This document shows, in pieces, positions 1 through 39,506 of a stretch of 39,506 nucleotides of DNA. Within the stretch, counting starts at the first letter, position 1. Each line of letters begins with the position of its first letter. The stretch lies in assembly GCA_001786745.1 (NCBI GenBank), contig MFTF01000012.1:1-39506 (forward strand). Reading direction: 5' to 3'. The notes under the pieces are model-generated. The model was given only the letters and a program-made list of their open reading frames with translations, had not been told where the DNA came from and searched no databases. The position numbers were made by a program, and so were the translations under genes. The DNA comes from Candidatus Nomurabacteria bacterium RIFCSPHIGHO2_01_FULL_36_23. GTDB lineage: Bacteria > Patescibacteriota > Minisyncoccia > Phycocordibacterales > UBA9973.

Positions 1-278
1 GTAGAGTTTCTTTAGATAAAATAAACGGAAGCCTTGCTTCCGTTTTGCCCTCAGATGTAAAGCTTTTTTCTGAAAGCCAGGGAAGGATTTTAGTTTCTGT
101 AACTCCCAAAAACATGGTTTCGTTTGAAAAAATAATAAAAAAAATTTCTTATGTTAAAATGGGAAAAGTGGGAAAGAACGGAAAAGTTGTAATTAAAGAT
201 GGAAAAAATAAAATAGTAGAAACAGATGTTAAAAAATTGTATAAAATTTATCATAGTTTTTCAGAAAAAATGAAATGA
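1..278 (+). CDS. purL: Phosphoribosylformylglycinamidine synthase II, C-terminal part (runs off left edge)
   Basis: Frame is open from the window start; LFSESQGR-ILVSV is the PurL C-terminal motif; purQ lies downstream. Confidence 0.85.
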   Translation, partial: RVSLDKINGSLASVLPSDVKLFSESQGRILVSVTPKNMVSFEKIIKKISYVKMGKVGKNGKVVIKDGKNKIVETDVKKLYKIYHSFSEKMK

Positions 279-1936
279 AATTAGAAACAAAAAACTGCCA
301 AAACTGCAAAAATAACTTTGTCATTGAGCCGGATGATTTTGGATTTTATGAAAAAATGGATGTGCCAGTTCCAGAAAAATGCCCACAGTGTCGTCAACAA
401 TTACGTATGCTTTTTAGAAATTTTAAAACTCTCTATAAAAGGCCCTCAGATAAAAGTAAGAAAATGATTATTTCGATGTATAGTCCAGAGACAAGACTTC
501 CAGTTTATGACAGTGAAGAATGGTGGGGAGATGAATGGGACCCAATGGATTATGGAAAGGGGTTTGATTTTAAAAAACCGTTTTTTGAGCAATGGAAAGA
601 ACTTTTCAATACTGTTCCTCATCCCGCTCTTATGAACACGCGGAGTATTAGTTGTGAATATTCAAACATGACTATTGATGCAAAAAATTGTTATCTCGTT
701 TTTGGTTGTGTGGAAGATGAGGATTGTGATTATGGACACATTGTATGGAATTGTCGAGATTCCATAGACAATTTATACCTATTTAAATGTGAATCTTGTT
801 ATGAATGTATTGATTGTCTGGGGTCTGCTAAACTTTTTTATGCGCAAGAATGCGAAAGTTGTGTAGATAGTGTAGGTCTTTTTGACTGCAGAAATTGTTT
901 AAATTGTATTGGTTGTGTCGGACAGATAAATAAATCTTATTGTATTTTTAATAAACCAGTTACCAAAGAAGAATACAAGGAGTTTTTATCAAATTACCCA
1001 TTGAATGAAAAATCAAGTATTGATTATATTTTGAAAGAGAGAGATGCTTTACGTAAAAAACATCCCCAGCGCTCTTTTTTTGGCTCTCACAATAATAATG
1101 TTTCTGGCAACCATATATATAATGCACATAATATACACCATTCTTTTGATATTAAAAATGGAGAAAATTCAAAATTTTGTTTTACTATACGAAAAACTAT
1201 TGATACACAGGATGCATCTTTTTCTACTGAACTTTCAGAATGTTATCAAGCCCTAACTATGTTAGACAGTAATAAAGTAATTGGGTCTCAACAAATAGTT
1301 GATTCACATAATATTTATTATTCCGAACTTTGTTATAGCTCAAATGAATTGTTTGGATGTTGTGGCTTACGTAAAAAATCTTATTGTATTTTAAATAAGC
1401 AATACACAAAAGAAAAGTATATGGAACTTAAAGAAAAAATTGTTAATTATATGAAAAAAACTGGCGAATGGGGAAACTTTTTTCCAAGTTTTCTAAGTCC
1501 ATTTTCTTATAATGAATCTATCGCTAATGAATATATGCCACTAAATAAAGAAGAAGCTTTAGATCAAGGTTTTTTATGGAAAGATAATATTCCAAGTACT
1601 AAGGGGCAAGGAACCATTAAATATGATAATTTACCAAACACTCCTGAAGAATATAGTAGAGAACTTTTAAAAGAAGTATTAACATGTAAAAATTGTAATA
1701 AAAATTATAAATTAATTAACAGAGAAATAAACTTTTATAAGAAAAATAAGTTATTGATACCATCCCAATGCTTTAATTGCAGACATGAAACTAGAATGAA
1801 TAAGAGGAACAGACGAAAACTCTGGGATGCAAATTGTGCTAAATGTAACACAGTTATAAAAACATCCTATAAACCTGAAGATCAGAAAATTTACAAAATT
1901 TACTGCGAAAAATGTTATCAACAAGAAATTTATTAG
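275..1936 (+). CDS. Cys-rich hypothetical protein with multiple CxxC zinc ribbons (longest paralog in window)
   Basis: 553 aa; N-term KNCQNCK..CPQCR, central Cys repeats, C-term YCEKCYQQEIY; paralogs at 10381 and 23948. Confidence 0.85.
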   Translation: MKLETKNCQNCKNNFVIEPDDFGFYEKMDVPVPEKCPQCRQQLRMLFRNFKTLYKRPSDKSKKMIISMYSPETRLPVYDSEEWWGDEWDPMDYGKGFDFKKPFFEQWKELFNTVPHPALMNTRSISCEYSNMTIDAKNCYLVFGCVEDEDCDYGHIVWNCRDSIDNLYLFKCESCYECIDCLGSAKLFYAQECESCVDSVGLFDCRNCLNCIGCVGQINKSYCIFNKPVTKEEYKEFLSNYPLNEKSSIDYILKERDALRKKHPQRSFFGSHNNNVSGNHIYNAHNIHHSFDIKNGENSKFCFTIRKTIDTQDASFSTELSECYQALTMLDSNKVIGSQQIVDSHNIYYSELCYSSNELFGCCGLRKKSYCILNKQYTKEKYMELKEKIVNYMKKTGEWGNFFPSFLSPFSYNESIANEYMPLNKEEALDQGFLWKDNIPSTKGQGTIKYDNLPNTPEEYSRELLKEVLTCKNCNKNYKLINREINFYKKNKLLIPSQCFNCRHETRMNKRNRRKLWDANCAKCNTVIKTSYKPEDQKIYKIYCEKCYQQEIY

Positions 1937-1968
1937 TATTCTACAATTCGTTAGAATTATAGAATAGA
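1934..1968. repeat. 35-bp AT-rich hairpin repeat, copy 1
   Basis: TATTCTACAATTC-GTTA-GAATTATAGAATA stem; reverse complement matches 31611-31645 at 31/35. Confidence 0.7.
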
Positions 1969-1974
1969 TAAATT

Positions 1975-2787
1975 ATGAAAAAGAAACCGAAAATAATAAT
2001 AATGTCTGGCTATGGGCTCAATTGCGAAGAAGAAACAAAATTCGCTTTTGAGACTGCTGGGGGAAGTGCGGACATTGTGCATATCAATGACCTAATAGCT
2101 AAACCGAAAATACTATTTCAATATCAGATTTTGGCTTTCCCGGGAGGATTTTCTTATGGAGATGACACTGGTAGCGGAAAAGCCTACGCCAATAAATTTA
2201 AAAATCACTTGACGAAAGAACTAGAGGAATTTTTATCTCGTAATACTTTGGTCATAGGTATTTGTAATGGTTTTCAAATTATGACTAATTTAGGAATTCT
2301 GCCCGGCGCGTTGACATACAATAAAAACGGTAAATATCTTGACCGCTGGGTTGATTTAAAAATTCTCTCTCCTGTTGGGGGAGGGAAAGGGAGGAGGTTA
2401 AGTCCATGGCTGAAGGGAATTAAAAAAATATCTCTCCCGATAGCCCATGGTGAAGGACATTATGTTATTAATTCTAAAAAATACCCCGAAGGAAAGAGTA
2501 TTTCCGACGGAGCAGGCAGAAAAATGAAAAAAAGTGGAGAGATAGCTTTCAAATATATAAAAGGGGAAATTTGTAAATTTCAGAATCTTGAAAAAAATCC
2601 AAATGGTTCGGATTATGATATTGCCGGAGTTTTAGCTTATAATAGCAGAGTGCTCGGTATGATGCCCCATCCAGAGCGCGCGATATTTTCTCATCAGAGT
2701 CCGATATGGTATCAAAATAAGAAAGTGTCTAAAGAGGGAAAAGGACTGCAAATTTTTAAAAACGCAATTAATTATTTTAGACAATGA
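1975..2787 (+). CDS. purQ: Phosphoribosylformylglycinamidine synthase I (glutaminase subunit)
   Basis: PGGFSYGD, GICNGFQ, PIAHGEG, GMMPHPER motifs. Confidence 0.97.
   Translation: MKKKPKIIIMSGYGLNCEEETKFAFETAGGSADIVHINDLIAKPKILFQYQILAFPGGFSYGDDTGSGKAYANKFKNHLTKELEEFLSRNTLVIGICNGFQIMTNLGILPGALTYNKNGKYLDRWVDLKILSPVGGGKGRRLSPWLKGIKKISLPIAHGEGHYVINSKKYPEGKSISDGAGRKMKKSGEIAFKYIKGEICKFQNLEKNPNGSDYDIAGVLAYNSRVLGMMPHPERAIFSHQSPIWYQNKKVSKEGKGLQIFKNAINYFRQ
2484..2516 (+). repeat. 33-bp hairpin element in frame in purQ (PEGKSISDGAG)
   Basis: CCCCGAAGGAAAGAGTATTTCCGACGGAGCAGG; closely resembles 10335-10368. Confidence 0.75.
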
Positions 2788-2898
2788 GAAACGAAATTAT
2801 ATTTTTACTGCCGTCGCATAATTTTCTGCTGAAAATTTGCTCATTCTCGAACCGTCGTTCTGCGAAAGACGGCATTAAAAGCATAATTCCGTTTCTCA
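2785..2898. mobile_element. MITE-like 114-bp element with long terminal inverted repeats
   Basis: 2786-2815 vs reverse complement of 2868-2897 match 26/30; fills the purQ-purF gap. Confidence 0.55.
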
Positions 2899-2904
2899 AA
2901 ATAT

Positions 2905-4335
2905 ATGCATAATGACCTGAATGAAAAATGCGCAGTTTTTGGAATTTTCGGAAATAAATCTTCTAAAACAGAAATAGCCAGAAAAACATATTTCGGATTA
3001 TTTGCTCTGCAACATCGCGGACAAGAACATTCGGGGATTGCCACCACTGACGGTAAAAAAATTCATCTTTATAAAGATGGCGGACTTGTAAGTCAAATTT
3101 ACACCGAAGAACTTCTTGCCAAGCTTCCGGGTTTTGCGGCTATCGGACACAATCGCTATTCTACATCTTCCGGACTTGAAGTTGAATATGCGCAACCCTT
3201 TCTTTACGATAATCTTTTTGCCTTGGGGCATAATGGTAACCTTCCAAGCACAAAAGTATTAATAGATTTTTTAAAAAGCAACAATGAAATAACAGAAAAT
3301 TATTCTGATTCGCGACTAATGACGGAAACTATCGGTGTCTATATGAAAAAGGGCGACTCATTACCAGATGCTGTCGAAAAAGCTTATCCGCTTTTTACCG
3401 GCGCATTTTCTTGCGTGGCTCTTGGGCTTGACACTATGGTTGCTTTTCGCGATCCTTGCGGTATTCGACCATTGGTCTTAGGAAAAAAAGAAAATCAAAT
3501 CATAGTATCTTCTGAAACTTGCGCGCTGGAAACCATCGGGGCAAAATTTATCCGCGAAATTAAACCAGGAGAAATGATTATTGTCACAAAAAATGGTAAA
3601 AAAAATAAAGTGCAAAGCAGGCAACTGGCAAAAGCAAAACCGCGGCTTGATATTTTTGAATTTGTTTATTTTGCGCGTTATGACAGTGTTCTCGCCGGCA
3701 AATCTGTATATGAAGTAAGAAAAAATTTAGGCAAGATGCTTGCTCGCCAGAATAAAAAGGAGAATAAAGTAAATGTTGATATGATTATACCAATTCCAGA
3801 AACGGCTATTTCAGCGGCTATCGGTTACGCCGAAGAATCCGATATACCGTTTGAAATGGGAATTTCTAAGAACCGCTACATCAATCGAACATTTATCGAA
3901 CCAACCCAAGATGTGCGTGAAGAAAAAGTAAAATTAAAATTAACTCCGCTTTCCAATGTTATCCGAGGTAAAAAAATCGCAGTGATGGACGATTCAATTG
4001 TTCGCGGAACAACAAGCAAGCAAATCGTAAAAATGCTTTTTGACGCCGGAGCGAAAGAAGTGCATTTTTTGGTAAGTTCAGCTCCGATACGATTTCCAGA
4101 TTTTTATGGTATTGACACTCCCAATCAAACTGAGCTTATTGCTTCAAAAAAAACAATAAAAGAAATTTGTAAATTTTTAGGAGCAACTTCTCTTTCTTAT
4201 TTATCAATTGATAGTATGGTAGCCGCTACGGGACTGCCCAAAAAACATTTGTCGCTTTCTTCTTTTGATGGAGTTTATCCAATTGACATACACGAACGAA
4301 AAAAAGAGATAAATTATGATGTTCCCAAAGACTAA
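2905..4335 (+). CDS. purF: Amidophosphoribosyltransferase
   Basis: Propeptide then catalytic Cys (EKCAVFG), LQHRGQE, GHNRYST, DDSIVRGTT. Confidence 0.97.
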   Translation: MHNDLNEKCAVFGIFGNKSSKTEIARKTYFGLFALQHRGQEHSGIATTDGKKIHLYKDGGLVSQIYTEELLAKLPGFAAIGHNRYSTSSGLEVEYAQPFLYDNLFALGHNGNLPSTKVLIDFLKSNNEITENYSDSRLMTETIGVYMKKGDSLPDAVEKAYPLFTGAFSCVALGLDTMVAFRDPCGIRPLVLGKKENQIIVSSETCALETIGAKFIREIKPGEMIIVTKNGKKNKVQSRQLAKAKPRLDIFEFVYFARYDSVLAGKSVYEVRKNLGKMLARQNKKENKVNVDMIIPIPETAISAAIGYAEESDIPFEMGISKNRYINRTFIEPTQDVREEKVKLKLTPLSNVIRGKKIAVMDDSIVRGTTSKQIVKMLFDAGAKEVHFLVSSAPIRFPDFYGIDTPNQTELIASKKTIKEICKFLGATSLSYLSIDSMVAATGLPKKHLSLSSFDGVYPIDIHERKKEINYDVPKD

Positions 4336-4870
4336 AAAAAAATTAGTACTTATGGTTCATGAAGGAAGTAGCCAAACGAACCTCAAAGCAATACAAAAGG
4401 CAATTAATGATGGTAAAATAAATGCTGAAATTTCCGCAGTAATTTCTGACAGTGAAGATGCGATACCGATAATAAAAAAGATGCCACCAGACTATATATG
4501 TCTCGCTGGATGGAAGAAAATTATTTCTAATGAACTTATTCAAAAATATGAGAATAGAATCTTGAATATACATCCAGGCTTAATTCCAGATACAACAGAT
4601 GGAAATGTATTAAATCCCGACAACACAGAAACCATATGGAATAAAGGTATGTATGGAAACAAAGCCATTCAAAATTTTTTAGACCAAAAAGCAACCTTTG
4701 CCGGCTCTTCCATCCATTTTTTAACTTTAAACTTTGATTTTGGACCAGTTTTGGGTAGAACTTTTGAAAAAATTGAAACTGGTGACACTATTGAATCTCT
4801 GTACTTAAGATTAAAGAAAAAAGAAAACCAGCTATATGTGGAAGTTTTAGAAAAATTATGTCAAAAATAA
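4316..4870 (+). CDS. purN: Phosphoribosylglycinamide formyltransferase (divergent)
   Basis: CLAGW, LNIHPGLIP, GSSIHF..DFGPV; pur operon context. Confidence 0.85.
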   Translation: MMFPKTKKKLVLMVHEGSSQTNLKAIQKAINDGKINAEISAVISDSEDAIPIIKKMPPDYICLAGWKKIISNELIQKYENRILNIHPGLIPDTTDGNVLNPDNTETIWNKGMYGNKAIQNFLDQKATFAGSSIHFLTLNFDFGPVLGRTFEKIETGDTIESLYLRLKKKENQLYVEVLEKLCQK

Positions 4871-6174
4871 TGCAAGTTAACAAACAAAAAATTTTAATAA
4901 TTGGCGGAGGGGGAAGAGAACATGCGATAGGATGGAAGGTCACGCAATCGCCACGGGTTGGACAGATTTTTTTCGCGCCGGGAAATGCAGGTACAGCAGA
5001 TATTGGAACGAATGTTCCCATTTCTGCTACTGATATTTCTAAACTTGTAGAATTTGCAAAAAAAGAAAAAATCGATTTAACTTTAGCAATACCCGATGAC
5101 CCGCTTGCGCTCGGCATAGTGGATGAATTCCAAAAAGCGAAACTGCGAATTTGGGGCCCGACCAAAGTAGCCGCGCAACTTGAATGGTCAAAAGTATTTT
5201 CTAAAGATTTTATGCGCCGGCATAATTTGCCGACCGCAGAGTTTGAGATTTTTGATAATTTTAAAAAAGCAAAAGAATATGTCGCAAAACAATCTCTCCC
5301 GATTGTTATTAAAGCAAGCGGACTCGCTTTAGGTAAGGGCGTAATTATTTGCCCAACACAGGAAGAAGCAAACGAAGCGCTTGAAAATATATTGGTGAAA
5401 AAAGTTTTTGGAAATTCTGGCAACCAAGTTGTGATAGAAGAATTCATGACTGGACCAGAAATTTCCATACACGCATTTTCTGATGGCAAAAATTATAAAA
5501 TGTTTCCGCCATCGCAAGATCATAAAAAAATTGGCGAGAATGATACGGGTCTTAATACTGGCGGTATGGGCACGATTGCCCCATTGCCATTTGTGAGCGA
5601 AGTTATGATGAATAAAATAGAAAAGGAAATAGTTGCTCCAACATTAAAAACAATGAGAAATGATGGGATACCATTTGAAGGTCTTTTATATCCCGGTTTA
5701 ATGCTTACAAAAGATGGTCCTAAAATTTTAGAATACAATGCCCGTTTTGGCGATCCGGAAACACAAACTTATATGAGGTTACTAGACACCGATTTATTAG
5801 ATATTGTCGATAGCTGCATTGATGGCACATTGGAAAAATTGGAGATAAAATGGAAATCCCTTTCGGCTTGCACGATAGTATTGGCTTCCGATGGTTATCC
5901 AGAAAATTATAAAAAGGGGGAAATAATTTTGGGAATTGAAGAAGCAGAAGCACAATCTGACATTATTGTATTTCATGCTGGCACGAAATTGGATGATAAA
6001 AGCAATCTTGCGACAAATGGCGGACGAGTGTTGGGAGTTTCAGCTACAGGCAATACACTAAAAGAAGCACTCACAAAAGCTTATAAAGCCATAGAAAAAA
6101 TTTCATTTGAGGGTATGCAATTCAGGAGAGATATAGGCAAAAAAAACGCTTGCCCAGCAGTAGAGATTTTATAA
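4858..6174 (+). CDS. purD: Phosphoribosylamine-glycine ligase
   Basis: IGGGGREHA, PGNAG, KASGLALGKGV, NTGGMG, EYNARFGDPE, TNGGRVL. Confidence 0.97.
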   Translation: MSKIMQVNKQKILIIGGGGREHAIGWKVTQSPRVGQIFFAPGNAGTADIGTNVPISATDISKLVEFAKKEKIDLTLAIPDDPLALGIVDEFQKAKLRIWGPTKVAAQLEWSKVFSKDFMRRHNLPTAEFEIFDNFKKAKEYVAKQSLPIVIKASGLALGKGVIICPTQEEANEALENILVKKVFGNSGNQVVIEEFMTGPEISIHAFSDGKNYKMFPPSQDHKKIGENDTGLNTGGMGTIAPLPFVSEVMMNKIEKEIVAPTLKTMRNDGIPFEGLLYPGLMLTKDGPKILEYNARFGDPETQTYMRLLDTDLLDIVDSCIDGTLEKLEIKWKSLSACTIVLASDGYPENYKKGEIILGIEEAEAQSDIIVFHAGTKLDDKSNLATNGGRVLGVSATGNTLKEALTKAYKAIEKISFEGMQFRRDIGKKNACPAVEIL

Positions 6175-6190
6175 AAGTCTCACTGCTGGG
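6149..6190 (-). repeat. 42-bp hairpin element overlapping the purD stop
   Basis: GCCCAGCAGT(A)GAGATTTT-AT-AAAAGTCTC-ACTGCTGGGC; ends GGGCAAG on the minus strand. Confidence 0.6.
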
Positions 6191-6227
6191 CTTGCATTGT
6201 AAGCATAAATTAAAGTAATATAAATAT

Positions 6228-6746
6228 ATGAAAAAAAATGCAAAAATTGGCATAATTATGGGTTCCGATTCTGATCTTGCGGTGATGGCTGAAGCGGGAA
6301 CAATTCTCGAGGAATTTAGCGTGTCTTATGAAATTACCGTCATCTCAGCGCACAGAAGTCCTGAATTAGCGCATAAATACGTTAAAAATGCTAAAAATCT
6401 AGGACTAAAAGTTATCATCGCTGGAGCGGGCGGAGCGGCGCATTTAGCTGGAGTAGCGGCATCTTTAACCACCCTGCCCGTTATTGGTATTCCAATTAAA
6501 ACAAAAAGTTTGGATGGGCTTGATTCGCTCCTTTCTACCGCGGGAATGCCTCCGGGAGTGCCAGTAGCAACTGTTGGAATAAACGCTGGCAAAAATGCAG
6601 GATTGTTAGCTATTCAAATACTTGCAATAAACAATAAAAATTTAGAAAATAAATTAATTGTTTATAAAGAAAAAATGAGTAAAGAAATAGAAATAAAAGG
6701 TGAAAAACTTTCAAAAATTGGTTATAAAAAATACTTAGATAAATAA
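6228..6746 (+). CDS. purE: N5-CAIR mutase
   Basis: [35 protein letters not shown]. Confidence 0.97.
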
Positions 6747-6754
6747 AATAAAAT

Positions 6755-7915
6755 ATGAGTGAATTAACCAAGAAAAAGATTTATTCTCGAGATGGAGTTG
6801 ATGTAGAAGAAGAATCTTTGTTTAGTAGTTTTGCCGGATCTATCTGTAAAACCAGTTATAAAAATTCCCCATTCGTAAAAATTCACGATTTTTCTGAAGG
6901 AAATTTCCGCGGTCCACGGCCTTTTACTTTTAAAAATCTACCAAAGGGATATTTTATTGAAGCATCTACTGACGGTATTGGCACTAAGGGTATAATTATA
7001 GATGCGGCCAAAACACATCATTTAGCAGCCTATGACATTATTGCTATGACGGCGAGCGATGTCACGCGCTTTGGCGGTATTCCTTTAGTTTTTGTGAATG
7101 TTTTTGATACAACTTCAATAGGGAATAAGGGTGATAAAATCAGTAAAATTTATAAAAGTGTAATTTCCGGTTTAGGAAATGTGGTAAAAAAAGAAAAAAT
7201 TGTAATCCTAAAAGGAGAAACAGCGCAAATGGGAGACGCAATAGGGTCGGAAATAAAAGATTCTAAAACTAAATTAAATTGGTCGGGTACAATGATCGGC
7301 GCTTATCATAAAAATAAAATGATTACCGGAAAAAAATTAGCGCCGGGACAAATAATCATCGCTCTAAAAGAAAACGGATTTCGTTGTAATGGAATAAGTT
7401 CGGTACGCAAAGCTCTGAGAATAAAATTCGGTAAAAAATGGTGGAAAAATTTAAAAGCCAAAGAAAGCGTAAAACAGGCCGCTACTCCGTCTGTGCTTTA
7501 TGATAGTTTTATTAACACGATTCATGGCTGGTTTAATAAAGATTTTAAGCCAGAAATTCCTATTCACTCTATAATTCATTTGTCCGGCGGAGCTTTCAGG
7601 GAAAAATTGGCAAAAGATATTCTTTTCCCAAGAAAACTTTCAGCGGAACTTTTTGCTTTATGGGAACCACCCAAAATTATGAAAAAATGCGCCGAGTGGC
7701 GTAAAATAGAAGATGAAGAGTTTTATGAAGTTTGGCATGGAGGACAAGGTATGTTATTAATAGTAGATGAAAAAAATGCTCTCTATTGCATTAAAAGAGC
7801 GAAGGATTTTGGCATCAAAGCGAAAATTGCAGGTAAAATTATTAAAATAAAAAATCCGCAAGTTTCTATAATTTCCAAATTAACAGTCGGTAAAAAAATT
7901 ATTTATAATTATTAG
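6755..7915 (+). CDS. purM: AIR synthetase (divergent)
   Basis: YSRDGVD, STDGIGTK, GETAQMG, GFRCNG, HLSGG. Confidence 0.9.
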   Translation: MSELTKKKIYSRDGVDVEEESLFSSFAGSICKTSYKNSPFVKIHDFSEGNFRGPRPFTFKNLPKGYFIEASTDGIGTKGIIIDAAKTHHLAAYDIIAMTASDVTRFGGIPLVFVNVFDTTSIGNKGDKISKIYKSVISGLGNVVKKEKIVILKGETAQMGDAIGSEIKDSKTKLNWSGTMIGAYHKNKMITGKKLAPGQIIIALKENGFRCNGISSVRKALRIKFGKKWWKNLKAKESVKQAATPSVLYDSFINTIHGWFNKDFKPEIPIHSIIHLSGGAFREKLAKDILFPRKLSAELFALWEPPKIMKKCAEWRKIEDEEFYEVWHGGQGMLLIVDEKNALYCIKRAKDFGIKAKIAGKIIKIKNPQVSIISKLTVGKKIIYNY

Positions 7916-7921
7916 AATAAA

Positions 7922-8881
7922 ATGAATATAGAAAAAATAAAAGAACATATCGATGATGTTTTAATAGAAACAAATTTTCTGGAACTCGGCGAAAAAAGGG
8001 TCGGAAAAGTCCGGGATATTTATGTTAAACCCGACCATATTACGCTTATTTCTACCGACAGGCACTCTTCTTTTGACAGAATTATCGCCTATGTGCCTTT
8101 TAAGGGCGAAGTATTAAATCAAATTAGTTTGTTTTGGTTTGAGAAAACAAAAGACATAATCCAAAATCATGTTTTAAGCAGTCCCGACCCAAATGTGGTT
8201 AAGGTGAAAAAATGCAAACCGCTCCCGATTGAATGCGTAATGCGCGGGTATATCACTGGCGTGACTTCCACCTCCCTTTGGATGCATTACAAAAACGGCA
8301 AACGGGATTTTGGCGATTTTACTTTGCCCGAGGGACTTAAAAAAAATCAAAAATTAGCCGAATCTGTTTTCACTCCGACCACAAAATCAGATGAACATGA
8401 CAGGTCAGTAACTCTTAAAGAAATTGTATCTGAAAAATTGCTTTCGCAAGAAATGACAGAAAAAATAGAACGAACAGCCAAGGCATTATTTAAAAGGGGA
8501 CAGGAGATAGCGCTCTCTTGTGGACTTATATTGGTGGACACAAAATATGAATTCGGATTAGATAAAGATGAAAAACTTACCCTCATTGATGAAATTCATA
8601 CGCCAGATTCATCGCGTTATTGGAAAATGGCAAGCTATGATGAACGTTTCAATAAAAATGAAGAACCGGAATATTTTGATAAAGAATTCCTGCGCTTGTG
8701 GTTTAAGGATAATTGCGACCCCTATAAAGACAAAACGCTTCCAAAAGCTCCGCCGCATCTTGTGGCTGAACTTTCTCGCCGATATATTGAGATATATGAA
8801 ACAATAACAGGTAAAAAATTTGATCATGATTTTTCACAGCTAATAATAGAAAGAATTAAAAATAATTTGTCTAAAAATTAA
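7922..8881 (+). CDS. purC: SAICAR synthetase
   Basis: GKVRDIY, TDRHSSFD, DTKYEFG, DEIHTPDSSRYW. Confidence 0.97.
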   Translation: MNIEKIKEHIDDVLIETNFLELGEKRVGKVRDIYVKPDHITLISTDRHSSFDRIIAYVPFKGEVLNQISLFWFEKTKDIIQNHVLSSPDPNVVKVKKCKPLPIECVMRGYITGVTSTSLWMHYKNGKRDFGDFTLPEGLKKNQKLAESVFTPTTKSDEHDRSVTLKEIVSEKLLSQEMTEKIERTAKALFKRGQEIALSCGLILVDTKYEFGLDKDEKLTLIDEIHTPDSSRYWKMASYDERFNKNEEPEYFDKEFLRLWFKDNCDPYKDKTLPKAPPHLVAELSRRYIEIYETITGKKFDHDFSQLIIERIKNNLSKN

Positions 8882-10287
8882 TGCCTAGCATGATTTTGCT
8901 AAATCAAATGACAAAAGAGACGGTGGGAGGCGCCATAAATCCGCTAGATGGAAGATATTTTAAGAAAACCCGCGCGCTGGCGCCGTATTTTTCAGAAGAA
9001 GCGTTGATGAAATACAGATTAATGATGGAAGGGGAATACTTAATTGCTTTGTCGTTTTCTCGCAGGGTGGCTTTGCGTAAATTTACCTCCAAAGAAATAA
9101 AAATAATAAGGAATATTTATGAAAAATTTGACAATATTTCTTATAAAAAAATAAAAAATATAGAAGCAGTCACAAATCATGATGTCAAGGCGGTAGAATA
9201 CTTTATAAAAGAAAAATTGTCAAAGACATCTCTGGGAGACAGTATTGAATGGGTTCATTTTGCTCTCACCTCAGAAGACACAAATAATATCGCTTATGCG
9301 TTAATGCTCTCAGATTCTCTAGAATATGTTCTTGTACCTAGAATTAAAAAAATAGTTTTAGAATTGGATGTTTTGGCAAAAAAATACAAAAATTCGCCAA
9401 TGCTGGCGCGGACTCACGGACAAAGCGCTTCACCCACTACTTTTGGCAAAGAAATGAAAGTTTTTGCCGCTCGCCTTGAAAAAAAATTAAAGGAACTGGC
9501 AAAAATAAAAATACAAGCAAAATTAAATGGGGCTACCGGTAACTATAATGCTCATGTTATAGCTTATCCACAAGTAAATTGGTTGGAATTCAGTAAAAAA
9601 TTTATAAAAAGTTTTAATAAAAACCGTTCACAAAAACTTGAAACTAATTTAATCACTACTCAAATAGAAAGCCATGACAGTTATGTGGCAGTTTTTGATG
9701 CAATCAGAAGAATCAATACTATTTTAATTGATTTTAATCAAGATATATGGAGATACATTTCTGATAATTGGGTAACTCAAAAACCGAAAGCGGGAGAGAC
9801 GGGCTCATCAACAATGCCGCATAAAATAAATCCGATTGATTTTGAAAATAGCGAAGGAAATCTGGGGCTCGCTAATGCTTTATTTGAATTTTTTGCCCGC
9901 AAACTTCCAATTTCGCGACTACAACGCGATCTTTCGGATTCTACCGTAGAACGCGCTTTCGGCACGGCGCTGGGACATTCGCTTCTAGCTTATTTAATGT
10001 TGGAAAAAGGATTGGAAAAAATTAACGTAAATGAAATCAAAATAAAAGAGGATTTATTGGCGCATCCAGAAGTTATCGCCGAAGCGATCCAAACAATCTT
10101 GCGCCGAGAAAATTATCCTGTTCCCTATGAAATGCTTAAAGATTTAACTCGCGACAAACAAGTAACGATGCAAGATTTTGCTCAATTCATAGATACACTT
10201 AAAATTTCTCCAAAAGTAAAATTAGAACTTAAAAAAATAACACCCTTAAATTACACCGGGCTAGCTTCCAAACTTGCTTTAGGGTAG
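8881..10287 (+). CDS. purB: Adenylosuccinate lyase (start codon uncertain)
   Basis: PLDGRY, TNHDVKAVEY, RTHGQ, GSSTMPHKINPIDFENSEGN. Confidence 0.97.
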   Translation: MPSMILLNQMTKETVGGAINPLDGRYFKKTRALAPYFSEEALMKYRLMMEGEYLIALSFSRRVALRKFTSKEIKIIRNIYEKFDNISYKKIKNIEAVTNHDVKAVEYFIKEKLSKTSLGDSIEWVHFALTSEDTNNIAYALMLSDSLEYVLVPRIKKIVLELDVLAKKYKNSPMLARTHGQSASPTTFGKEMKVFAARLEKKLKELAKIKIQAKLNGATGNYNAHVIAYPQVNWLEFSKKFIKSFNKNRSQKLETNLITTQIESHDSYVAVFDAIRRINTILIDFNQDIWRYISDNWVTQKPKAGETGSSTMPHKINPIDFENSEGNLGLANALFEFFARKLPISRLQRDLSDSTVERAFGTALGHSLLAYLMLEKGLEKINVNEIKIKEDLLAHPEVIAEAIQTILRRENYPVPYEMLKDLTRDKQVTMQDFAQFIDTLKISPKVKLELKKITPLNYTGLASKLALG

Positions 10288-10308
10288 TCTGAGATATATT
10301 ATATTGGT

Positions 10309-10380
10309 ATGGATTCTGAGACAAAAAACTGCCATCCCGAAGGAAAGTAAAGCTTCCTGCGGGACAGGAAATTGCAAAAA
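10309..10380 (+). pseudogene. Dead N-terminus of a Zn-ribbon paralog (MDSETKNCQNCK) split by a 34-bp element
   Basis: Removing 10335-10368 restores ATG GAT TCT GAG ACA AAA AAC TGC CA|A AAT TGC AAA. Confidence 0.75.
10335..10368 (+). repeat. 34-bp hairpin element, out of frame
   Basis: TCCCGAAGGAAAGTAAAGCTTCCTGCGGGACAGG; same family as 2484-2516. Confidence 0.8.
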
Positions 10381-11829
10381 ATGGAAACTAAAACATGTCA
10401 AAATTGCAAAAAAAATTTTATAATAGAATCTGAAGATTTTAATTTTTATGAAAAAATAAAAGTTCCTACACCTACTTTTTGCCCAGATTGTCGTGCACAA
10501 AGAAGATTCATTTGGCGTAACGAACGAAGTTTACATAAACGACCATGTAGTTATTGTAAAAAAGATTTTATTTCTATATATAATAATGGTGTCCCATTTC
10601 CTGTCTATTGTCATACTTGTTATTACAGTGATTCTTGGGATCCGCTTTCATATGGAAAACAATATAACCAATCAAAAACTTTTTTCTCCCAAATAAAAGA
10701 AGAAGGAGAAGGAATTGTAGATAGCCATTATTTGGTCTCTAGTCGAAATGTTACCAATTTAATTGGAAGCGTAAATCTTCGTTCATTAAGTAATTATTTT
10801 TTTGGTAGAAAACTTTCCCAGGAAGAATATAAAAGAGAAATAAATGAAATAGATTTTGGTTCAAGAAAAGTGCGTGATGAATTGTTGAAAAAATTTGAGG
10901 AGATAAAACAAAATTCTATAGTAAGAAGCACGAAACAAATCAATTGCGTTAATTGTGTGGGTGATCATTTAGAAAATGCAAAAGATTGTTATTATGTTTT
11001 TGATGGTTTTGACTTGGAAAAAGCGAGATATAGTTCTTGGGTTTTTGGAAGTAAAGACATTTCAGATTGCTTTGGTATGGGTAGTAGTGAACTTATCTAT
11101 GAAGCAATAAGTCCAGAGGAAGTTAATAATTGCAAATTTTTAATGGCTATCGATTCTTCTCACGATGTTGAATACGGACTATTTTGCCAATCATCGGGTT
11201 TTTTATTTGGATGTGTGGGCTTACGTTCAAAAGAATATTGTATTTTAAATAAAAAATATTCCAAAGAAGAATATAGTGAATTGGTTTCAAAAATAAAACA
11301 AGAAATGGAAAATAATCCATATGTTGATAAGCAAGGACTTTCTTATAGTTACGGGGAATTTTTTCCAAGTGAACTTTCTTCTTTTCTTTATAATGAAAGC
11401 ACTGCTCAAGAATATTATCCGTTAAATAAAAAAGGAGCTAAAAATATTGGTTTTGAATGGAGGGATGAAGAAATTCGTTCTTATAATATAACTATTGAAA
11501 ATGATAAAATTCCTGACAACATAAATGATGTTGATGATTCAATAATCGAAGAAGTAATAGCTTGCATGCATAAGCAAAACTGTATACATCAATGCACACA
11601 GGCTTTTAAAATAATTCCTAATGAATTACAATTCTATCACAAAATGCAAATACCATTACCAAACCTTTGCCCTAATTGTAGACATTTTGAACGTTTAGCT
11701 AGACGTAATCCAATGAAACTTTGGTTAAGAAATTGTGCTAAATGTAAAAAAGAAATTATGTCTTCATATTCCCCCGACCGACCGGAAATTGTTTACTGTG
11801 AAAAATGTTATCAGCAGGAAGTATATTGA
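10381..11829 (+). CDS. Cys-rich Zn-ribbon paralog with in-frame internal deletion
   Basis: ATG start METKTCQNCKK; paralog of 275-1936; jumps FFSQIKE|EGEGIVDS. Confidence 0.8.
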   Translation: METKTCQNCKKNFIIESEDFNFYEKIKVPTPTFCPDCRAQRRFIWRNERSLHKRPCSYCKKDFISIYNNGVPFPVYCHTCYYSDSWDPLSYGKQYNQSKTFFSQIKEEGEGIVDSHYLVSSRNVTNLIGSVNLRSLSNYFFGRKLSQEEYKREINEIDFGSRKVRDELLKKFEEIKQNSIVRSTKQINCVNCVGDHLENAKDCYYVFDGFDLEKARYSSWVFGSKDISDCFGMGSSELIYEAISPEEVNNCKFLMAIDSSHDVEYGLFCQSSGFLFGCVGLRSKEYCILNKKYSKEEYSELVSKIKQEMENNPYVDKQGLSYSYGEFFPSELSSFLYNESTAQEYYPLNKKGAKNIGFEWRDEEIRSYNITIENDKIPDNINDVDDSIIEEVIACMHKQNCIHQCTQAFKIIPNELQFYHKMQIPLPNLCPNCRHFERLARRNPMKLWLRNCAKCKKEIMSSYSPDRPEIVYCEKCYQQEVY

Positions 11830-11922
11830 TTATGTATAAAATTTCTGCATATGCTGAAATCTTATACACTGATACCTGTTGTGAATTTAAGCATATGCGT
11901 AAATTAACAACATGAATTCTAC

Positions 11923-11942
11923 ATCTACGCTATAGCGTAGAT
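11923..11942. repeat. Perfect 20-bp palindrome
   Basis: ATCTACGCTATAGCGTAGAT; core ACGCTATAGCGT recurs at 30026-30037. Confidence 0.7.
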
Positions 11943-12070
11943 TGATGTTTAAGTATTTTTTTTATTTTTTATATATTTTCTACTATCTTTTACATATGTT
12001 AAACATCGTAGATAATTTATTTCTAGATTAAAGAATTGGAATTTTTAAGAAAAATGTGTAATATAAGGTT

Positions 12071-12352
12071 ATGATGTTACGAATTTTAGCTTCTGTCGTG
12101 CTTTTATTTTCAATTCTTTTTCTGCCTTTTTGGGTATCGATTATTTTGGCGCTGGCGGGTATGATTTATTTTCGTTTCTTTCTAGAGGCCGTTTTTATGT
12201 TTTTATTATCGGACCTGCTTTACGGAGTAAAAGAAGCCAAATTTTTTAATATAGTTTTTATTTCTTTAATTGTTTCCGCTCTGGTTTTAACTGGCGTAGA
12301 ATTTGTAAAAAGAAGACTTAAATTTTATCCTTATGATAGTAAGAATATTTAA
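12071..12352 (+). CDS. Small membrane protein, possibly MreD-like
   Basis: 93 aa, about three TM segments, overlaps the PBP2 start; MreD assignment rests on context only. Confidence 0.6.
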   Translation: MMLRILASVVLLFSILFLPFWVSIILALAGMIYFRFFLEAVFMFLLSDLLYGVKEAKFFNIVFISLIVSALVLTGVEFVKRRLKFYPYDSKNI

Positions 12353-14015
12353 AAAAAATAAACAAAAGAAAAATTTTTTTGTGGAACCGGATGAAATTTT
12401 TCTTGATTCAAAAAATCTGCAAAACTTTGATAACCAACAATTTGAAGGCCGGATAGAAAAACCGATTTCCAAAAAAAATATCTGGTTCCTTGGAATTTTA
12501 TTCTTTATCTTGATGGGATTGTTTGGAGTCCGTCTTATATATCTTCAAATACAAAAAGGGGGAGCTTATTTAGAGAGAAGTGAAAATAATGTTTTAGAAA
12601 AAATAATTATTTTCACTGAAAGAGGAATAATTTACGATAGAAATAAAAAAGAGCTGGCTTGGAACGGAGAATCCGAAAGCGCCTTCTCCGCCCGCGCTTA
12701 TTTATCGCCTGGATTTTCACACCTATTGGGATATGTAAGTTATCCCGCGCAGGATAAAACAGGTAATTATTGGCAAGGTGAATTTATAGGCAAAGATGGA
12801 CTTGAAAAACAATACAATGACAAAATTAAAGGTGAGAATGGATCAAAAATAATAGAAATAAATGCTTTAGGAGAAATTTACTCGGAAAATATTGTAAATA
12901 TTCCAATACGGGGAGTCGATTTAATAACAACAATTGATTCACGAATCCAGATGAAGTTGTTTGCTTTGATTAAAAATTTATCAGAGAGTAATTCTTTCCC
13001 GGGTGGAGCAGGCATATTAATGGATATAAATAATGGAGAAATAATCGCTTCCACCAGTTTTCCAGAATATAATTCTGAAATTCTTTCACAAGGAAAAGAC
13101 ACGGTTAAAATCAATGATTATATGATGGATAAAAGAAAATTTTTTATGGACAGGGTTGTTTCAGGACTTTATACTCCGGGTTCAATTGTAAAACCTTTTT
13201 TAGCAATAGGCGCTTTGACTGAAGGTATAATCGATCAATATAAAAAAATTCTTTCAACAGGTTCCATTTCAATCCCGAATCCTTATTTTCCGGACCAAAA
13301 GAGCGTTTTTAAGGACTGGAGAGTAAATGGCTGGACAGATATGGCGCAAGCTTTAGCTGTTTCTTCTGATATTTATTTTTATATAATTGGAGGGGGATTT
13401 GAAAATCAAAAAGGTCTTGGTATTGCTAATATTGAAAAATACACCAAACTTTTCGGCATTGGAGAAAAAACGGGGATTGACTTGCCGGATGAAAAAGCGG
13501 GCATTATTCCAAATCCAGAATGGAAAATAGAAAATTTCAAAGGCGACCCGTGGCGTATTGGGAATACTTATCACACCGCTATTGGCCAGTATGGATTTCA
13601 AGTTACTCCAATCCAAATAGCGCGGGCTGTTTCAGCTATTGGCAACTATGGCAAACTTGTAACTCCGCATTTTATATTAGATGATACTGAAAAACCTAAT
13701 ACCGTAATAAATTTAAAAAAAGATTATTTTGATGTTGTGCATGATGGAATGAGACAAGCGGTTTCTTACGGCACCGCGATAGCGTTAAATGTGCCTTATG
13801 CGCAAATTGCCGCCAAGACTGGCACCGCGCAGCTTGGTGTGAAAAAAAATAAAGTTAATTCTTGGGTAGTTGGTTTTTTCCCGTATGAAAATCCCAAATA
13901 CGCTTTTACCATAATGATGGAATCCGGCCCTTCAACAAATAGTAGCGGCGCATCTTCCGTCATGCGCCAACTTCTAGACTGGATGTCTATCAATACGCCG
14001 GAGTATTTCAAATAG
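12333..14015 (+). CDS. mrdA: Class B penicillin-binding protein (PBP2-like)
   Basis: RGIIYDRN, GKDGLEKQY, PGSIVKP (SxxK), SSD, KTGTAQ. Confidence 0.9.
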   Translation: MIVRIFKKNKQKKNFFVEPDEIFLDSKNLQNFDNQQFEGRIEKPISKKNIWFLGILFFILMGLFGVRLIYLQIQKGGAYLERSENNVLEKIIIFTERGIIYDRNKKELAWNGESESAFSARAYLSPGFSHLLGYVSYPAQDKTGNYWQGEFIGKDGLEKQYNDKIKGENGSKIIEINALGEIYSENIVNIPIRGVDLITTIDSRIQMKLFALIKNLSESNSFPGGAGILMDINNGEIIASTSFPEYNSEILSQGKDTVKINDYMMDKRKFFMDRVVSGLYTPGSIVKPFLAIGALTEGIIDQYKKILSTGSISIPNPYFPDQKSVFKDWRVNGWTDMAQALAVSSDIYFYIIGGGFENQKGLGIANIEKYTKLFGIGEKTGIDLPDEKAGIIPNPEWKIENFKGDPWRIGNTYHTAIGQYGFQVTPIQIARAVSAIGNYGKLVTPHFILDDTEKPNTVINLKKDYFDVVHDGMRQAVSYGTAIALNVPYAQIAAKTGTAQLGVKKNKVNSWVVGFFPYENPKYAFTIMMESGPSTNSSGASSVMRQLLDWMSINTPEYFK

Positions 14016-14051
14016 TTTGTATTTTGTTTGCATTATTGATATAATATATTT

Positions 14052-14315
14052 ATGCGAAAAATGCGGACACTTATGATTTTGGGCATTTGGGTGGCGGTAT
14101 TGCCATATTTGGGTTTTCCGACTTCTTGGAAAACCGTTTTTTTCACTCTTTCTGGATTCGGACTTATGTATTTCAGCTACATGATGTATAAAGAATCTAA
14201 AATGAAAGAAACTGAAGAAATAAAAACTTTTGATAATTTTTCAGAAAATCATAATTTTAGTGAAAATAAAGCAACAACAGAGGAGTGTATAAAACCAAAG
14301 GAAGAAAAAATATAA
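14052..14315 (+). CDS. Hypothetical 2-TM membrane protein
   Basis: LPYLGFPTSWK hairpin plus acidic tail; TATAAT 6 nt upstream. Confidence 0.75.
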   Translation: MRKMRTLMILGIWVAVLPYLGFPTSWKTVFFTLSGFGLMYFSYMMYKESKMKETEEIKTFDNFSENHNFSENKATTEECIKPKEEKI

Positions 14316-14322
14316 ATATAAA

Positions 14323-15558
14323 ATGCGAGAATTTTTAAAAACAAGATATGCTTCTGGCGTTATTTTGCTCACAGCTCTAGTTTTTGTTTTGGGTATTTAT
14401 GTAGGATACAATCAGCGTCCCGAGATAGAAAAAGTTTTTAATCTTTCTGGAAAAGAAACTACAGTTATTACCCAAACTGATTTTTCTCCTTTTTGGAAAG
14501 TCTGGAATACTATTAATGAAAAATATCCCGATGCGAATGAAATAACTGACCAAAATAAAGTTTATGGAGCAATTTCGGGCCTTGTGGATTCATTAAATGA
14601 TCCTTATAGTGTATTTTTTAGTCCGGATGAAACAAAATTATTTGAAGACGAAATAGCTGGTAGTTTCGGTGGGATTGGCATGGAAGTTGATATAAAAGAT
14701 AAAGTGCTCACAGTTGTTGCTCCGCTTAAAAATACTCCCGCTTATCGGGCTGGCATAAAACCGGGAGATAAAATTTTAAAAATTGATAAAATTACCACCC
14801 CTGATTTAAGGATTGAAGAAGCGCTTAAATTAATAAGAGGGGAGAAGGGTACAATTGTCACACTCACTATTCTCCATGATGGAGAAAAAGAATCGAGAGA
14901 AATAAAAATTATTAGAGATATTATAAATGTCCCAACTCTGGATACGGAATTGCGTCCTGATGGAATTTTCGTAATAAAATTTTATAGTTTTTCGGCCAGC
15001 TCCAACTCTTTATTCCGTGATGCCTTAAAGAAATTTGCTCTGGCAAAAACTGACAAATTTCTACTTGATTTAAGGGGTAATCCGGGAGGATATTTAGATA
15101 TAGCTGTTGATATATCAAGCTGGTTTTTACCGGGAGGAAAAATTATTGTAACTGAAGATTATGGAAATAATAAAGAACCGGAGATATTTAGAAGCAAAGA
15201 TTATAATTTATTCAATGATAAATTAAAATTTATAATTTTAATAGACGGCGGGTCCGCTTCGGCATCGGAAATTGTCGCTGGCGCAATGCAGGATTATAAA
15301 CGAGCAATTATAGTGGGTGGCAAAAGCTACGGCAAGGGTTCTGTGCAAGAAGTTGTAAATGTGACTCCAGATACTATTTTAAAAATTACAGTCGCTAAGT
15401 GGTTTACGCCTAATGGAAATTTGATTACTGAAAAAGGATTGACCCCGGATTACATAGTAGAAAATAAAAAACCTGCCCGCAATGCTTTGCCTAGCGATGC
15501 AGGCGGGGATCCACAAATGGATAAAGCCGTAGAATTATTAAATAATTGGCCTCGTTAA
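14323..15558 (+). CDS. ctpA: S41 carboxyl-terminal processing protease with PDZ domain
   Basis: LNDPYS, GGIG, DLRGNPGG, SASASEI, SYGKGSVQ. Confidence 0.95.
   Translation: MREFLKTRYASGVILLTALVFVLGIYVGYNQRPEIEKVFNLSGKETTVITQTDFSPFWKVWNTINEKYPDANEITDQNKVYGAISGLVDSLNDPYSVFFSPDETKLFEDEIAGSFGGIGMEVDIKDKVLTVVAPLKNTPAYRAGIKPGDKILKIDKITTPDLRIEEALKLIRGEKGTIVTLTILHDGEKESREIKIIRDIINVPTLDTELRPDGIFVIKFYSFSASSNSLFRDALKKFALAKTDKFLLDLRGNPGGYLDIAVDISSWFLPGGKIIVTEDYGNNKEPEIFRSKDYNLFNDKLKFIILIDGGSASASEIVAGAMQDYKRAIIVGGKSYGKGSVQEVVNVTPDTILKITVAKWFTPNGNLITEKGLTPDYIVENKKPARNALPSDAGGDPQMDKAVELLNNWPR
15472..15507 (+). repeat. 36-bp palindromic element in frame (PARNALPSDAGG)
   Basis: CCTGCCCGCAATGCTTTGCCTAGCGATGCAGGCGGG; copy 1 of 4. 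Confidence 0.92.
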
Positions 15559-15567
15559 AAAATACAT

Positions 15568-16032
15568 ATGAAAATAATATTTTTACATGATGTGCCAAGA
15601 GTAGGAAAAAAATATGACGTGAAAGAAGTAAATGGCGGTTATGCCATGAACTTTTTATTACCCAGAAAACTGGCCGAACCAGCAACAACGAAGTCCCTAG
15701 CCATGCTTGAAAGACGCAAAAAAGAAATTGCGATTGAAAGGGAAGTGCAGGAAGATCTTTTAATGAAAAATTTGGAAGAAATCAAGGATAAAGTTGTGAC
15801 AATAAAAGTAAAAGCAGATGAAAGGGGTCATTTATTCGCTCAAGTCCATAAAAAAGAAATAATCGATGGCATGAAAAATGAACATCGCGCCGATATCAGT
15901 GAAGAATTTATTATTTTAGAAAAACCAATTAAAACAATAGGGGAGTTTGAAATACCGATTAAGGTGAAAATCGCCGCCGAAGGCGGGGCAAGCAAAAAAT
16001 CTTCTTTTAAACTTGTGGTGGAAAAAATCTAA
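15568..16032 (+). CDS. rplI: 50S ribosomal protein L9
   Basis: [26 protein letters not shown]; PIKTIG. Confidence 0.95.
15972..15992 (+). repeat. 21-bp hairpin+GCAAG element in frame in rplI (AAEGGAS)
   Basis: CGCCGCCGAAGGCGGGGCAAG; 16/21 identical to 38660-38680. Confidence 0.65.
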
Positions 16033-16301
16033 AATACATTAACTACTTTTTTGATTACCGTCACGCCGTTGAAAGAAATTTTGCGTTTGGAGCCAAATTT
16101 GACTATACCGGGTTTAAGGGCGAAAAGAGTATGATCTCTCGCTGTAGATACGTTGTTTCCCGCCATAATGACTGTACCGCGTTGACGAACGATAATAGAG
16201 CCAGATTGGGCTTTTTGACCGTCAGCTAGCTTAATACCGAGGTATTTTGGGTTTGAATCTCTTAAGTTTCTGGCGGTTCCGCCGGCCTTTCTATGCGCCA
16301 T
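16029..16301 (-). CDS. rpmA: 50S ribosomal protein L27
   Basis: [30 protein letters not shown]. Confidence 0.97.
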
Positions 16302-16347
16302 ATTGTTTTATATTATATTTATAGGTAGAATCAGTATAATCAATTAT

Positions 16348-16713
16348 ATGGAAAAAATCAAGCAATTTTTGGAAAGCGAAAAGAGAAAGGATATTTTGAC
16401 CGTTTTAATCGTCATTTTAGTTGGTTTGGGTTCATTTGAGCTGGGCAGACTATCTAAGGGTAATGACGGTTCAGGTATAAAAATAGAATATTCGAATCAA
16501 AAGGCGAATACAGTTTCATCTATAGAACCCATTCAAATTAGAATTTCCAAAACCAATTCCGCAAAATCTTTTTTTGCTTCCAATAGAGGAAGTAAGTATT
16601 ATTCTCTAGGGTGTTCCGGCGGTCAAACTATCAAACAAGAAAATAGAATTTATTTTGCGACAAAGGAAGAGGCCGAAAAAGCGGGATATGCATTATCAGC
16701 ATCATGTAATTAA
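16348..16713 (+). CDS. Membrane-anchored protein with Ada-like metal-binding C-terminal domain
   Basis: TM then ASNRGSKYY..C...I..ENRIYF...EEAEKAGY...C; start reassigned to MEKIKQ, TATAAT 7 nt upstream. Confidence 0.8.
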   Translation: MEKIKQFLESEKRKDILTVLIVILVGLGSFELGRLSKGNDGSGIKIEYSNQKANTVSSIEPIQIRISKTNSAKSFFASNRGSKYYSLGCSGGQTIKQENRIYFATKEEAEKAGYALSASCN

Positions 16714-16868
16714 GACAGCTTATAGTGTCCCAAACATATATTGTGCGACATATTCATATCAATAAAAATAACGGAAAAAACACTTCCCTGTTCTACTGCC
16801 TAATTTAAAAATTATTACCAACTTTATCTAAATCCCACGACATATTATTTTCTTTCATGACTTAATTT

Positions 16869-17045
16869 CTAATTAAGATTTAATTTAGAAAAAATAGTGC
16901 GAAAGAGACTTACAAACCAGTAAAAAATATCAGATATGGAAATATGGAAATAGTTTATTAAAAAAAAGAGAATCACTAAAAGAATTATTAATTTTAAAAA
17001 CCCTGCCTGCGCGGGTAGACCGCCTTTTTTGTTTTTTTTACTCAT
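16869..17045 (-). CDS. Small membrane protein of 58 aa (not in ORF track)
   Basis: MSKKNKKGGLPAQAGFLKLIILLVILFFLINYFHISISDIFYWFVSLFRTIFSKLNLN; TGGTAAAAT 6 nt before ATG. Confidence 0.75.
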   Translation of the reverse strand: MSKKNKKGGLPAQAGFLKLIILLVILFFLINYFHISISDIFYWFVSLFRTIFSKLNLN

Positions 17046-17080
17046 GCTTATATTTTACCACAAGATATTCGTCAAACCAA

Positions 17081-18403
17081 CTATTCCGTTGTCTTGTTGT
17101 TTAATATGGACGGATTAATTGTGTAAGAAGGCAAATAATACATTACATCTAAATAAGCATTTATCGGGGCAACAGGTAATCTATAAATACGCCCACCGCA
17201 AGCTATACTCGGCTTAGAGGCCATTTTAACAGCTTCTGATGCGTATAGAGAGACATGCAAATGAGGCCCCGTAACATGCCCCGTAGCCCCGCTATAAGCT
17301 ATTACTTCTCCTCTTTTAATTCGATCTCCTTCACGTACTTTTATAAGTGAAAGATGACCAAAGGTGCTGGAAAGGCCATTACTATATTCAATAAAAACAA
17401 ATTTTCCAAAAGATGCTCCGGTGCAAGTTAAATCCGTATCGCCTATGCCTAAAACTACGCCATCCGACATAGCCATAACGGAAGTACCAATGGATGCGCG
17501 AAAATCTACTCCATTGTGAGTTCCAGAGGCATAAAGACGTTTAGAGTCAACAGTTTTACCAAAAAGTTGAGTTACATATATTTTTTCGAGCGGCCAACTC
17601 AAAACTCCAGCCTTGGGCAACTTGGACGGATCGAGAATAAATTGCAGTTGCGCTTCATAATCGCGCAATTCTTTTTCAAACGCATCTCTCTGGGCAATTC
17701 TATCTTTTAAGAGTTTTTGATAATTAGCTTCATTGTTCTTTGTTTGTTTTAAAAGTTTGTTTTTTTCATTGGTATTTTGCGCCACTATTTTTTGCTGATC
17801 GGAAAGCTTAGACTTAAGGGTATTTAGTTCGTTTTTCACACTGATAGTTTCTTTTTTAGTATCTTCTAGTTCGCCTTTTATTTGCTTTAACTCAAGTATT
17901 TTTTCTCTAATTTTATTGCGAACAGTAACTATGTTATCTATATCATTCCATATGATGGTAAAATCATTTTCTGATAATATAGTTTCCAAAATGCTATTTT
18001 GTTCAAATTCATTGGTCTTTTTAATGCCAAGAGAAATAGAATCTATGTTGTTGGAAATGGAATTTTCTTTACTGCCTATATCAGAACTTAAACTCTGTAT
18101 TTTGATATTTGTTTTATCAATTTTTTTTTGAGTTACATTTATATCAGCAATTAATTTTTTTCTAGTTAAATCAAGTTCTTTCAATGCGCCGCTTAAAGAA
18201 CTTTTTTGTTTTTCTAAATTATTAAGCTCTATTTGATAAGACGCTATTTCCTGTTCTAGTTTGACAATATCAGAATCTTTTTGATCAATTTTATTTTGAA
18301 GCTCTTGGGCCGTTTGCGCAGAAGAAAAAGCAAGTGGAATTGCCAAAACTGCCAAAATAATTAACGCGCTAAATTGCTTTTTTAAGTCTGTATATTGTTT
18401 CAT
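17081..18403 (-). CDS. M23 peptidase with coiled coil (EnvC/CwlO-like)
   Basis: Signal peptide, long coiled coil, HNGVDF and TGPHLH zinc motifs. Confidence 0.93.
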   Translation of the reverse strand: MKQYTDLKKQFSALIILAVLAIPLAFSSAQTAQELQNKIDQKDSDIVKLEQEIASYQIELNNLEKQKSSLSGALKELDLTRKKLIADINVTQKKIDKTNIKIQSLSSDIGSKENSISNNIDSISLGIKKTNEFEQNSILETILSENDFTIIWNDIDNIVTVRNKIREKILELKQIKGELEDTKKETISVKNELNTLKSKLSDQQKIVAQNTNEKNKLLKQTKNNEANYQKLLKDRIAQRDAFEKELRDYEAQLQFILDPSKLPKAGVLSWPLEKIYVTQLFGKTVDSKRLYASGTHNGVDFRASIGTSVMAMSDGVVLGIGDTDLTCTGASFGKFVFIEYSNGLSSTFGHLSLIKVREGDRIKRGEVIAYSGATGHVTGPHLHVSLYASEAVKMASKPSIACGGRIYRLPVAPINAYLDVMYYLPSYTINPSILNNKTTE

Positions 18404-19673
18404 CTTTTCCTAAAATTTCAGCGATTACAAAAGGGTCGGGGGATGTGTCCATGCCGGATAGCGCGTAACGGATTGGATGAAGCACTTCTCCCCTACTGCC
18501 CACGCTGTCAGCTGTTTTCACTAAGATAACGTTAATATTTTCTTTCGTAAATTTTTCTTTGGGTAAATTTTCCAAATTTCGTATTGCTAATTTTAAATTT
18601 TTCGCAATCCGTTCCGGGGAAATATTTTTATAAATAAGTTTTTCTTTTGCGTATTTTGGCTGTTTGAAAAAAAAATCTAACTCCCCTCTTGCGACCATAT
18701 CTTTAATATCGCCCCATTTTGAAATCCGCTCAAGGATAATGAAGACAAGCTTTGGATTGCGCATATTTTCTGGCAACCATTTTAAAATATTTTTTTCTAT
18801 TTCTTCTGGAGAAAGTAATTTTATATGCTCTTTATTTATCCAGTCTAGTTTTTTTATATTAAATATTCCCCCGCTTTTTTGTATTTTTTTAAAACTGAAT
18901 TCTTTCAATAATTCTTCCAGGGTAAATATTTCTTGATTATTGCCGGGATTCCAGCCAATAAGTGCTAGAAAATTCAATATAGCTTCGGGTAAATAACTCA
19001 TTTCTTTGTATTCTAAAACAGAAAGAGCTCCATGTCTTTTTGAAAGCTTAGATTTATCGGGAGAAAGTATAAGTGGAATATGAGCATATTGAGGTCTTGC
19101 GGCTCCCAGCGCTTCTAAAATTAAAATCTGCCTTGGGGTATTGGAAATATGGTCTTGTCCTCGAATGATATGAGTGACAGCCATTTCTATATCATCCACC
19201 ACCACGGCAAAATGATAAAGTGGCGTATCTAAATCTTTCGCGATAACAAAATCTTGAAGATCAGTCGTATCAAATTCTATCTCTCCTAAAACCAAGTCAT
19301 TAAATTTAATTTTTTTATTTGGGTTCTTAAATCTTATAACCTCTCCTCTATCCCCTTCTTTTTTGGGTTCTTCTTGAGAAACATAAGCTATTTTTTGGTT
19401 GATTAATTTTTTCAAATGTTTTTTATAAATCTCAGTTCTTTCAGATTGTCTATAAAATTCTTCATAGGGCATTTTTAACCACTTAAGAGATTCAATAATA
19501 TTGTCTTCAAATTCTTTTTTTGATCTTTCTTTGTCCGTATCCTCAATTCTTAATATAAATTTTCCACCATTTTGTTTAGCATATAAATAGTTAAAAAGAG
19601 CGGTTCGAGCAGACCCTATATGAAATAACCCTGTCGGAGACGGTGGCATTCTTGTAACGACTTTTTGAGACAT
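18369..19673 (-). CDS. gltX: Glutamate-tRNA ligase
   Basis: PSPTG..HIGS, LRIEDTD, RGQDHISNT, KLSKR. Confidence 0.97.
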   Translation of the reverse strand: MSQKVVTRMPPSPTGLFHIGSARTALFNYLYAKQNGGKFILRIEDTDKERSKKEFEDNIIESLKWLKMPYEEFYRQSERTEIYKKHLKKLINQKIAYVSQEEPKKEGDRGEVIRFKNPNKKIKFNDLVLGEIEFDTTDLQDFVIAKDLDTPLYHFAVVVDDIEMAVTHIIRGQDHISNTPRQILILEALGAARPQYAHIPLILSPDKSKLSKRHGALSVLEYKEMSYLPEAILNFLALIGWNPGNNQEIFTLEELLKEFSFKKIQKSGGIFNIKKLDWINKEHIKLLSPEEIEKNILKWLPENMRNPKLVFIILERISKWGDIKDMVARGELDFFFKQPKYAKEKLIYKNISPERIAKNLKLAIRNLENLPKEKFTKENINVILVKTADSVGSRGEVLHPIRYALSGMDTSPDPFVIAEILGKDETIYRLKKAI

Positions 19674-19710
19674 AATGCTATTTTAGCATTTAATTTAATT
19701 TATTTCTATT

Positions 19711-20841
19711 TTATTTCTCGTGGCTCAAGGCGATATCCACCAGTTCGCGAGCGATTTTCATCGCGGCGCCGGGCTTATTGAAAGTCTTTGCATTTTGCGC
19801 CATAATTTCATGACTTGCCTTATCCCCTATTATTCTTTCAATCTCTGAACTTAAAATGTTCGCAGTCATATTCATTTCTTCTATCACATTACAAGCTCCG
19901 GCGCGCGCATAATTGAAAGCATTTTTCTTGGCATGATTAGCATTTGATTCGGTGAATGGAACTAAGATTGATGGCACACCCCAAGACGCTATTTCAAATA
20001 AAGTTGACCCCGCTCGAGAAATGACAATAGTGGCTACACCAGCGGCCATTTTTATTTGTAAAGAATTTAAATAAGCAATTGATAAATATCTTAATTTGTA
20101 TTGATTATCAGTCAGCACAACTTCTGCTCTGCCTGTAACCATTTTAAAATTATTGACGCCAGTCTGATGAATGATTTGATAATTTTTTATTAATCTTGGC
20201 AACGCGTCTAAGATAGTATTATTTATAAGCTCCGCGCCCTGAGAACCTCCGATAATTAAAATAACCGGTAAATTTGATTCTAGTTTAAAATATTCAAGCG
20301 CTTCTCTCCGCGGAGCAGGATGTTCTATCTCAGCCCTTATCGGTTGTCCCGTCCAGGCAACTTTTTGGGATGGAAAATAATCTGCCGCTTCTAAAAAAGA
20401 AACAGCGATTTTTTTCGCAAAATACCCAGCCCATTTATTTACTCGTCCGGGCGCAGAATCTGATTCATGAATTAAAATAGGAATACGTAAAAATCTGGCG
20501 GCAAAAATGGTTGGAAATGACGCATATCCTCCCTTGCCAAAAACAACATCCGGATAAATTGAAAACATTTTAAAAACCGCATTTATTATGCCGAAAAATA
20601 TTTTAAAAACATCAAAAAAATTTCTAAAAGAAAAATAAGTACGCATTTTTCCAGTACTTATTTCTTCATATAAAAACCCATTTTCAAACAATATTTCTTT
20701 ATCATAGGGACTATCGGAAATATAATAGAGCTTGGCTCCTATTATATTTTCATGATCTATTATTTCATTAACTTTTTGGGCAACAGCGATAATCGGATAA
20801 AAATGCCCGCCTGTCCCACCGCCTGTAAAAACTATTTTCAT
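19711..20841 (-). CDS. murG: Lipid II GlcNAc transferase
   Basis: GGGTGGH, GKGGYAS, GGSQGA, SRAGS. Confidence 0.97.
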   Translation of the reverse strand: MKIVFTGGGTGGHFYPIIAVAQKVNEIIDHENIIGAKLYYISDSPYDKEILFENGFLYEEISTGKMRTYFSFRNFFDVFKIFFGIINAVFKMFSIYPDVVFGKGGYASFPTIFAARFLRIPILIHESDSAPGRVNKWAGYFAKKIAVSFLEAADYFPSQKVAWTGQPIRAEIEHPAPRREALEYFKLESNLPVILIIGGSQGAELINNTILDALPRLIKNYQIIHQTGVNNFKMVTGRAEVVLTDNQYKLRYLSIAYLNSLQIKMAAGVATIVISRAGSTLFEIASWGVPSILVPFTESNANHAKKNAFNYARAGACNVIEEMNMTANILSSEIERIIGDKASHEIMAQNAKTFNKPGAAMKIARELVDIALSHEK

Positions 20842-20844
20842 ATG

Positions 20845-21942
20845 TTAATTTTTATTATATTTTGATACCTGAAACACAATGCCCATCGTCATTAGATATA
20901 CCATCAACGCAGTACCCCCATGACTCATGAAAACCAATGGTACTCCAGTCAACGGAAAAACTCCGGCAACAGAAGCAATGTGCATAAATGATTGCGCTGT
21001 AATCATTATAACAATCCCAGAAACCAAAAGTCCACTAAATAAATCGGGGGAATTATTGGCAATACGAAACCCGCGTAAAATAAAAAGAATAAAAAGAAAT
21101 ATTACCGCAAATGCTCCAACAAAACCCAGTTCTTCACCCAAAACAGCAAAAATAGAATCTCCTTGCGGTTCTGGAAGATAACTGAATTTTTGAATGCTTT
21201 GACCAAATCCTCTGCCGAAAATCCCGCCACTGCCCAACGCAATCAATGATTGTTGAATTTGGTAAGAAGACCCTCTGGGATCAGAGGACGGATCAATAAA
21301 AGTTTTTACTCGCTCTCGTAAATAGGGAGTAAAATAAATAAAAGACCCCAGAACTAATGTTATTCCCACACCAATGCCTAAAATATATTTCACAGGAACA
21401 CCTGAAATAAAAAGCATCAATATTCCAGTCACCGTAATTAAAATAAAACTCTTAGTATCTGGCTGTTTGAGTAAAACTAAAGCGATTATTGTCAGCATTA
21501 TAAAAAGCGGCAAAATCCTAAATTTAAAATCCTTGACTCTGTTTTTAGCCCAAGATAACCAGGCCGCAAAATAAATCACGAATCCAAATTTTAAAAACTC
21601 CACTGGCTGAAAAGAAAAACCTCCAAATTGTATCCATCTTTCTGCTCCGCCATGGCTCCATCCCAAAGAAGGAATAAAAACTGAAGTCGTGAGGAGTATT
21701 GAGCCCAAAAAAATTAAAAAGGAGTATTTGCGCCAAAATTTGTAATTTATTTTTAAGCAAAAATACATACCAACTAATCCCAAACCAAGACCTAGAATTA
21801 ATTGATTAAAAAGAACTGAATAAAAAATTTTTCCATTCTTAACCAAAATTCCCAAGGATGCGGAAATAAACATGCTAACGCCAATGACAACCAGCAGAAA
21901 TACAATTATTAGAAAAAATCTGTCTATTTTTTTTTCTCGCAT
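20845..21942 (-). CDS. ftsW: SEDS glycosyltransferase FtsW
   Basis: RWI, QPVEFLK, QPD, YLPEPQGDSIFA, SHGGT; located between mraY and murG; start reassigned to MREKK. Confidence 0.92.
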   Translation of the reverse strand: MREKKIDRFFLIIVFLLVVIGVSMFISASLGILVKNGKIFYSVLFNQLILGLGLGLVGMYFCLKINYKFWRKYSFLIFLGSILLTTSVFIPSLGWSHGGAERWIQFGGFSFQPVEFLKFGFVIYFAAWLSWAKNRVKDFKFRILPLFIMLTIIALVLLKQPDTKSFILITVTGILMLFISGVPVKYILGIGVGITLVLGSFIYFTPYLRERVKTFIDPSSDPRGSSYQIQQSLIALGSGGIFGRGFGQSIQKFSYLPEPQGDSIFAVLGEELGFVGAFAVIFLFILFILRGFRIANNSPDLFSGLLVSGIVIMITAQSFMHIASVAGVFPLTGVPLVFMSHGGTALMVYLMTMGIVFQVSKYNKN

Positions 21943-21944
21943 AT

Positions 21945-23000
21945 TTATCGGCTTATGATTGCTAAAATTATTCCAATAATGGCAAAGACAATTGAAAGAA
22001 CCCAATAACGCATTGTGATTTTATAACGTGACCAACCGATAACTTCAAAATGATGGTGTAGGGGCGCTACCCGAAAGACTCTTTTGCCATTTCTTAATTT
22101 TTTTGAAATCATTTGAATAATATCAGAGAATGAAGTGATAACAAGAGGCAAAGCCACAATAGGCAAGATTAAAACCGAATCAGTCAAGAATGCCAGTGCC
22201 GCCAAAGTTATCGTAAGTCCCATAATACCGGTTTCGCCCATATAAAATCTAGCCGGCGGAATATTAAACCAGAGAAAGGCCAAGGTAACTCCAGTGATAA
22301 CTCCCGAAAAAGTGGCAATATCTATTTGATTATTGGCAAAAGCTATCGCCGAATAGGCGGCAAAAATAGACGCAAAAACTCCGCCGGAAAGCCCGTCTAT
22401 TCCGTCAATTACTCCGCCGGAAAAAGTCGCGAGCGCAACTATTATGAAAAATGGAATTATCAAAACACCCAAATATATTTCCCCGCCAAAGGGAATATGC
22501 ATTGAAGTCATTTCTAATTTATAAAAAAACCAAAACCCGATTAAAAGAGAAATGGATGTTACTAGAAAAATTTTCCATATACGCCAAGATTTATCGTCGC
22601 GAGCAAAACGTCCGTTGCCATAAATTTGAATAAGGTCATCCCAAAGTCCGATCAGCGACCCCAAAAGAAGCGTAAAAAGAGGTATTAGAGTCTGATTGCG
22701 ACTTAAAAAATTCATTTTTTCTGTAGCGATAGAAGGAAAAAAAATTGACACCAAATAAAAAATAAGTGTCGTGAAAAGGGCGGAAATCCAGATTATTATT
22801 CCACCCACGCGCGGCGTATTAAGTTCTTCTTTGTGATTATGTATTTTAGAAAAGTCTGGGGCAATTGTATTTATGTTTCTAGAATATTTTTTCCACATTT
22901 TGTATTTATAGAAAAAATATGTGGCGACTGGCGTCAAAAAAAGTCCTAAAAAAAAGGCAAAAGCCGTTGGCAGGAAGATTTTAACTAAATTCAAATACAT
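21945..23000 (-). CDS. mraY: Phospho-MurNAc-pentapeptide transferase
   Basis: TPRVGG, GLWDD, DGIDGL, FYMGETG, APLHHHFE. Confidence 0.96.
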   Translation of the reverse strand: MYLNLVKIFLPTAFAFFLGLFLTPVATYFFYKYKMWKKYSRNINTIAPDFSKIHNHKEELNTPRVGGIIIWISALFTTLIFYLVSIFFPSIATEKMNFLSRNQTLIPLFTLLLGSLIGLWDDLIQIYGNGRFARDDKSWRIWKIFLVTSISLLIGFWFFYKLEMTSMHIPFGGEIYLGVLIIPFFIIVALATFSGGVIDGIDGLSGGVFASIFAAYSAIAFANNQIDIATFSGVITGVTLAFLWFNIPPARFYMGETGIMGLTITLAALAFLTDSVLILPIVALPLVITSFSDIIQMISKKLRNGKRVFRVAPLHHHFEVIGWSRYKITMRYWVLSIVFAIIGIILAIISR

Positions 23001-23054
23001 AGTTAAATTATAGCATTTTTTGATTAAAATACATCAATATGTTATTGTTTTCAA

Positions 23055-23909
23055 GTGGAAAAAACGCAAAAAATCATTTGGAAATTCATATTGTCTTTAA
23101 TAATGCTTGTTTTAGTGTTTTTTGTTTTCGTACCCTATTTCACTTCAGATTTTTTAGATTTAAGGCAAAAACGAGAGAATGAAGAGAATTATCAAAAATT
23201 TCTAAAAGAAGAATTGGTAAAAAAAGAAGCGGAGATAAAAGAAGAGCAAAAAATTTTTTTAATGGGCAAGTTTGACCCGGCTATAAGAGAAAATTTTATC
23301 TTAATACCACCGGAATATACGGTAGGTGAAAACAAAATGTATTTAAGAAAAGAAACGTATGAGGCATATTTACAAATGCGGAATGCGGCGATTGTTGATG
23401 GTATAAATTTAAAAATCGCTTCAGCCACTAGAAATTTTGATTATCAAAAAAATCTTTGGAATAATAAATGGACTGGAATTACGATTGTTGATGGGCAAGA
23501 TTTGTCAAAAAGCATTCCCGGGGAGCAAGAGAGATTTAAAAAAATATTAGAATACAGCGCCGTGCCCGGAACATCCAGGCATCACTGGGGCACAGACATA
23601 GACATAAATGATGCAAATCCTTCATATTTTGACAAAGAAAAAGGTGAAAAAGAATATGATTGGTTGATAAAAAACGCTTCTTTCTTCGGATTTTGCCAAA
23701 CTTATAATTTAAAAAATACGGGAAGAGTTATAGGCTATAATGAAGAAAAATGGCATTGGTCCTATTTACCTCTCGCTAGAACTCTAACGCAAGAATATAA
23801 AAATTTAATTAAAGATGAAAATATAAATGGATTTTTAGGAGATGAATACGTAGCTGGACAAGATTTGATTAATAATTACGTACTTAGTATTAATCCGAAT
23901 TGTATTTAG
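23055..23909 (+). CDS. M15B D,D-carboxypeptidase (VanY-like), membrane anchored
   Basis: SATR, SAVPGTSRHHWGTDID, EKWHWSY. Confidence 0.92.
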   Translation: MEKTQKIIWKFILSLIMLVLVFFVFVPYFTSDFLDLRQKRENEENYQKFLKEELVKKEAEIKEEQKIFLMGKFDPAIRENFILIPPEYTVGENKMYLRKETYEAYLQMRNAAIVDGINLKIASATRNFDYQKNLWNNKWTGITIVDGQDLSKSIPGEQERFKKILEYSAVPGTSRHHWGTDIDINDANPSYFDKEKGEKEYDWLIKNASFFGFCQTYNLKNTGRVIGYNEEKWHWSYLPLARTLTQEYKNLIKDENINGFLGDEYVAGQDLINNYVLSINPNCI

Positions 23910-23947
23910 CATTAGTGCGCGACCGCTTCTTATTGCTAAATTAGTAA

Positions 23948-24328
23948 TCAATATACTTCCTGCTGATAACATTTTTCGCAATACACTGTCTCCGGTCTCT
24001 CTGGAGAATATGAGGTTTCAAATTCCACTTTACACTTCCCTGCTCCATGAAAATGATTTATTTTGCTTTGCCCGTCGTAGCTTTGCGAAGTCGGGTCGCA
24101 CATGCACTTTCGATGCCAAAGTTTAAATGGATTTCTTCGCGCAACTCTTGCCGTATGACGACAATAGAAACAACGTTTGGGAATTGGAATCTGCATTTTT
24201 CTGTAAAAAATCAATTCATTGGGAACGATTTTGTAATTTCTTTTACATTCAATACAGGCAAAAACTTCTTTCGGCTCAATGGTAAAGTCTTGCTTGCAAT
24301 TTTGACATATTTTCGTTTCGCTTCGCAT
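23948..24328 (-). CDS. Minimal Zn-ribbon paralog (N- and C-termini fused; possible pseudogene)
   Basis: ETKICQNCKQDFTIEP joined directly to KEVFACIECK...YCEKCYQQEVY. Confidence 0.7.
   Translation of the reverse strand: MRSETKICQNCKQDFTIEPKEVFACIECKRNYKIVPNELIFYRKMQIPIPKRCFYCRHTARVARRNPFKLWHRKCMCDPTSQSYDGQSKINHFHGAGKCKVEFETSYSPERPETVYCEKCYQQEVY
24066..24095 (-). repeat. 30-bp hairpin element in frame (PTSQSYDGQS)
   Basis: CCCGACTTCGCAAAGCTACGACGGGCAAAG; removal gives CMCD|KINH. Confidence 0.7.
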
Positions 24329-24377
24329 AATTTTACTTTACTTATAAATCTGCGATAGCAGAGTTATAAGTATTTAG

Positions 24378-24974
24378 TTAAATACTATTTTCTTTTTTCA
24401 TTTCTTCCATCAAATTTTGGGCTACGATTTCGATCTCTTTACGAACTTTTCCATAATCGGGTAACTCTTCAATGGATTTTATACCCATATAAGACATTAA
24501 TTCAAAACTTGGTTTATAGATATAACGTCTGCTATCTTTGCTGTCGGTTTCTCTCTCTATCAATCCACGAACGGACAAAGCGCGCAGAGTAAAACTTGAA
24601 TTTACACCCCTGATATAATCAATCTCCGCTCTACTCACTCCGTTTTTATAAAGAACAATAGACAATGTTTCCAAGCTGGCTTTGGAAAGTTCTTTATTTA
24701 ATTCTTCTTTTTGCAAAGCTTCAAAAAGTTTAGAGAGTTCAGGCGGAGTTCCTAAAGTAATCTCCCCGCCTGCATCGCTATGCGAAGCATTGCGGGCAGG
24801 ATTGTTTTTCTCTAATAACACTATTCCTCTATTCTCTAAATTATTTTTTAAATTAAAAACAGCATCTTTTATTTCCTTTGTTGAAACTTTCAAAATATCT
24901 TCTAGTTTTTTAAAAGACACTGGCTCCCCTTTCCAAAATAGTATCGCCTCAATTTTTGACTCCAAATTAATCAT
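24378..24974 (-). CDS. scpB: SMC-Scp complex subunit ScpB
   Basis: IEAILF..GEP, LSKASLETLSIVLY, IDYIRGVNS. Confidence 0.95.
   Translation of the reverse strand: MINLESKIEAILFWKGEPVSFKKLEDILKVSTKEIKDAVFNLKNNLENRGIVLLEKNNPARNASHSDAGGEITLGTPPELSKLFEALQKEELNKELSKASLETLSIVLYKNGVSRAEIDYIRGVNSSFTLRALSVRGLIERETDSKDSRRYIYKPSFELMSYMGIKSIEELPDYGKVRKEIEIVAQNLMEEMKKENSI
24765..24800 (-). repeat. 36-bp palindromic element in frame (PARNASHSDAGG)
   Basis: CCTGCCCGCAATGCTTCGCATAGCGATGCAGGCGGG; copy 2 of 4. Confidence 0.92.
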
Positions 24975-25719
24975 GATTTTCAGTCATTTTTTCAATAATA
25001 ATATCAGAAAAATCACTTTCTTGCATAACATGAATTATTCCCTGTCGAACAAGTTCTAATATAGCAAGAAAACCCACAATTGCAGTCACCCTTTCTTCGC
25101 GAGTTTTGATTTTGCCGCTAAAATTTTTAAAACTCGTTTGCAAAGAATTTTTTATTCTCTCGGTTAATTTTTCAATCATTTCTTCAATACTGACGACTTT
25201 TTTCACTTCCACTTCAGGTAAAAATACTTTTTTGGGCATTGAGCCCAAAACACCCCGAGCGAAACTCATCATATTTTTTTTGGTAATCTGATCATCCGGC
25301 AAAAACATCAAAGTTGTGTGGCCCCAAGCTCGTAGTTCATTTCTTCGTTCAAGTGGCGTAAAAATTATTTTCTTGCCAAAATTATTTTTAATATTAACTC
25401 CAAGTTTAGTGAAGAGCTCATACAATCTTAATCTTTCTTCCAAATTATGTATATCCCCCTCTTCTTCGTCGGTTAAATTTAAATTCGGCAGAAGTGATTT
25501 TGATTTAATTAGAATAAGAGTTGATGCCACCAAAATAAAACTGGAAATTTTGTCTGGGTGAAGACTGCCCAACTTATTCATGTAATTAAGATAATCTTCC
25601 GTTACGGCTACAAGCGAGACATCATTTATAAAAAGCTTGCGTTTTTCTATTAAACCCAAAAGCAGTCCAAACGGCCCTTCAAAACCCGTCATTTTTATTT
25701 GGTAAGTGTCTCCTTCCAC
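24967..25719 (-). CDS. scpA: Segregation and condensation protein A
   Basis: FEGPFGLLL, LIKSKSLLP, FLAILELVRQG. Confidence 0.95.
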   Translation of the reverse strand: MEGDTYQIKMTGFEGPFGLLLGLIEKRKLFINDVSLVAVTEDYLNYMNKLGSLHPDKISSFILVASTLILIKSKSLLPNLNLTDEEEGDIHNLEERLRLYELFTKLGVNIKNNFGKKIIFTPLERRNELRAWGHTTLMFLPDDQITKKNMMSFARGVLGSMPKKVFLPEVEVKKVVSIEEMIEKLTERIKNSLQTSFKNFSGKIKTREERVTAIVGFLAILELVRQGIIHVMQESDFSDIIIEKMTENHD

Positions 25720-25763
25720 TTTTCTATATTAGCATTTTTTACAGAAAAAGATATACTGAAAAA

Positions 25764-28250
25764 ATGAAATCTAAAAGTGTTCGCCTGTCTAAAAACGCTA
25801 TTCCAATAAAATATGACATTCAGCTTCAACCAGATTTGGAAAATTTTACTTTTGAGGGCATCGAAACAATAACGCTTTCTGTCCTTGAAAAAACAAAAAT
25901 ATTAACTCTTCACTCTAAAGAGTTAGAAATAGAAACAGCCCACATGTCTGACATGTGGGGAAAAATCTCTTACAATGAAAAGTTAGAAACTGCGAGTTTT
26001 TTATTTCCTAAAATTATCAGGGCTGGCAAAACAAAATTGACTCTTGTGTTTAAGGGAATTTTGAACGATAAAATGCGCGGATTTTATCGTAGTCGATATA
26101 CTGTTGGAGAAAAAGAGTATCATCTAGCCACAACACAGTTTGAAGCCACCGATGCGCGACGAGCCTTTCCCTGTTTTGACGAACCAGCGCAAAAAGCGAT
26201 TTTTCATGTTTCGCTCATTGTGCCGAAAGGCAAAATCGCTATTTCAAATACATTGCCAATTTCTGTTGCAGAACATAGCGCGGGCTTTGAAATTATAAAG
26301 TTTTTGCCAACGCCCAAAATGTCCACCTATCTGCTCGCGTTTATTATTGGTGATTTTGAATATATTGAATCCTATACAAAAAATAAAACAAAAAACGGCA
26401 TACGAGTCCGTGTCTTCACCACTCCCGGCAAAAAACATCAGGCAAAATTTGCCCTTAATTGCGCGGTAAAAACTTTAGAATTCTACGAAAAATATTTTGA
26501 TATTGCCTACCCATTGCCAGTATTGGATATGATAGCCATACCGGATTTCACATCCGGAGCAATGGAAAACTGGGGCGCTATCACTTATCGTGAGAGTGCG
26601 CTTTTGGTTGACAAAAATCATTCTTCCGCCTCCAATAAGCAATGGGTGACGCTGGTCGTCGCGCATGAAATAGCCCATCAGTGGTTCGGCAATTTAGTGA
26701 CGATGGAATGGTGGACACATTTATGGCTTAATGAAGGCTTTGCTTCTTATATAGAATATCTCGCTATAGATAAACTTTTTCCCAAGTGGGATATTTGGAC
26801 GCAATTCTCCATCAAAGAACTTGGGGTTGCGTTGCAACTGGACTCGCTTTTTCATACGCATCCTATTGAAATACCGGTGCATCATCCGGATGAAATCGGC
26901 GAGATATTTGACGAAGTGTCATATTCCAAGGGCGCTTCCATCATCCGCATGCTGGCAGATTATTTAGGTGAGAAAGATTTTAGAAATGGCTTGCGATATT
27001 ATTTGAAAAAACATAGTTATAAAAATACTGAGACATTGCATCTCTGGCAAGCTTTTGAAAAAGTTTCTGGAAAACCTGTCGCTAAAATAATGCATAATTG
27101 GACGAGCAAGCCCGGTTATCCGGTCGTGAAAGTTGAAATAAAAAATAATCAATTGTCATTGTCGCAGGAAAGATTTTTCACGAGCCCAATATCAGCTAAA
27201 AAAGTTAAAAATAAAACCAAATGGGAAATTCCGATAACTTTTAAGAAAAACAAGGTAAATTTTGGTGAAACTGGATTCTTTAGAACGGCTTATTCAAAAG
27301 AATTATTAGAAAAACTTCGTGAACCCATAAAGAACAAGAAATTAAGTGCCCGAGACCGACTGGGCATTATTAGAGATCTTTTTGCGCTTGCTGAATCGGG
27401 CGATATACCGACGACGGATGCTTTAGAATTTTTATCGGCTTATAAGAAAGAAGATAATTACACCGTCTGGGTTGAAATTGCTACCGGTTTGGCCCGGCTT
27501 GAACAATTGCTTATAAAAAGTAATGTTCAAAATAATCTTAATGCACTTATTGTTGATTTATTCTCCCCTACTTTTAAACGTCTCGGCTGGACGACAAAAA
27601 AGGGAGAATTGCATACGGATACCCTTTTGCGTTCGCTTACAATTTCGCGCGCCGGACATTCAGGTGATGAAAAAATAATAGATCAAGCTAGGAAAAAATT
27701 TATATTATTACAGAAAAACAAACACATAAATCCGGATATTCGCGGAGCAATATATTCTGTCGTTGCAACTTGGGGTGAGGTGGAGGAATATAAAACTTTG
27801 ATAAAAAAATATAAAAAAGAAACTTTGCATGAAGAGAAGAACAGAATTGGGAACGCCCTAGGTGACTTTTTCAATACTAAAATTCTTAAGAACACTTGTA
27901 AATTCGCAATGTCTCAAAATGTTCGCGCACAAGACGCTGTCGGCATCATTTCATCCGTAGGGGCAAATCCGTTCGGCCGAGATATTTGGTGGAATTTTGT
28001 TCAAAAAAATTGGAAAACTCTTGTCTCGCGCTATGGCGATGGTGGGCACACTTTGGCACAACTGGTCAACGCCATATCAGGTAGCGCGGAAGAAAAACAT
28101 TTAAAATCTTTCAAAAAATTCTTCGCAAACCACGACGCCCCCGGCGCCCAGCGCGCCATTGAACAAGTTCTAGAACGACTAGAGGGCAACATCGCCTGGC
28201 TTAAAAGAGATGGGAAAAAGATAGAGGGGTTTTTGAAAGATCTGGTTTAA
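25764..28250 (+). CDS. pepN: M1 aminopeptidase (puromycin-sensitive type)
   Basis: TQFEATDARRAFPCFDEP, GAMENWG, HEIAHQWFGN..WLNEGFA. Confidence 0.95.
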   Translation: MKSKSVRLSKNAIPIKYDIQLQPDLENFTFEGIETITLSVLEKTKILTLHSKELEIETAHMSDMWGKISYNEKLETASFLFPKIIRAGKTKLTLVFKGILNDKMRGFYRSRYTVGEKEYHLATTQFEATDARRAFPCFDEPAQKAIFHVSLIVPKGKIAISNTLPISVAEHSAGFEIIKFLPTPKMSTYLLAFIIGDFEYIESYTKNKTKNGIRVRVFTTPGKKHQAKFALNCAVKTLEFYEKYFDIAYPLPVLDMIAIPDFTSGAMENWGAITYRESALLVDKNHSSASNKQWVTLVVAHEIAHQWFGNLVTMEWWTHLWLNEGFASYIEYLAIDKLFPKWDIWTQFSIKELGVALQLDSLFHTHPIEIPVHHPDEIGEIFDEVSYSKGASIIRMLADYLGEKDFRNGLRYYLKKHSYKNTETLHLWQAFEKVSGKPVAKIMHNWTSKPGYPVVKVEIKNNQLSLSQERFFTSPISAKKVKNKTKWEIPITFKKNKVNFGETGFFRTAYSKELLEKLREPIKNKKLSARDRLGIIRDLFALAESGDIPTTDALEFLSAYKKEDNYTVWVEIATGLARLEQLLIKSNVQNNLNALIVDLFSPTFKRLGWTTKKGELHTDTLLRSLTISRAGHSGDEKIIDQARKKFILLQKNKHINPDIRGAIYSVVATWGEVEEYKTLIKKYKKETLHEEKNRIGNALGDFFNTKILKNTCKFAMSQNVRAQDAVGIISSVGANPFGRDIWWNFVQKNWKTLVSRYGDGGHTLAQLVNAISGSAEEKHLKSFKKFFANHDAPGAQRAIEQVLERLEGNIAWLKRDGKKIEGFLKDLV

Positions 28251-28252
28251 AA

Positions 28253-28870
28253 TTAAAATCCAAGATCTTCATTTACCAATATCATTCTTACTTTTCTCTT
28301 CATTATCGGATTCTCGCCATTAAAGATGACAATCTTTTTTGGCTCAGTGCCAACGCCATATTTTTCTTTCATATGTTTATCTTCAAGCGGTATTACATGC
28401 TCCATTAGACGCGCCATAGCATCTGACAGAGTTGGAACAATTTTTTTTGTGCTAACTACAAAAATAAGATTGGGGGAAGTAAAGACAATGTGAGGCAATT
28501 GACTGCCAGTATTGGAGGCAACAATGAACTCACTTGTCTCCGCCAGGGCGTGCACACTACCTAAATAATAATCAGATAGTACGGCTTGTTTCCTAAGCAA
28601 CGTCTGTTTAGCAGAATCTTTTTCCGCAATTATTGCTTCGTGCAGATTGTTCCAGTCGTGCCCTCCTCCATTAAGATAATCAATGAAACCTATCTGCTCG
28701 AGCGTAACCGAGGCGCCGTTCATTATCGATGCGCCTTTGGGAATGAGCTCTTTTATCTTTATAAGCGCCTCAGAGCCATTTTCTACCATAAACGCTTCAA
28801 CACTCCTCGCGCCGAGAGTTTCAATAACTTTTTGAATAACTTCTTTTGTTGCTAATTCTTCGTACTTCAT
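28253..28870 (-). CDS. LUD (lactate-utilization) domain protein
   Basis: GASVTLEQIG, SDYYLGSVHA, SNTGSQ, KKIVP. Confidence 0.85.
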   Translation of the reverse strand: MKYEELATKEVIQKVIETLGARSVEAFMVENGSEALIKIKELIPKGASIMNGASVTLEQIGFIDYLNGGGHDWNNLHEAIIAEKDSAKQTLLRKQAVLSDYYLGSVHALAETSEFIVASNTGSQLPHIVFTSPNLIFVVSTKKIVPTLSDAMARLMEHVIPLEDKHMKEKYGVGTEPKKIVIFNGENPIMKRKVRMILVNEDLGF

Positions 28871-28889
28871 AATAATTTAATTATATCAT

Positions 28890-28999
28890 GCTTTTGAAAT
28901 ACTGCTTTTTGTAGGGGTTTTGAAGCTGACGAGCTGAAAATTTCAGAATTTTTTAAGCTTCAAAAAATTCGTATCGAAGAAAAGCAGTATTTCAAAAGC
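28890..28999. mobile_element. MITE-like 110-bp element with perfect 20-bp terminal inverted repeats
   Basis: GCTTTTGAAATACTGCTTTT ... AAAAGCAGTATTTCAAAAGC; inner 10-bp IR 28918-28927/28956-28965. Confidence 0.6.
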
Positions 29000-29934
29000 T
29001 ACTTCCACTCAAATTCTCTTCCAAAATGTCCCCATAGAGAAGTATCGGCAAATTTTACTTTATCTAATTTTAAATATTCACGAATTCCTTTTGGACTCAA
29101 ATCGTAACCCGTAATTTGTTCTTCTTTGCCATCTATTATGGCCACAGCCATTACCGGATCCGACTTCCCTATGGCATAAGCGAGCTTGGTATATACTTCT
29201 TTGGCTTTTCGTTTTTCCAGTAGTTCCACAGCAATTCTACGGGCCATATAGGCCCCAGACCGATCAACTTTCGTATAATCTTTTCCAGAAAATGAACCTC
29301 CGCCGACAGGTATTTCCGGCCCATAGTTGTCTATGATTAATTTCCTGCCAGAAAGCCCAGTATCCACGTCAAATCCACCTTGATGCCACTCACCGGCCGG
29401 ATTTATTAAATATTCCTTAGCTGTAATTATGCTCTGCACAAGTTTTAAAAGTTCACCATTTTTAGTATTTTGAAAACTGGCGACAATGGTTTCTATTTTT
29501 CCATTTTTTGTTGTAACCTGCACCTTACCGTCAAACGGATACACTTTATAAATTTTTTTACAAAGATCCCGCGCTAGAATATATTCAAGCGGTAAAAATT
29601 CTTCCGTTTCGGCTGTGGCATATCCCTTCATAATTCCTTGATCTCCTGCCCCGCCAATATCCACCCCTTGAGCAATTTCTCTGCTTTGCAAAACTATATT
29701 TATAATAACTTTATAATCTTGACCTACAATACTTTTTACTAAATTTTCTACATCAGGTTTGGTCTGTGACGTTACTTCGCCATTTACAGTTATTAAATTA
29801 TGCCCGCCCATGACTTCAATCGCTACCCGGCTTTCTTTATCATCTTCCAGATAAGCGTCCAAAATACTATCCGCGATGAAGTCGCAAATTTTGTCGGGAT
29901 GTTTGGGGCTCACAAATTCGGCAGTTTTGGTCAT
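28999..29934 (-). CDS. metK: S-adenosylmethionine synthetase (compact)
   Basis: HPDKICD, GAGDQG, DTGLSGRK, GGGSFSGKD.TKVDRSGAY. Confidence 0.96.
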   Translation of the reverse strand: MTKTAEFVSPKHPDKICDFIADSILDAYLEDDKESRVAIEVMGGHNLITVNGEVTSQTKPDVENLVKSIVGQDYKVIINIVLQSREIAQGVDIGGAGDQGIMKGYATAETEEFLPLEYILARDLCKKIYKVYPFDGKVQVTTKNGKIETIVASFQNTKNGELLKLVQSIITAKEYLINPAGEWHQGGFDVDTGLSGRKLIIDNYGPEIPVGGGSFSGKDYTKVDRSGAYMARRIAVELLEKRKAKEVYTKLAYAIGKSDPVMAVAIIDGKEEQITGYDLSPKGIREYLKLDKVKFADTSLWGHFGREFEWK

Positions 29935-30060
29935 ATGATTTATAATTATAGATATATCATAGCAGGTGAAATGTAAAAAACAATATAGTTTTTTGACTCG
30001 TCCCCTTTTTTAATTTACATAACTGACGCTATAGCGTGATTGTAGTAAATAATAAAAAAT

Positions 30061-30405
30061 TTAATAAGCGCACTGCGCATCGATTTTTGCCGCAAGAATA
30101 AAATCGTTTTCGGAGAGACCGCCGATGGCGTGCGTGGAAAGTTTTAGCAAAACTTTGTTGTAGTGTATGTGAATATCCGGATGATGACCTTCTCTTTCTG
30201 CAATCTCTGCCACATTATTTACAAAATTAATCGCTCCGATAAAATCTTTGAACTTATATTCTTTGGAGATTTGTTTAACATCTTCGCTCAAAGTCCACTC
30301 GGAAACCTGTGCTATGTATTCCATGGCACTCGCACGGTCAAGTAGCTTGATTCCCCTCCCTTCGCAAGCAACACACATTTTCTTAAGTAAATTGTTTTTA
30401 CTCAT
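30061..30405 (-). CDS. phhB: Pterin-4a-carbinolamine dehydratase
   Basis: AEREGHHPDI, STHAIGGLSENDFILAAKID. Confidence 0.93.
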   Translation of the reverse strand: MSKNNLLKKMCVACEGRGIKLLDRASAMEYIAQVSEWTLSEDVKQISKEYKFKDFIGAINFVNNVAEIAEREGHHPDIHIHYNKVLLKLSTHAIGGLSENDFILAAKIDAQCAY

Positions 30406-30494
30406 TTTTATATTTTAACATTAATTTTAATTAAACCCAATTATTTACTAATGTAAGAAAATTTAATTAAAAAGTTTTCCACACCCCTATTATC

Positions 30495-30532
30495 TACTTT
30501 ACTTGACTAAAGTACTTTAGTTTGCTAAAGTA
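30495..30532 (+). promoter_or_regulatory. Two overlapping 20-bp palindromic operators covering a sigma70 promoter
   Basis: TACTTTACTTGACTAAAGTA (30495-30514) and TACTTTAGTTTGCTAAAGTA (30513-30532); TTGACT-N17-TAAAGT lies inside them. Confidence 0.85.
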
Positions 30533-30537
30533 GCAGT

Positions 30538-30933
30538 ATGAGTAAAGGAATGAATAAAAATACATCAATTAGAGTTGTTAAACTGATTGAAGGAATAGGC
30601 CCAAAAATCGACTGGAATACAAAGACAAATAAACAACTCGTGGACGCTGTGTTAGCTATTAAAAATGCTGATGAAGCAAAGCGCTTCTTGCGTGACCTGA
30701 TGACTGAAAGTGAGATTGAAGAATTCGCCAATCGTCTTGAGACTGCTCGCCTACTCGTGGGGGATGTACAATATAATACCATTATTCAAAATACTGGCCT
30801 TTCTTCCACAACTATCGCCCGAATATCAAAATGGCTTAAGGGCTCGCTCGGTGGCTATCGTCTTATCCTCGCTCGTCTTTCGAACCATCATCACAACCGT
30901 CCTAAACTTGGGAAAGGGTTGTCTTTGAGTTGA
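30538..30933 (+). CDS. TrpR-like YerC/YecD (HisR-type) repressor with His-triplet tail
   Basis: FLRDLMTESEIEEFANRL..A.LL...Y..I...TGLSSTTIARIS..L....GGY; tail NHHHNRP. Confidence 0.9.
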   Translation: MSKGMNKNTSIRVVKLIEGIGPKIDWNTKTNKQLVDAVLAIKNADEAKRFLRDLMTESEIEEFANRLETARLLVGDVQYNTIIQNTGLSSTTIARISKWLKGSLGGYRLILARLSNHHHNRPKLGKGLSLS

Positions 30934-30962
30934 TATTTATTTTATAATTATTTTTCGAAACC

Positions 30963-31004
30963 AACCCCTTCTCAAGTTTGAGAAGGGGTTTAAATTTGTT
31001 CTTT
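30963..31004 (+). terminator. Attenuator-type terminator between repressor and hisI
   Basis: Perfect 12-bp stem AACCCCTTCTCA/TGAGAAGGGGTT followed by an interrupted T-rich tract. Confidence 0.75.
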
Positions 31005-31021
31005 GAAAGGAAGGAAAACCA

Positions 31022-31399
31022 ATGATCGTCAAAGTAAATTGCATTCAACCTGACTTTACAAAACAGGGCGGGTTGATACCAGTGATCATCCAAAAACACA
31101 ACCAAGAGCAGAGAGGCGAAGTTTTGATGCTTGCCTATTCTAATAGTGAGGCCTATAATCTGACCAAAAAAACTGGATTAGTTCACTTCTGGTCACGTTC
31201 CAGAAAAAAACTCTGGAAGAAAGGAGAAACGTCTGGCAATCTATTGGTAGTAAGACAGATTTGGATGGATTGTGATCAAGACACTCTACTCTACGTAGTT
31301 ACTCCAAGGGGAACAGTATGTCATTTAGAAAAAAGTAGCTGTTTTTCCCAAGTTACTTATGTGGCGGGGGAAGAAATCGGGACAGTCTATACCACCTAA
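31022..31399 (+). CDS. hisI: Phosphoribosyl-AMP cyclohydrolase
   Basis: GLIPVIIQ, VLMLAY, FWSRSR..LWKKGETSG, DCDQD, CH....CF; purine-rich RBS. Confidence 0.93.
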   Translation: MIVKVNCIQPDFTKQGGLIPVIIQKHNQEQRGEVLMLAYSNSEAYNLTKKTGLVHFWSRSRKKLWKKGETSGNLLVVRQIWMDCDQDTLLYVVTPRGTVCHLEKSSCFSQVTYVAGEEIGTVYTT

Positions 31400-31567
31400 A
31401 CTGGAATGAGAATTGCAGACCCGTATGAGCAATCATGCGGGTGGAAGCAGATATCGGCAACAGAGAGGGTTGAAGTGAGATCAATAAGTATGGCAACCCA
31501 TGACCGTTTTATGGTGTGGTCTCAGCACCCCACCAGATAGAGGTAGTGAAAAGTTGCTCGGAGTAAC

Positions 31568-31603
31568 AAGGGGTAGAATTGTCTGAACAACAATCTGCCC
31601 CTT
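31568..31603. terminator. Hairpin/probable terminator between convergent hisI and rib units
   Basis: AAGGGGTAGA...TCTGCCCCTT stem. Confidence 0.55.
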
Positions 31604-31610
31604 CAATATT

Positions 31611-31645
31611 TCTATTCTATAATTCTATAGAATATTAGAATACTA
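31611..31645. repeat. 35-bp AT-rich hairpin repeat, copy 2
   Basis: Inverted match to 1934-1968 at 31/35. Confidence 0.7.
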
Positions 31646-31647
31646 TT

Positions 31648-31724
31648 TTAAGTATGCGCGTCGATTTTGGCCGCAAGAATGAAATCATTTACGGCACGCA
31701 TCTTTTCCTCAATAAATTACTCAT
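31648..31724 (-). pseudogene. Hollowed pterin-carbinolamine dehydratase remnant
   Basis: MSNLLRKRCVP fused out of frame to NDFILAAKIDAHT*; both ends match 30061-30405. Confidence 0.88.
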
Positions 31725-31731
31725 TAATTTT

Positions 31732-32178
31732 TTATTTAATTAAACCAAGTTCAAGCGCGGCTAAAGTCGCCTGGCCTCCGACATGAATTCTCTCTTTGGC
31801 TTGTTTTAAATTATTAACGGTCAGAATCCCAAAACCGACAGGGATATTATCTTCAATCATAACTTTTAAAACTCCCCCTTGCGCCATCTTACAGATATAA
31901 TCAAAATGCGGAGTATCTCCGCGAATAATGCATCCAAGCGCGACCAAAAAGTCATATTTTTTACTGAGCGCCATTTTGTGCAGAGCGAAAGGAATCTCAA
32001 ATGCCCCAGAGACATGGATAATTCTGATATTCTTTATCTTTACTTTACATTTTTTAAGATCAACCAGAGCATCGCTTAAAAGCTTTTCCGTGATTTCACC
32101 ATTCCACCGAGCCACGACAATGCCAGCTTTTAATTTGCTTCCGTCAAAATATTTTTTATTTTTATTTTTTGTTTGCAT
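31732..32178 (-). CDS. ribH: Lumazine synthase (start uncertain)
   Basis: VVARWN, VSGAFEIP, LGCIIRGDTPHFDY, PVGFGILT. Confidence 0.96.
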   Translation of the reverse strand: MQTKNKNKKYFDGSKLKAGIVVARWNGEITEKLLSDALVDLKKCKVKIKNIRIIHVSGAFEIPFALHKMALSKKYDFLVALGCIIRGDTPHFDYICKMAQGGVLKVMIEDNIPVGFGILTVNNLKQAKERIHVGGQATLAALELGLIK

Positions 32179-32776
32179 ATGCATATTTAGCAAGTATGTC
32201 AAATTCTAAATTTACCATATCTCCTTTTTTTTTATATTTTAAATTCGTATGTTTCAGAGTGTACGGAATAATTTTCACAATAAAAGAATTATGTAAAACT
32301 TTAACGACTGTCAGACTAATCCCCTCTACCGCAACCGACCCTTTGTAAATTAAAAATTTCTTTAAATTTTTGGCCGGCCCGCCTGCAACGCTATGCGTAG
32401 CATTGCGGGCAGGTATTTTTATTTCAAACACTTGCGAATTTTCTTCCTTTTTTATACTAATAATTTTGCCTTTTCCGTCAATATGTCCAAGCACCATGTG
32501 ACCATTTAGTCTATCGTCGAAACGTATTGAACGTTCAATATTTACTGTATCATCTTTTTTCAAAAAATTTAAATTGGAAAGTTTGAGAGTTTCCGGCATA
32601 TATTCAAAAAAGATATTTTTACCTGTTTTATTTACCGTAGAACAAATACCGTTGATACTTATGCTTTCTCCTAATTTTATTTTTCCTAAATTATTTAAAA
32701 TTGTTAAAGAAATACCGCTTTTATGAGATGTTATGTTTTTTACTTTTGCAGTTTTAGAAATTATGCCTGTGAACAT
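32162..32776 (-). CDS. ribE: Riboflavin synthase (alpha chain)
   Basis: MFTGII, INGICSTV, GHMVLGHIDG, KGSVAVEGISLTV, VNLEFDILAKY. Confidence 0.96.
   Translation of the reverse strand: MFTGIISKTAKVKNITSHKSGISLTILNNLGKIKLGESISINGICSTVNKTGKNIFFEYMPETLKLSNLNFLKKDDTVNIERSIRFDDRLNGHMVLGHIDGKGKIISIKKEENSQVFEIKIPARNATHSVAGGPAKNLKKFLIYKGSVAVEGISLTVVKVLHNSFIVKIIPYTLKHTNLKYKKKGDMVNLEFDILAKYAYANKK
32378..32413 (-). repeat. 36-bp palindromic element in frame (PARNATHSVAGG)
   Basis: CCTGCCCGCAATGCTACGCATAGCGTTGCAGGCGGG; copy 3 of 4. Confidence 0.92.
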
Positions 32777-33099
32777 TTTTTTATATCTTTTTTAATCTGC
32801 GCGATAAGTTTTTTCTCTGTTTTAAATTTTTTGAATTTTCTCAAAAATTCTTTTATTTCAAGAATTACTTTTTTCCTATATGCATCTCCGTTATATCTTA
32901 TTAGGTGAGCTTCGATCTTTCTATTGGGACCAACGACAATCCCCGCCCGATATTTTATATCATCCAAAACTGCTATTCCGACATAAATTCCGTCCGGAGG
33001 AAATTCTTTCGTTTCTGCATCTAAGTTTACAGTGGGAAATCCTAATTTTTTACCATATCCATCGCCCTTTATAACCTTACCGGAAATTATGTAATGCAT
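32761..33099 (-). CDS. Stand-alone riboflavin kinase domain
   Basis: G.VIKGDGYGKKLGFPTVNL, IEAHL, QIKKDI; lacks the FAD synthetase domain. Confidence 0.9.
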   Translation of the reverse strand: MHYIISGKVIKGDGYGKKLGFPTVNLDAETKEFPPDGIYVGIAVLDDIKYRAGIVVGPNRKIEAHLIRYNGDAYRKKVILEIKEFLRKFKKFKTEKKLIAQIKKDIKKCSQA

Positions 33100-33106
33100 T
33101 AAAAAA

Positions 33107-34501
33107 TTATTTTACTAATTTTATTCCCAATTCTTTCAATTGCTTTTCCTCTAAAGGTTTTGGCGCGTTCATCACAGCCGTTTTTCCACCTCTCGTCATT
33201 GGAAAAGCTACAACTTCGCGGAGATATGATTCACCTGTAAAATTCATTAGATTGCGCTCCACTCCAAGACCAATGCCCCCGTGAGGAGGCACACCATATG
33301 TAAATGCCTTAAGCATATGACCAATTCTATCTTCTATTTCTTTTTCAGAATATCCCATAACTTTATATGTAGCTTTTAAAATTTCTGGTTTGTGGGCGCG
33401 AATCGAACCCCCGCCGGATTCATAACCATTACACACTAAATCATATTGAGTGGTTAAAATATTTTTTATATTCTCACCCTTTATAAGCCACTCTACATGC
33501 TCTGGTATTGGCATAGAAAAGGGATTGTGGGTAAAAGTCCATTTTCCATTGTCTATTTTTTCAAAAAATGGAAAATTCACTACCCATGCATACGCGAGTA
33601 TATTTTTATTCTTTTTTTCTTCTTCGGTACGCATATCAAATTTATCGGCTCCGTATTTTTCTATTGATTCCTTGTGGGTAATTCTCGGGAATGGTTTTTG
33701 CTTTATGGTAAAACCCATGGATTCTACTACCGTAGTCATCATCTCTTCTATAAGATTCATAACGTCTTCCATCTCCACAAAAGACATTTCTACATCTACT
33801 TGAGTATGTTCAAATCCTCTGTCGGCTCGAAGATCTTCGTCCCTTAAAGCGCGCGCAATCTGAAAATATTTTTCAAAACCGCCTGTCATCAATAATTGTT
33901 TATACTGCTGTGGAGATTGAGGCAAGGCATAAAAATTTCCAGGATTAAGACGAGACGGCACAACAAAATCCCTTGAACCCTCCGGAGTAGATTCCGTCAA
34001 AAGCGGAGTTTCTATTTCTGTAAACATTTTAGAAAATAAAAATTCTCTAACCTTTTTTACAAACTCGCTTCTCATTCTTATGTTTTTTTGCATTCGTTCT
34101 GAACGCAAATCAAGATAACGATAAGCCAAGCGTGTTTCTTCATTTATTCCACTGGTATCATTTGTAATATCAAATGGAAGTGTTTCTGATTTATTTAAGA
34201 TTTCAATATTTGTCACTTCTAGCTCTACTTCCCCATTCAGTATCCCCGCTTTTACATTTTTATCTGGACGCTTATTCACAATGCCGATAATTTTTAAAAC
34301 CCACTCCGGCCTAATTTCTTTCGCAACCTCCATTACCTCCTTTCTGTTTGGTATGACAATAGCCTGCGCCTTGCCCGTCATATCGCGCATATCAAAAAAC
34401 ACCATTTTCCCCTGATCTCTTCTCACATCCACCCATCCGGCGATAGTCACTTCTTTCCCCACGTGATCTTTTAAATCTTTAATATAAATACGATTTTTCA
34501 T
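33107..34501 (-). CDS. aspS: Aspartate-tRNA ligase (short, lacks GAD insertion)
   Basis: RYLDLR, TPEGSRDF, LPQSPQQYKQ, RDEDLRADR, PPHGGIGLG. Confidence 0.95.
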   Translation of the reverse strand: MKNRIYIKDLKDHVGKEVTIAGWVDVRRDQGKMVFFDMRDMTGKAQAIVIPNRKEVMEVAKEIRPEWVLKIIGIVNKRPDKNVKAGILNGEVELEVTNIEILNKSETLPFDITNDTSGINEETRLAYRYLDLRSERMQKNIRMRSEFVKKVREFLFSKMFTEIETPLLTESTPEGSRDFVVPSRLNPGNFYALPQSPQQYKQLLMTGGFEKYFQIARALRDEDLRADRGFEHTQVDVEMSFVEMEDVMNLIEEMMTTVVESMGFTIKQKPFPRITHKESIEKYGADKFDMRTEEEKKNKNILAYAWVVNFPFFEKIDNGKWTFTHNPFSMPIPEHVEWLIKGENIKNILTTQYDLVCNGYESGGGSIRAHKPEILKATYKVMGYSEKEIEDRIGHMLKAFTYGVPPHGGIGLGVERNLMNFTGESYLREVVAFPMTRGGKTAVMNAPKPLEEKQLKELGIKLVK

Positions 34502-34538
34502 CTCAAGTATTTTATCATAAATTAAAAAAGAAAAATAG

Positions 34539-34618
34539 CTAACTCATCAATCCCAATTTCATCAACCTAGAACGTATGCCCCAGTTTTTAAAATATTTAA
34601 CGCCTGTTCTTGAGTCAT
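34539..34618 (-). pseudogene. Hollowed remnant, probably of a PIF1-like helicase/AAA ATPase
   Basis: MTQEQALNILKTGA then, in another frame, IRSRLMKLGLMS*; family assignment from recalled termini only. Confidence 0.6.
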
Positions 34619-34620
34619 AG

Positions 34621-34899
34621 TTAAAATATTCTTCCATTGATAATTTCGTATACTATCCGACGATGAGCAATTGCAAAAATTTTTATTTTATTGTCTTCTA
34701 TACGAAAAATTATCCTATAATCACCAACTCGCAACTTAAAATAATTCTTGAGCGATTTTCGTAGCGGTTTTCCATATAAGTCTGGTTCACTTGCCAATTT
34801 TGTCTCAAAAGCTTGTTTTATGCGAACTTTGTACGAACCTGATATCTTGGGAATATCAATTTTTACAACCTTATCTACATATATGATTTCATAGGTCAT
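34621..34899 (-). CDS. RelE/ParE-family toxin
   Basis: GKPLRKSLKNYFKLRVGDYRIIF, IAHRRIVYE. Confidence 0.92.
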   Translation of the reverse strand: MTYEIIYVDKVVKIDIPKISGSYKVRIKQAFETKLASEPDLYGKPLRKSLKNYFKLRVGDYRIIFRIEDNKIKIFAIAHRRIVYEIINGRIF

Positions 34900-34906
34900 G
34901 CAATAT

Positions 34907-35128
34907 CTATGCCCATGTTTGTTTGTGAGTTAAAAAACGAGCATTTTTTGTGTCACGCTCACTCGCCATTTTATCAAAAGCAATATCTTCTTCAATTTCA
35001 AGAGCAAGCCCCAAAAGATACACCGCTTTCGTAGCCTGTGGCATATTGTCACGCTTAGCAATACGAGAAAGCATTGTATCCAAACTCGATGATAAAGAAA
35101 TATTTATCCTTTTTTTTATTGTTGTCAT
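34907..35128 (-). CDS. Antitoxin (ribbon-helix-helix-like)
   Basis: KRINISL strand, LEIEED, LTHKQTW; immediately upstream of the toxin. Confidence 0.85.
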   Translation of the reverse strand: MTTIKKRINISLSSSLDTMLSRIAKRDNMPQATKAVYLLGLALEIEEDIAFDKMASERDTKNARFLTHKQTWA

Positions 35129-35134
35129 GTAAAT

Positions 35135-35164
35135 AGTGTATCAAAAGTGTATCACCTTTGTCAA
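35135..35164 (-). promoter_or_regulatory. TA promoter with direct-repeat operator
   Basis: TTGACA-N18-TACACT, 6 nt before ATG; TGATACACT twice at 12-bp period. Confidence 0.7.
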
Positions 35165-35185
35165 ATAGTTTATGTGGATAAATAA

Positions 35186-35230
35186 AAACAACGAGCAACA
35201 TTTCCTCCTTTCGGATGTTGCTCGTTGTTT
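35186..35230 (-). terminator. Intrinsic terminator after orphan gene
   Basis: Perfect 16-bp IR AAACAACGAGCAACAT/ATGTTGCTCGTTGTTT with T-rich tail on the minus strand. Confidence 0.75.
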
Positions 35231-35287
35231 GAGAGTTAATCAGGACTCTCATCCTGTTGCTCGGGTAGCGCCGAATCGACAATTTTC

Positions 35288-35629
35288 TTAGAAATGTGCA
35301 AAATTGTAAAAACGGCCGGCACCAAAAACCTCTTTGCAAATAACATCTACCACAACCGGCGCTTTGTCGGGGTTCTCCCTTGTCCAGTCGTTGGAAGATA
35401 GCGCTCTAGCCAATCGTTCTCCAAACTTTTCTAGAGTATCTGCTTCTCTAAAAAACATTGCGCTTGCAGAGGCAATAACAGTTGCCTCTTTTACTTCTCC
35501 CGAGGACCTGTTAGTTTCTGTGACCTCCATCCTAAATAAGAGGATACATTTCTCATCGGTATACCAATCAAGTAATCCTGATTTGTATTCTTCTGTCTGA
35601 TGCGATTCGTATTTCTCGGTTTGTCCCAT
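35288..35629 (-). CDS. Hypothetical protein
   Basis: 113 aa, RBS GGAAGGGAG, downstream terminator; no family recognised. Confidence 0.7.
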   Translation of the reverse strand: MGQTEKYESHQTEEYKSGLLDWYTDEKCILLFRMEVTETNRSSGEVKEATVIASASAMFFREADTLEKFGERLARALSSNDWTRENPDKAPVVVDVICKEVFGAGRFYNFAHF

Positions 35630-35706
35630 TTCTTTTTCTCCCTTCCAAAGAACTAAATTCTGACCTCTATAAGAGACCAGTTGGAGGAGTCAAAATGTTA
35701 TAAAAA

Positions 35707-35796
35707 TTACTTCGGCACCTTGAAACAAGTCTCTTTTGAAAAGTTGCAATAGCCGTGATAATAAAAATTGATTTTTTGAAAAGTTTTGATATTCAT
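35707..35796 (-). CDS. Putative leader peptide 2 (29 aa)
   Basis: MNIKTFQKINFYYHGYCNFSKETCFKVPK; resembles leader 1. Confidence 0.4.
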   Translation of the reverse strand: MNIKTFQKINFYYHGYCNFSKETCFKVPK

Positions 35797-35811
35797 AAAT
35801 TTAAATGAAAC

Positions 35812-35835
35812 AAAAAAACCGCTCTGTGGGCGGTC
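35812..35835 (-). terminator. Attenuator terminator after leader peptide 1
   Basis: GACCGC-CCACAGA-GCGGTT followed by a T run. Confidence 0.75.
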
Positions 35836-35861
35836 TTTTGTGCTTGGTTTTAGTAAATTAA

Positions 35862-35930
35862 TTAGCAAAAAGAAGACCGTCCTATTGGGCAGGTGTAATA
35901 GTTCACAGAAAATTTAACTAATAAATTCAT
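35862..35930 (-). CDS. Putative leaderless leader peptide 1 (22 aa)
   Basis: MNLLVKFSVNYYTCPIGRSSFC; TTGACA-N18-TATTAT ends 6 nt before ATG. Confidence 0.6.
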   Translation of the reverse strand: MNLLVKFSVNYYTCPIGRSSFC

Positions 35931-35987
35931 GCTTTTATAATAGCATAATGCTTCCCATAGTGTCAACTTTTATGCGATGGTTCTTTT

Positions 35988-36938
35988 TCAATATACCTGT
36001 ACCCCAATTTTTTCTCGCACTTCGTTCATTTTAGCTGAAGCGACTTTTTTTGCTTTTTCACTACCGGCTTTTAGGATTGCCAACACTTTAGGAATATCTT
36101 TGGCAAATTCTTTTCTTCGCTCGCGCAACGGCGCAATGAATTTTTCTAAATCATCTATTAACATCTCTTTAAGTTCTTTATATTTACCAGCTTTCTCTTC
36201 GTAAATTTTCTTTAATTCATCTTCGCTACGAAAAAGTTTATGAATAGCATAGACATTTTTAGGAATTCCTCCACTGGAATCAGTTACAATACTCATCACA
36301 CATTTTTTAATTTCTTCATATTCGGCAAAAAGTGGAATAGTATTATTGTAACTTTTAGACATTTTTCTGCCATCAGTCCCTGGTATAATCGCCACATCTT
36401 TTATAATCATCGCCTCTGGCAGTTTGAAAGTTTCGCCAAAAGTATTATTAAATTTTTCCGCTGTATCACGCGCAATTTCAACGTGTTGTTTTTGATCAGC
36501 GCCGACTGGCACAACATCAGGACTATAAAGTAAAATGTCCGCCGCCATAAGCATCGGATAATTAAAAGTGCCAACATCAATTTCTTTATTTCTCGCTTGC
36601 GCGTCTTTAAAAGCATGCGCTCGCATCAGATACGGCATTGTGGTAATAGTTTCAAAAATCCAAGCAAGTTCAGTGTGTTCGGAAATGTCGCTTTGTTTAA
36701 AAAAAGTTACTTTTTGCGGATCAAGACCTAATGCTAAATAATCAAGTACAACATTTTTTATGTTCTCACTCATTTCTTTTGGATTTCGAAGGGAATGCAA
36801 AGCATGATAATCAGCGATAAAGACATAACCATCGTGCTCATTTTGCAAATCAACAAATTGTTTCATTGCCCCAAAATAGTTGCCAATATGCGGTTTTCCT
36901 GAGGGTTGGACACCTGATAAAAATATCTTTTTAGACAT
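35988..36938 (-). CDS. trpS: Tryptophan-tRNA ligase
   Basis: SGVQPSG..HIGNYFGA, YPMLMAADIL, VPVGADQ, KMSKS. Confidence 0.97.
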   Translation of the reverse strand: MSKKIFLSGVQPSGKPHIGNYFGAMKQFVDLQNEHDGYVFIADYHALHSLRNPKEMSENIKNVVLDYLALGLDPQKVTFFKQSDISEHTELAWIFETITTMPYLMRAHAFKDAQARNKEIDVGTFNYPMLMAADILLYSPDVVPVGADQKQHVEIARDTAEKFNNTFGETFKLPEAMIIKDVAIIPGTDGRKMSKSYNNTIPLFAEYEEIKKCVMSIVTDSSGGIPKNVYAIHKLFRSEDELKKIYEEKAGKYKELKEMLIDDLEKFIAPLRERRKEFAKDIPKVLAILKAGSEKAKKVASAKMNEVREKIGVQVY

Positions 36939-37043
36939 GTTTGCATTTTAACATATAATCTTGAATTATGAAATTTTGTAATTAACATCTTAGTAACAGT
37001 TTTACGCACCTTGTCACTTTGACAATTTTTCTACTGTGTTAGA

Positions 37044-38453
37044 ATGGCTTTAATGGCAAAGATAACAAAAAGCAATAAAACTAATCTCCGCATTCCCCCT
37101 CAAAGCATTGAATCCGAACAAGCAGTATTGGGTTCCATAATGCTCCGCAAAGATGCAATGCACGAAGTAGAGGACATGGTTAGTCCGGAATCTTTTTACG
37201 TTGAAAAACACAAAAAGATTTTTCAAGCGATGCTTGATTTATCTCTTAAGAATGAACCGATAGACATGCTTTCACTCTCAACAAAACTAGGTGAAAAAAA
37301 ATTGCTGGATCAAGTGGGGGGCAATAAGTATCTCGCAGAAATAGTAAATGTTGTGCCTTCTTCCACGAACATTAAACACTACGCTGATATTGTTCAAAAA
37401 AAATATGTTTTAAGAAGTTTAATAGAAGCGGCCGACTACGTGTCTGAACTTGCCTTTGAAGAAGGCGATGACCATATGGATGATATATTAGACATGGCGG
37501 AAAAGAAAATTTTCGGCGTAGTTTCATCTCCGAAAAATCAAAAATTCATAAATTTAAAAGACGCGTTGCCCGAAGCTTATGAACGTTTGGAAAGATTGCA
37601 CGAAAATAAGGGAATGTTGCGTGGACTTCCGACTGGCTTCAAAGATTTGGATTTGATACTTTCGGGCTTGCAAAAATCTGATTTGGTAATTCTCGCAGCC
37701 CGACCCTCAATGGGTAAAACTACTCTTGCGCTTGATATTGCTCGCATGTCTTCTGTCGTTCACGAGAAATCAGTATTGGTATTTTCTCTCGAAATGTCTT
37801 CTCAGCAATTAGTAGATAGGATGCTCTCGGCGCAATCTAGGGTCAACGCTTGGAATTTGCGTACTGGTCGTCTTTCTTCTGATCGTGAATTCTCTCAGCT
37901 TCGAGATTCGTTGGATAAGTTAGCTAAAGCAAAAATTTATATTGATGATCAGCCGGGAAACTCTATAGTTAGAATGAAAGCTCTATCGCGAAGATTAAAA
38001 GCAGAAAAAGGGCTTGACCTTATAGTGGTTGATTACCTGCAACTTATGACCACTTCAAAAAATTACGATTCAATGGTCAATCAAGTAACAGAAATTTCCA
38101 GATCATTGAAAAGCTTGGCCAAGGAGTTAAATGTGCCAGTGCTAGCGCTTTCTCAGCTTTCCCGCGCGGTAGAATCAAGGGGTGGCAAGCCAAGATTATC
38201 CGACCTCCGCGATTCCGGCTCTATTGAACAAGACGCGGATGTTGTAATGTTTATTCATAGAGAGGACAAAGGAAAAGACGAATCGGAAAAAACAAACATC
38301 GCCGAAATTTTAATTGAGAAACATCGCAATGGCCCGACTGGAAAAATTGAACTTTATTTTGATGAAAAAACAACAACATTCTTGAACCTTGAAAAAAGCA
38401 ATATTAGCGAATTCGCGACCAAAAAAGTAAATGAGGATTTAGATGAATTTTAA
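37044..38453 (+). CDS. dnaB: Replicative DNA helicase
   Basis: PPQSIESEQAVLG, ARPSMGKT, FSLEMS, VDYLQL, SDLRDSGSIEQDAD; no intein. Confidence 0.98.
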   Translation: MALMAKITKSNKTNLRIPPQSIESEQAVLGSIMLRKDAMHEVEDMVSPESFYVEKHKKIFQAMLDLSLKNEPIDMLSLSTKLGEKKLLDQVGGNKYLAEIVNVVPSSTNIKHYADIVQKKYVLRSLIEAADYVSELAFEEGDDHMDDILDMAEKKIFGVVSSPKNQKFINLKDALPEAYERLERLHENKGMLRGLPTGFKDLDLILSGLQKSDLVILAARPSMGKTTLALDIARMSSVVHEKSVLVFSLEMSSQQLVDRMLSAQSRVNAWNLRTGRLSSDREFSQLRDSLDKLAKAKIYIDDQPGNSIVRMKALSRRLKAEKGLDLIVVDYLQLMTTSKNYDSMVNQVTEISRSLKSLAKELNVPVLALSQLSRAVESRGGKPRLSDLRDSGSIEQDADVVMFIHREDKGKDESEKTNIAEILIEKHRNGPTGKIELYFDEKTTTFLNLEKSNISEFATKKVNEDLDEF

Positions 38454-38462
38454 TACAGACAG

Positions 38463-39089
38463 ATGGATATTATCGATAAATTAACTGAAATTTTTAAAGA
38501 ATTTCCCGGAATTGGAGAACGACAAGCAAGACGTTTTGTCTATTTTTTAATGTCTAGAACTCCTGCCTATAATGAAAATTTAACGGGACTTGTTTCAGAA
38601 TTGAAAAAAGAAATAGCGCAGTGCGGAGAATGTTTTAGATTTTTTATTGTTGGAAAAAACCCCACCAAAGACAGGGCAAGTAAAATCTGTGATATCTGCT
38701 CTAATATCCATACTGATTCTTCTATTTTAATGATCGTTGAAAAAGATTCTGATTTAGAAAGTGTAAAGAAAAGCCGAGTTTATAATGGCAAATATTTTAT
38801 TTTAGGCGGACTCGTGCCGATTGTTGAAAAAAATACTAAAAAAAGAATTCGCATTGAAGAATTAAAAGGAAAAATTAAAAATGATAAGAAGTTAAAAGAA
38901 ATAATTCTAGCTTTTTCCATCAGCCCTCAGGGTGATCATACTGATTCTTATGTTCGAGAACAGATTAAGGACATTGTAGAAAAATTAAAAATAAAAATAT
39001 CTTCTCTTGGTAAAGGTCTCTCCACCGGCACGGAGCTAGAATACTCTGACAACGACACTCTCAAAAATGCGTTAAAAAACAGGCAATAA
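38463..39089 (+). CDS. recR: Recombination protein RecR
   Basis: FPGIGERQARR, C4 zinc finger, YFILGG, G.STGTELEYSD..TL..AL..R. Confidence 0.95.
   Translation: MDIIDKLTEIFKEFPGIGERQARRFVYFLMSRTPAYNENLTGLVSELKKEIAQCGECFRFFIVGKNPTKDRASKICDICSNIHTDSSILMIVEKDSDLESVKKSRVYNGKYFILGGLVPIVEKNTKKRIRIEELKGKIKNDKKLKEIILAFSISPQGDHTDSYVREQIKDIVEKLKIKISSLGKGLSTGTELEYSDNDTLKNALKNRQ
38660..38680 (+). repeat. Decayed 21-bp element in frame in recR (PTKDRAS)
   Basis: CCCCACCAAAGACAGGGCAAG; 16/21 identical to the rplI copy. Confidence 0.55.
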
Positions 39090-39109
39090 GAACCTGTCTT
39101 TTCGGTAGA

Positions 39110-39466
39110 TTATTTTATCGCAGTAATTTTTACCTTGAAAAATGGCTGACGGTGACCGTTGCGACGGAGGTAGCGGGATTTTTGTTTATATTTCACAACT
39201 AAAATTTTTCTAGCACGACCGATTTCCATAATTTCAGCAACAACTTTTGCGCCGGTAATGTAGGGTGTGCCAATAGTGGTATTTTTGCCATTATCAATAA
39301 GCAGAACTTGGTCAAAAGAAAGTTTGTCTCCCTTTTTATACTCCCCCCCGCCTGCACCAGCTGTACTGGAAGCATTGCGGACAGGCTTTATTTTTTCAAT
39401 AGAAAGAAAGCCTCCTTCGGAGACCTTGTATTGTTTTCCACCTGTCTGGATAACTGCAAATTCCAT
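39110..39466 (-). CDS. rplU: 50S ribosomal protein L21
   Basis: FAVIQTGGKQYKV, IGTPYI, GHRQP; start reassigned to MEFAVI. Confidence 0.97.
   Translation of the reverse strand: MEFAVIQTGGKQYKVSEGGFLSIEKIKPVRNASSTAGAGGGEYKKGDKLSFDQVLLIDNGKNTTIGTPYITGAKVVAEIMEIGRARKILVVKYKQKSRYLRRNGHRQPFFKVKITAIK
39347..39385 (-). repeat. 39-bp variant palindromic element in frame (PVRNASSTAGAGG)
   Basis: CCTGTCCGCAATGCTTCCAGTACAGCTGGTGCAGGCGGG; copy 4 of 4. Confidence 0.88.
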
Positions 39467-39506
39467 AAAATTCATACTATCTGAAATTTTACAAAAAAGC
39501 AAGTAT

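Follow-up and report, generated by a model that had tools for sequence, protein, structure and literature searches.

Tailed hairpin insertions in a Candidatus Nomurabacteria genome and their probable relationship to GIY-YIG nuclease cassettes

INTRODUCTION

The closest published system to the hairpins described here is that of the Ssn nucleases and their NTS/SRM hairpin repeats (Chenal et al., 2025; PMC11893778). These nucleases are described as cutting beside their own hairpin and lowering the integration of transforming DNA rather than moving the repeat, and the authors suggest a mobile origin for the NTS-ssnA-NTS arrangement; Patescibacteria are never mentioned in that paper. The likeness lies in a single-domain GIY-YIG protein of about 90 residues together with a dispersed hairpin that has an oriented, non-palindromic flank and a dispensable loop (PMC11893778). 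GTAG- and CGTC-tagged REPs and REPINs are also comparable, being hairpins of 20–40 nt with a tetranucleotide at one foot, some of them in frame inside genes (PMC3733652, PMC6006769, PMC8266576), as are the Rickettsia palindromic elements, which occupy conserved genes of a bacterium with a small genome without breaking the reading frame (PMC3733652). The CGTC repeats are left without an enzyme in the same account (PMC3733652).

An initial annotation of the window (the whole stretch of 39,506 nt analysed here) had grouped six hairpin-bearing stretches as mini-elements with a GC-rich stem and a short 3′ tail, and had linked them to HUH transposases of the RAYT/IS200 type. The evidence inclines us instead to regard the six as copies of a family of 20–45-nt hairpins, likely gene-less derivatives of a GIY-YIG cassette that its nuclease likely helps to move. 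What appears to be new, as judged from sequence, is a quantitative link between tailed hairpins and such cassettes; searches of the open-access literature turned up neither these hairpins nor any inverted-repeat GIY-YIG cassette from Patescibacteria. The supplementary homologue lists of the Ssn paper may include such cassette proteins (PMC11893778).

The differences from the Ssn system are several. The SRM consensus is found in 0/161 elements and 0/120 GIY-YIG flanks, with one match in the genome against 0–2 in controls, and there is no NTS within 4 mismatches. Here a single hairpin has the gene between its two arms, whereas the Ssn gene lies between whole repeats; 51 of 111 copies, about half, are inside genes here, as against 2 % for NTS (PMC11893778). 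The nearest solved relatives of the nuclease are of the Slx1 family and, unlike the Ssn/NTS arrangement, no complete tailed hairpin occurs within 130 nt of any of 120 GIY-YIG genes. The Rickettsia elements differ in sequence and lineage, and the arms here point to a candidate nuclease cassette.

RESULTS AND DISCUSSION

Six inserted hairpins

The stretches and their local contexts are as follows.

2484..2516, + strand: hairpin with CAGG tail, 33 nt, keeping the purQ frame; taking it out rejoins a Tyr codon (TA^C); site not duplicated
6149..6194, − strand: 38-nt hairpin (6153-6190) flanked by two CTTG, overlapping the purD stop codon
10309..10383, + strand: interrupted stub MDSETKNC-Q-NCKK, starting at 10309 and followed directly by a second start (ATG 10381) at which the same motif begins anew
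10335..10368, + strand: hairpin with CAGG tail, 34 nt, splitting a Gln codon (CA^A) in the N-terminal stub of a zinc-ribbon gene; frameshifting; no duplication
15972..15992, + strand: hairpin with CAAG tail, 21 nt, in frame close to the 3′ end of rplI (L9)
24066..24095, − strand: hairpin copy with CAAAG tail, 30 nt, in frame at GA^C, within the C-terminal motif of a zinc-ribbon ORF
38660..38680, + strand: decayed hairpin copy, 21 nt, in the zinc-finger loop of recR, where the gene has gained 15 nt net

All six sequences are present with the coordinates, strands and lengths first given, and comparison at the sequence level confirms every one as a real insertion. The proposed stem followed by a CAAG/CAGG-type tail holds as a shared architecture, although the tail at 24066 is CAAAG and the supposed tail of the 42-bp copy (6149-6190) is more simply read as a 4-bp target duplication, since CTTG stands on both sides (6149-6152 and 6191-6194); this is the only copy among the six with such a duplication. 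Copies within intact ORFs had been described as multiples of three; four of the six are in-frame inserts, in purQ, rplI, recR and the zinc-ribbon ORF. The recR stretch was correctly located, but relative to the form most frequent among orthologues (9 codons, 21/30) the gene is longer by a net 15 nt and not by 21 nt, and this decayed copy is provisionally assigned to the family by its likeness to the intact 21-mers. The 34-bp copy, also correctly located, is not simply intergenic, as it sits within the zinc-ribbon stub; how the second start after this stub arose is something we would infer rather than observe. The recR zinc-finger loop of a relative (G228) also contains a hairpin copy, in another frame, and the copy at 24066..24095 has an identical twin in a paralogue on contig C13.

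A dispersed family with empty sites

In the tailed hairpins the base of the stem is constant (YCCCG...CGGGR), the interior is paired but varies, and the tail is CAGG or CAAG, in agreement with the earlier suggestion of several variants; many variants share the one architecture. They are short, dispersed and multi-copy: the pattern YCCCG-N6-30-CGGGRCARG has 17 matches in this genome and 332 in 51 of the 61 genomes of the genus, against 6 for the reversed pattern, so that the further copies expected genome-wide do exist, and there are 31 GC-stem hairpins with CAGG/CAAG directly after them in this genome, compared with 1–8 in ten Markov controls. Pairing is retained at three free stem pairs (in 121, 123 and 122, respectively, out of 123 copies), each with two common pair types, a pattern of covariation.

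The gaps predicted for orthologues are also found. The purQ gene is longer by 33 nt than 27/29 orthologues (among parsed relatives 24/26 have 17 codons where there are 28 here) and rplI is longer by 21 nt than 32/32, while the zinc-ribbon motif containing the 24066 copy has 38 codons as against 28 in 15/29 homologous rows. For 34 in-ORF rows the net gain is within 1 nt of the element length in 17 and within 3 nt in 24, some of the misses being detector errors. In entering conserved genes in frame where the orthologues are empty, the hairpins behave like coding palindromes of the Rickettsia type. In long ORFs 49/51 copies are a multiple of 3 nt in length, compared with 33/60 elsewhere (p 3e-7); frameshifting copies are purged from genes.

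The base before a copy is A in 91/111 cases and that after it is C or T in 85/111; on the 5′ side, where IS200/IS605 derivatives have a fixed tetra- or pentanucleotide target, the purQ-type subfamily has a 1-nt A bias, and TTCA stands before part of the CCCCGCC type. TTCA also starts some cassette ends. Among 86 exact tailed copies the 5′ flank equals the tail in two, and a duplication outside the tail is seen in one. The CAGG/CAAG tail moves as part of the element, which usually lands after A, without target duplication. No empty alleles among strains were seen in Logan contigs at 80 % identity (where relatives contribute noise) or at 93 % (where no gaps were listed), a result that says nothing about present activity because contigs drop rare variants.

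Could the six be chance hairpins, terminators or products of local slippage, with no common origin? Three of them fold alone no better or little better than shuffled sequences (z −0.3 for recR, −0.8 for 24066 and −1.5 for rplI), and many unrelated inserts are tolerated in the purQ and recR loops; the remaining three do fold better (z −3.1, −3.3 and −6.1). The imbalance of 332 to 6 matches, the covariation, the selection for multiples of three, the clean empty sites and the lack of a T-tract leave this explanation scarcely credible for the six, and for the family a chance origin is refuted.

HUH enzymes as candidate movers

Hallmarks of HUH enzymes are exact, duplication-free insertion and a hairpin foot that carries an oriented tetranucleotide (PMC8266576), and the hairpins might be REP/REPIN-like substrates of a RAYT, TIRYT or IS200/IS605 TnpA, with CYTG of the other strand as guide tetranucleotide and the cognate gene lost from, or missed in, the genomes examined. 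Six Y1_Tnp genes are present in this genome and at least one in 48/61 genomes of the genus; the ends of one IS200/IS605-type TnpA element (L037 of G033) carry CCCC...GGGG stems, and an HUH gene has one tailed copy on one side, 86 nt away. When this genome's six genes and 33 from relatives were inspected for flanking hairpins, however, 0/39 loci were bracketed by the tailed family, each having its own short palindromes or IS605-type ends, and the link drawn in the initial annotation is not upheld. The motifs of these proteins (NHFH, FQ, YIHLNP and SS) fit subclass 2.1, described as being without REPs (PMC6006769), and the description of TIRYT or subclass 2.1 enzymes with terminal repeats suits the six genes here, whose palindromes belong to other repeat families (PMC3733652, PMC6006769). 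Copy number is uncorrelated with HUH number over 61 genomes (rho 0.05), and no PF01797 match was found in relative G171, a 100 % complete genome that carries 21 exact copies. The foot differs too, being CYTG on one strand (CARG on the other) rather than GTAG or CGTC, with the GTRG foot of REPs (GTAG/GTGG) in 0/86 exact copies, and interiors vary freely with no cognate HUH gene flanked. We therefore regard an HUH mover as quite unlikely. Genes for PF05635 four-helix-bundle and DUF559 proteins were also considered as partners and set aside, their flanks being other repeats.

GIY-YIG cassettes

The cassettes are of 280–350 bp and contain a single gene, for a Slx1-like GIY-YIG nuclease of about 87 residues, between terminal inverted repeats. 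In the genomes read, 5/5 genes of the 'YYEA' type are bracketed by arm-like inverted repeats. An inverted-repeat score of at least 12 was reached by 23/80 further loci (8/400 in a swapped-flank control) and by 28/40 loci of the genus (45/400 in the control), frequencies that are biased upward because the three query genes with which the loci were found had been picked for their inverted repeats, and many of the loci are near kin. The set comprises 124 loci. Residues Y5, Y17, G19, R27, H31 and E63 are kept in 53/53 aligned copies; as in the Ssn system, a small single-domain GIY-YIG gene with intact catalytic residues is tied to the repeat. The only Pfam match is PF01541; sequence profiles match 1zg2 (E 5e-14) and 1ywl (E 3e-10), and the structural model (pLDDT 90.7) has Slx1 and UPF0213 proteins as its nearest folds, none at E≤0.001. 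No match to the nuclease was found in viral contigs and plasmids. A tree of 120 GIY-YIG proteins (quick method, 87 columns) has few supported forks; arm types cluster on it (20 changes versus 56 when shuffled), but near-copies explain much of this and we make no claim of co-evolution.

That the hairpins are likely cassette derivatives is suggested by the resemblance of their arms to the cassette terminal inverted repeats. Beyond the invariant stem base, 17/41 tailed hairpins match the two arms of one cassette at 12 or more of 16 positions, compared with 8/153 further hairpins that have this base (Mann-Whitney p 8e-13; 2.6 % under the arm-permutation null). The purQ copy matches at 12/16, a value reached in 9/300 permutations, and the 10335 copy at 11/16, which is not significant (45/300); the scoring left out the 24066 and 6149 copies, and the two 21-mers offer too few positions for a score. 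The 6149-6190 copy was compared directly with both ends of a cassette in this genome (G000:C1:12683-13029), which it matches at 16/18 and 15/18 positions, with one T-A to C-G pair change and a one-base asymmetry common to both, and it is the only site in the genome with both cassette arms within 3 mismatches. Ends shared with an autonomous element are found for the family, the two 21-mers and the 24066 copy excepted. There are also hairpins with exact cassette arms, a short interior and cassette-type TAAA/TGAA ends, and genomes with more GIY-YIG genes tend weakly to have more elements (rho 0.33 over 61 related genomes).

Bacterial MITEs are gene-less derivatives that have terminal inverted repeats in common with an autonomous partner. 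The tailed hairpins resemble them in sharing terminal inverted repeats with the cassette, but the partner here is a GIY-YIG nuclease and not a DDE transposase, and the hairpins are far shorter. Direct repeats of 4–5 bp, a further MITE-like feature, flank 28/55 cassettes with defined ends, as against duplications in 2/86 tailed hairpins, so that the two may move differently. None of the 55 cassettes has a CAGG/CAAG tail, and no CARG-tailed cassette was recognisable among the 150 matches listed of 298 in a long-gap pattern search.

These differences in tail and duplication would also be expected if the hairpins were primary and the GIY-YIG genes were passengers, or Ssn-like ssDNA nucleases lodged in their own target that only trim or regulate it, with spread left to host recombination, template switching or DNA uptake. 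Ssn nucleases, too, are described as reducing how much transforming DNA is integrated, not as movers of the repeat (PMC11893778), nested copies show that hairpins attract hairpins, and some insertion sites are common to several species, which makes many copies old. Against this, homologous recombination would hardly place near-identical units with single-nucleotide precision, and with an A^Y preference, at many unrelated sites, and the 4–5-bp direct repeats at differing cassette flanks look like products of transposition; we consider such passengers an unlikely explanation, though one to be kept in mind.

A possible mechanism

If the nuclease does help to move the hairpins, it would recognise the hairpin foot and oriented tail on single-stranded or cruciform DNA, much as Ssn does on NTS repeats, and would ignore the loop, leaving room there for a gene, a smaller hairpin or another copy. 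It would then nick at the foot, and the strand so released or copied would be joined by host repair where an A^Y site is nicked; we assign the joining to host repair since GIY-YIG enzymes are hydrolytic and are not known to carry out strand transfer. The survivors would be frame-keeping copies in surface loops, adding 7–12 residues to proteins. More broadly, and only tentatively, a stand-alone Slx1-like GIY-YIG nuclease could be the mobilising enzyme of a one-gene element of about 280–350 bp, with 20–45-nt derivatives moving single-stranded and without duplication across Patescibacteria. Were this so, it would be a class of bacterial mobile DNA without a DDE, HUH, serine or tyrosine recombinase, among the smallest autonomous DNA elements, with one gene in the loop of one hairpin, a source of new peptide loops in essential proteins and a new set of loop-tolerant ssDNA nucleases. 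Because a single genome has an 89-residue nuclease, the cassette ends and a 38-nt derivative, and because the empty sites are clean and the target bias is A^Y, the spread of palindromes of the REP-like and Rickettsia types without a transposase is testable in vitro and in vivo.

A related 36-nt class

Streamlined CPR genomes carry many small insertions, which reshape loops of L9, L21, RecR, PurQ and other proteins. Those of a further class in the window are:

15472..15507, − strand: 36-nt class, in frame in an S41 protease gene
24765..24800, + strand: 36-nt class, in frame in scpB
32378..32413, + strand: 36-nt class, in frame in the riboflavin synthase gene
39347..39385, + strand: 39-nt variant of the 36-nt class, in frame in rplU (L21)

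The naming of the tailed hairpins as a second class, separate from this one, is a soft distinction, as the 36-bp class has the same CGGG-CAGG ending and is found beside another GIY-YIG group.

Distribution of tailed hairpins

The six hairpins picked out in the initial annotation were all found at their places in the window, which is contig C12 of the source genome (556,503 bases, 35–39 % G+C). Their family has a stem base of the form YCCCG...CGGGR and a CAGG or CAAG tail; folded alone, three of the six are good (z −3.1, −3.3 and −6.1) and three poor (z −1.5, −0.8 and −0.3).

2484, in purQ: 33 nt including the tail, removal of which restores a Tyr codon at TA^C; 28 codons in the window versus 17 in 24/26 parsed relatives
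6149, minus strand: 42 nt, overlapping the purD stop codon, with CTTG on either side
10335: 34 nt, splitting CA^A within the stub MDSETKNC-Q-NCKK; the current start of the interrupted gene directly follows the copy, with the same motif again
15972, in rplI: 32/32 orthologues are shorter by 21 nt
24066, minus strand: 38 codons versus 28 in 15/29 homologous rows, at GA^C; an identical copy is present in a paralogue
38660, in recR: net gain of 15 nt against a 9-codon norm; the relative G228 has its own copy in the recR loop, in a different frame

Further copies across the genome, on which the initial annotation had staked its reading, do exist: hairpins with a G+C stem that are followed by CAGG or CAAG number 31, against 1–8 across ten controls. 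The pattern YCCCG-N6-30-CGGGRCARG has 332 matches in 51/61 genus genomes (no claim depends on the single unpublished genome counted here) and its reversed form six, with 226 and 35 matches respectively at order level, the former in 79/151 genomes. The genus set comprises 212 genomes, the nearest at about 77–79 % DNA identity to the source, and database entries in which the same repeat occurs are labelled Patescibacteria, in many cases 'Candidatus Nomurabacteria'. The tailed hairpins are a real family, with invariant ends and an interior that differs in length and sequence, pairing being kept. Among 123 purQ-type copies, which include kin and are not independent counts, three stem pairs that the search pattern did not fix retain complementarity in 121, 123 and 122 copies, with two common pair types at each; the stem is under selection. 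On contig C8 (38356–38394) a 20-nt copy is nested in another, 39 nt in all and in frame, with clean empty orthologues. The commonest element ends in six genomes are CAAG, CAGG, TAAA and TGAA, the first and last bases being complementary in each.

Empty sites and unit boundaries

Orthologue gaps, proposed as a check on insertion, are present at purQ, rplI, 24066 and recR, and the hairpins have moved in the past. Of 34 rows with the element inside an ORF, drawn from several genomes, 17 show a net gain that differs from element length by no more than 1 nt and 24 by no more than 3 nt; the misfits include detector errors and local deletions. The claim that copies inside ORFs are multiples of three extends well beyond the window, since among 111 database copies the length, tail counted, is 3n in 49/51 within long ORFs versus 33/60 elsewhere (P=3×10−7). 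Because this holds with the tail included, as do the empty sites, and the 5′ flank is identical to the tail in only 2/86 copies, the tail is part of the inserted unit. The same 111 copies are preceded by A in 91 cases and followed by C or T in 85. Target duplication is absent from five of the six window copies; the sixth (6149) looks like a 4 bp duplication. Some sites are common to more than one species and many copies are therefore old; no empty allele was seen when four plus four sequencing runs were compared.

The window also contains other inserts and inverted repeats. A second purQ insert (2365–2397) is purine/pyrimidine-biased and encodes SPVGGGKGRR (14 codons, where five is the norm). 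The loop is a hotspot for insertions, exceeding five codons in 14/28 parsed sequences and holding several unrelated hairpins. An inverted repeat with 31-nt arms (2785–2898) follows purQ, and a 41-nt A+T-rich element occurs twice in opposite orientations (1934–1974 and 31605–31645).

HUH transposases

The initial annotation had suggested a search for HUH (RAYT/IS200-like) transposases flanked by these hairpins, and none of the loci examined had this arrangement. The source genome encodes six Y1_Tnp genes (contigs C1, C2 (two), C6, C11 and C22), but each is flanked by a palindrome of its own, about 20–27 nt long, which is found upstream of the gene and again at or within its stop codon. Several of these palindromes belong to other repeat families dispersed in the genome. 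Relatives contributed 29 plus 4 further loci, including an IS200/IS605-type TnpA, and the pattern is the same there. One tailed hairpin is 86 nt away from an HUH gene. The gene motifs fit subclass 2.1, which has terminal repeats but lacks REPs according to PMC6006769 and PMC3733652. HUH genes occur in 48/61 genus genomes, up to 11 per genome, with counts uncorrelated to those of the elements (rho 0.05), and the 100 % complete relative G171 has 21 exact copies and no match to PF01797. The architecture is like that of REP/RAYT systems, although a GTRG foot is found at 0/86 copies. Since repeats may outlast a lost enzyme, and insertion without duplication is typical of HUH enzymes (PMC8266576), spread by such an enzyme is only weakened by these data, but we consider it improbable.

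GIY-YIG cassettes

Inspection of flanking sequence revealed small GIY-YIG nuclease genes situated between the two arms of a hairpin of the family type, the right arm often including the stop codon. Strong bracketing inverted repeats occur at 23/80 and 28/40 further loci, versus 2 % and 11 % in swapped-flank controls, frequencies that are biased because the three query genes were picked for having them. The tailed hairpins have arms in common with these cassettes: at least 12/16 positions beyond the fixed base match one cassette's two arms in 17/41 tailed versus 8/153 other same-base hairpins (P=8×10−13; 21-mers are too short for this scoring, and two mis-registered rows were left out). The purQ copy scores 12, reached in 9/300 permutations, and the 10335 copy 11, which is not significant. 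Direct comparison of the 6149 copy with the ends of a 347 bp cassette on contig C1 gave 16/18 and 15/18 positions, one compensated pair and a one-base asymmetry in common, and both arms of that cassette recur only at this copy. Gene-less hairpins with exact cassette arms exist, and the same hairpins occur with TAAA/TGAA ends. Element and GIY-YIG counts rise together weakly (rho 0.33).

The cassette protein contains PF01541 alone, with the Tyr, Tyr, Gly, Arg, His and Glu set kept in 53/53 rows and a model pLDDT of 90.7. Its nearest relatives are bacterial UPF0213 proteins and Slx1, although a fold search was weak (best E-value 6×10−3); 1zg2 and 1ywl are assigned to the Slx1 family in PMC1564403. 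One cassette group (L246, L406, L497–L501, L505, L517, L519 and L524) sits at a start codon, the 4–5 bases following the A of ATG being repeated on both sides.

The related 36-nt hairpin class, also present in the window, occurs in 5/120 GIY-YIG flanks versus a 1.5 % background, and at other loci inside tRNA 5′-end copies upstream of another GIY-YIG group, where insertion is precise and duplication-free. At eight GIY-YIG loci (L201, L257, L417, L458, L480, L483, L495 and L520) the 5′ part of the neighbouring tRNA is copied before the gene and interrupted by a hairpin, giving natural filled/empty pairs. On contig C22 (9485–9572) the 3′ end of a tRNA lies opposite a tailed hairpin and itself terminates in CCCCGA-CAAG, resembling the right end of the element.

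Mechanism and relationships

We somewhat favour movement of the tailed hairpins by the GIY-YIG nuclease. The enzyme would read the stem base and oriented tail in single-stranded or cruciform DNA; GIY-YIG enzymes are hydrolytic, and joining at the A^Y nick is thus assigned to host repair. Nicking may fall at the hairpin foot, as SsnA cuts beside NTS, the loop of which is removable or extendable (PMC11893778). Reading frame and loop tolerance would then set survival. Against this stand the 4–5 bp direct repeats at 28/55 cassettes, which the tailed hairpins lack, and the want of tailed cassettes: 0/55 end in CAGG/CAAG, and none was recognised among the matches listed (150 of 298) in a long-gap pattern search. 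Nor does a whole tailed hairpin lie beside any of 120 GIY-YIG genes. In an alternative that we think unlikely, the host drives the spread and the nuclease is only a passenger. The family belongs neither to REP/RAYT nor to Ssn/NTS, which is alike in enzyme type but whose SRM it does not match. Searches of the open-access literature gave no description of the tailed hairpins. They may, though probably do not, represent a new class of mobile DNA.

Two further features of the source genome may be mentioned. On contig C4 (about 4700–5100; L276), and also at L277 and L278, a four-helix-bundle gene (Avd-like, weak PF05635) adjoins an AAC-rich repeat-like stretch, an arrangement resembling a diversity-generating retroelement. 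The leucyl-tRNA synthetase ORF on contig C23 (L279) carries a DUF559 domain in the same frame, together with several hairpin inserts rich in purines.

Follow-up and report, generated by a model that had tools for sequence, protein, structure and literature searches.

The window analysed here is the whole 39,506-nt stretch of contig MFTF01000012.1 (GCA_001786745.1) from Candidatus Nomurabacteria bacterium RIFCSPHIGHO2_01_FULL_36_23, whose genome has a size of 556 kb and a completeness of 94%. At 30495-31399 it carries a gene for a predicted TrpR-family repressor, a hisI-like gene directly downstream, two potential operator boxes over a promoter-like site (30503-30531 in a promoter scan) and a series of complementary strands that run from the last codons of the first gene into the spacer before the second (Table 1).

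Table 1. Features of the hisR-hisI locus, numbered from the first nucleotide of the window
Feature	Position	Strand	Basis or remark
HisR operator box 1, predicted	30495..30514	+	20-bp palindrome, fits cacTTTA-N6-TAAAgtg; overlaps -35-like TTGACT 30503-30508
HisR operator box 2, predicted	30513..30532	+	exact match 30514-30531; overlaps -10-like TAAAGT 30526-30531
hisR (putative YerC/YecD-type TrpR-family repressor), 131 aa	30538..30933	+	PF01371, TIGR02531
Putative fused leader-peptide tail	residues 117-131 of hisR	+	pLDDT; ends of PDB homologues
Candidate regulatory His codons CAT CAT CAC, in frame	30886..30894	+	sole His codons in the hisR ORF
Strand 1 (anti-antiterminator / pause helix 1:2)	30893..30904	+	pairs with 30909-30922 in the MFE structure
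Strand 2 and 5' half of inner stem; codons K L G K G L S L	30903..30929	+	antiterminator 5' side
3' half of inner stem and strand 3 (terminator 5' arm and loop)	30954..30980	+	antiterminator 3' side
Terminator hairpin 3:4 and interrupted T-run TTTAAATTTG	30963..30997	+	30963-30974 with 30979-30990
GTTCTTT motif, then long Shine-Dalgarno (GAAAGGAAGG) of hisI	30998..31014	+	motif counts
hisI-like, phosphoribosyl-AMP cyclohydrolase domain only, 125 aa	31022..31399	+	PF01502

Residues 32-114 of the upstream ORF match the Pfam profile PF01371 at 2e-18, and the ORF scores 63.3 bits against TIGR02531 (YerC/YecD), with a cut-off of 42.2. Its score against the TrpR equivalog model is 25 versus a cut-off of 67.25 and, therefore, it is not TrpR proper; on the strength of these profile matches, we identify 30538-30933 as coding for a HisR/YerC-type repressor. 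PDB 3G1C, named as the HisR of E. eligens in the main text of a comparative study of histidine regulation (Ashniev et al., 2022; PMC9413887), matches the ORF at 1.9e-10, and this structure and the other solved homologues, 3KOR and 3FRW, cover only residues 28-116. In an AlphaFold2 model, the pLDDT falls below 50 at residues 118-131; the C-terminal tail is thus predicted to be disordered and to lie outside the protein fold. As described in that main text, hisR is autoregulated and is the first gene upstream of the his genes in published HisR regulons, and the HisR proteins are less than 100 aa long (PMC9413887). The present locus shares the repressor family, the operator and the gene order with those regulons. 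Unlike the HisR proteins described there, however, the protein has an N-terminal extension of about 25 residues and a 15-residue His-containing tail whose codons overlie the candidate attenuator.

The operator consensus given in the same source is a 20-bp palindrome, cacTTTA-N6-TAAAgtg (PMC9413887). Exact copies of its ACTTTA-N6-TAAAGT portion are found at 30496-30513 and 30514-30531, against 0.39 expected in the window, and these are the only two in the 556-kb genome. In 78 of the 80 loci that we compared out of 506 candidates, hisR is likewise preceded, at a distance of no more than 260 nt, by a HisR box with at most one mismatch. The main text of the comparative study reports histidine as a co-repressor in vitro for the HisR of Ruminococcus gnavus only (PMC9413887); from the family and the operator sequence, we infer that the present HisR, too, acts with histidine on the tandem boxes.

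The downstream ORF matches PF01502 at 4e-32 and scores 124.4 bits against NF000768, whose cut-off is 126. HisG and HisD were not found in the 94% complete genome and the matches to His_biosynth are marginal only; by its gene content, then, the genome appears to retain hisI as an orphan, with the rest of the histidine pathway missing. The pathway is differently preserved elsewhere in the genus: in one genome, the hisR element is followed by a complete his operon (hisS-hisG-hisIE-hisD-hisC-hisB-hisH-hisAF), and all three hisI genes in our sample of the genus sit behind a hisR with the element. Across a wider set of loci, the first downstream gene is hisI, hisG or hisS in 12 of 75, while the other 63 begin with genes without a recognisable his identity, including SLOG, methyltransferase, alanine racemase, GNAT and HAD proteins and many unknowns. 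The co-occurrence of His-run tails with downstream his genes, proposed as a test in an earlier reading of this DNA from sequence alone (hereafter the sequence-only reading), is thus seen in a subset of the loci.

The hisR ORF has exactly three His residues, all adjacent (117-119; codons 30886-30894). Since the PF01371 match ends at residue 114, the run lies outside the domain, in agreement with the sequence-only reading, which had placed it past the helix-turn-helix core. The same distribution is seen in all of the 120 best homologues, none of which has a His in the core and each of which has one to four in the tail, so that the predicted conservation of His-run tails is borne out. Counted back from the end of the K-G-L codons, positions -12, -11 and -10 hold a His in 47, 58 and 49 of 66 distinct tails, respectively; in 60 tails, two or more His keep a constant distance to strand 2, and the remaining six have a single one. 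The clusters of 10 distant His-tailed homologues yield almost no taxonomic labels.

Immediately after this run, the DNA shows pairing potential of an unusual extent. The segment 30904-30921 begins after a gap of nine nucleotides (not ten, as had been noted) and is complementary to 30962-30979 at 17 of 18 positions, including one G-U pair, exactly as the sequence-only reading had it: 16 pairs are Watson-Crick and the exception is an A.C mismatch. Its 12-bp terminator before hisI (30963-30990) also stands, with six G-C pairs and a loop of four, and is the sole terminator-like hairpin in 30300-31700. The antiterminator is extended by an inner stem (30924-30929 with 30954-30959), and a further strand begins at 30893, within the His codons. 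This strand (30893-30904), the inner stem and the two HisR boxes at 30495-30532 are additions to the sequence-only reading. The region 30895-30982 folds as a single long hairpin (-29.9 kcal/mol, z = -5.63), whose pairing is beyond chance because none of 200 dinucleotide shuffles folds as well. The T-run after the terminator stem is interrupted here, and most relatives show TTTTG at this place. Farther on, GTTCTTTRAAA occurs four times in the whole genome, and GTTC[TA]TT is found 7-55 nt past the terminator in 29 of 57 loci versus 38 of 905 background windows. The reuse of a generic terminator was considered and rejected: AACCCCTTC occurs nine times in the genome, and the seven sites outside the hairpin are coding or belong to a different repeat.

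Scans with Rfam at gathering thresholds returned nothing in the window. The histidine operon leader RF00514 remains below threshold (24.5 bits versus a gathering score of 49), and the T-box has no match at the gathering level in the window, nor up to E = 10 in 30400-31700. Permissive Rfam scans return generic long-hairpin (miRNA precursor) matches, which carry no weight as evidence of membership. Another structured region, 31400-31625, is devoid of tRNA and tmRNA and was not matched at the DNA level in any of 60 relatives.

In a comparison of loci, the element is present at the 3' end of hisR in 10 of 11 loci of the strongest relatives, and a covariance model built on the fused elements matches there in 72 of the 80 loci, namely 51 seeds and 21 non-seeds. 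Among 61 relatives, the matches of this model are confined to the 10 genomes with a tailed hisR, and the fused architecture is also present in other families of Patescibacteria. In a structure-blind MAFFT alignment of 52 sequences, with statistics that ignore phylogeny, 93.1% of the cells of the antiterminator (2:3) are paired and 15 of its 22 pairs show compensatory changes; none of 500 shuffles reaches the observed values, and slid registers are only 32-62% paired. For the terminator (3:4), the corresponding values are 96.5% and nine of 14 pairs. The predicted covariation of tail and terminator is thus found, and at the level of sequence comparison it demonstrates both the antiterminator and the terminator structures. 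Helix 1:2 (alignment A2) is 82.5% paired, with four of nine pairs changed on both sides; here, the counts for synonymous Asn codons AAC/AAT versus Gly codons GGG/GGA are 27/3/0/17, a synonymous-site covariation in favour of this helix. In 60 loci, duplexes between a tail and its cognate terminator arm average -17.76 kcal/mol versus -14.18 for non-cognate combinations, and none of 10000 permutations reaches the cognate mean. Cognate duplexes are again better when 14 loci of other families, whose sequences are quite different, are compared in this way (0 of 10000 permutations). Conservation is limited to the paired strands and the codons; the spacer that separates strands 2 and 3 differs among loci in both length and sequence, and no unpaired pocket is conserved.

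The same switch is also found apart from hisR. Second copies matched by the covariance model are free-standing, and eight of these 10 carry an ORF of 18-28 codons with HH before equivalent hairpins. At two loci (L131 and L136), a tail-less hisR is directly followed on its 3' side by a separate leader ORF with HHH or HH, and at four others with a tail-less hisR (L043, L055, L093 and L096) the switch is absent. In fused and free-standing forms alike, the His codons and strand 2 are without exception part of a translated frame. The occurrence of homologous switches with short HH leader peptides in the same lineages points to the tail as a fused leader peptide, and the element is thus probably a classical His attenuator whose leader peptide was joined to a repressor. 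A formerly free-standing leader ORF would have been fused to hisR, with both forms coexisting in related genomes. A protein motif as the cause of the conservation of the tail is rejected given the synonymous-site covariation and the free-standing leaders; rather, the tail peptide is conserved because of the RNA pairing, which extends to synonymous sites. Conservation, covariation and free-standing HH leaders together support the central proposal of the sequence-only reading, that a single ORF may serve as both repressor and His-tRNA sensor. The attenuation geometry that it proposed is likewise upheld by the comparison, with the amendment that there are four strands rather than three, strand 1 having been added.

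Hence, we propose, with a probability of roughly three in four, that hisR-hisI is a two-gene operon with two layers of histidine control, HisR repression and ribosome-mediated attenuation. In the first layer, HisR with histidine would bind the tandem pair of boxes over the promoter of its own gene. In the second, the last 15 codons of hisR would act as the leader peptide of a ribosome-mediated transcription attenuator. As distinct from its structure, we infer the mechanism of this attenuator from the disposition of four strands that can form mutually exclusive helices: 1:2 (30893-30904 with 30909-30922), 2:3 (30903-30929 with 30954-30980) and 3:4 (30963-30990). When charged His-tRNA is scarce, the ribosome at the end of hisR would stall on the three His codons, where its footprint would cover strand 1 and leave strand 2 free to pair with strand 3; with 2:3 formed, the terminator could not form and RNA polymerase would continue into hisI. 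With ample His-tRNA, the ribosome would pass strand 2 and reach the stop codon 12 nt beyond, where it would melt or mask the inner stem together with the G-C-rich core of 2:3; 3:4 would then form and transcription would end. Because the HisR core has no His codons, His starvation would stall the ribosome only at the tail, and the same stall would also withhold the finished repressor. Points that speak against the proposal are the orphan state of hisI, the small number of His codons in the tails, the interrupted T-run and the many loci whose first downstream gene is no recognisable his gene.

Folding at the locus is consistent with these states. The unconstrained minimum-energy structure combines 1:2 and 3:4 (-36.7 kcal/mol), the 2:3 state results from a 31-nt mask over the His codons, and 3:4 from one at the stop codon. 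The last result agrees with the idea in the sequence-only reading that a ribosome at the stop would cover the antiterminator, except that only the 3' third of strand 2 is covered. The separation of states with a ribosome footprint, a folding test that the same reading had proposed, is clean at this locus but not across the 52 loci: with the stalled mask and strand 4 present, the terminator forms in 42 of 52, and with the ribosome at the stop 35 of 52 still allow eight or more antiterminator pairs. As mask folding fits the locus and not the family, the decision of the switch would have to be kinetic. Further, in the absence of a ribosome, 51 of 52 truncated transcripts adopt 2:3; helix 1:2 has a mean energy of -7.0 kcal/mol versus -22.9 for 2:3, and averages 0.2 pairs in the minimum-energy structures of transcripts cut before strand 4.

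These values lend some weight to a different view, namely that the hairpins form a translation-coupled terminator that lacks specificity for histidine and senses any ribosome keeping pace, with the His residues kept for metal or ligand binding or a similar role. With 2:3 as the default and 1:2 weak, a delay of the ribosome at any point along the 131-codon ORF would favour read-through; since this ORF contains every amino acid, any starvation could cause such a delay and, therefore, the specificity for His rests on the weak helix 1:2. That most downstream genes are not his genes fits the same view. It is, nevertheless, unlikely, for it does not account for the His-free cores of all 120 homologues beside tail His residues at a fixed distance from strand 2, or for HH at the equivalent place in free-standing leaders of 18-28 codons with no domain attached. 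Nor does a binding role suit a tail that is predicted to be disordered, lies beyond the solved homologues and owes its conservation, down to synonymous sites, to RNA pairing.

In pyr operons, a regulator gene lies directly upstream of an intercistronic attenuator, and its product, PyrR, acts by binding RNA rather than by way of the ribosome. The gene placement in hisR-hisI is similar and, along with the conserved GTTCTTT motif past the terminator, for which the attenuator does not account, could suggest that the hairpins are switched by a trans factor or ligand, be it HisR itself, another RNA-binding protein of the PyrR kind or a riboswitch. We regard this as appreciably less probable again: the variable spacer between strands 2 and 3 offers no conserved unpaired pocket, no Rfam family matches at threshold, and strand 2 and the His codons are invariably within a translated frame. 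Least credible of all is that the hairpin is a plain hisR terminator with incidental complementarity and hisI transcribed from its own spacer promoter (TTGTCT-18-TATAAT, 30919-30948), which a promoter scan lists with 10 of 12 positions matched; we reject it, as the spacer is not conserved, the scan of this A+T-rich region gave seven sites versus 2.7 expected, a transcript from there would always terminate because it has strands 3 and 4 and lacks strand 2, and incidental complementarity is ruled out by the covariation of the tail with the terminator arm.

The attenuator that we favour for hisR-hisI departs from known ones mainly in its reading frame. Attenuator leaders are characteristically short dedicated ORFs of about 14-30 codons; here, in contrast, the frame is the 131-codon hisR, and the use of a repressor frame as the leader ORF is the point of novelty. 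To our knowledge, in textbook leader-peptide attenuation the sensing ORF is always a throw-away mini-peptide. In systems of the SecM/MifM/VemP type, a ribosome that stalls towards the 3' end of a long ORF alters the structure of the mRNA and so controls the next gene. As far as we know, those of the SecM type involve arrest-peptide stalls that act on translation, and the product of the ORF has no second function. Unlike these, the stall proposed here would result from tRNA shortage and would target termination, and the product is a putative working repressor.

The closest mechanistic counterpart is enterobacterial hisL (RF00514), whose attenuation logic is summarised in the main text of Ashniev et al. 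(2022; PMC9413887). As in hisL, a translated frame contains His codons in tandem, and mutually exclusive antiterminator and terminator helices, together with a candidate pause/anti-antiterminator helix, come after them and ahead of his genes. Unlike hisL, which is a short dedicated leader with more His codons, the putative leader here consists of the last 15 residues of a 131-aa repressor and has three His; it is unrelated in sequence, and would resemble the RF00514 family in mechanism without being a member. The same main text describes candidate His attenuators in the Bacillus cereus group, Peptostreptococcaceae and Erysipelotrichales, with short leaders of three to five consecutive His codons followed by terminator and antiterminator hairpins, in lineages without HisR and without T-box control (Ashniev et al., 2022; PMC9413887). 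The free-standing HH leaders of Patescibacteria resemble these candidates as they are described there. In contrast, the attenuator at hisR occurs together with HisR, to which it is physically joined. Patescibacteria are not mentioned in that main text, and no description of attenuators in Patescibacteria/CPR was found in the literature searched. No repressor-fused leader peptide was found there either, in a search that included the main text of PMC9413887; the sequence-only reading, too, was aware of no description of such a fusion.

As far as the literature search shows, this would be the first documented attenuator family in the CPR. If the proposal is true, one gene monitors both free histidine, by means of its protein product, and charged tRNA-His, as it is being translated. 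The attenuator would also imply transcription-translation coupling in these bacteria, and would single out a number of genes of unknown function as targets of histidine starvation. Both the ORF-fusion step and the mechanism are directly testable, because the comparative record is unusually rich, with fused and unfused forms in related genomes and dozens of covarying examples. More tentatively, the fusion may be a deliberate two-sensor device rather than an accident, widespread in Patescibacteria, that governs a His-starvation regulon of largely uncharacterised genes. Under such a scenario, one stall would both open the attenuator, through tRNA-His charging, and block the completion of the histidine-sensing repressor, thereby coupling promoter derepression and antitermination in a feed-forward manner. 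The regulon would comprise SLOG/LOG-like and PRTase-like proteins along with several unknown families, and its genes may belong to a salvage or scavenging pathway, related to histidine/PRPP and so far undescribed, in organisms whose histidine biosynthesis has been lost.

The repressor upstream of hisI is a YerC/YecD-type protein of the TrpR family (PF01371 at 2e-18 over residues 32-114; TIGR02531 at 63.3 bits, cut-off 42.2), for which the name HisR is used by Ashniev et al. (2022; PMC9413887). That paper describes HisR as a repressor responding to histidine, with in vitro validation for one Ruminococcus protein; its operator follows the consensus cacTTTA-N6-TAAAgtg, and the proteins have <100 aa. 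The tandem boxes ahead of hisR are the sole exact ACTTTA-N6-TAAAGT matches in the whole 556-kb genome, and a regulon defined by exact boxes comprises its own operon only. All His residues of the protein lie in its last 15 residues (117-131; hereafter the tail, the rest being the core); residues 118-131 have a pLDDT <50 in the AlphaFold2 model, and the last residue covered by solved homologues is 116. At the other terminus, residues 1-25 (window 30538-30612; MSKGMNKNT...) form an extension that shorter hisR forms lack, with N6 and N8 invariant across 28 aligned homologues and residues 4-19 of low model confidence (pLDDT <50).

Features of the hisR-hisI locus, and copies of a repeated element elsewhere in the same genome
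Feature	Position	Strand	Remarks
Pterin-4a-carbinolamine dehydratase	30061-30405	-	PF01329; upstream of the hisR locus
Candidate HisR operator boxes, tandem	30495-30514 and 30513-30532	+	consensus match; overlie a promoter-like site
hisR (YerC/YecD-type, TrpR family)	30538-30933	+	131 aa; PF01371, TIGR02531
His codons	30886-30894	+	exactly three in the 30538-30933 ORF
Terminator-like hairpin	30963-30990	+	sole such hairpin of the region; downstream of hisR
hisI-like gene	31022-31399	+	PF01502, 4e-32; after the terminator-like hairpin
~90-nt element, copies outside the window	contigs C5 ~14430-14520, C9 ~20870-20960, C15 ~3680-3780, C16 ~16800-16900		just upstream of start codons

The sequence-only reading had pointed to the His codons of the repressor, the complementarity of its tail and the terminator before hisI, all of which our sequence re-check and folding confirm; 17 of the 18 positions in 30904-30921 are indeed complementary to 30962-30979. 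The segment 30895-30982 folds into a single long hairpin (-29.9 kcal/mol, z = -5.63; 0/200 shuffles as stable), in which 30903-30929 (strand 2, with an inner stem) pairs with 30954-30980 (containing strand 3), and which is mutually exclusive with the terminator, whose 3' arm is strand 4 and whose T-run is interrupted. With 18 further nucleotides upstream and strand 4 included, the unconstrained minimum-energy structure (-36.7) is the opposite state, in which helix 1:2 (30893-30904, strand 1, with 30909-30922) is accompanied by a spacer hairpin and by the terminator. Because a 31-nt ribosome mask around the third His codon yields the antiterminator (2:3) and a mask around the stop codon yields the terminator (3:4), the window behaves, in these models, like a four-strand attenuator. 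Past the terminator, at 30998-31014, a GTTCTTT motif precedes a long Shine-Dalgarno sequence. This pair is found 7-55 nt beyond the terminator at 29 of 57 loci (L026-L105) versus 38 of 905 background windows, and GTTCTTT also occurs downstream of free-standing leader attenuators; pairing of UUCUUU with the Shine-Dalgarno AAAGGA could constitute a second, translational layer.

All 120 best homologues, those with a named source being labelled Paceibacteria or Nomurabacteria, are about 125-145 aa long and end in H(1-4)-x3-K-L-G/R-K-G-L-S-L-S-like tails; in 120/120 the core holds no His and the tail one to four. Among strong hisR loci of same-genus and same-order genomes, 10 of 11 combine the tail and a TTTCGAAA box with a terminator that is complementary to the tail in its 5' arm and loop. 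Built from 52 such hisR-end elements, a covariance model matches the hisR 3' end in 72 of 80 loci (51 seeds, 21 non-seeds); the remaining eight comprise four in which hisR stops right after the domain, with neither tail nor switch (L043, L055, L093, L096), two that were cut or masked (L075, L102) and two variant sequences (L058, L099). Across the genomes of 61 relatives, matches are confined to the 10 with a tailed hisR, each being the end of that gene, plus one second copy.

Covariation was counted on a structure-blind MAFFT alignment. The antiterminator and inner stem are 93.1% paired, with both-side changes at 15 of 22 pairs; for the antiterminator, 0/500 column shuffles match any measure, and sliding its partner by 1-3 columns lowers pairing to 32-62%. 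The terminator is 96.5% paired (compensatory changes at 9/14 pairs) and helix 1:2 82.5% (4/9). For helix 1:2 the clearest signal is covariation at synonymous sites, Asn AAC accompanying Gly GGG 27 times and AAT accompanying GGA 17 times, with mixed combinations at 3 and 0 (Fisher 4e-10, a statistic that ignores phylogeny). Over 60 distinct pairs, tails bind their own terminator arms at a mean of -17.76 kcal/mol versus -14.18 for the arms of other loci, the cognate mean being attained by 0/10000 permutations. In a phylum-wide sample of 401 genomes, 65 carry hisR at E up to 1e-10, and other families share this design, with strand sequences that differ considerably (14 loci: cognate mean -16.07 versus -10.93; 0/10000 permutations). 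The conservation of the tail peptide can therefore largely be put down to RNA pairing.

When ribosome masks are applied in equilibrium folding, the two states stay unseparated across the family: with a stalled mask and strand 4 present the terminator forms in 42 of 52 loci, and in transcripts ending ahead of strand 4 a ribosome at the stop still leaves room for 8 or more antiterminator pairs in 35 of 52. The mean energies (1:2, -7.0; 2:3, -22.9; 3:4, -19.4) and the split of unconstrained minimum-energy structures between the states (27 versus 25) would fit a kinetic switch, though they prove nothing.

The covariance model also matches second copies away from hisR, usually after a SLOG-family gene that itself follows hisR. 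Eight of ten hold an in-frame 18-28-codon ORF that has HH in the corresponding place and precedes the same hairpins; such ORFs would encode ordinary His leader peptides. Two further loci, L131 and L136, have a tail-less hisR and, after it, a separate leader ORF (HHH or HH) with its own attenuator; in L136 this ORF begins no more than 10 nt from the stop of hisR. One element therefore coexists in fused and separate forms.

A same-genus relative (G030) has a tailed hisR and attenuator followed by hisS-hisG-hisIE-hisD-hisC-hisB-hisH-hisAF, and all three hisI genes found in a 36-genome genus sample sit behind a hisR attenuator. At 75 loci an ORF lies downstream, and the gene next in line is hisI at 5 of them, hisG at 4, hisS at 3, SLOG at 9 and a member of one unknown family at 7; further neighbours include methyltransferases, PRPP synthetase, alanine racemase, GNAT, HAD, radical SAM and many small unknown proteins; most targets outside the window's genome are not recognisable his genes. 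As no HisG or HisD was found in that genome (556 kb, 25 contigs, 94% complete) and His_biosynth gives only marginal matches, its hisI would be an orphan despite such elaborate control. The commonest hisR neighbour is a SLOG cluster-4/LOG-like gene (PF18306 at 1.3e-33 in L007; L007/L061, L034, L043, L055, L072, L075, L086, L093, L094, L109, L114, L115, L132), which recurs in other families and in many cases has a free-standing His leader and then a PRTase-like gene (PF00156, sub-threshold) after it; this set may be an undescribed histidine/PRPP-linked module.

After hisI, 31400-31625 (+) is G+C-richer, ORF-poor and ends in a terminator-like hairpin; it folds at -74.2 kcal/mol (z = -4.67, 0/200 shuffles as good; minus strand z = -2.1), has no Rfam match, contains no tRNA or tmRNA, is matched at the DNA level by none of 60 relatives, and is put forward as a candidate small RNA. 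The ~90-nt conserved element, with two hairpins and ending ...CTCGAAACCCCTTC, occurs in four copies and is a candidate for a repeated cis-regulatory RNA or a riboswitch. The ORFs at 31732-33099 (-), which from their translations we take to be lumazine synthase-like, riboflavin synthase-like and riboflavin kinase-like, and the gene at 30061-30405 (-) show no link to the attenuator.

In its working the hisR-end element is like the enterobacterial hisL attenuator, though it falls outside RF00514 (24.5 bits versus a gathering score of 49). It also resembles the candidate His attenuators of Firmicutes, reported only where HisR is absent in the available text of PMC9413887, which does not mention Patescibacteria; our literature search found no description of a regulator-fused leader peptide or of attenuators in Patescibacteria. 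Tail conservation, covariation and free-standing leaders favour the proposal that the repressor ORF doubles as the leader peptide; weighing against it are the orphan hisI, the many targets elsewhere that are not recognisable his genes, the unseparated states in mask folding and the interrupted T-run. We infer, at roughly three chances in four, that this is a ribosome-mediated attenuator specific for histidine, its leader fused to HisR. The new feature would be classical attenuation that uses the repressor gene as its own sensing ORF.

What the first reader, a model, noticed from the sequence alone, without database searches (positions are those of the whole stretch)
35630..35966. Tandem MN...YY..C leader peptides and attenuator ahead of an orphan gene
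Seen (minus strand): promoter TTGACA-N18-TATTAT, then a leaderless 22-aa ORF whose 3' part GGACGGTCTT pairs 9/10 with the 5' arm of a terminator (35812-35835). A second 29-aa ORF follows, with the same MN start and YY at codons 12-13, then CTCCTCCAA (35681-35689), which could pair with the RBS (5+4 bp, 2-nt bulge). Leader 1 tail (NYYTCPIGRSSFC) parallels the repressor tail (NHHHNRPKLGKGLSLS). Inference: a lineage-wide modular attenuator design, here perhaps sensing Tyr/Cys or ribosome stress.
Basis: partly seen in the sequence, partly recalled or inferred. Interest (0 to 1): 0.72.

Follow-up and report, generated by a model that had tools for sequence, protein, structure and literature searches.

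The report
Tandem tyrosine-sensing attenuators before orphan gene
Two tiny reading frames with tyrosine codons, each followed by a switchable RNA hairpin, sit in series in front of a gene of unknown function in an ultra-small groundwater bacterium and likely let it be read only when tyrosine runs short, which is a textbook control mechanism in a doubled form that I found neither in the RNA family catalogue nor in the papers searched.

Summary
The sequence features are real, with one slip: leader 1's YY is at codons 11-12. The element is conserved. I found 17 homologues in Nomurabacteria genomes and metagenomes; 16 of 18 first leaders carry at least two adjacent Tyr codons. Nine of the 17 precede tyrosine genes (phenylalanine hydroxylase 6, tyrS 2, prephenate-dehydrogenase-like 1). 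Ribosome-constrained folding flips from antiterminator to terminator just after the Tyr run. Cysteine sensing is not supported: the cysteines are not conserved or lie past the switch point. The design is patchy (11 of 150 genus genomes), not lineage-wide. The 113-aa target has no homologue or confident fold. A boxA-like motif precedes the target in 9 of 9 tandem and 0 of 9 single loci. Nothing is shown experimentally. This scan noted Tyr attenuators in Patescibacteria before on other DNA, including a tandem one. Verdict: new variant of classical attenuation.

The parts
35937..35966 (-). sigma-70-type promoter TTGACA-N18-TATTAT with TG extension; predicted leaderless start at 35930
   Evidence: 11 of 12; 6-nt spacing commonest; similar promoters before homologous leaders
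35862..35930 (-). leader ORF 1, 22 codons; Tyr codons 11-12 at 35900-35895
   Evidence: synonymous variation among homologues
35864..35882 (-). module 1 antiterminator 5' strand (region 2), inside the 3' part of ORF1; pairs with about 35844-35828
35812..35839 (-). intrinsic terminator 1 (regions 3:4 plus U tract)
35707..35796 (-). leader ORF 2, 29 codons, no SD; Tyr codons 12, 13, 16
35709..35735 (-). module 2 antiterminator 5' strand; pairs with 35696-35671
   Evidence: 147 of 147 cells paired in 7 loci, one-side changes only
35681..35689 (-). CTCCTCCAA: part of antiterminator 2's 3' strand; possible anti-SD once released
35660..35680 (-). terminator 2 hairpin; U tract degenerate here (AATTTAGTTCTT), clean in 5 of 6 homologues
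35643..35653 (-). boxA-like motif GTTCTTTGGAA (2 mismatches to GYTCTTTAANA), overlapping the SD
35638..35646 (-). Shine-Dalgarno-like GGAAGGGAG of the orphan
   Evidence: sequence
35288..35629 (-). 113-aa orphan ORF, the predicted regulated gene
35182..35230 (-). strong hairpin with U-rich tail closing the cassette (-25.1 kcal/mol)

Best explanation
This is likely a pair of classical ribosome-read transcription attenuators in series that sense charged tRNA-Tyr and gate a 113-aa orphan gene. Shown by sequence and comparison: promoter, two conserved short ORFs with Tyr runs, two mutually exclusive hairpin pairs, and tyrosine genes behind many homologues. Inferred: a 70S ribosome starts at the leaderless AUG. 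With Tyr plentiful it passes codon 14, covers the antiterminator strand, and terminator 1 forms. With Tyr-tRNA scarce it stalls at Y11-Y12, the antiterminator forms and RNA polymerase reads on. A second ribosome on ORF2 repeats the test at Y12/Y13. In this genome terminator 2 is weak, so its off state probably works partly by hiding the orphan's SD. Two gates on one signal would lower leak and sharpen the response. The orphan is most simply a recent replacement cargo in a mobile cassette; its own function is not established.
For: 17 homologues; 16 of 18 first leaders with 2-4 adjacent Tyr and 8 of 9 second leaders; Tyr is 11% of residues in the 13 first and 9 second leaders counted, against 3.3% in long genes. 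Patterns containing no Tyr codons recovered leaders with Tyr in 5 of 5 hits (loci already known) and YYY in both leaders in 4 of 4 true hits among 11. Tyr codons vary TAT/TAC, and Ser/Val/Asn codons vary synonymously. Cargo of 17 homologues: phenylalanine hydroxylase 6, tyrS 2, PDH-like 1 (one hydroxylase locus is unpublished genome G129). Constrained folding gives antiterminator on a Tyr stall and terminator at the stop in 9 of 9 module-1 and 7 of 7 module-2 loci folded. The switch point falls 0-2 codons after the Tyr run in 11 of 11. G013 has a concerted change across regions 2, 3 and 4. SD opening cost rises from 1.8 (stall Y12) to 4.4 kcal/mol (stop).
Against: No expression, termination or ribosome data. 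Eight of 17 homologues and this locus precede genes with no shown Tyr role. Two leaders have one Tyr only (G100 YH, G061 CY). In the model any stall from codon 3 to 13 opens module 1, so specificity rests on conservation, not folding. The antiterminator is weak in L109 and G192 (36 of 300 shuffles as good) and only 0.33-0.55 probable in G069 and L109. Module 2 pairs show no two-sided compensatory change among 7 close sequences. ORF2 has no SD, and terminator 2 here is -6.6 kcal/mol with a broken U tract. G094's tyrS keeps what looks like its own promoter. C. glutamicum aroR has a Tyr codon yet does not respond to Tyr (PMC11802643, passage). Homologues are kin, not independent.
Confidence: 0.78

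Rival explanations
1. Module 1 works, but the cassette here is a decaying relic: module 2 has lost its terminator and the orphan is a captured or degenerating ORF with no role in tyrosine supply.
For: Broken U tract 2, degenerate boxA-like motif, weakened region 1 (Arg to Cys14); no homologue of the orphan; the trpS-aspS interval is a variable slot in relatives; contigs of another organism join the trpS end to the downstream promoter without these 830 bases; no phhA, PDH, DAHP synthase or DTD found in G000, 94% complete.
Against: All 21 antiterminator-2 pairs and 7 hairpin pairs are kept; the orphan frame scores best of six, has an SD and a closing hairpin, and 1 of 5000 shuffles is stop-free. 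This rival overlaps the best explanation on module 1.
Confidence: 0.3
2. The leaders sense general translation slowing (ribosome stress, a drug, or a nascent-chain arrest by the KFS-N-YY motif) rather than Tyr-tRNA.
For: Any stall at codons 3-13 opens module 1 in the model; K and F codons are invariant in the 11 KFS-type leaders; cargo includes a kinase, SLOG and a tRNA-editing-like domain.
Against: The KFS motif is lost in 5 of 18 leaders that keep Tyr runs; 9 of 17 cargos are Tyr genes; the Tyr run lengthens to 3-4 in 8 leaders.
Confidence: 0.1
3. Dual Tyr/Cys sensing.
For: Two Cys in each leader of this genome; G061 has Cys before Tyr and G183 has Cys two codons after YY.
Against: Cys14 not conserved; terminal Cys codon is a pairing arm; stalls at C14 or later favour termination; no Cys genes among 17 cargos.
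Confidence: 0.03
4. Chance: an ordinary terminator and promoter with incidental short ORFs.
For: Short ORFs and hairpins are common in AT-rich intergenic DNA; 6 of 71 terminators in G000 have a stronger upstream duplex.
Against: Conservation in 17 other loci with synonymous codon changes and Tyr-gene cargo.
Confidence: 0.02

Closest known systems
Classical amino-acid leader-peptide attenuators (E. coli trpL; Rfam Trp_leader RF00513, Phe_leader RF01859; uORFC-8-2 Cys attenuator before cysS, PMC8632094 passages)
   Same: Short ORF with tandem sensor codons, antiterminator arm in its 3' part, intrinsic terminator, cognate biosynthesis or synthetase genes downstream in homologues.
   Different: Tyr codons; leaderless start; doubled; not a member of those Rfam families (23 bits against cut-offs 41 and 55).
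Salmonella mgtCBR tandem attenuators mgtM/mgtP (PMC3641672, abstract and section 11)
   Same: Two leader ORFs in series, the second possibly also hiding the RBS.
   Different: mgt senses two signals (ATP, Pro) and lacks intrinsic terminators; here both leaders carry Tyr and both have intrinsic-type hairpins.
Leaderless polycysteine sORF attenuators of mycobacteria (bioRxiv 10.1101/834739, abstract)
   Same: Leaderless sensor ORF; stalled ribosome frees an RBS-sequestering structure (resembles module 2 here).
   Different: Cys, translational control, single module.
C. glutamicum aroR-aroF attenuator (as summarised in PMC11802643, passage)
   Same: Leader with a Tyr codon before an aromatic pathway gene.
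   Different: Phe-Tyr-Phe leader reported to respond to Phe, not Tyr.
boxA / NusB-NusE sites before protein genes (bioRxiv 10.1101/091223, passages)
   Same: GYTCTTTAANA-like motif within 50 nt of a start codon; nusB present in G000.
   Different: That mechanism ends in Rho-dependent termination; no rho above cut-off in G000; here the motif follows an attenuator and is degenerate.

Membership tests
Classical ribosome-mediated transcription attenuator | Short upstream ORF with clustered codons for one amino acid | tested here: met
   YY or longer in 16 of 18 first and 8 of 9 second leaders
Classical ribosome-mediated transcription attenuator | Mutually exclusive antiterminator and intrinsic terminator | tested here: met
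   module 1; module 2 pairing:
Classical ribosome-mediated transcription attenuator | Second terminator has a proper U tract in this genome | tested here: inconclusive
   tail AATTTAGTTCTT here, clean in 5 of 6 homologues
Classical ribosome-mediated transcription attenuator | Sensor codons placed so a stalled ribosome frees the antiterminator strand | tested here: met
   assuming 15 nt covered from the A-site codon
Classical ribosome-mediated transcription attenuator | Downstream gene serves the sensed amino acid | tested here: inconclusive
   9 of 17 homologues yes; the target here is an orphan
Classical ribosome-mediated transcription attenuator | Leader translation and amino-acid-dependent read-through in vivo | not testable with these tools
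   only indirect: synonymous variation
Rfam Trp_leader / Phe_leader | Score at or above gathering threshold | tested here: not met
   23 bits against 41 and 55
T-box or other Rfam cis-element | Covariance-model match over threshold | tested here: not met
   none of 16 weak matches reaches its gathering score
boxA (NusB-NusE site) | Match to GYTCTTTAANA with C4 kept | tested here: inconclusive
   2 mismatches here, 0 in L100/L104/L109; 54 of 538 G000 upstream regions reach 2 or fewer mismatches; rRNA leaders share a CTTTGAYAA core but 0 of 4 match my pattern
boxA (NusB-NusE site) | NusB-NusE binding | not testable with these tools
   nusB present; binding untested

The most novel reading that the evidence does not exclude
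Nomurabacteria use a portable expression cassette, attenuator(s) then boxA then SD, in which a Tyr- or His-starved ribosome opens transcription and a NusB-NusE site hands the polymerase an antitermination complex in a cell with no Rho. The cassette captures fast-changing cargo, and the 113-aa orphan is a new protein for coping with tyrosine shortage (scavenging or tRNA quality control) in a genome with no recognised Tyr pathway.
Probability: 0.17. Interest if true: 0.72.

Novelty: new variant of a known kind. Interest (0 to 1): 0.42.

Why it matters
It extends textbook attenuation to tyrosine in an ultra-small bacterium, with a leaderless start and two same-signal gates, and implies transcription-translation coupling in Patescibacteria. 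The leader also works as an annotation tag: genes behind it (stand-alone ThrRS-editing-like domains, a P-loop kinase, orphans) become candidates for tyrosine supply or tRNA proofreading. The boxA-like motif after attenuators would, if functional, link two control systems not described together in the papers I searched. The mechanism class is known and this scan has met it before, which limits surprise.

Tried and rejected
Orphan function: no Pfam family; one near-identical variant only; no Atlas hit; the one weak phmmer hit P0005 is a repetitive helical protein, judged spurious; single-sequence model pLDDT 49, no fold match; no similarity to the G133 or G033 orphans. Expression: no RNA holder listed, which is no evidence either way. 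Rfam: nothing over threshold in the window stretch or at the motif in six boxA-like loci (two distant tRNAs only). Idea that tyrS is generally under this leader: rejected, 1 of 36 parsed loci; 13 of 50 rows did not parse. Idea that ACT-insert TyrRS always has it: G026 and G076 do not, G030 and G012 did not parse. Module 2 in a family-wide draw: full-length only in G133 and G194 among 400. Genus scan for the boxA-like 13-mer: 46 matches against 33 for the reversed control; most of 30 loci viewed lay inside genes, so it is not rare or specific genome-wide. The 17 short blastn matches and the weak profile matches were not counted as homologues; those I viewed were generic terminators or AT-rich patches, and I did not view all. 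Seven of 11 metagenome hits were chance matches. My genome-wide terminator scan missed the His module, so it cannot bound the number of attenuators in G000. The lone pterin dehydratase at 30061-30405 as proof of a lost phhA: weak, since it sits after aspS in a relative too.

Full report
Setting. The window is contig C12 of G000 (556 kb, 36% GC, 94% complete). Related loci carry the title Candidatus Nomurabacteria. On the minus strand the order is trpS (36938-35988), the finding, a 113-aa ORF (35629-35288), a strong hairpin, a second leaderless promoter, an antitoxin-like ORF with a ParE-family gene, and aspS. In 20 relatives the DNA after trpS varies; aspS follows directly in two and after different inserts in many others. 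Contigs of another organism join the trpS end to the downstream promoter without these 830 bases (85% likeness, short sides). The element is therefore likely an inserted cassette.

Observation. Promoter, both ORFs, the 9-of-10 pairing, the terminator and the 5+4 RBS pairing are all present. YY is at codons 11-12 in ORF1. ATG 6 nt after the -10 box is the commonest spacing in this genome (20 of 58). No Rfam family reaches threshold.

Homologues. A DNA search of 212 genus genomes gave 26 with a match; 8 besides G000 were long matches at E of 2e-8 or better. A sequence-only profile over 150 genomes gave 11 full-length hits at E of 4e-10 or better, 5 of them new. A metagenome pattern on module 2's 3' part, with no Tyr codon in it, gave 11 hits, 4 genuine, each with both modules and YYY in both leaders. 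A genome pattern without Tyr codons gave 5 hits, all repeats of known loci. In total 18 loci: 9 tandem, 9 single. Sixteen of 18 first leaders have 2-4 adjacent Tyr; 8 of 9 second leaders do. The blastn and profile queries contained the Tyr codons, so only searches are free of that circularity. Among 11 KFS-type leaders Ser, Val/Ala, Asn and Tyr codons vary at third positions, as expected of translated sequence.

Cargo. First genes behind the 17 homologues: biopterin-dependent aromatic hydroxylase 6 (three followed by pterin dehydratase, Pfam-checked in two; one followed by PTPS and an SDR; one locus is unpublished G129), tyrS 2, prephenate-dehydrogenase-like 1 (below Pfam cut-off), stand-alone tRNA-Thr_ED 2, orphan then tRNA-Thr_ED 1, AAA_33 kinase-like 3 (Pfam run on one), SLOG 1, orphan 1. 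Reading the hydroxylase as phenylalanine hydroxylase, which makes Tyr, rests on established knowledge of that family. Nine of 17 are thus Tyr supply or charging genes. Most tyrS genes of the genus, including G000's, have no leader (1 of 36).

Module 1. With the ribosome-covered RNA held unpaired, a stall on Tyr gives the antiterminator and a ribosome at the stop gives the terminator in 9 of 9 loci folded. Scanning the stall codon, antiterminator probability in G000 is 0.96-1.0 up to codon 13 and 0.01 from Cys14; the drop lies 0-2 codons after the Tyr run in 11 of 11 (footprint of 15 nt assumed, in line with 12-15 nt in PMC3641672 section 11). The 2:3 duplex beats all but 0-2 of 300 shuffles in 14 of 18 loci and is weak in 4. 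Earlier stalls also open it, so folding alone does not prove Tyr specificity.

Module 2. ORF2's 3' half forms a 21-pair antiterminator with 35696-35671, competing with hairpin 35680-35660. All 147 and 49 cells pair across 7 loci, with one-side changes only, so the shuffle control is uninformative; slid controls fall to 38-54% and 18-45%. Five of 6 homologues have a clean U tract; G000 and G194 do not. G194 shifts the peptide frame while keeping the RNA, so RNA pairing rather than the peptide tail is conserved. CTCCTCCAA belongs to the antiterminator; released, it can pair with the SD (-10.4 kcal/mol here; -7 or better in 4 of 7), raising SD opening cost from 1.8 to 4.4 kcal/mol. G069 and G033 have different second modules with Tyr codons, which I did not fold.

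Cysteine. Not supported: Cys14 is Arg in most homologues, terminal and 'ETCFK' cysteines lie in pairing arms, and no cargo concerns Cys.

The orphan. It looks like a gene: best of six frames by codon score, 6.8% of genome windows score lower, 1 of 5000 shuffles stop-free. It has no family, homologue or confident fold. G000 shows no phhA, PDH, PDT, racemase, tRNA-Thr_ED (tblastn, tyrS control positive), and no PDH_N, DAHP synthase or DTD family hit, with the caveat of 94% completeness.

boxA-like motif. G(T/C)TC-T-(G/A)-A-type motif 22-32 nt before the cargo start in 9 of 9 tandem and 0 of 9 single loci; 4-13 of 5000 shuffles contain it. The pattern was chosen after seeing the tandem loci. As a test with the pattern fixed, 9 of 18 parsed His-tailed TrpR-like loci have it after their terminator (22 fetched, 4 not parsed); it is absent before the two hisS-like cargos (one is unpublished G083). 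Three copies match GYTCTTTAANA (bioRxiv 10.1101/091223, passages) exactly. Against: the G000 copy has 2 mismatches, reached by 54 of 538 upstream regions; 0 of 4 rRNA leaders match my pattern, though all show a CTTTGAYAA core by eye; the 13-mer is only 46 against 33 over its control. nusB is present, rho not above cut-off. Function is inferred only.

The repressor parallel. The TrpR-like gene 30538-30933 ends in HHH, an antiterminator arm and a terminator that switch on folding. It shares layout with the Tyr leaders, not sequence. Close homologues occur in 22 of 81 genomes.

Literature. No paper held all terms for Patescibacteria + attenuation + leader peptide or attenuator + tyrosine codons + leader peptide. 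Searches listed nothing on Tyr attenuators or boxA elements in Patescibacteria (listings only; the listings are environmental surveys). The library lacks most subscription papers, and I read no supplements; large motif tables such as those of PMC8632094 could hold related motifs. Seen: PMC1262725, PMC3845328, PMC8632094, PMC11802643, 10.1101/091223 (passages); PMC3641672 (abstract, section 11); 10.1101/834739 (abstract); PMC9413887 (listing). Earlier scan notes describe Tyr attenuators in Patescibacteria on other DNA, one tandem; they are leads, not support.

Verdict. A real, conserved, doubled Tyr attenuator of the classical type, gating an orphan in a mobile slot. New variant of a known kind; interest 0.42.

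Noticed in passing
window 30538-31399 (+): TrpR-like gene whose His-rich tail doubles as an attenuator leader, then terminator 30963-30990, boxA-like GTTCTTTGAAA at 30998 and a lone hisI-like gene; relatives put very different cargo in this slot.
   Followed up: partly
L076:835-1293(-), L107:2646-3116(+), L074:442-855(-): Stand-alone archaeal-type ThrRS editing domain (PF08915, DTD-like fold per PMC3845328) behind tandem Tyr leaders, with a convergent racemase-like ORF (named from sequence recall, not scanned) in G194 and L107; candidate D-Tyr-tRNA deacylase induced when L-Tyr is short.
   Followed up: partly
L003:1597-3021(+) and G030, G012, G026, G076: TyrRS with an internal insertion of about 50-90 aa (weak ACT match in G013) in 5 of 61 genus genomes.
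   Followed up: no
L120, L132, L139 (position about 1500): The boxA-like motif sits directly after a promoter with no protein gene following and no Rfam match at the site; possibly uncatalogued RNAs.
   Followed up: partly
window 30061-30405 (-): Pterin-4a-carbinolamine dehydratase without a detectable phenylalanine hydroxylase in this genome.
   Followed up: partly
window 34621-35164 (-): Leaderless antitoxin-like 73-aa ORF plus ParE-family gene with its own promoter, also inserted between trpS and aspS.
   Followed up: no
P0004: A strain variant was gene-called with a 40-aa false extension running over leader 2 and the hairpins, showing how annotation hides this element.
   Followed up: no
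L100, L104, L107, L109 between terminator 2 and cargo: A further conserved stretch GGTGAAGGAATCTACC...AAGTGATTCC that could form a hairpin just before the boxA-like motif; absent from G000.
   Followed up: no
G000 C5, C8, C11, C20, C22: Repeated hairpin CGGAAGC-N3-GCTTCCG used as a terminator-like element at several places.
   Followed up: no
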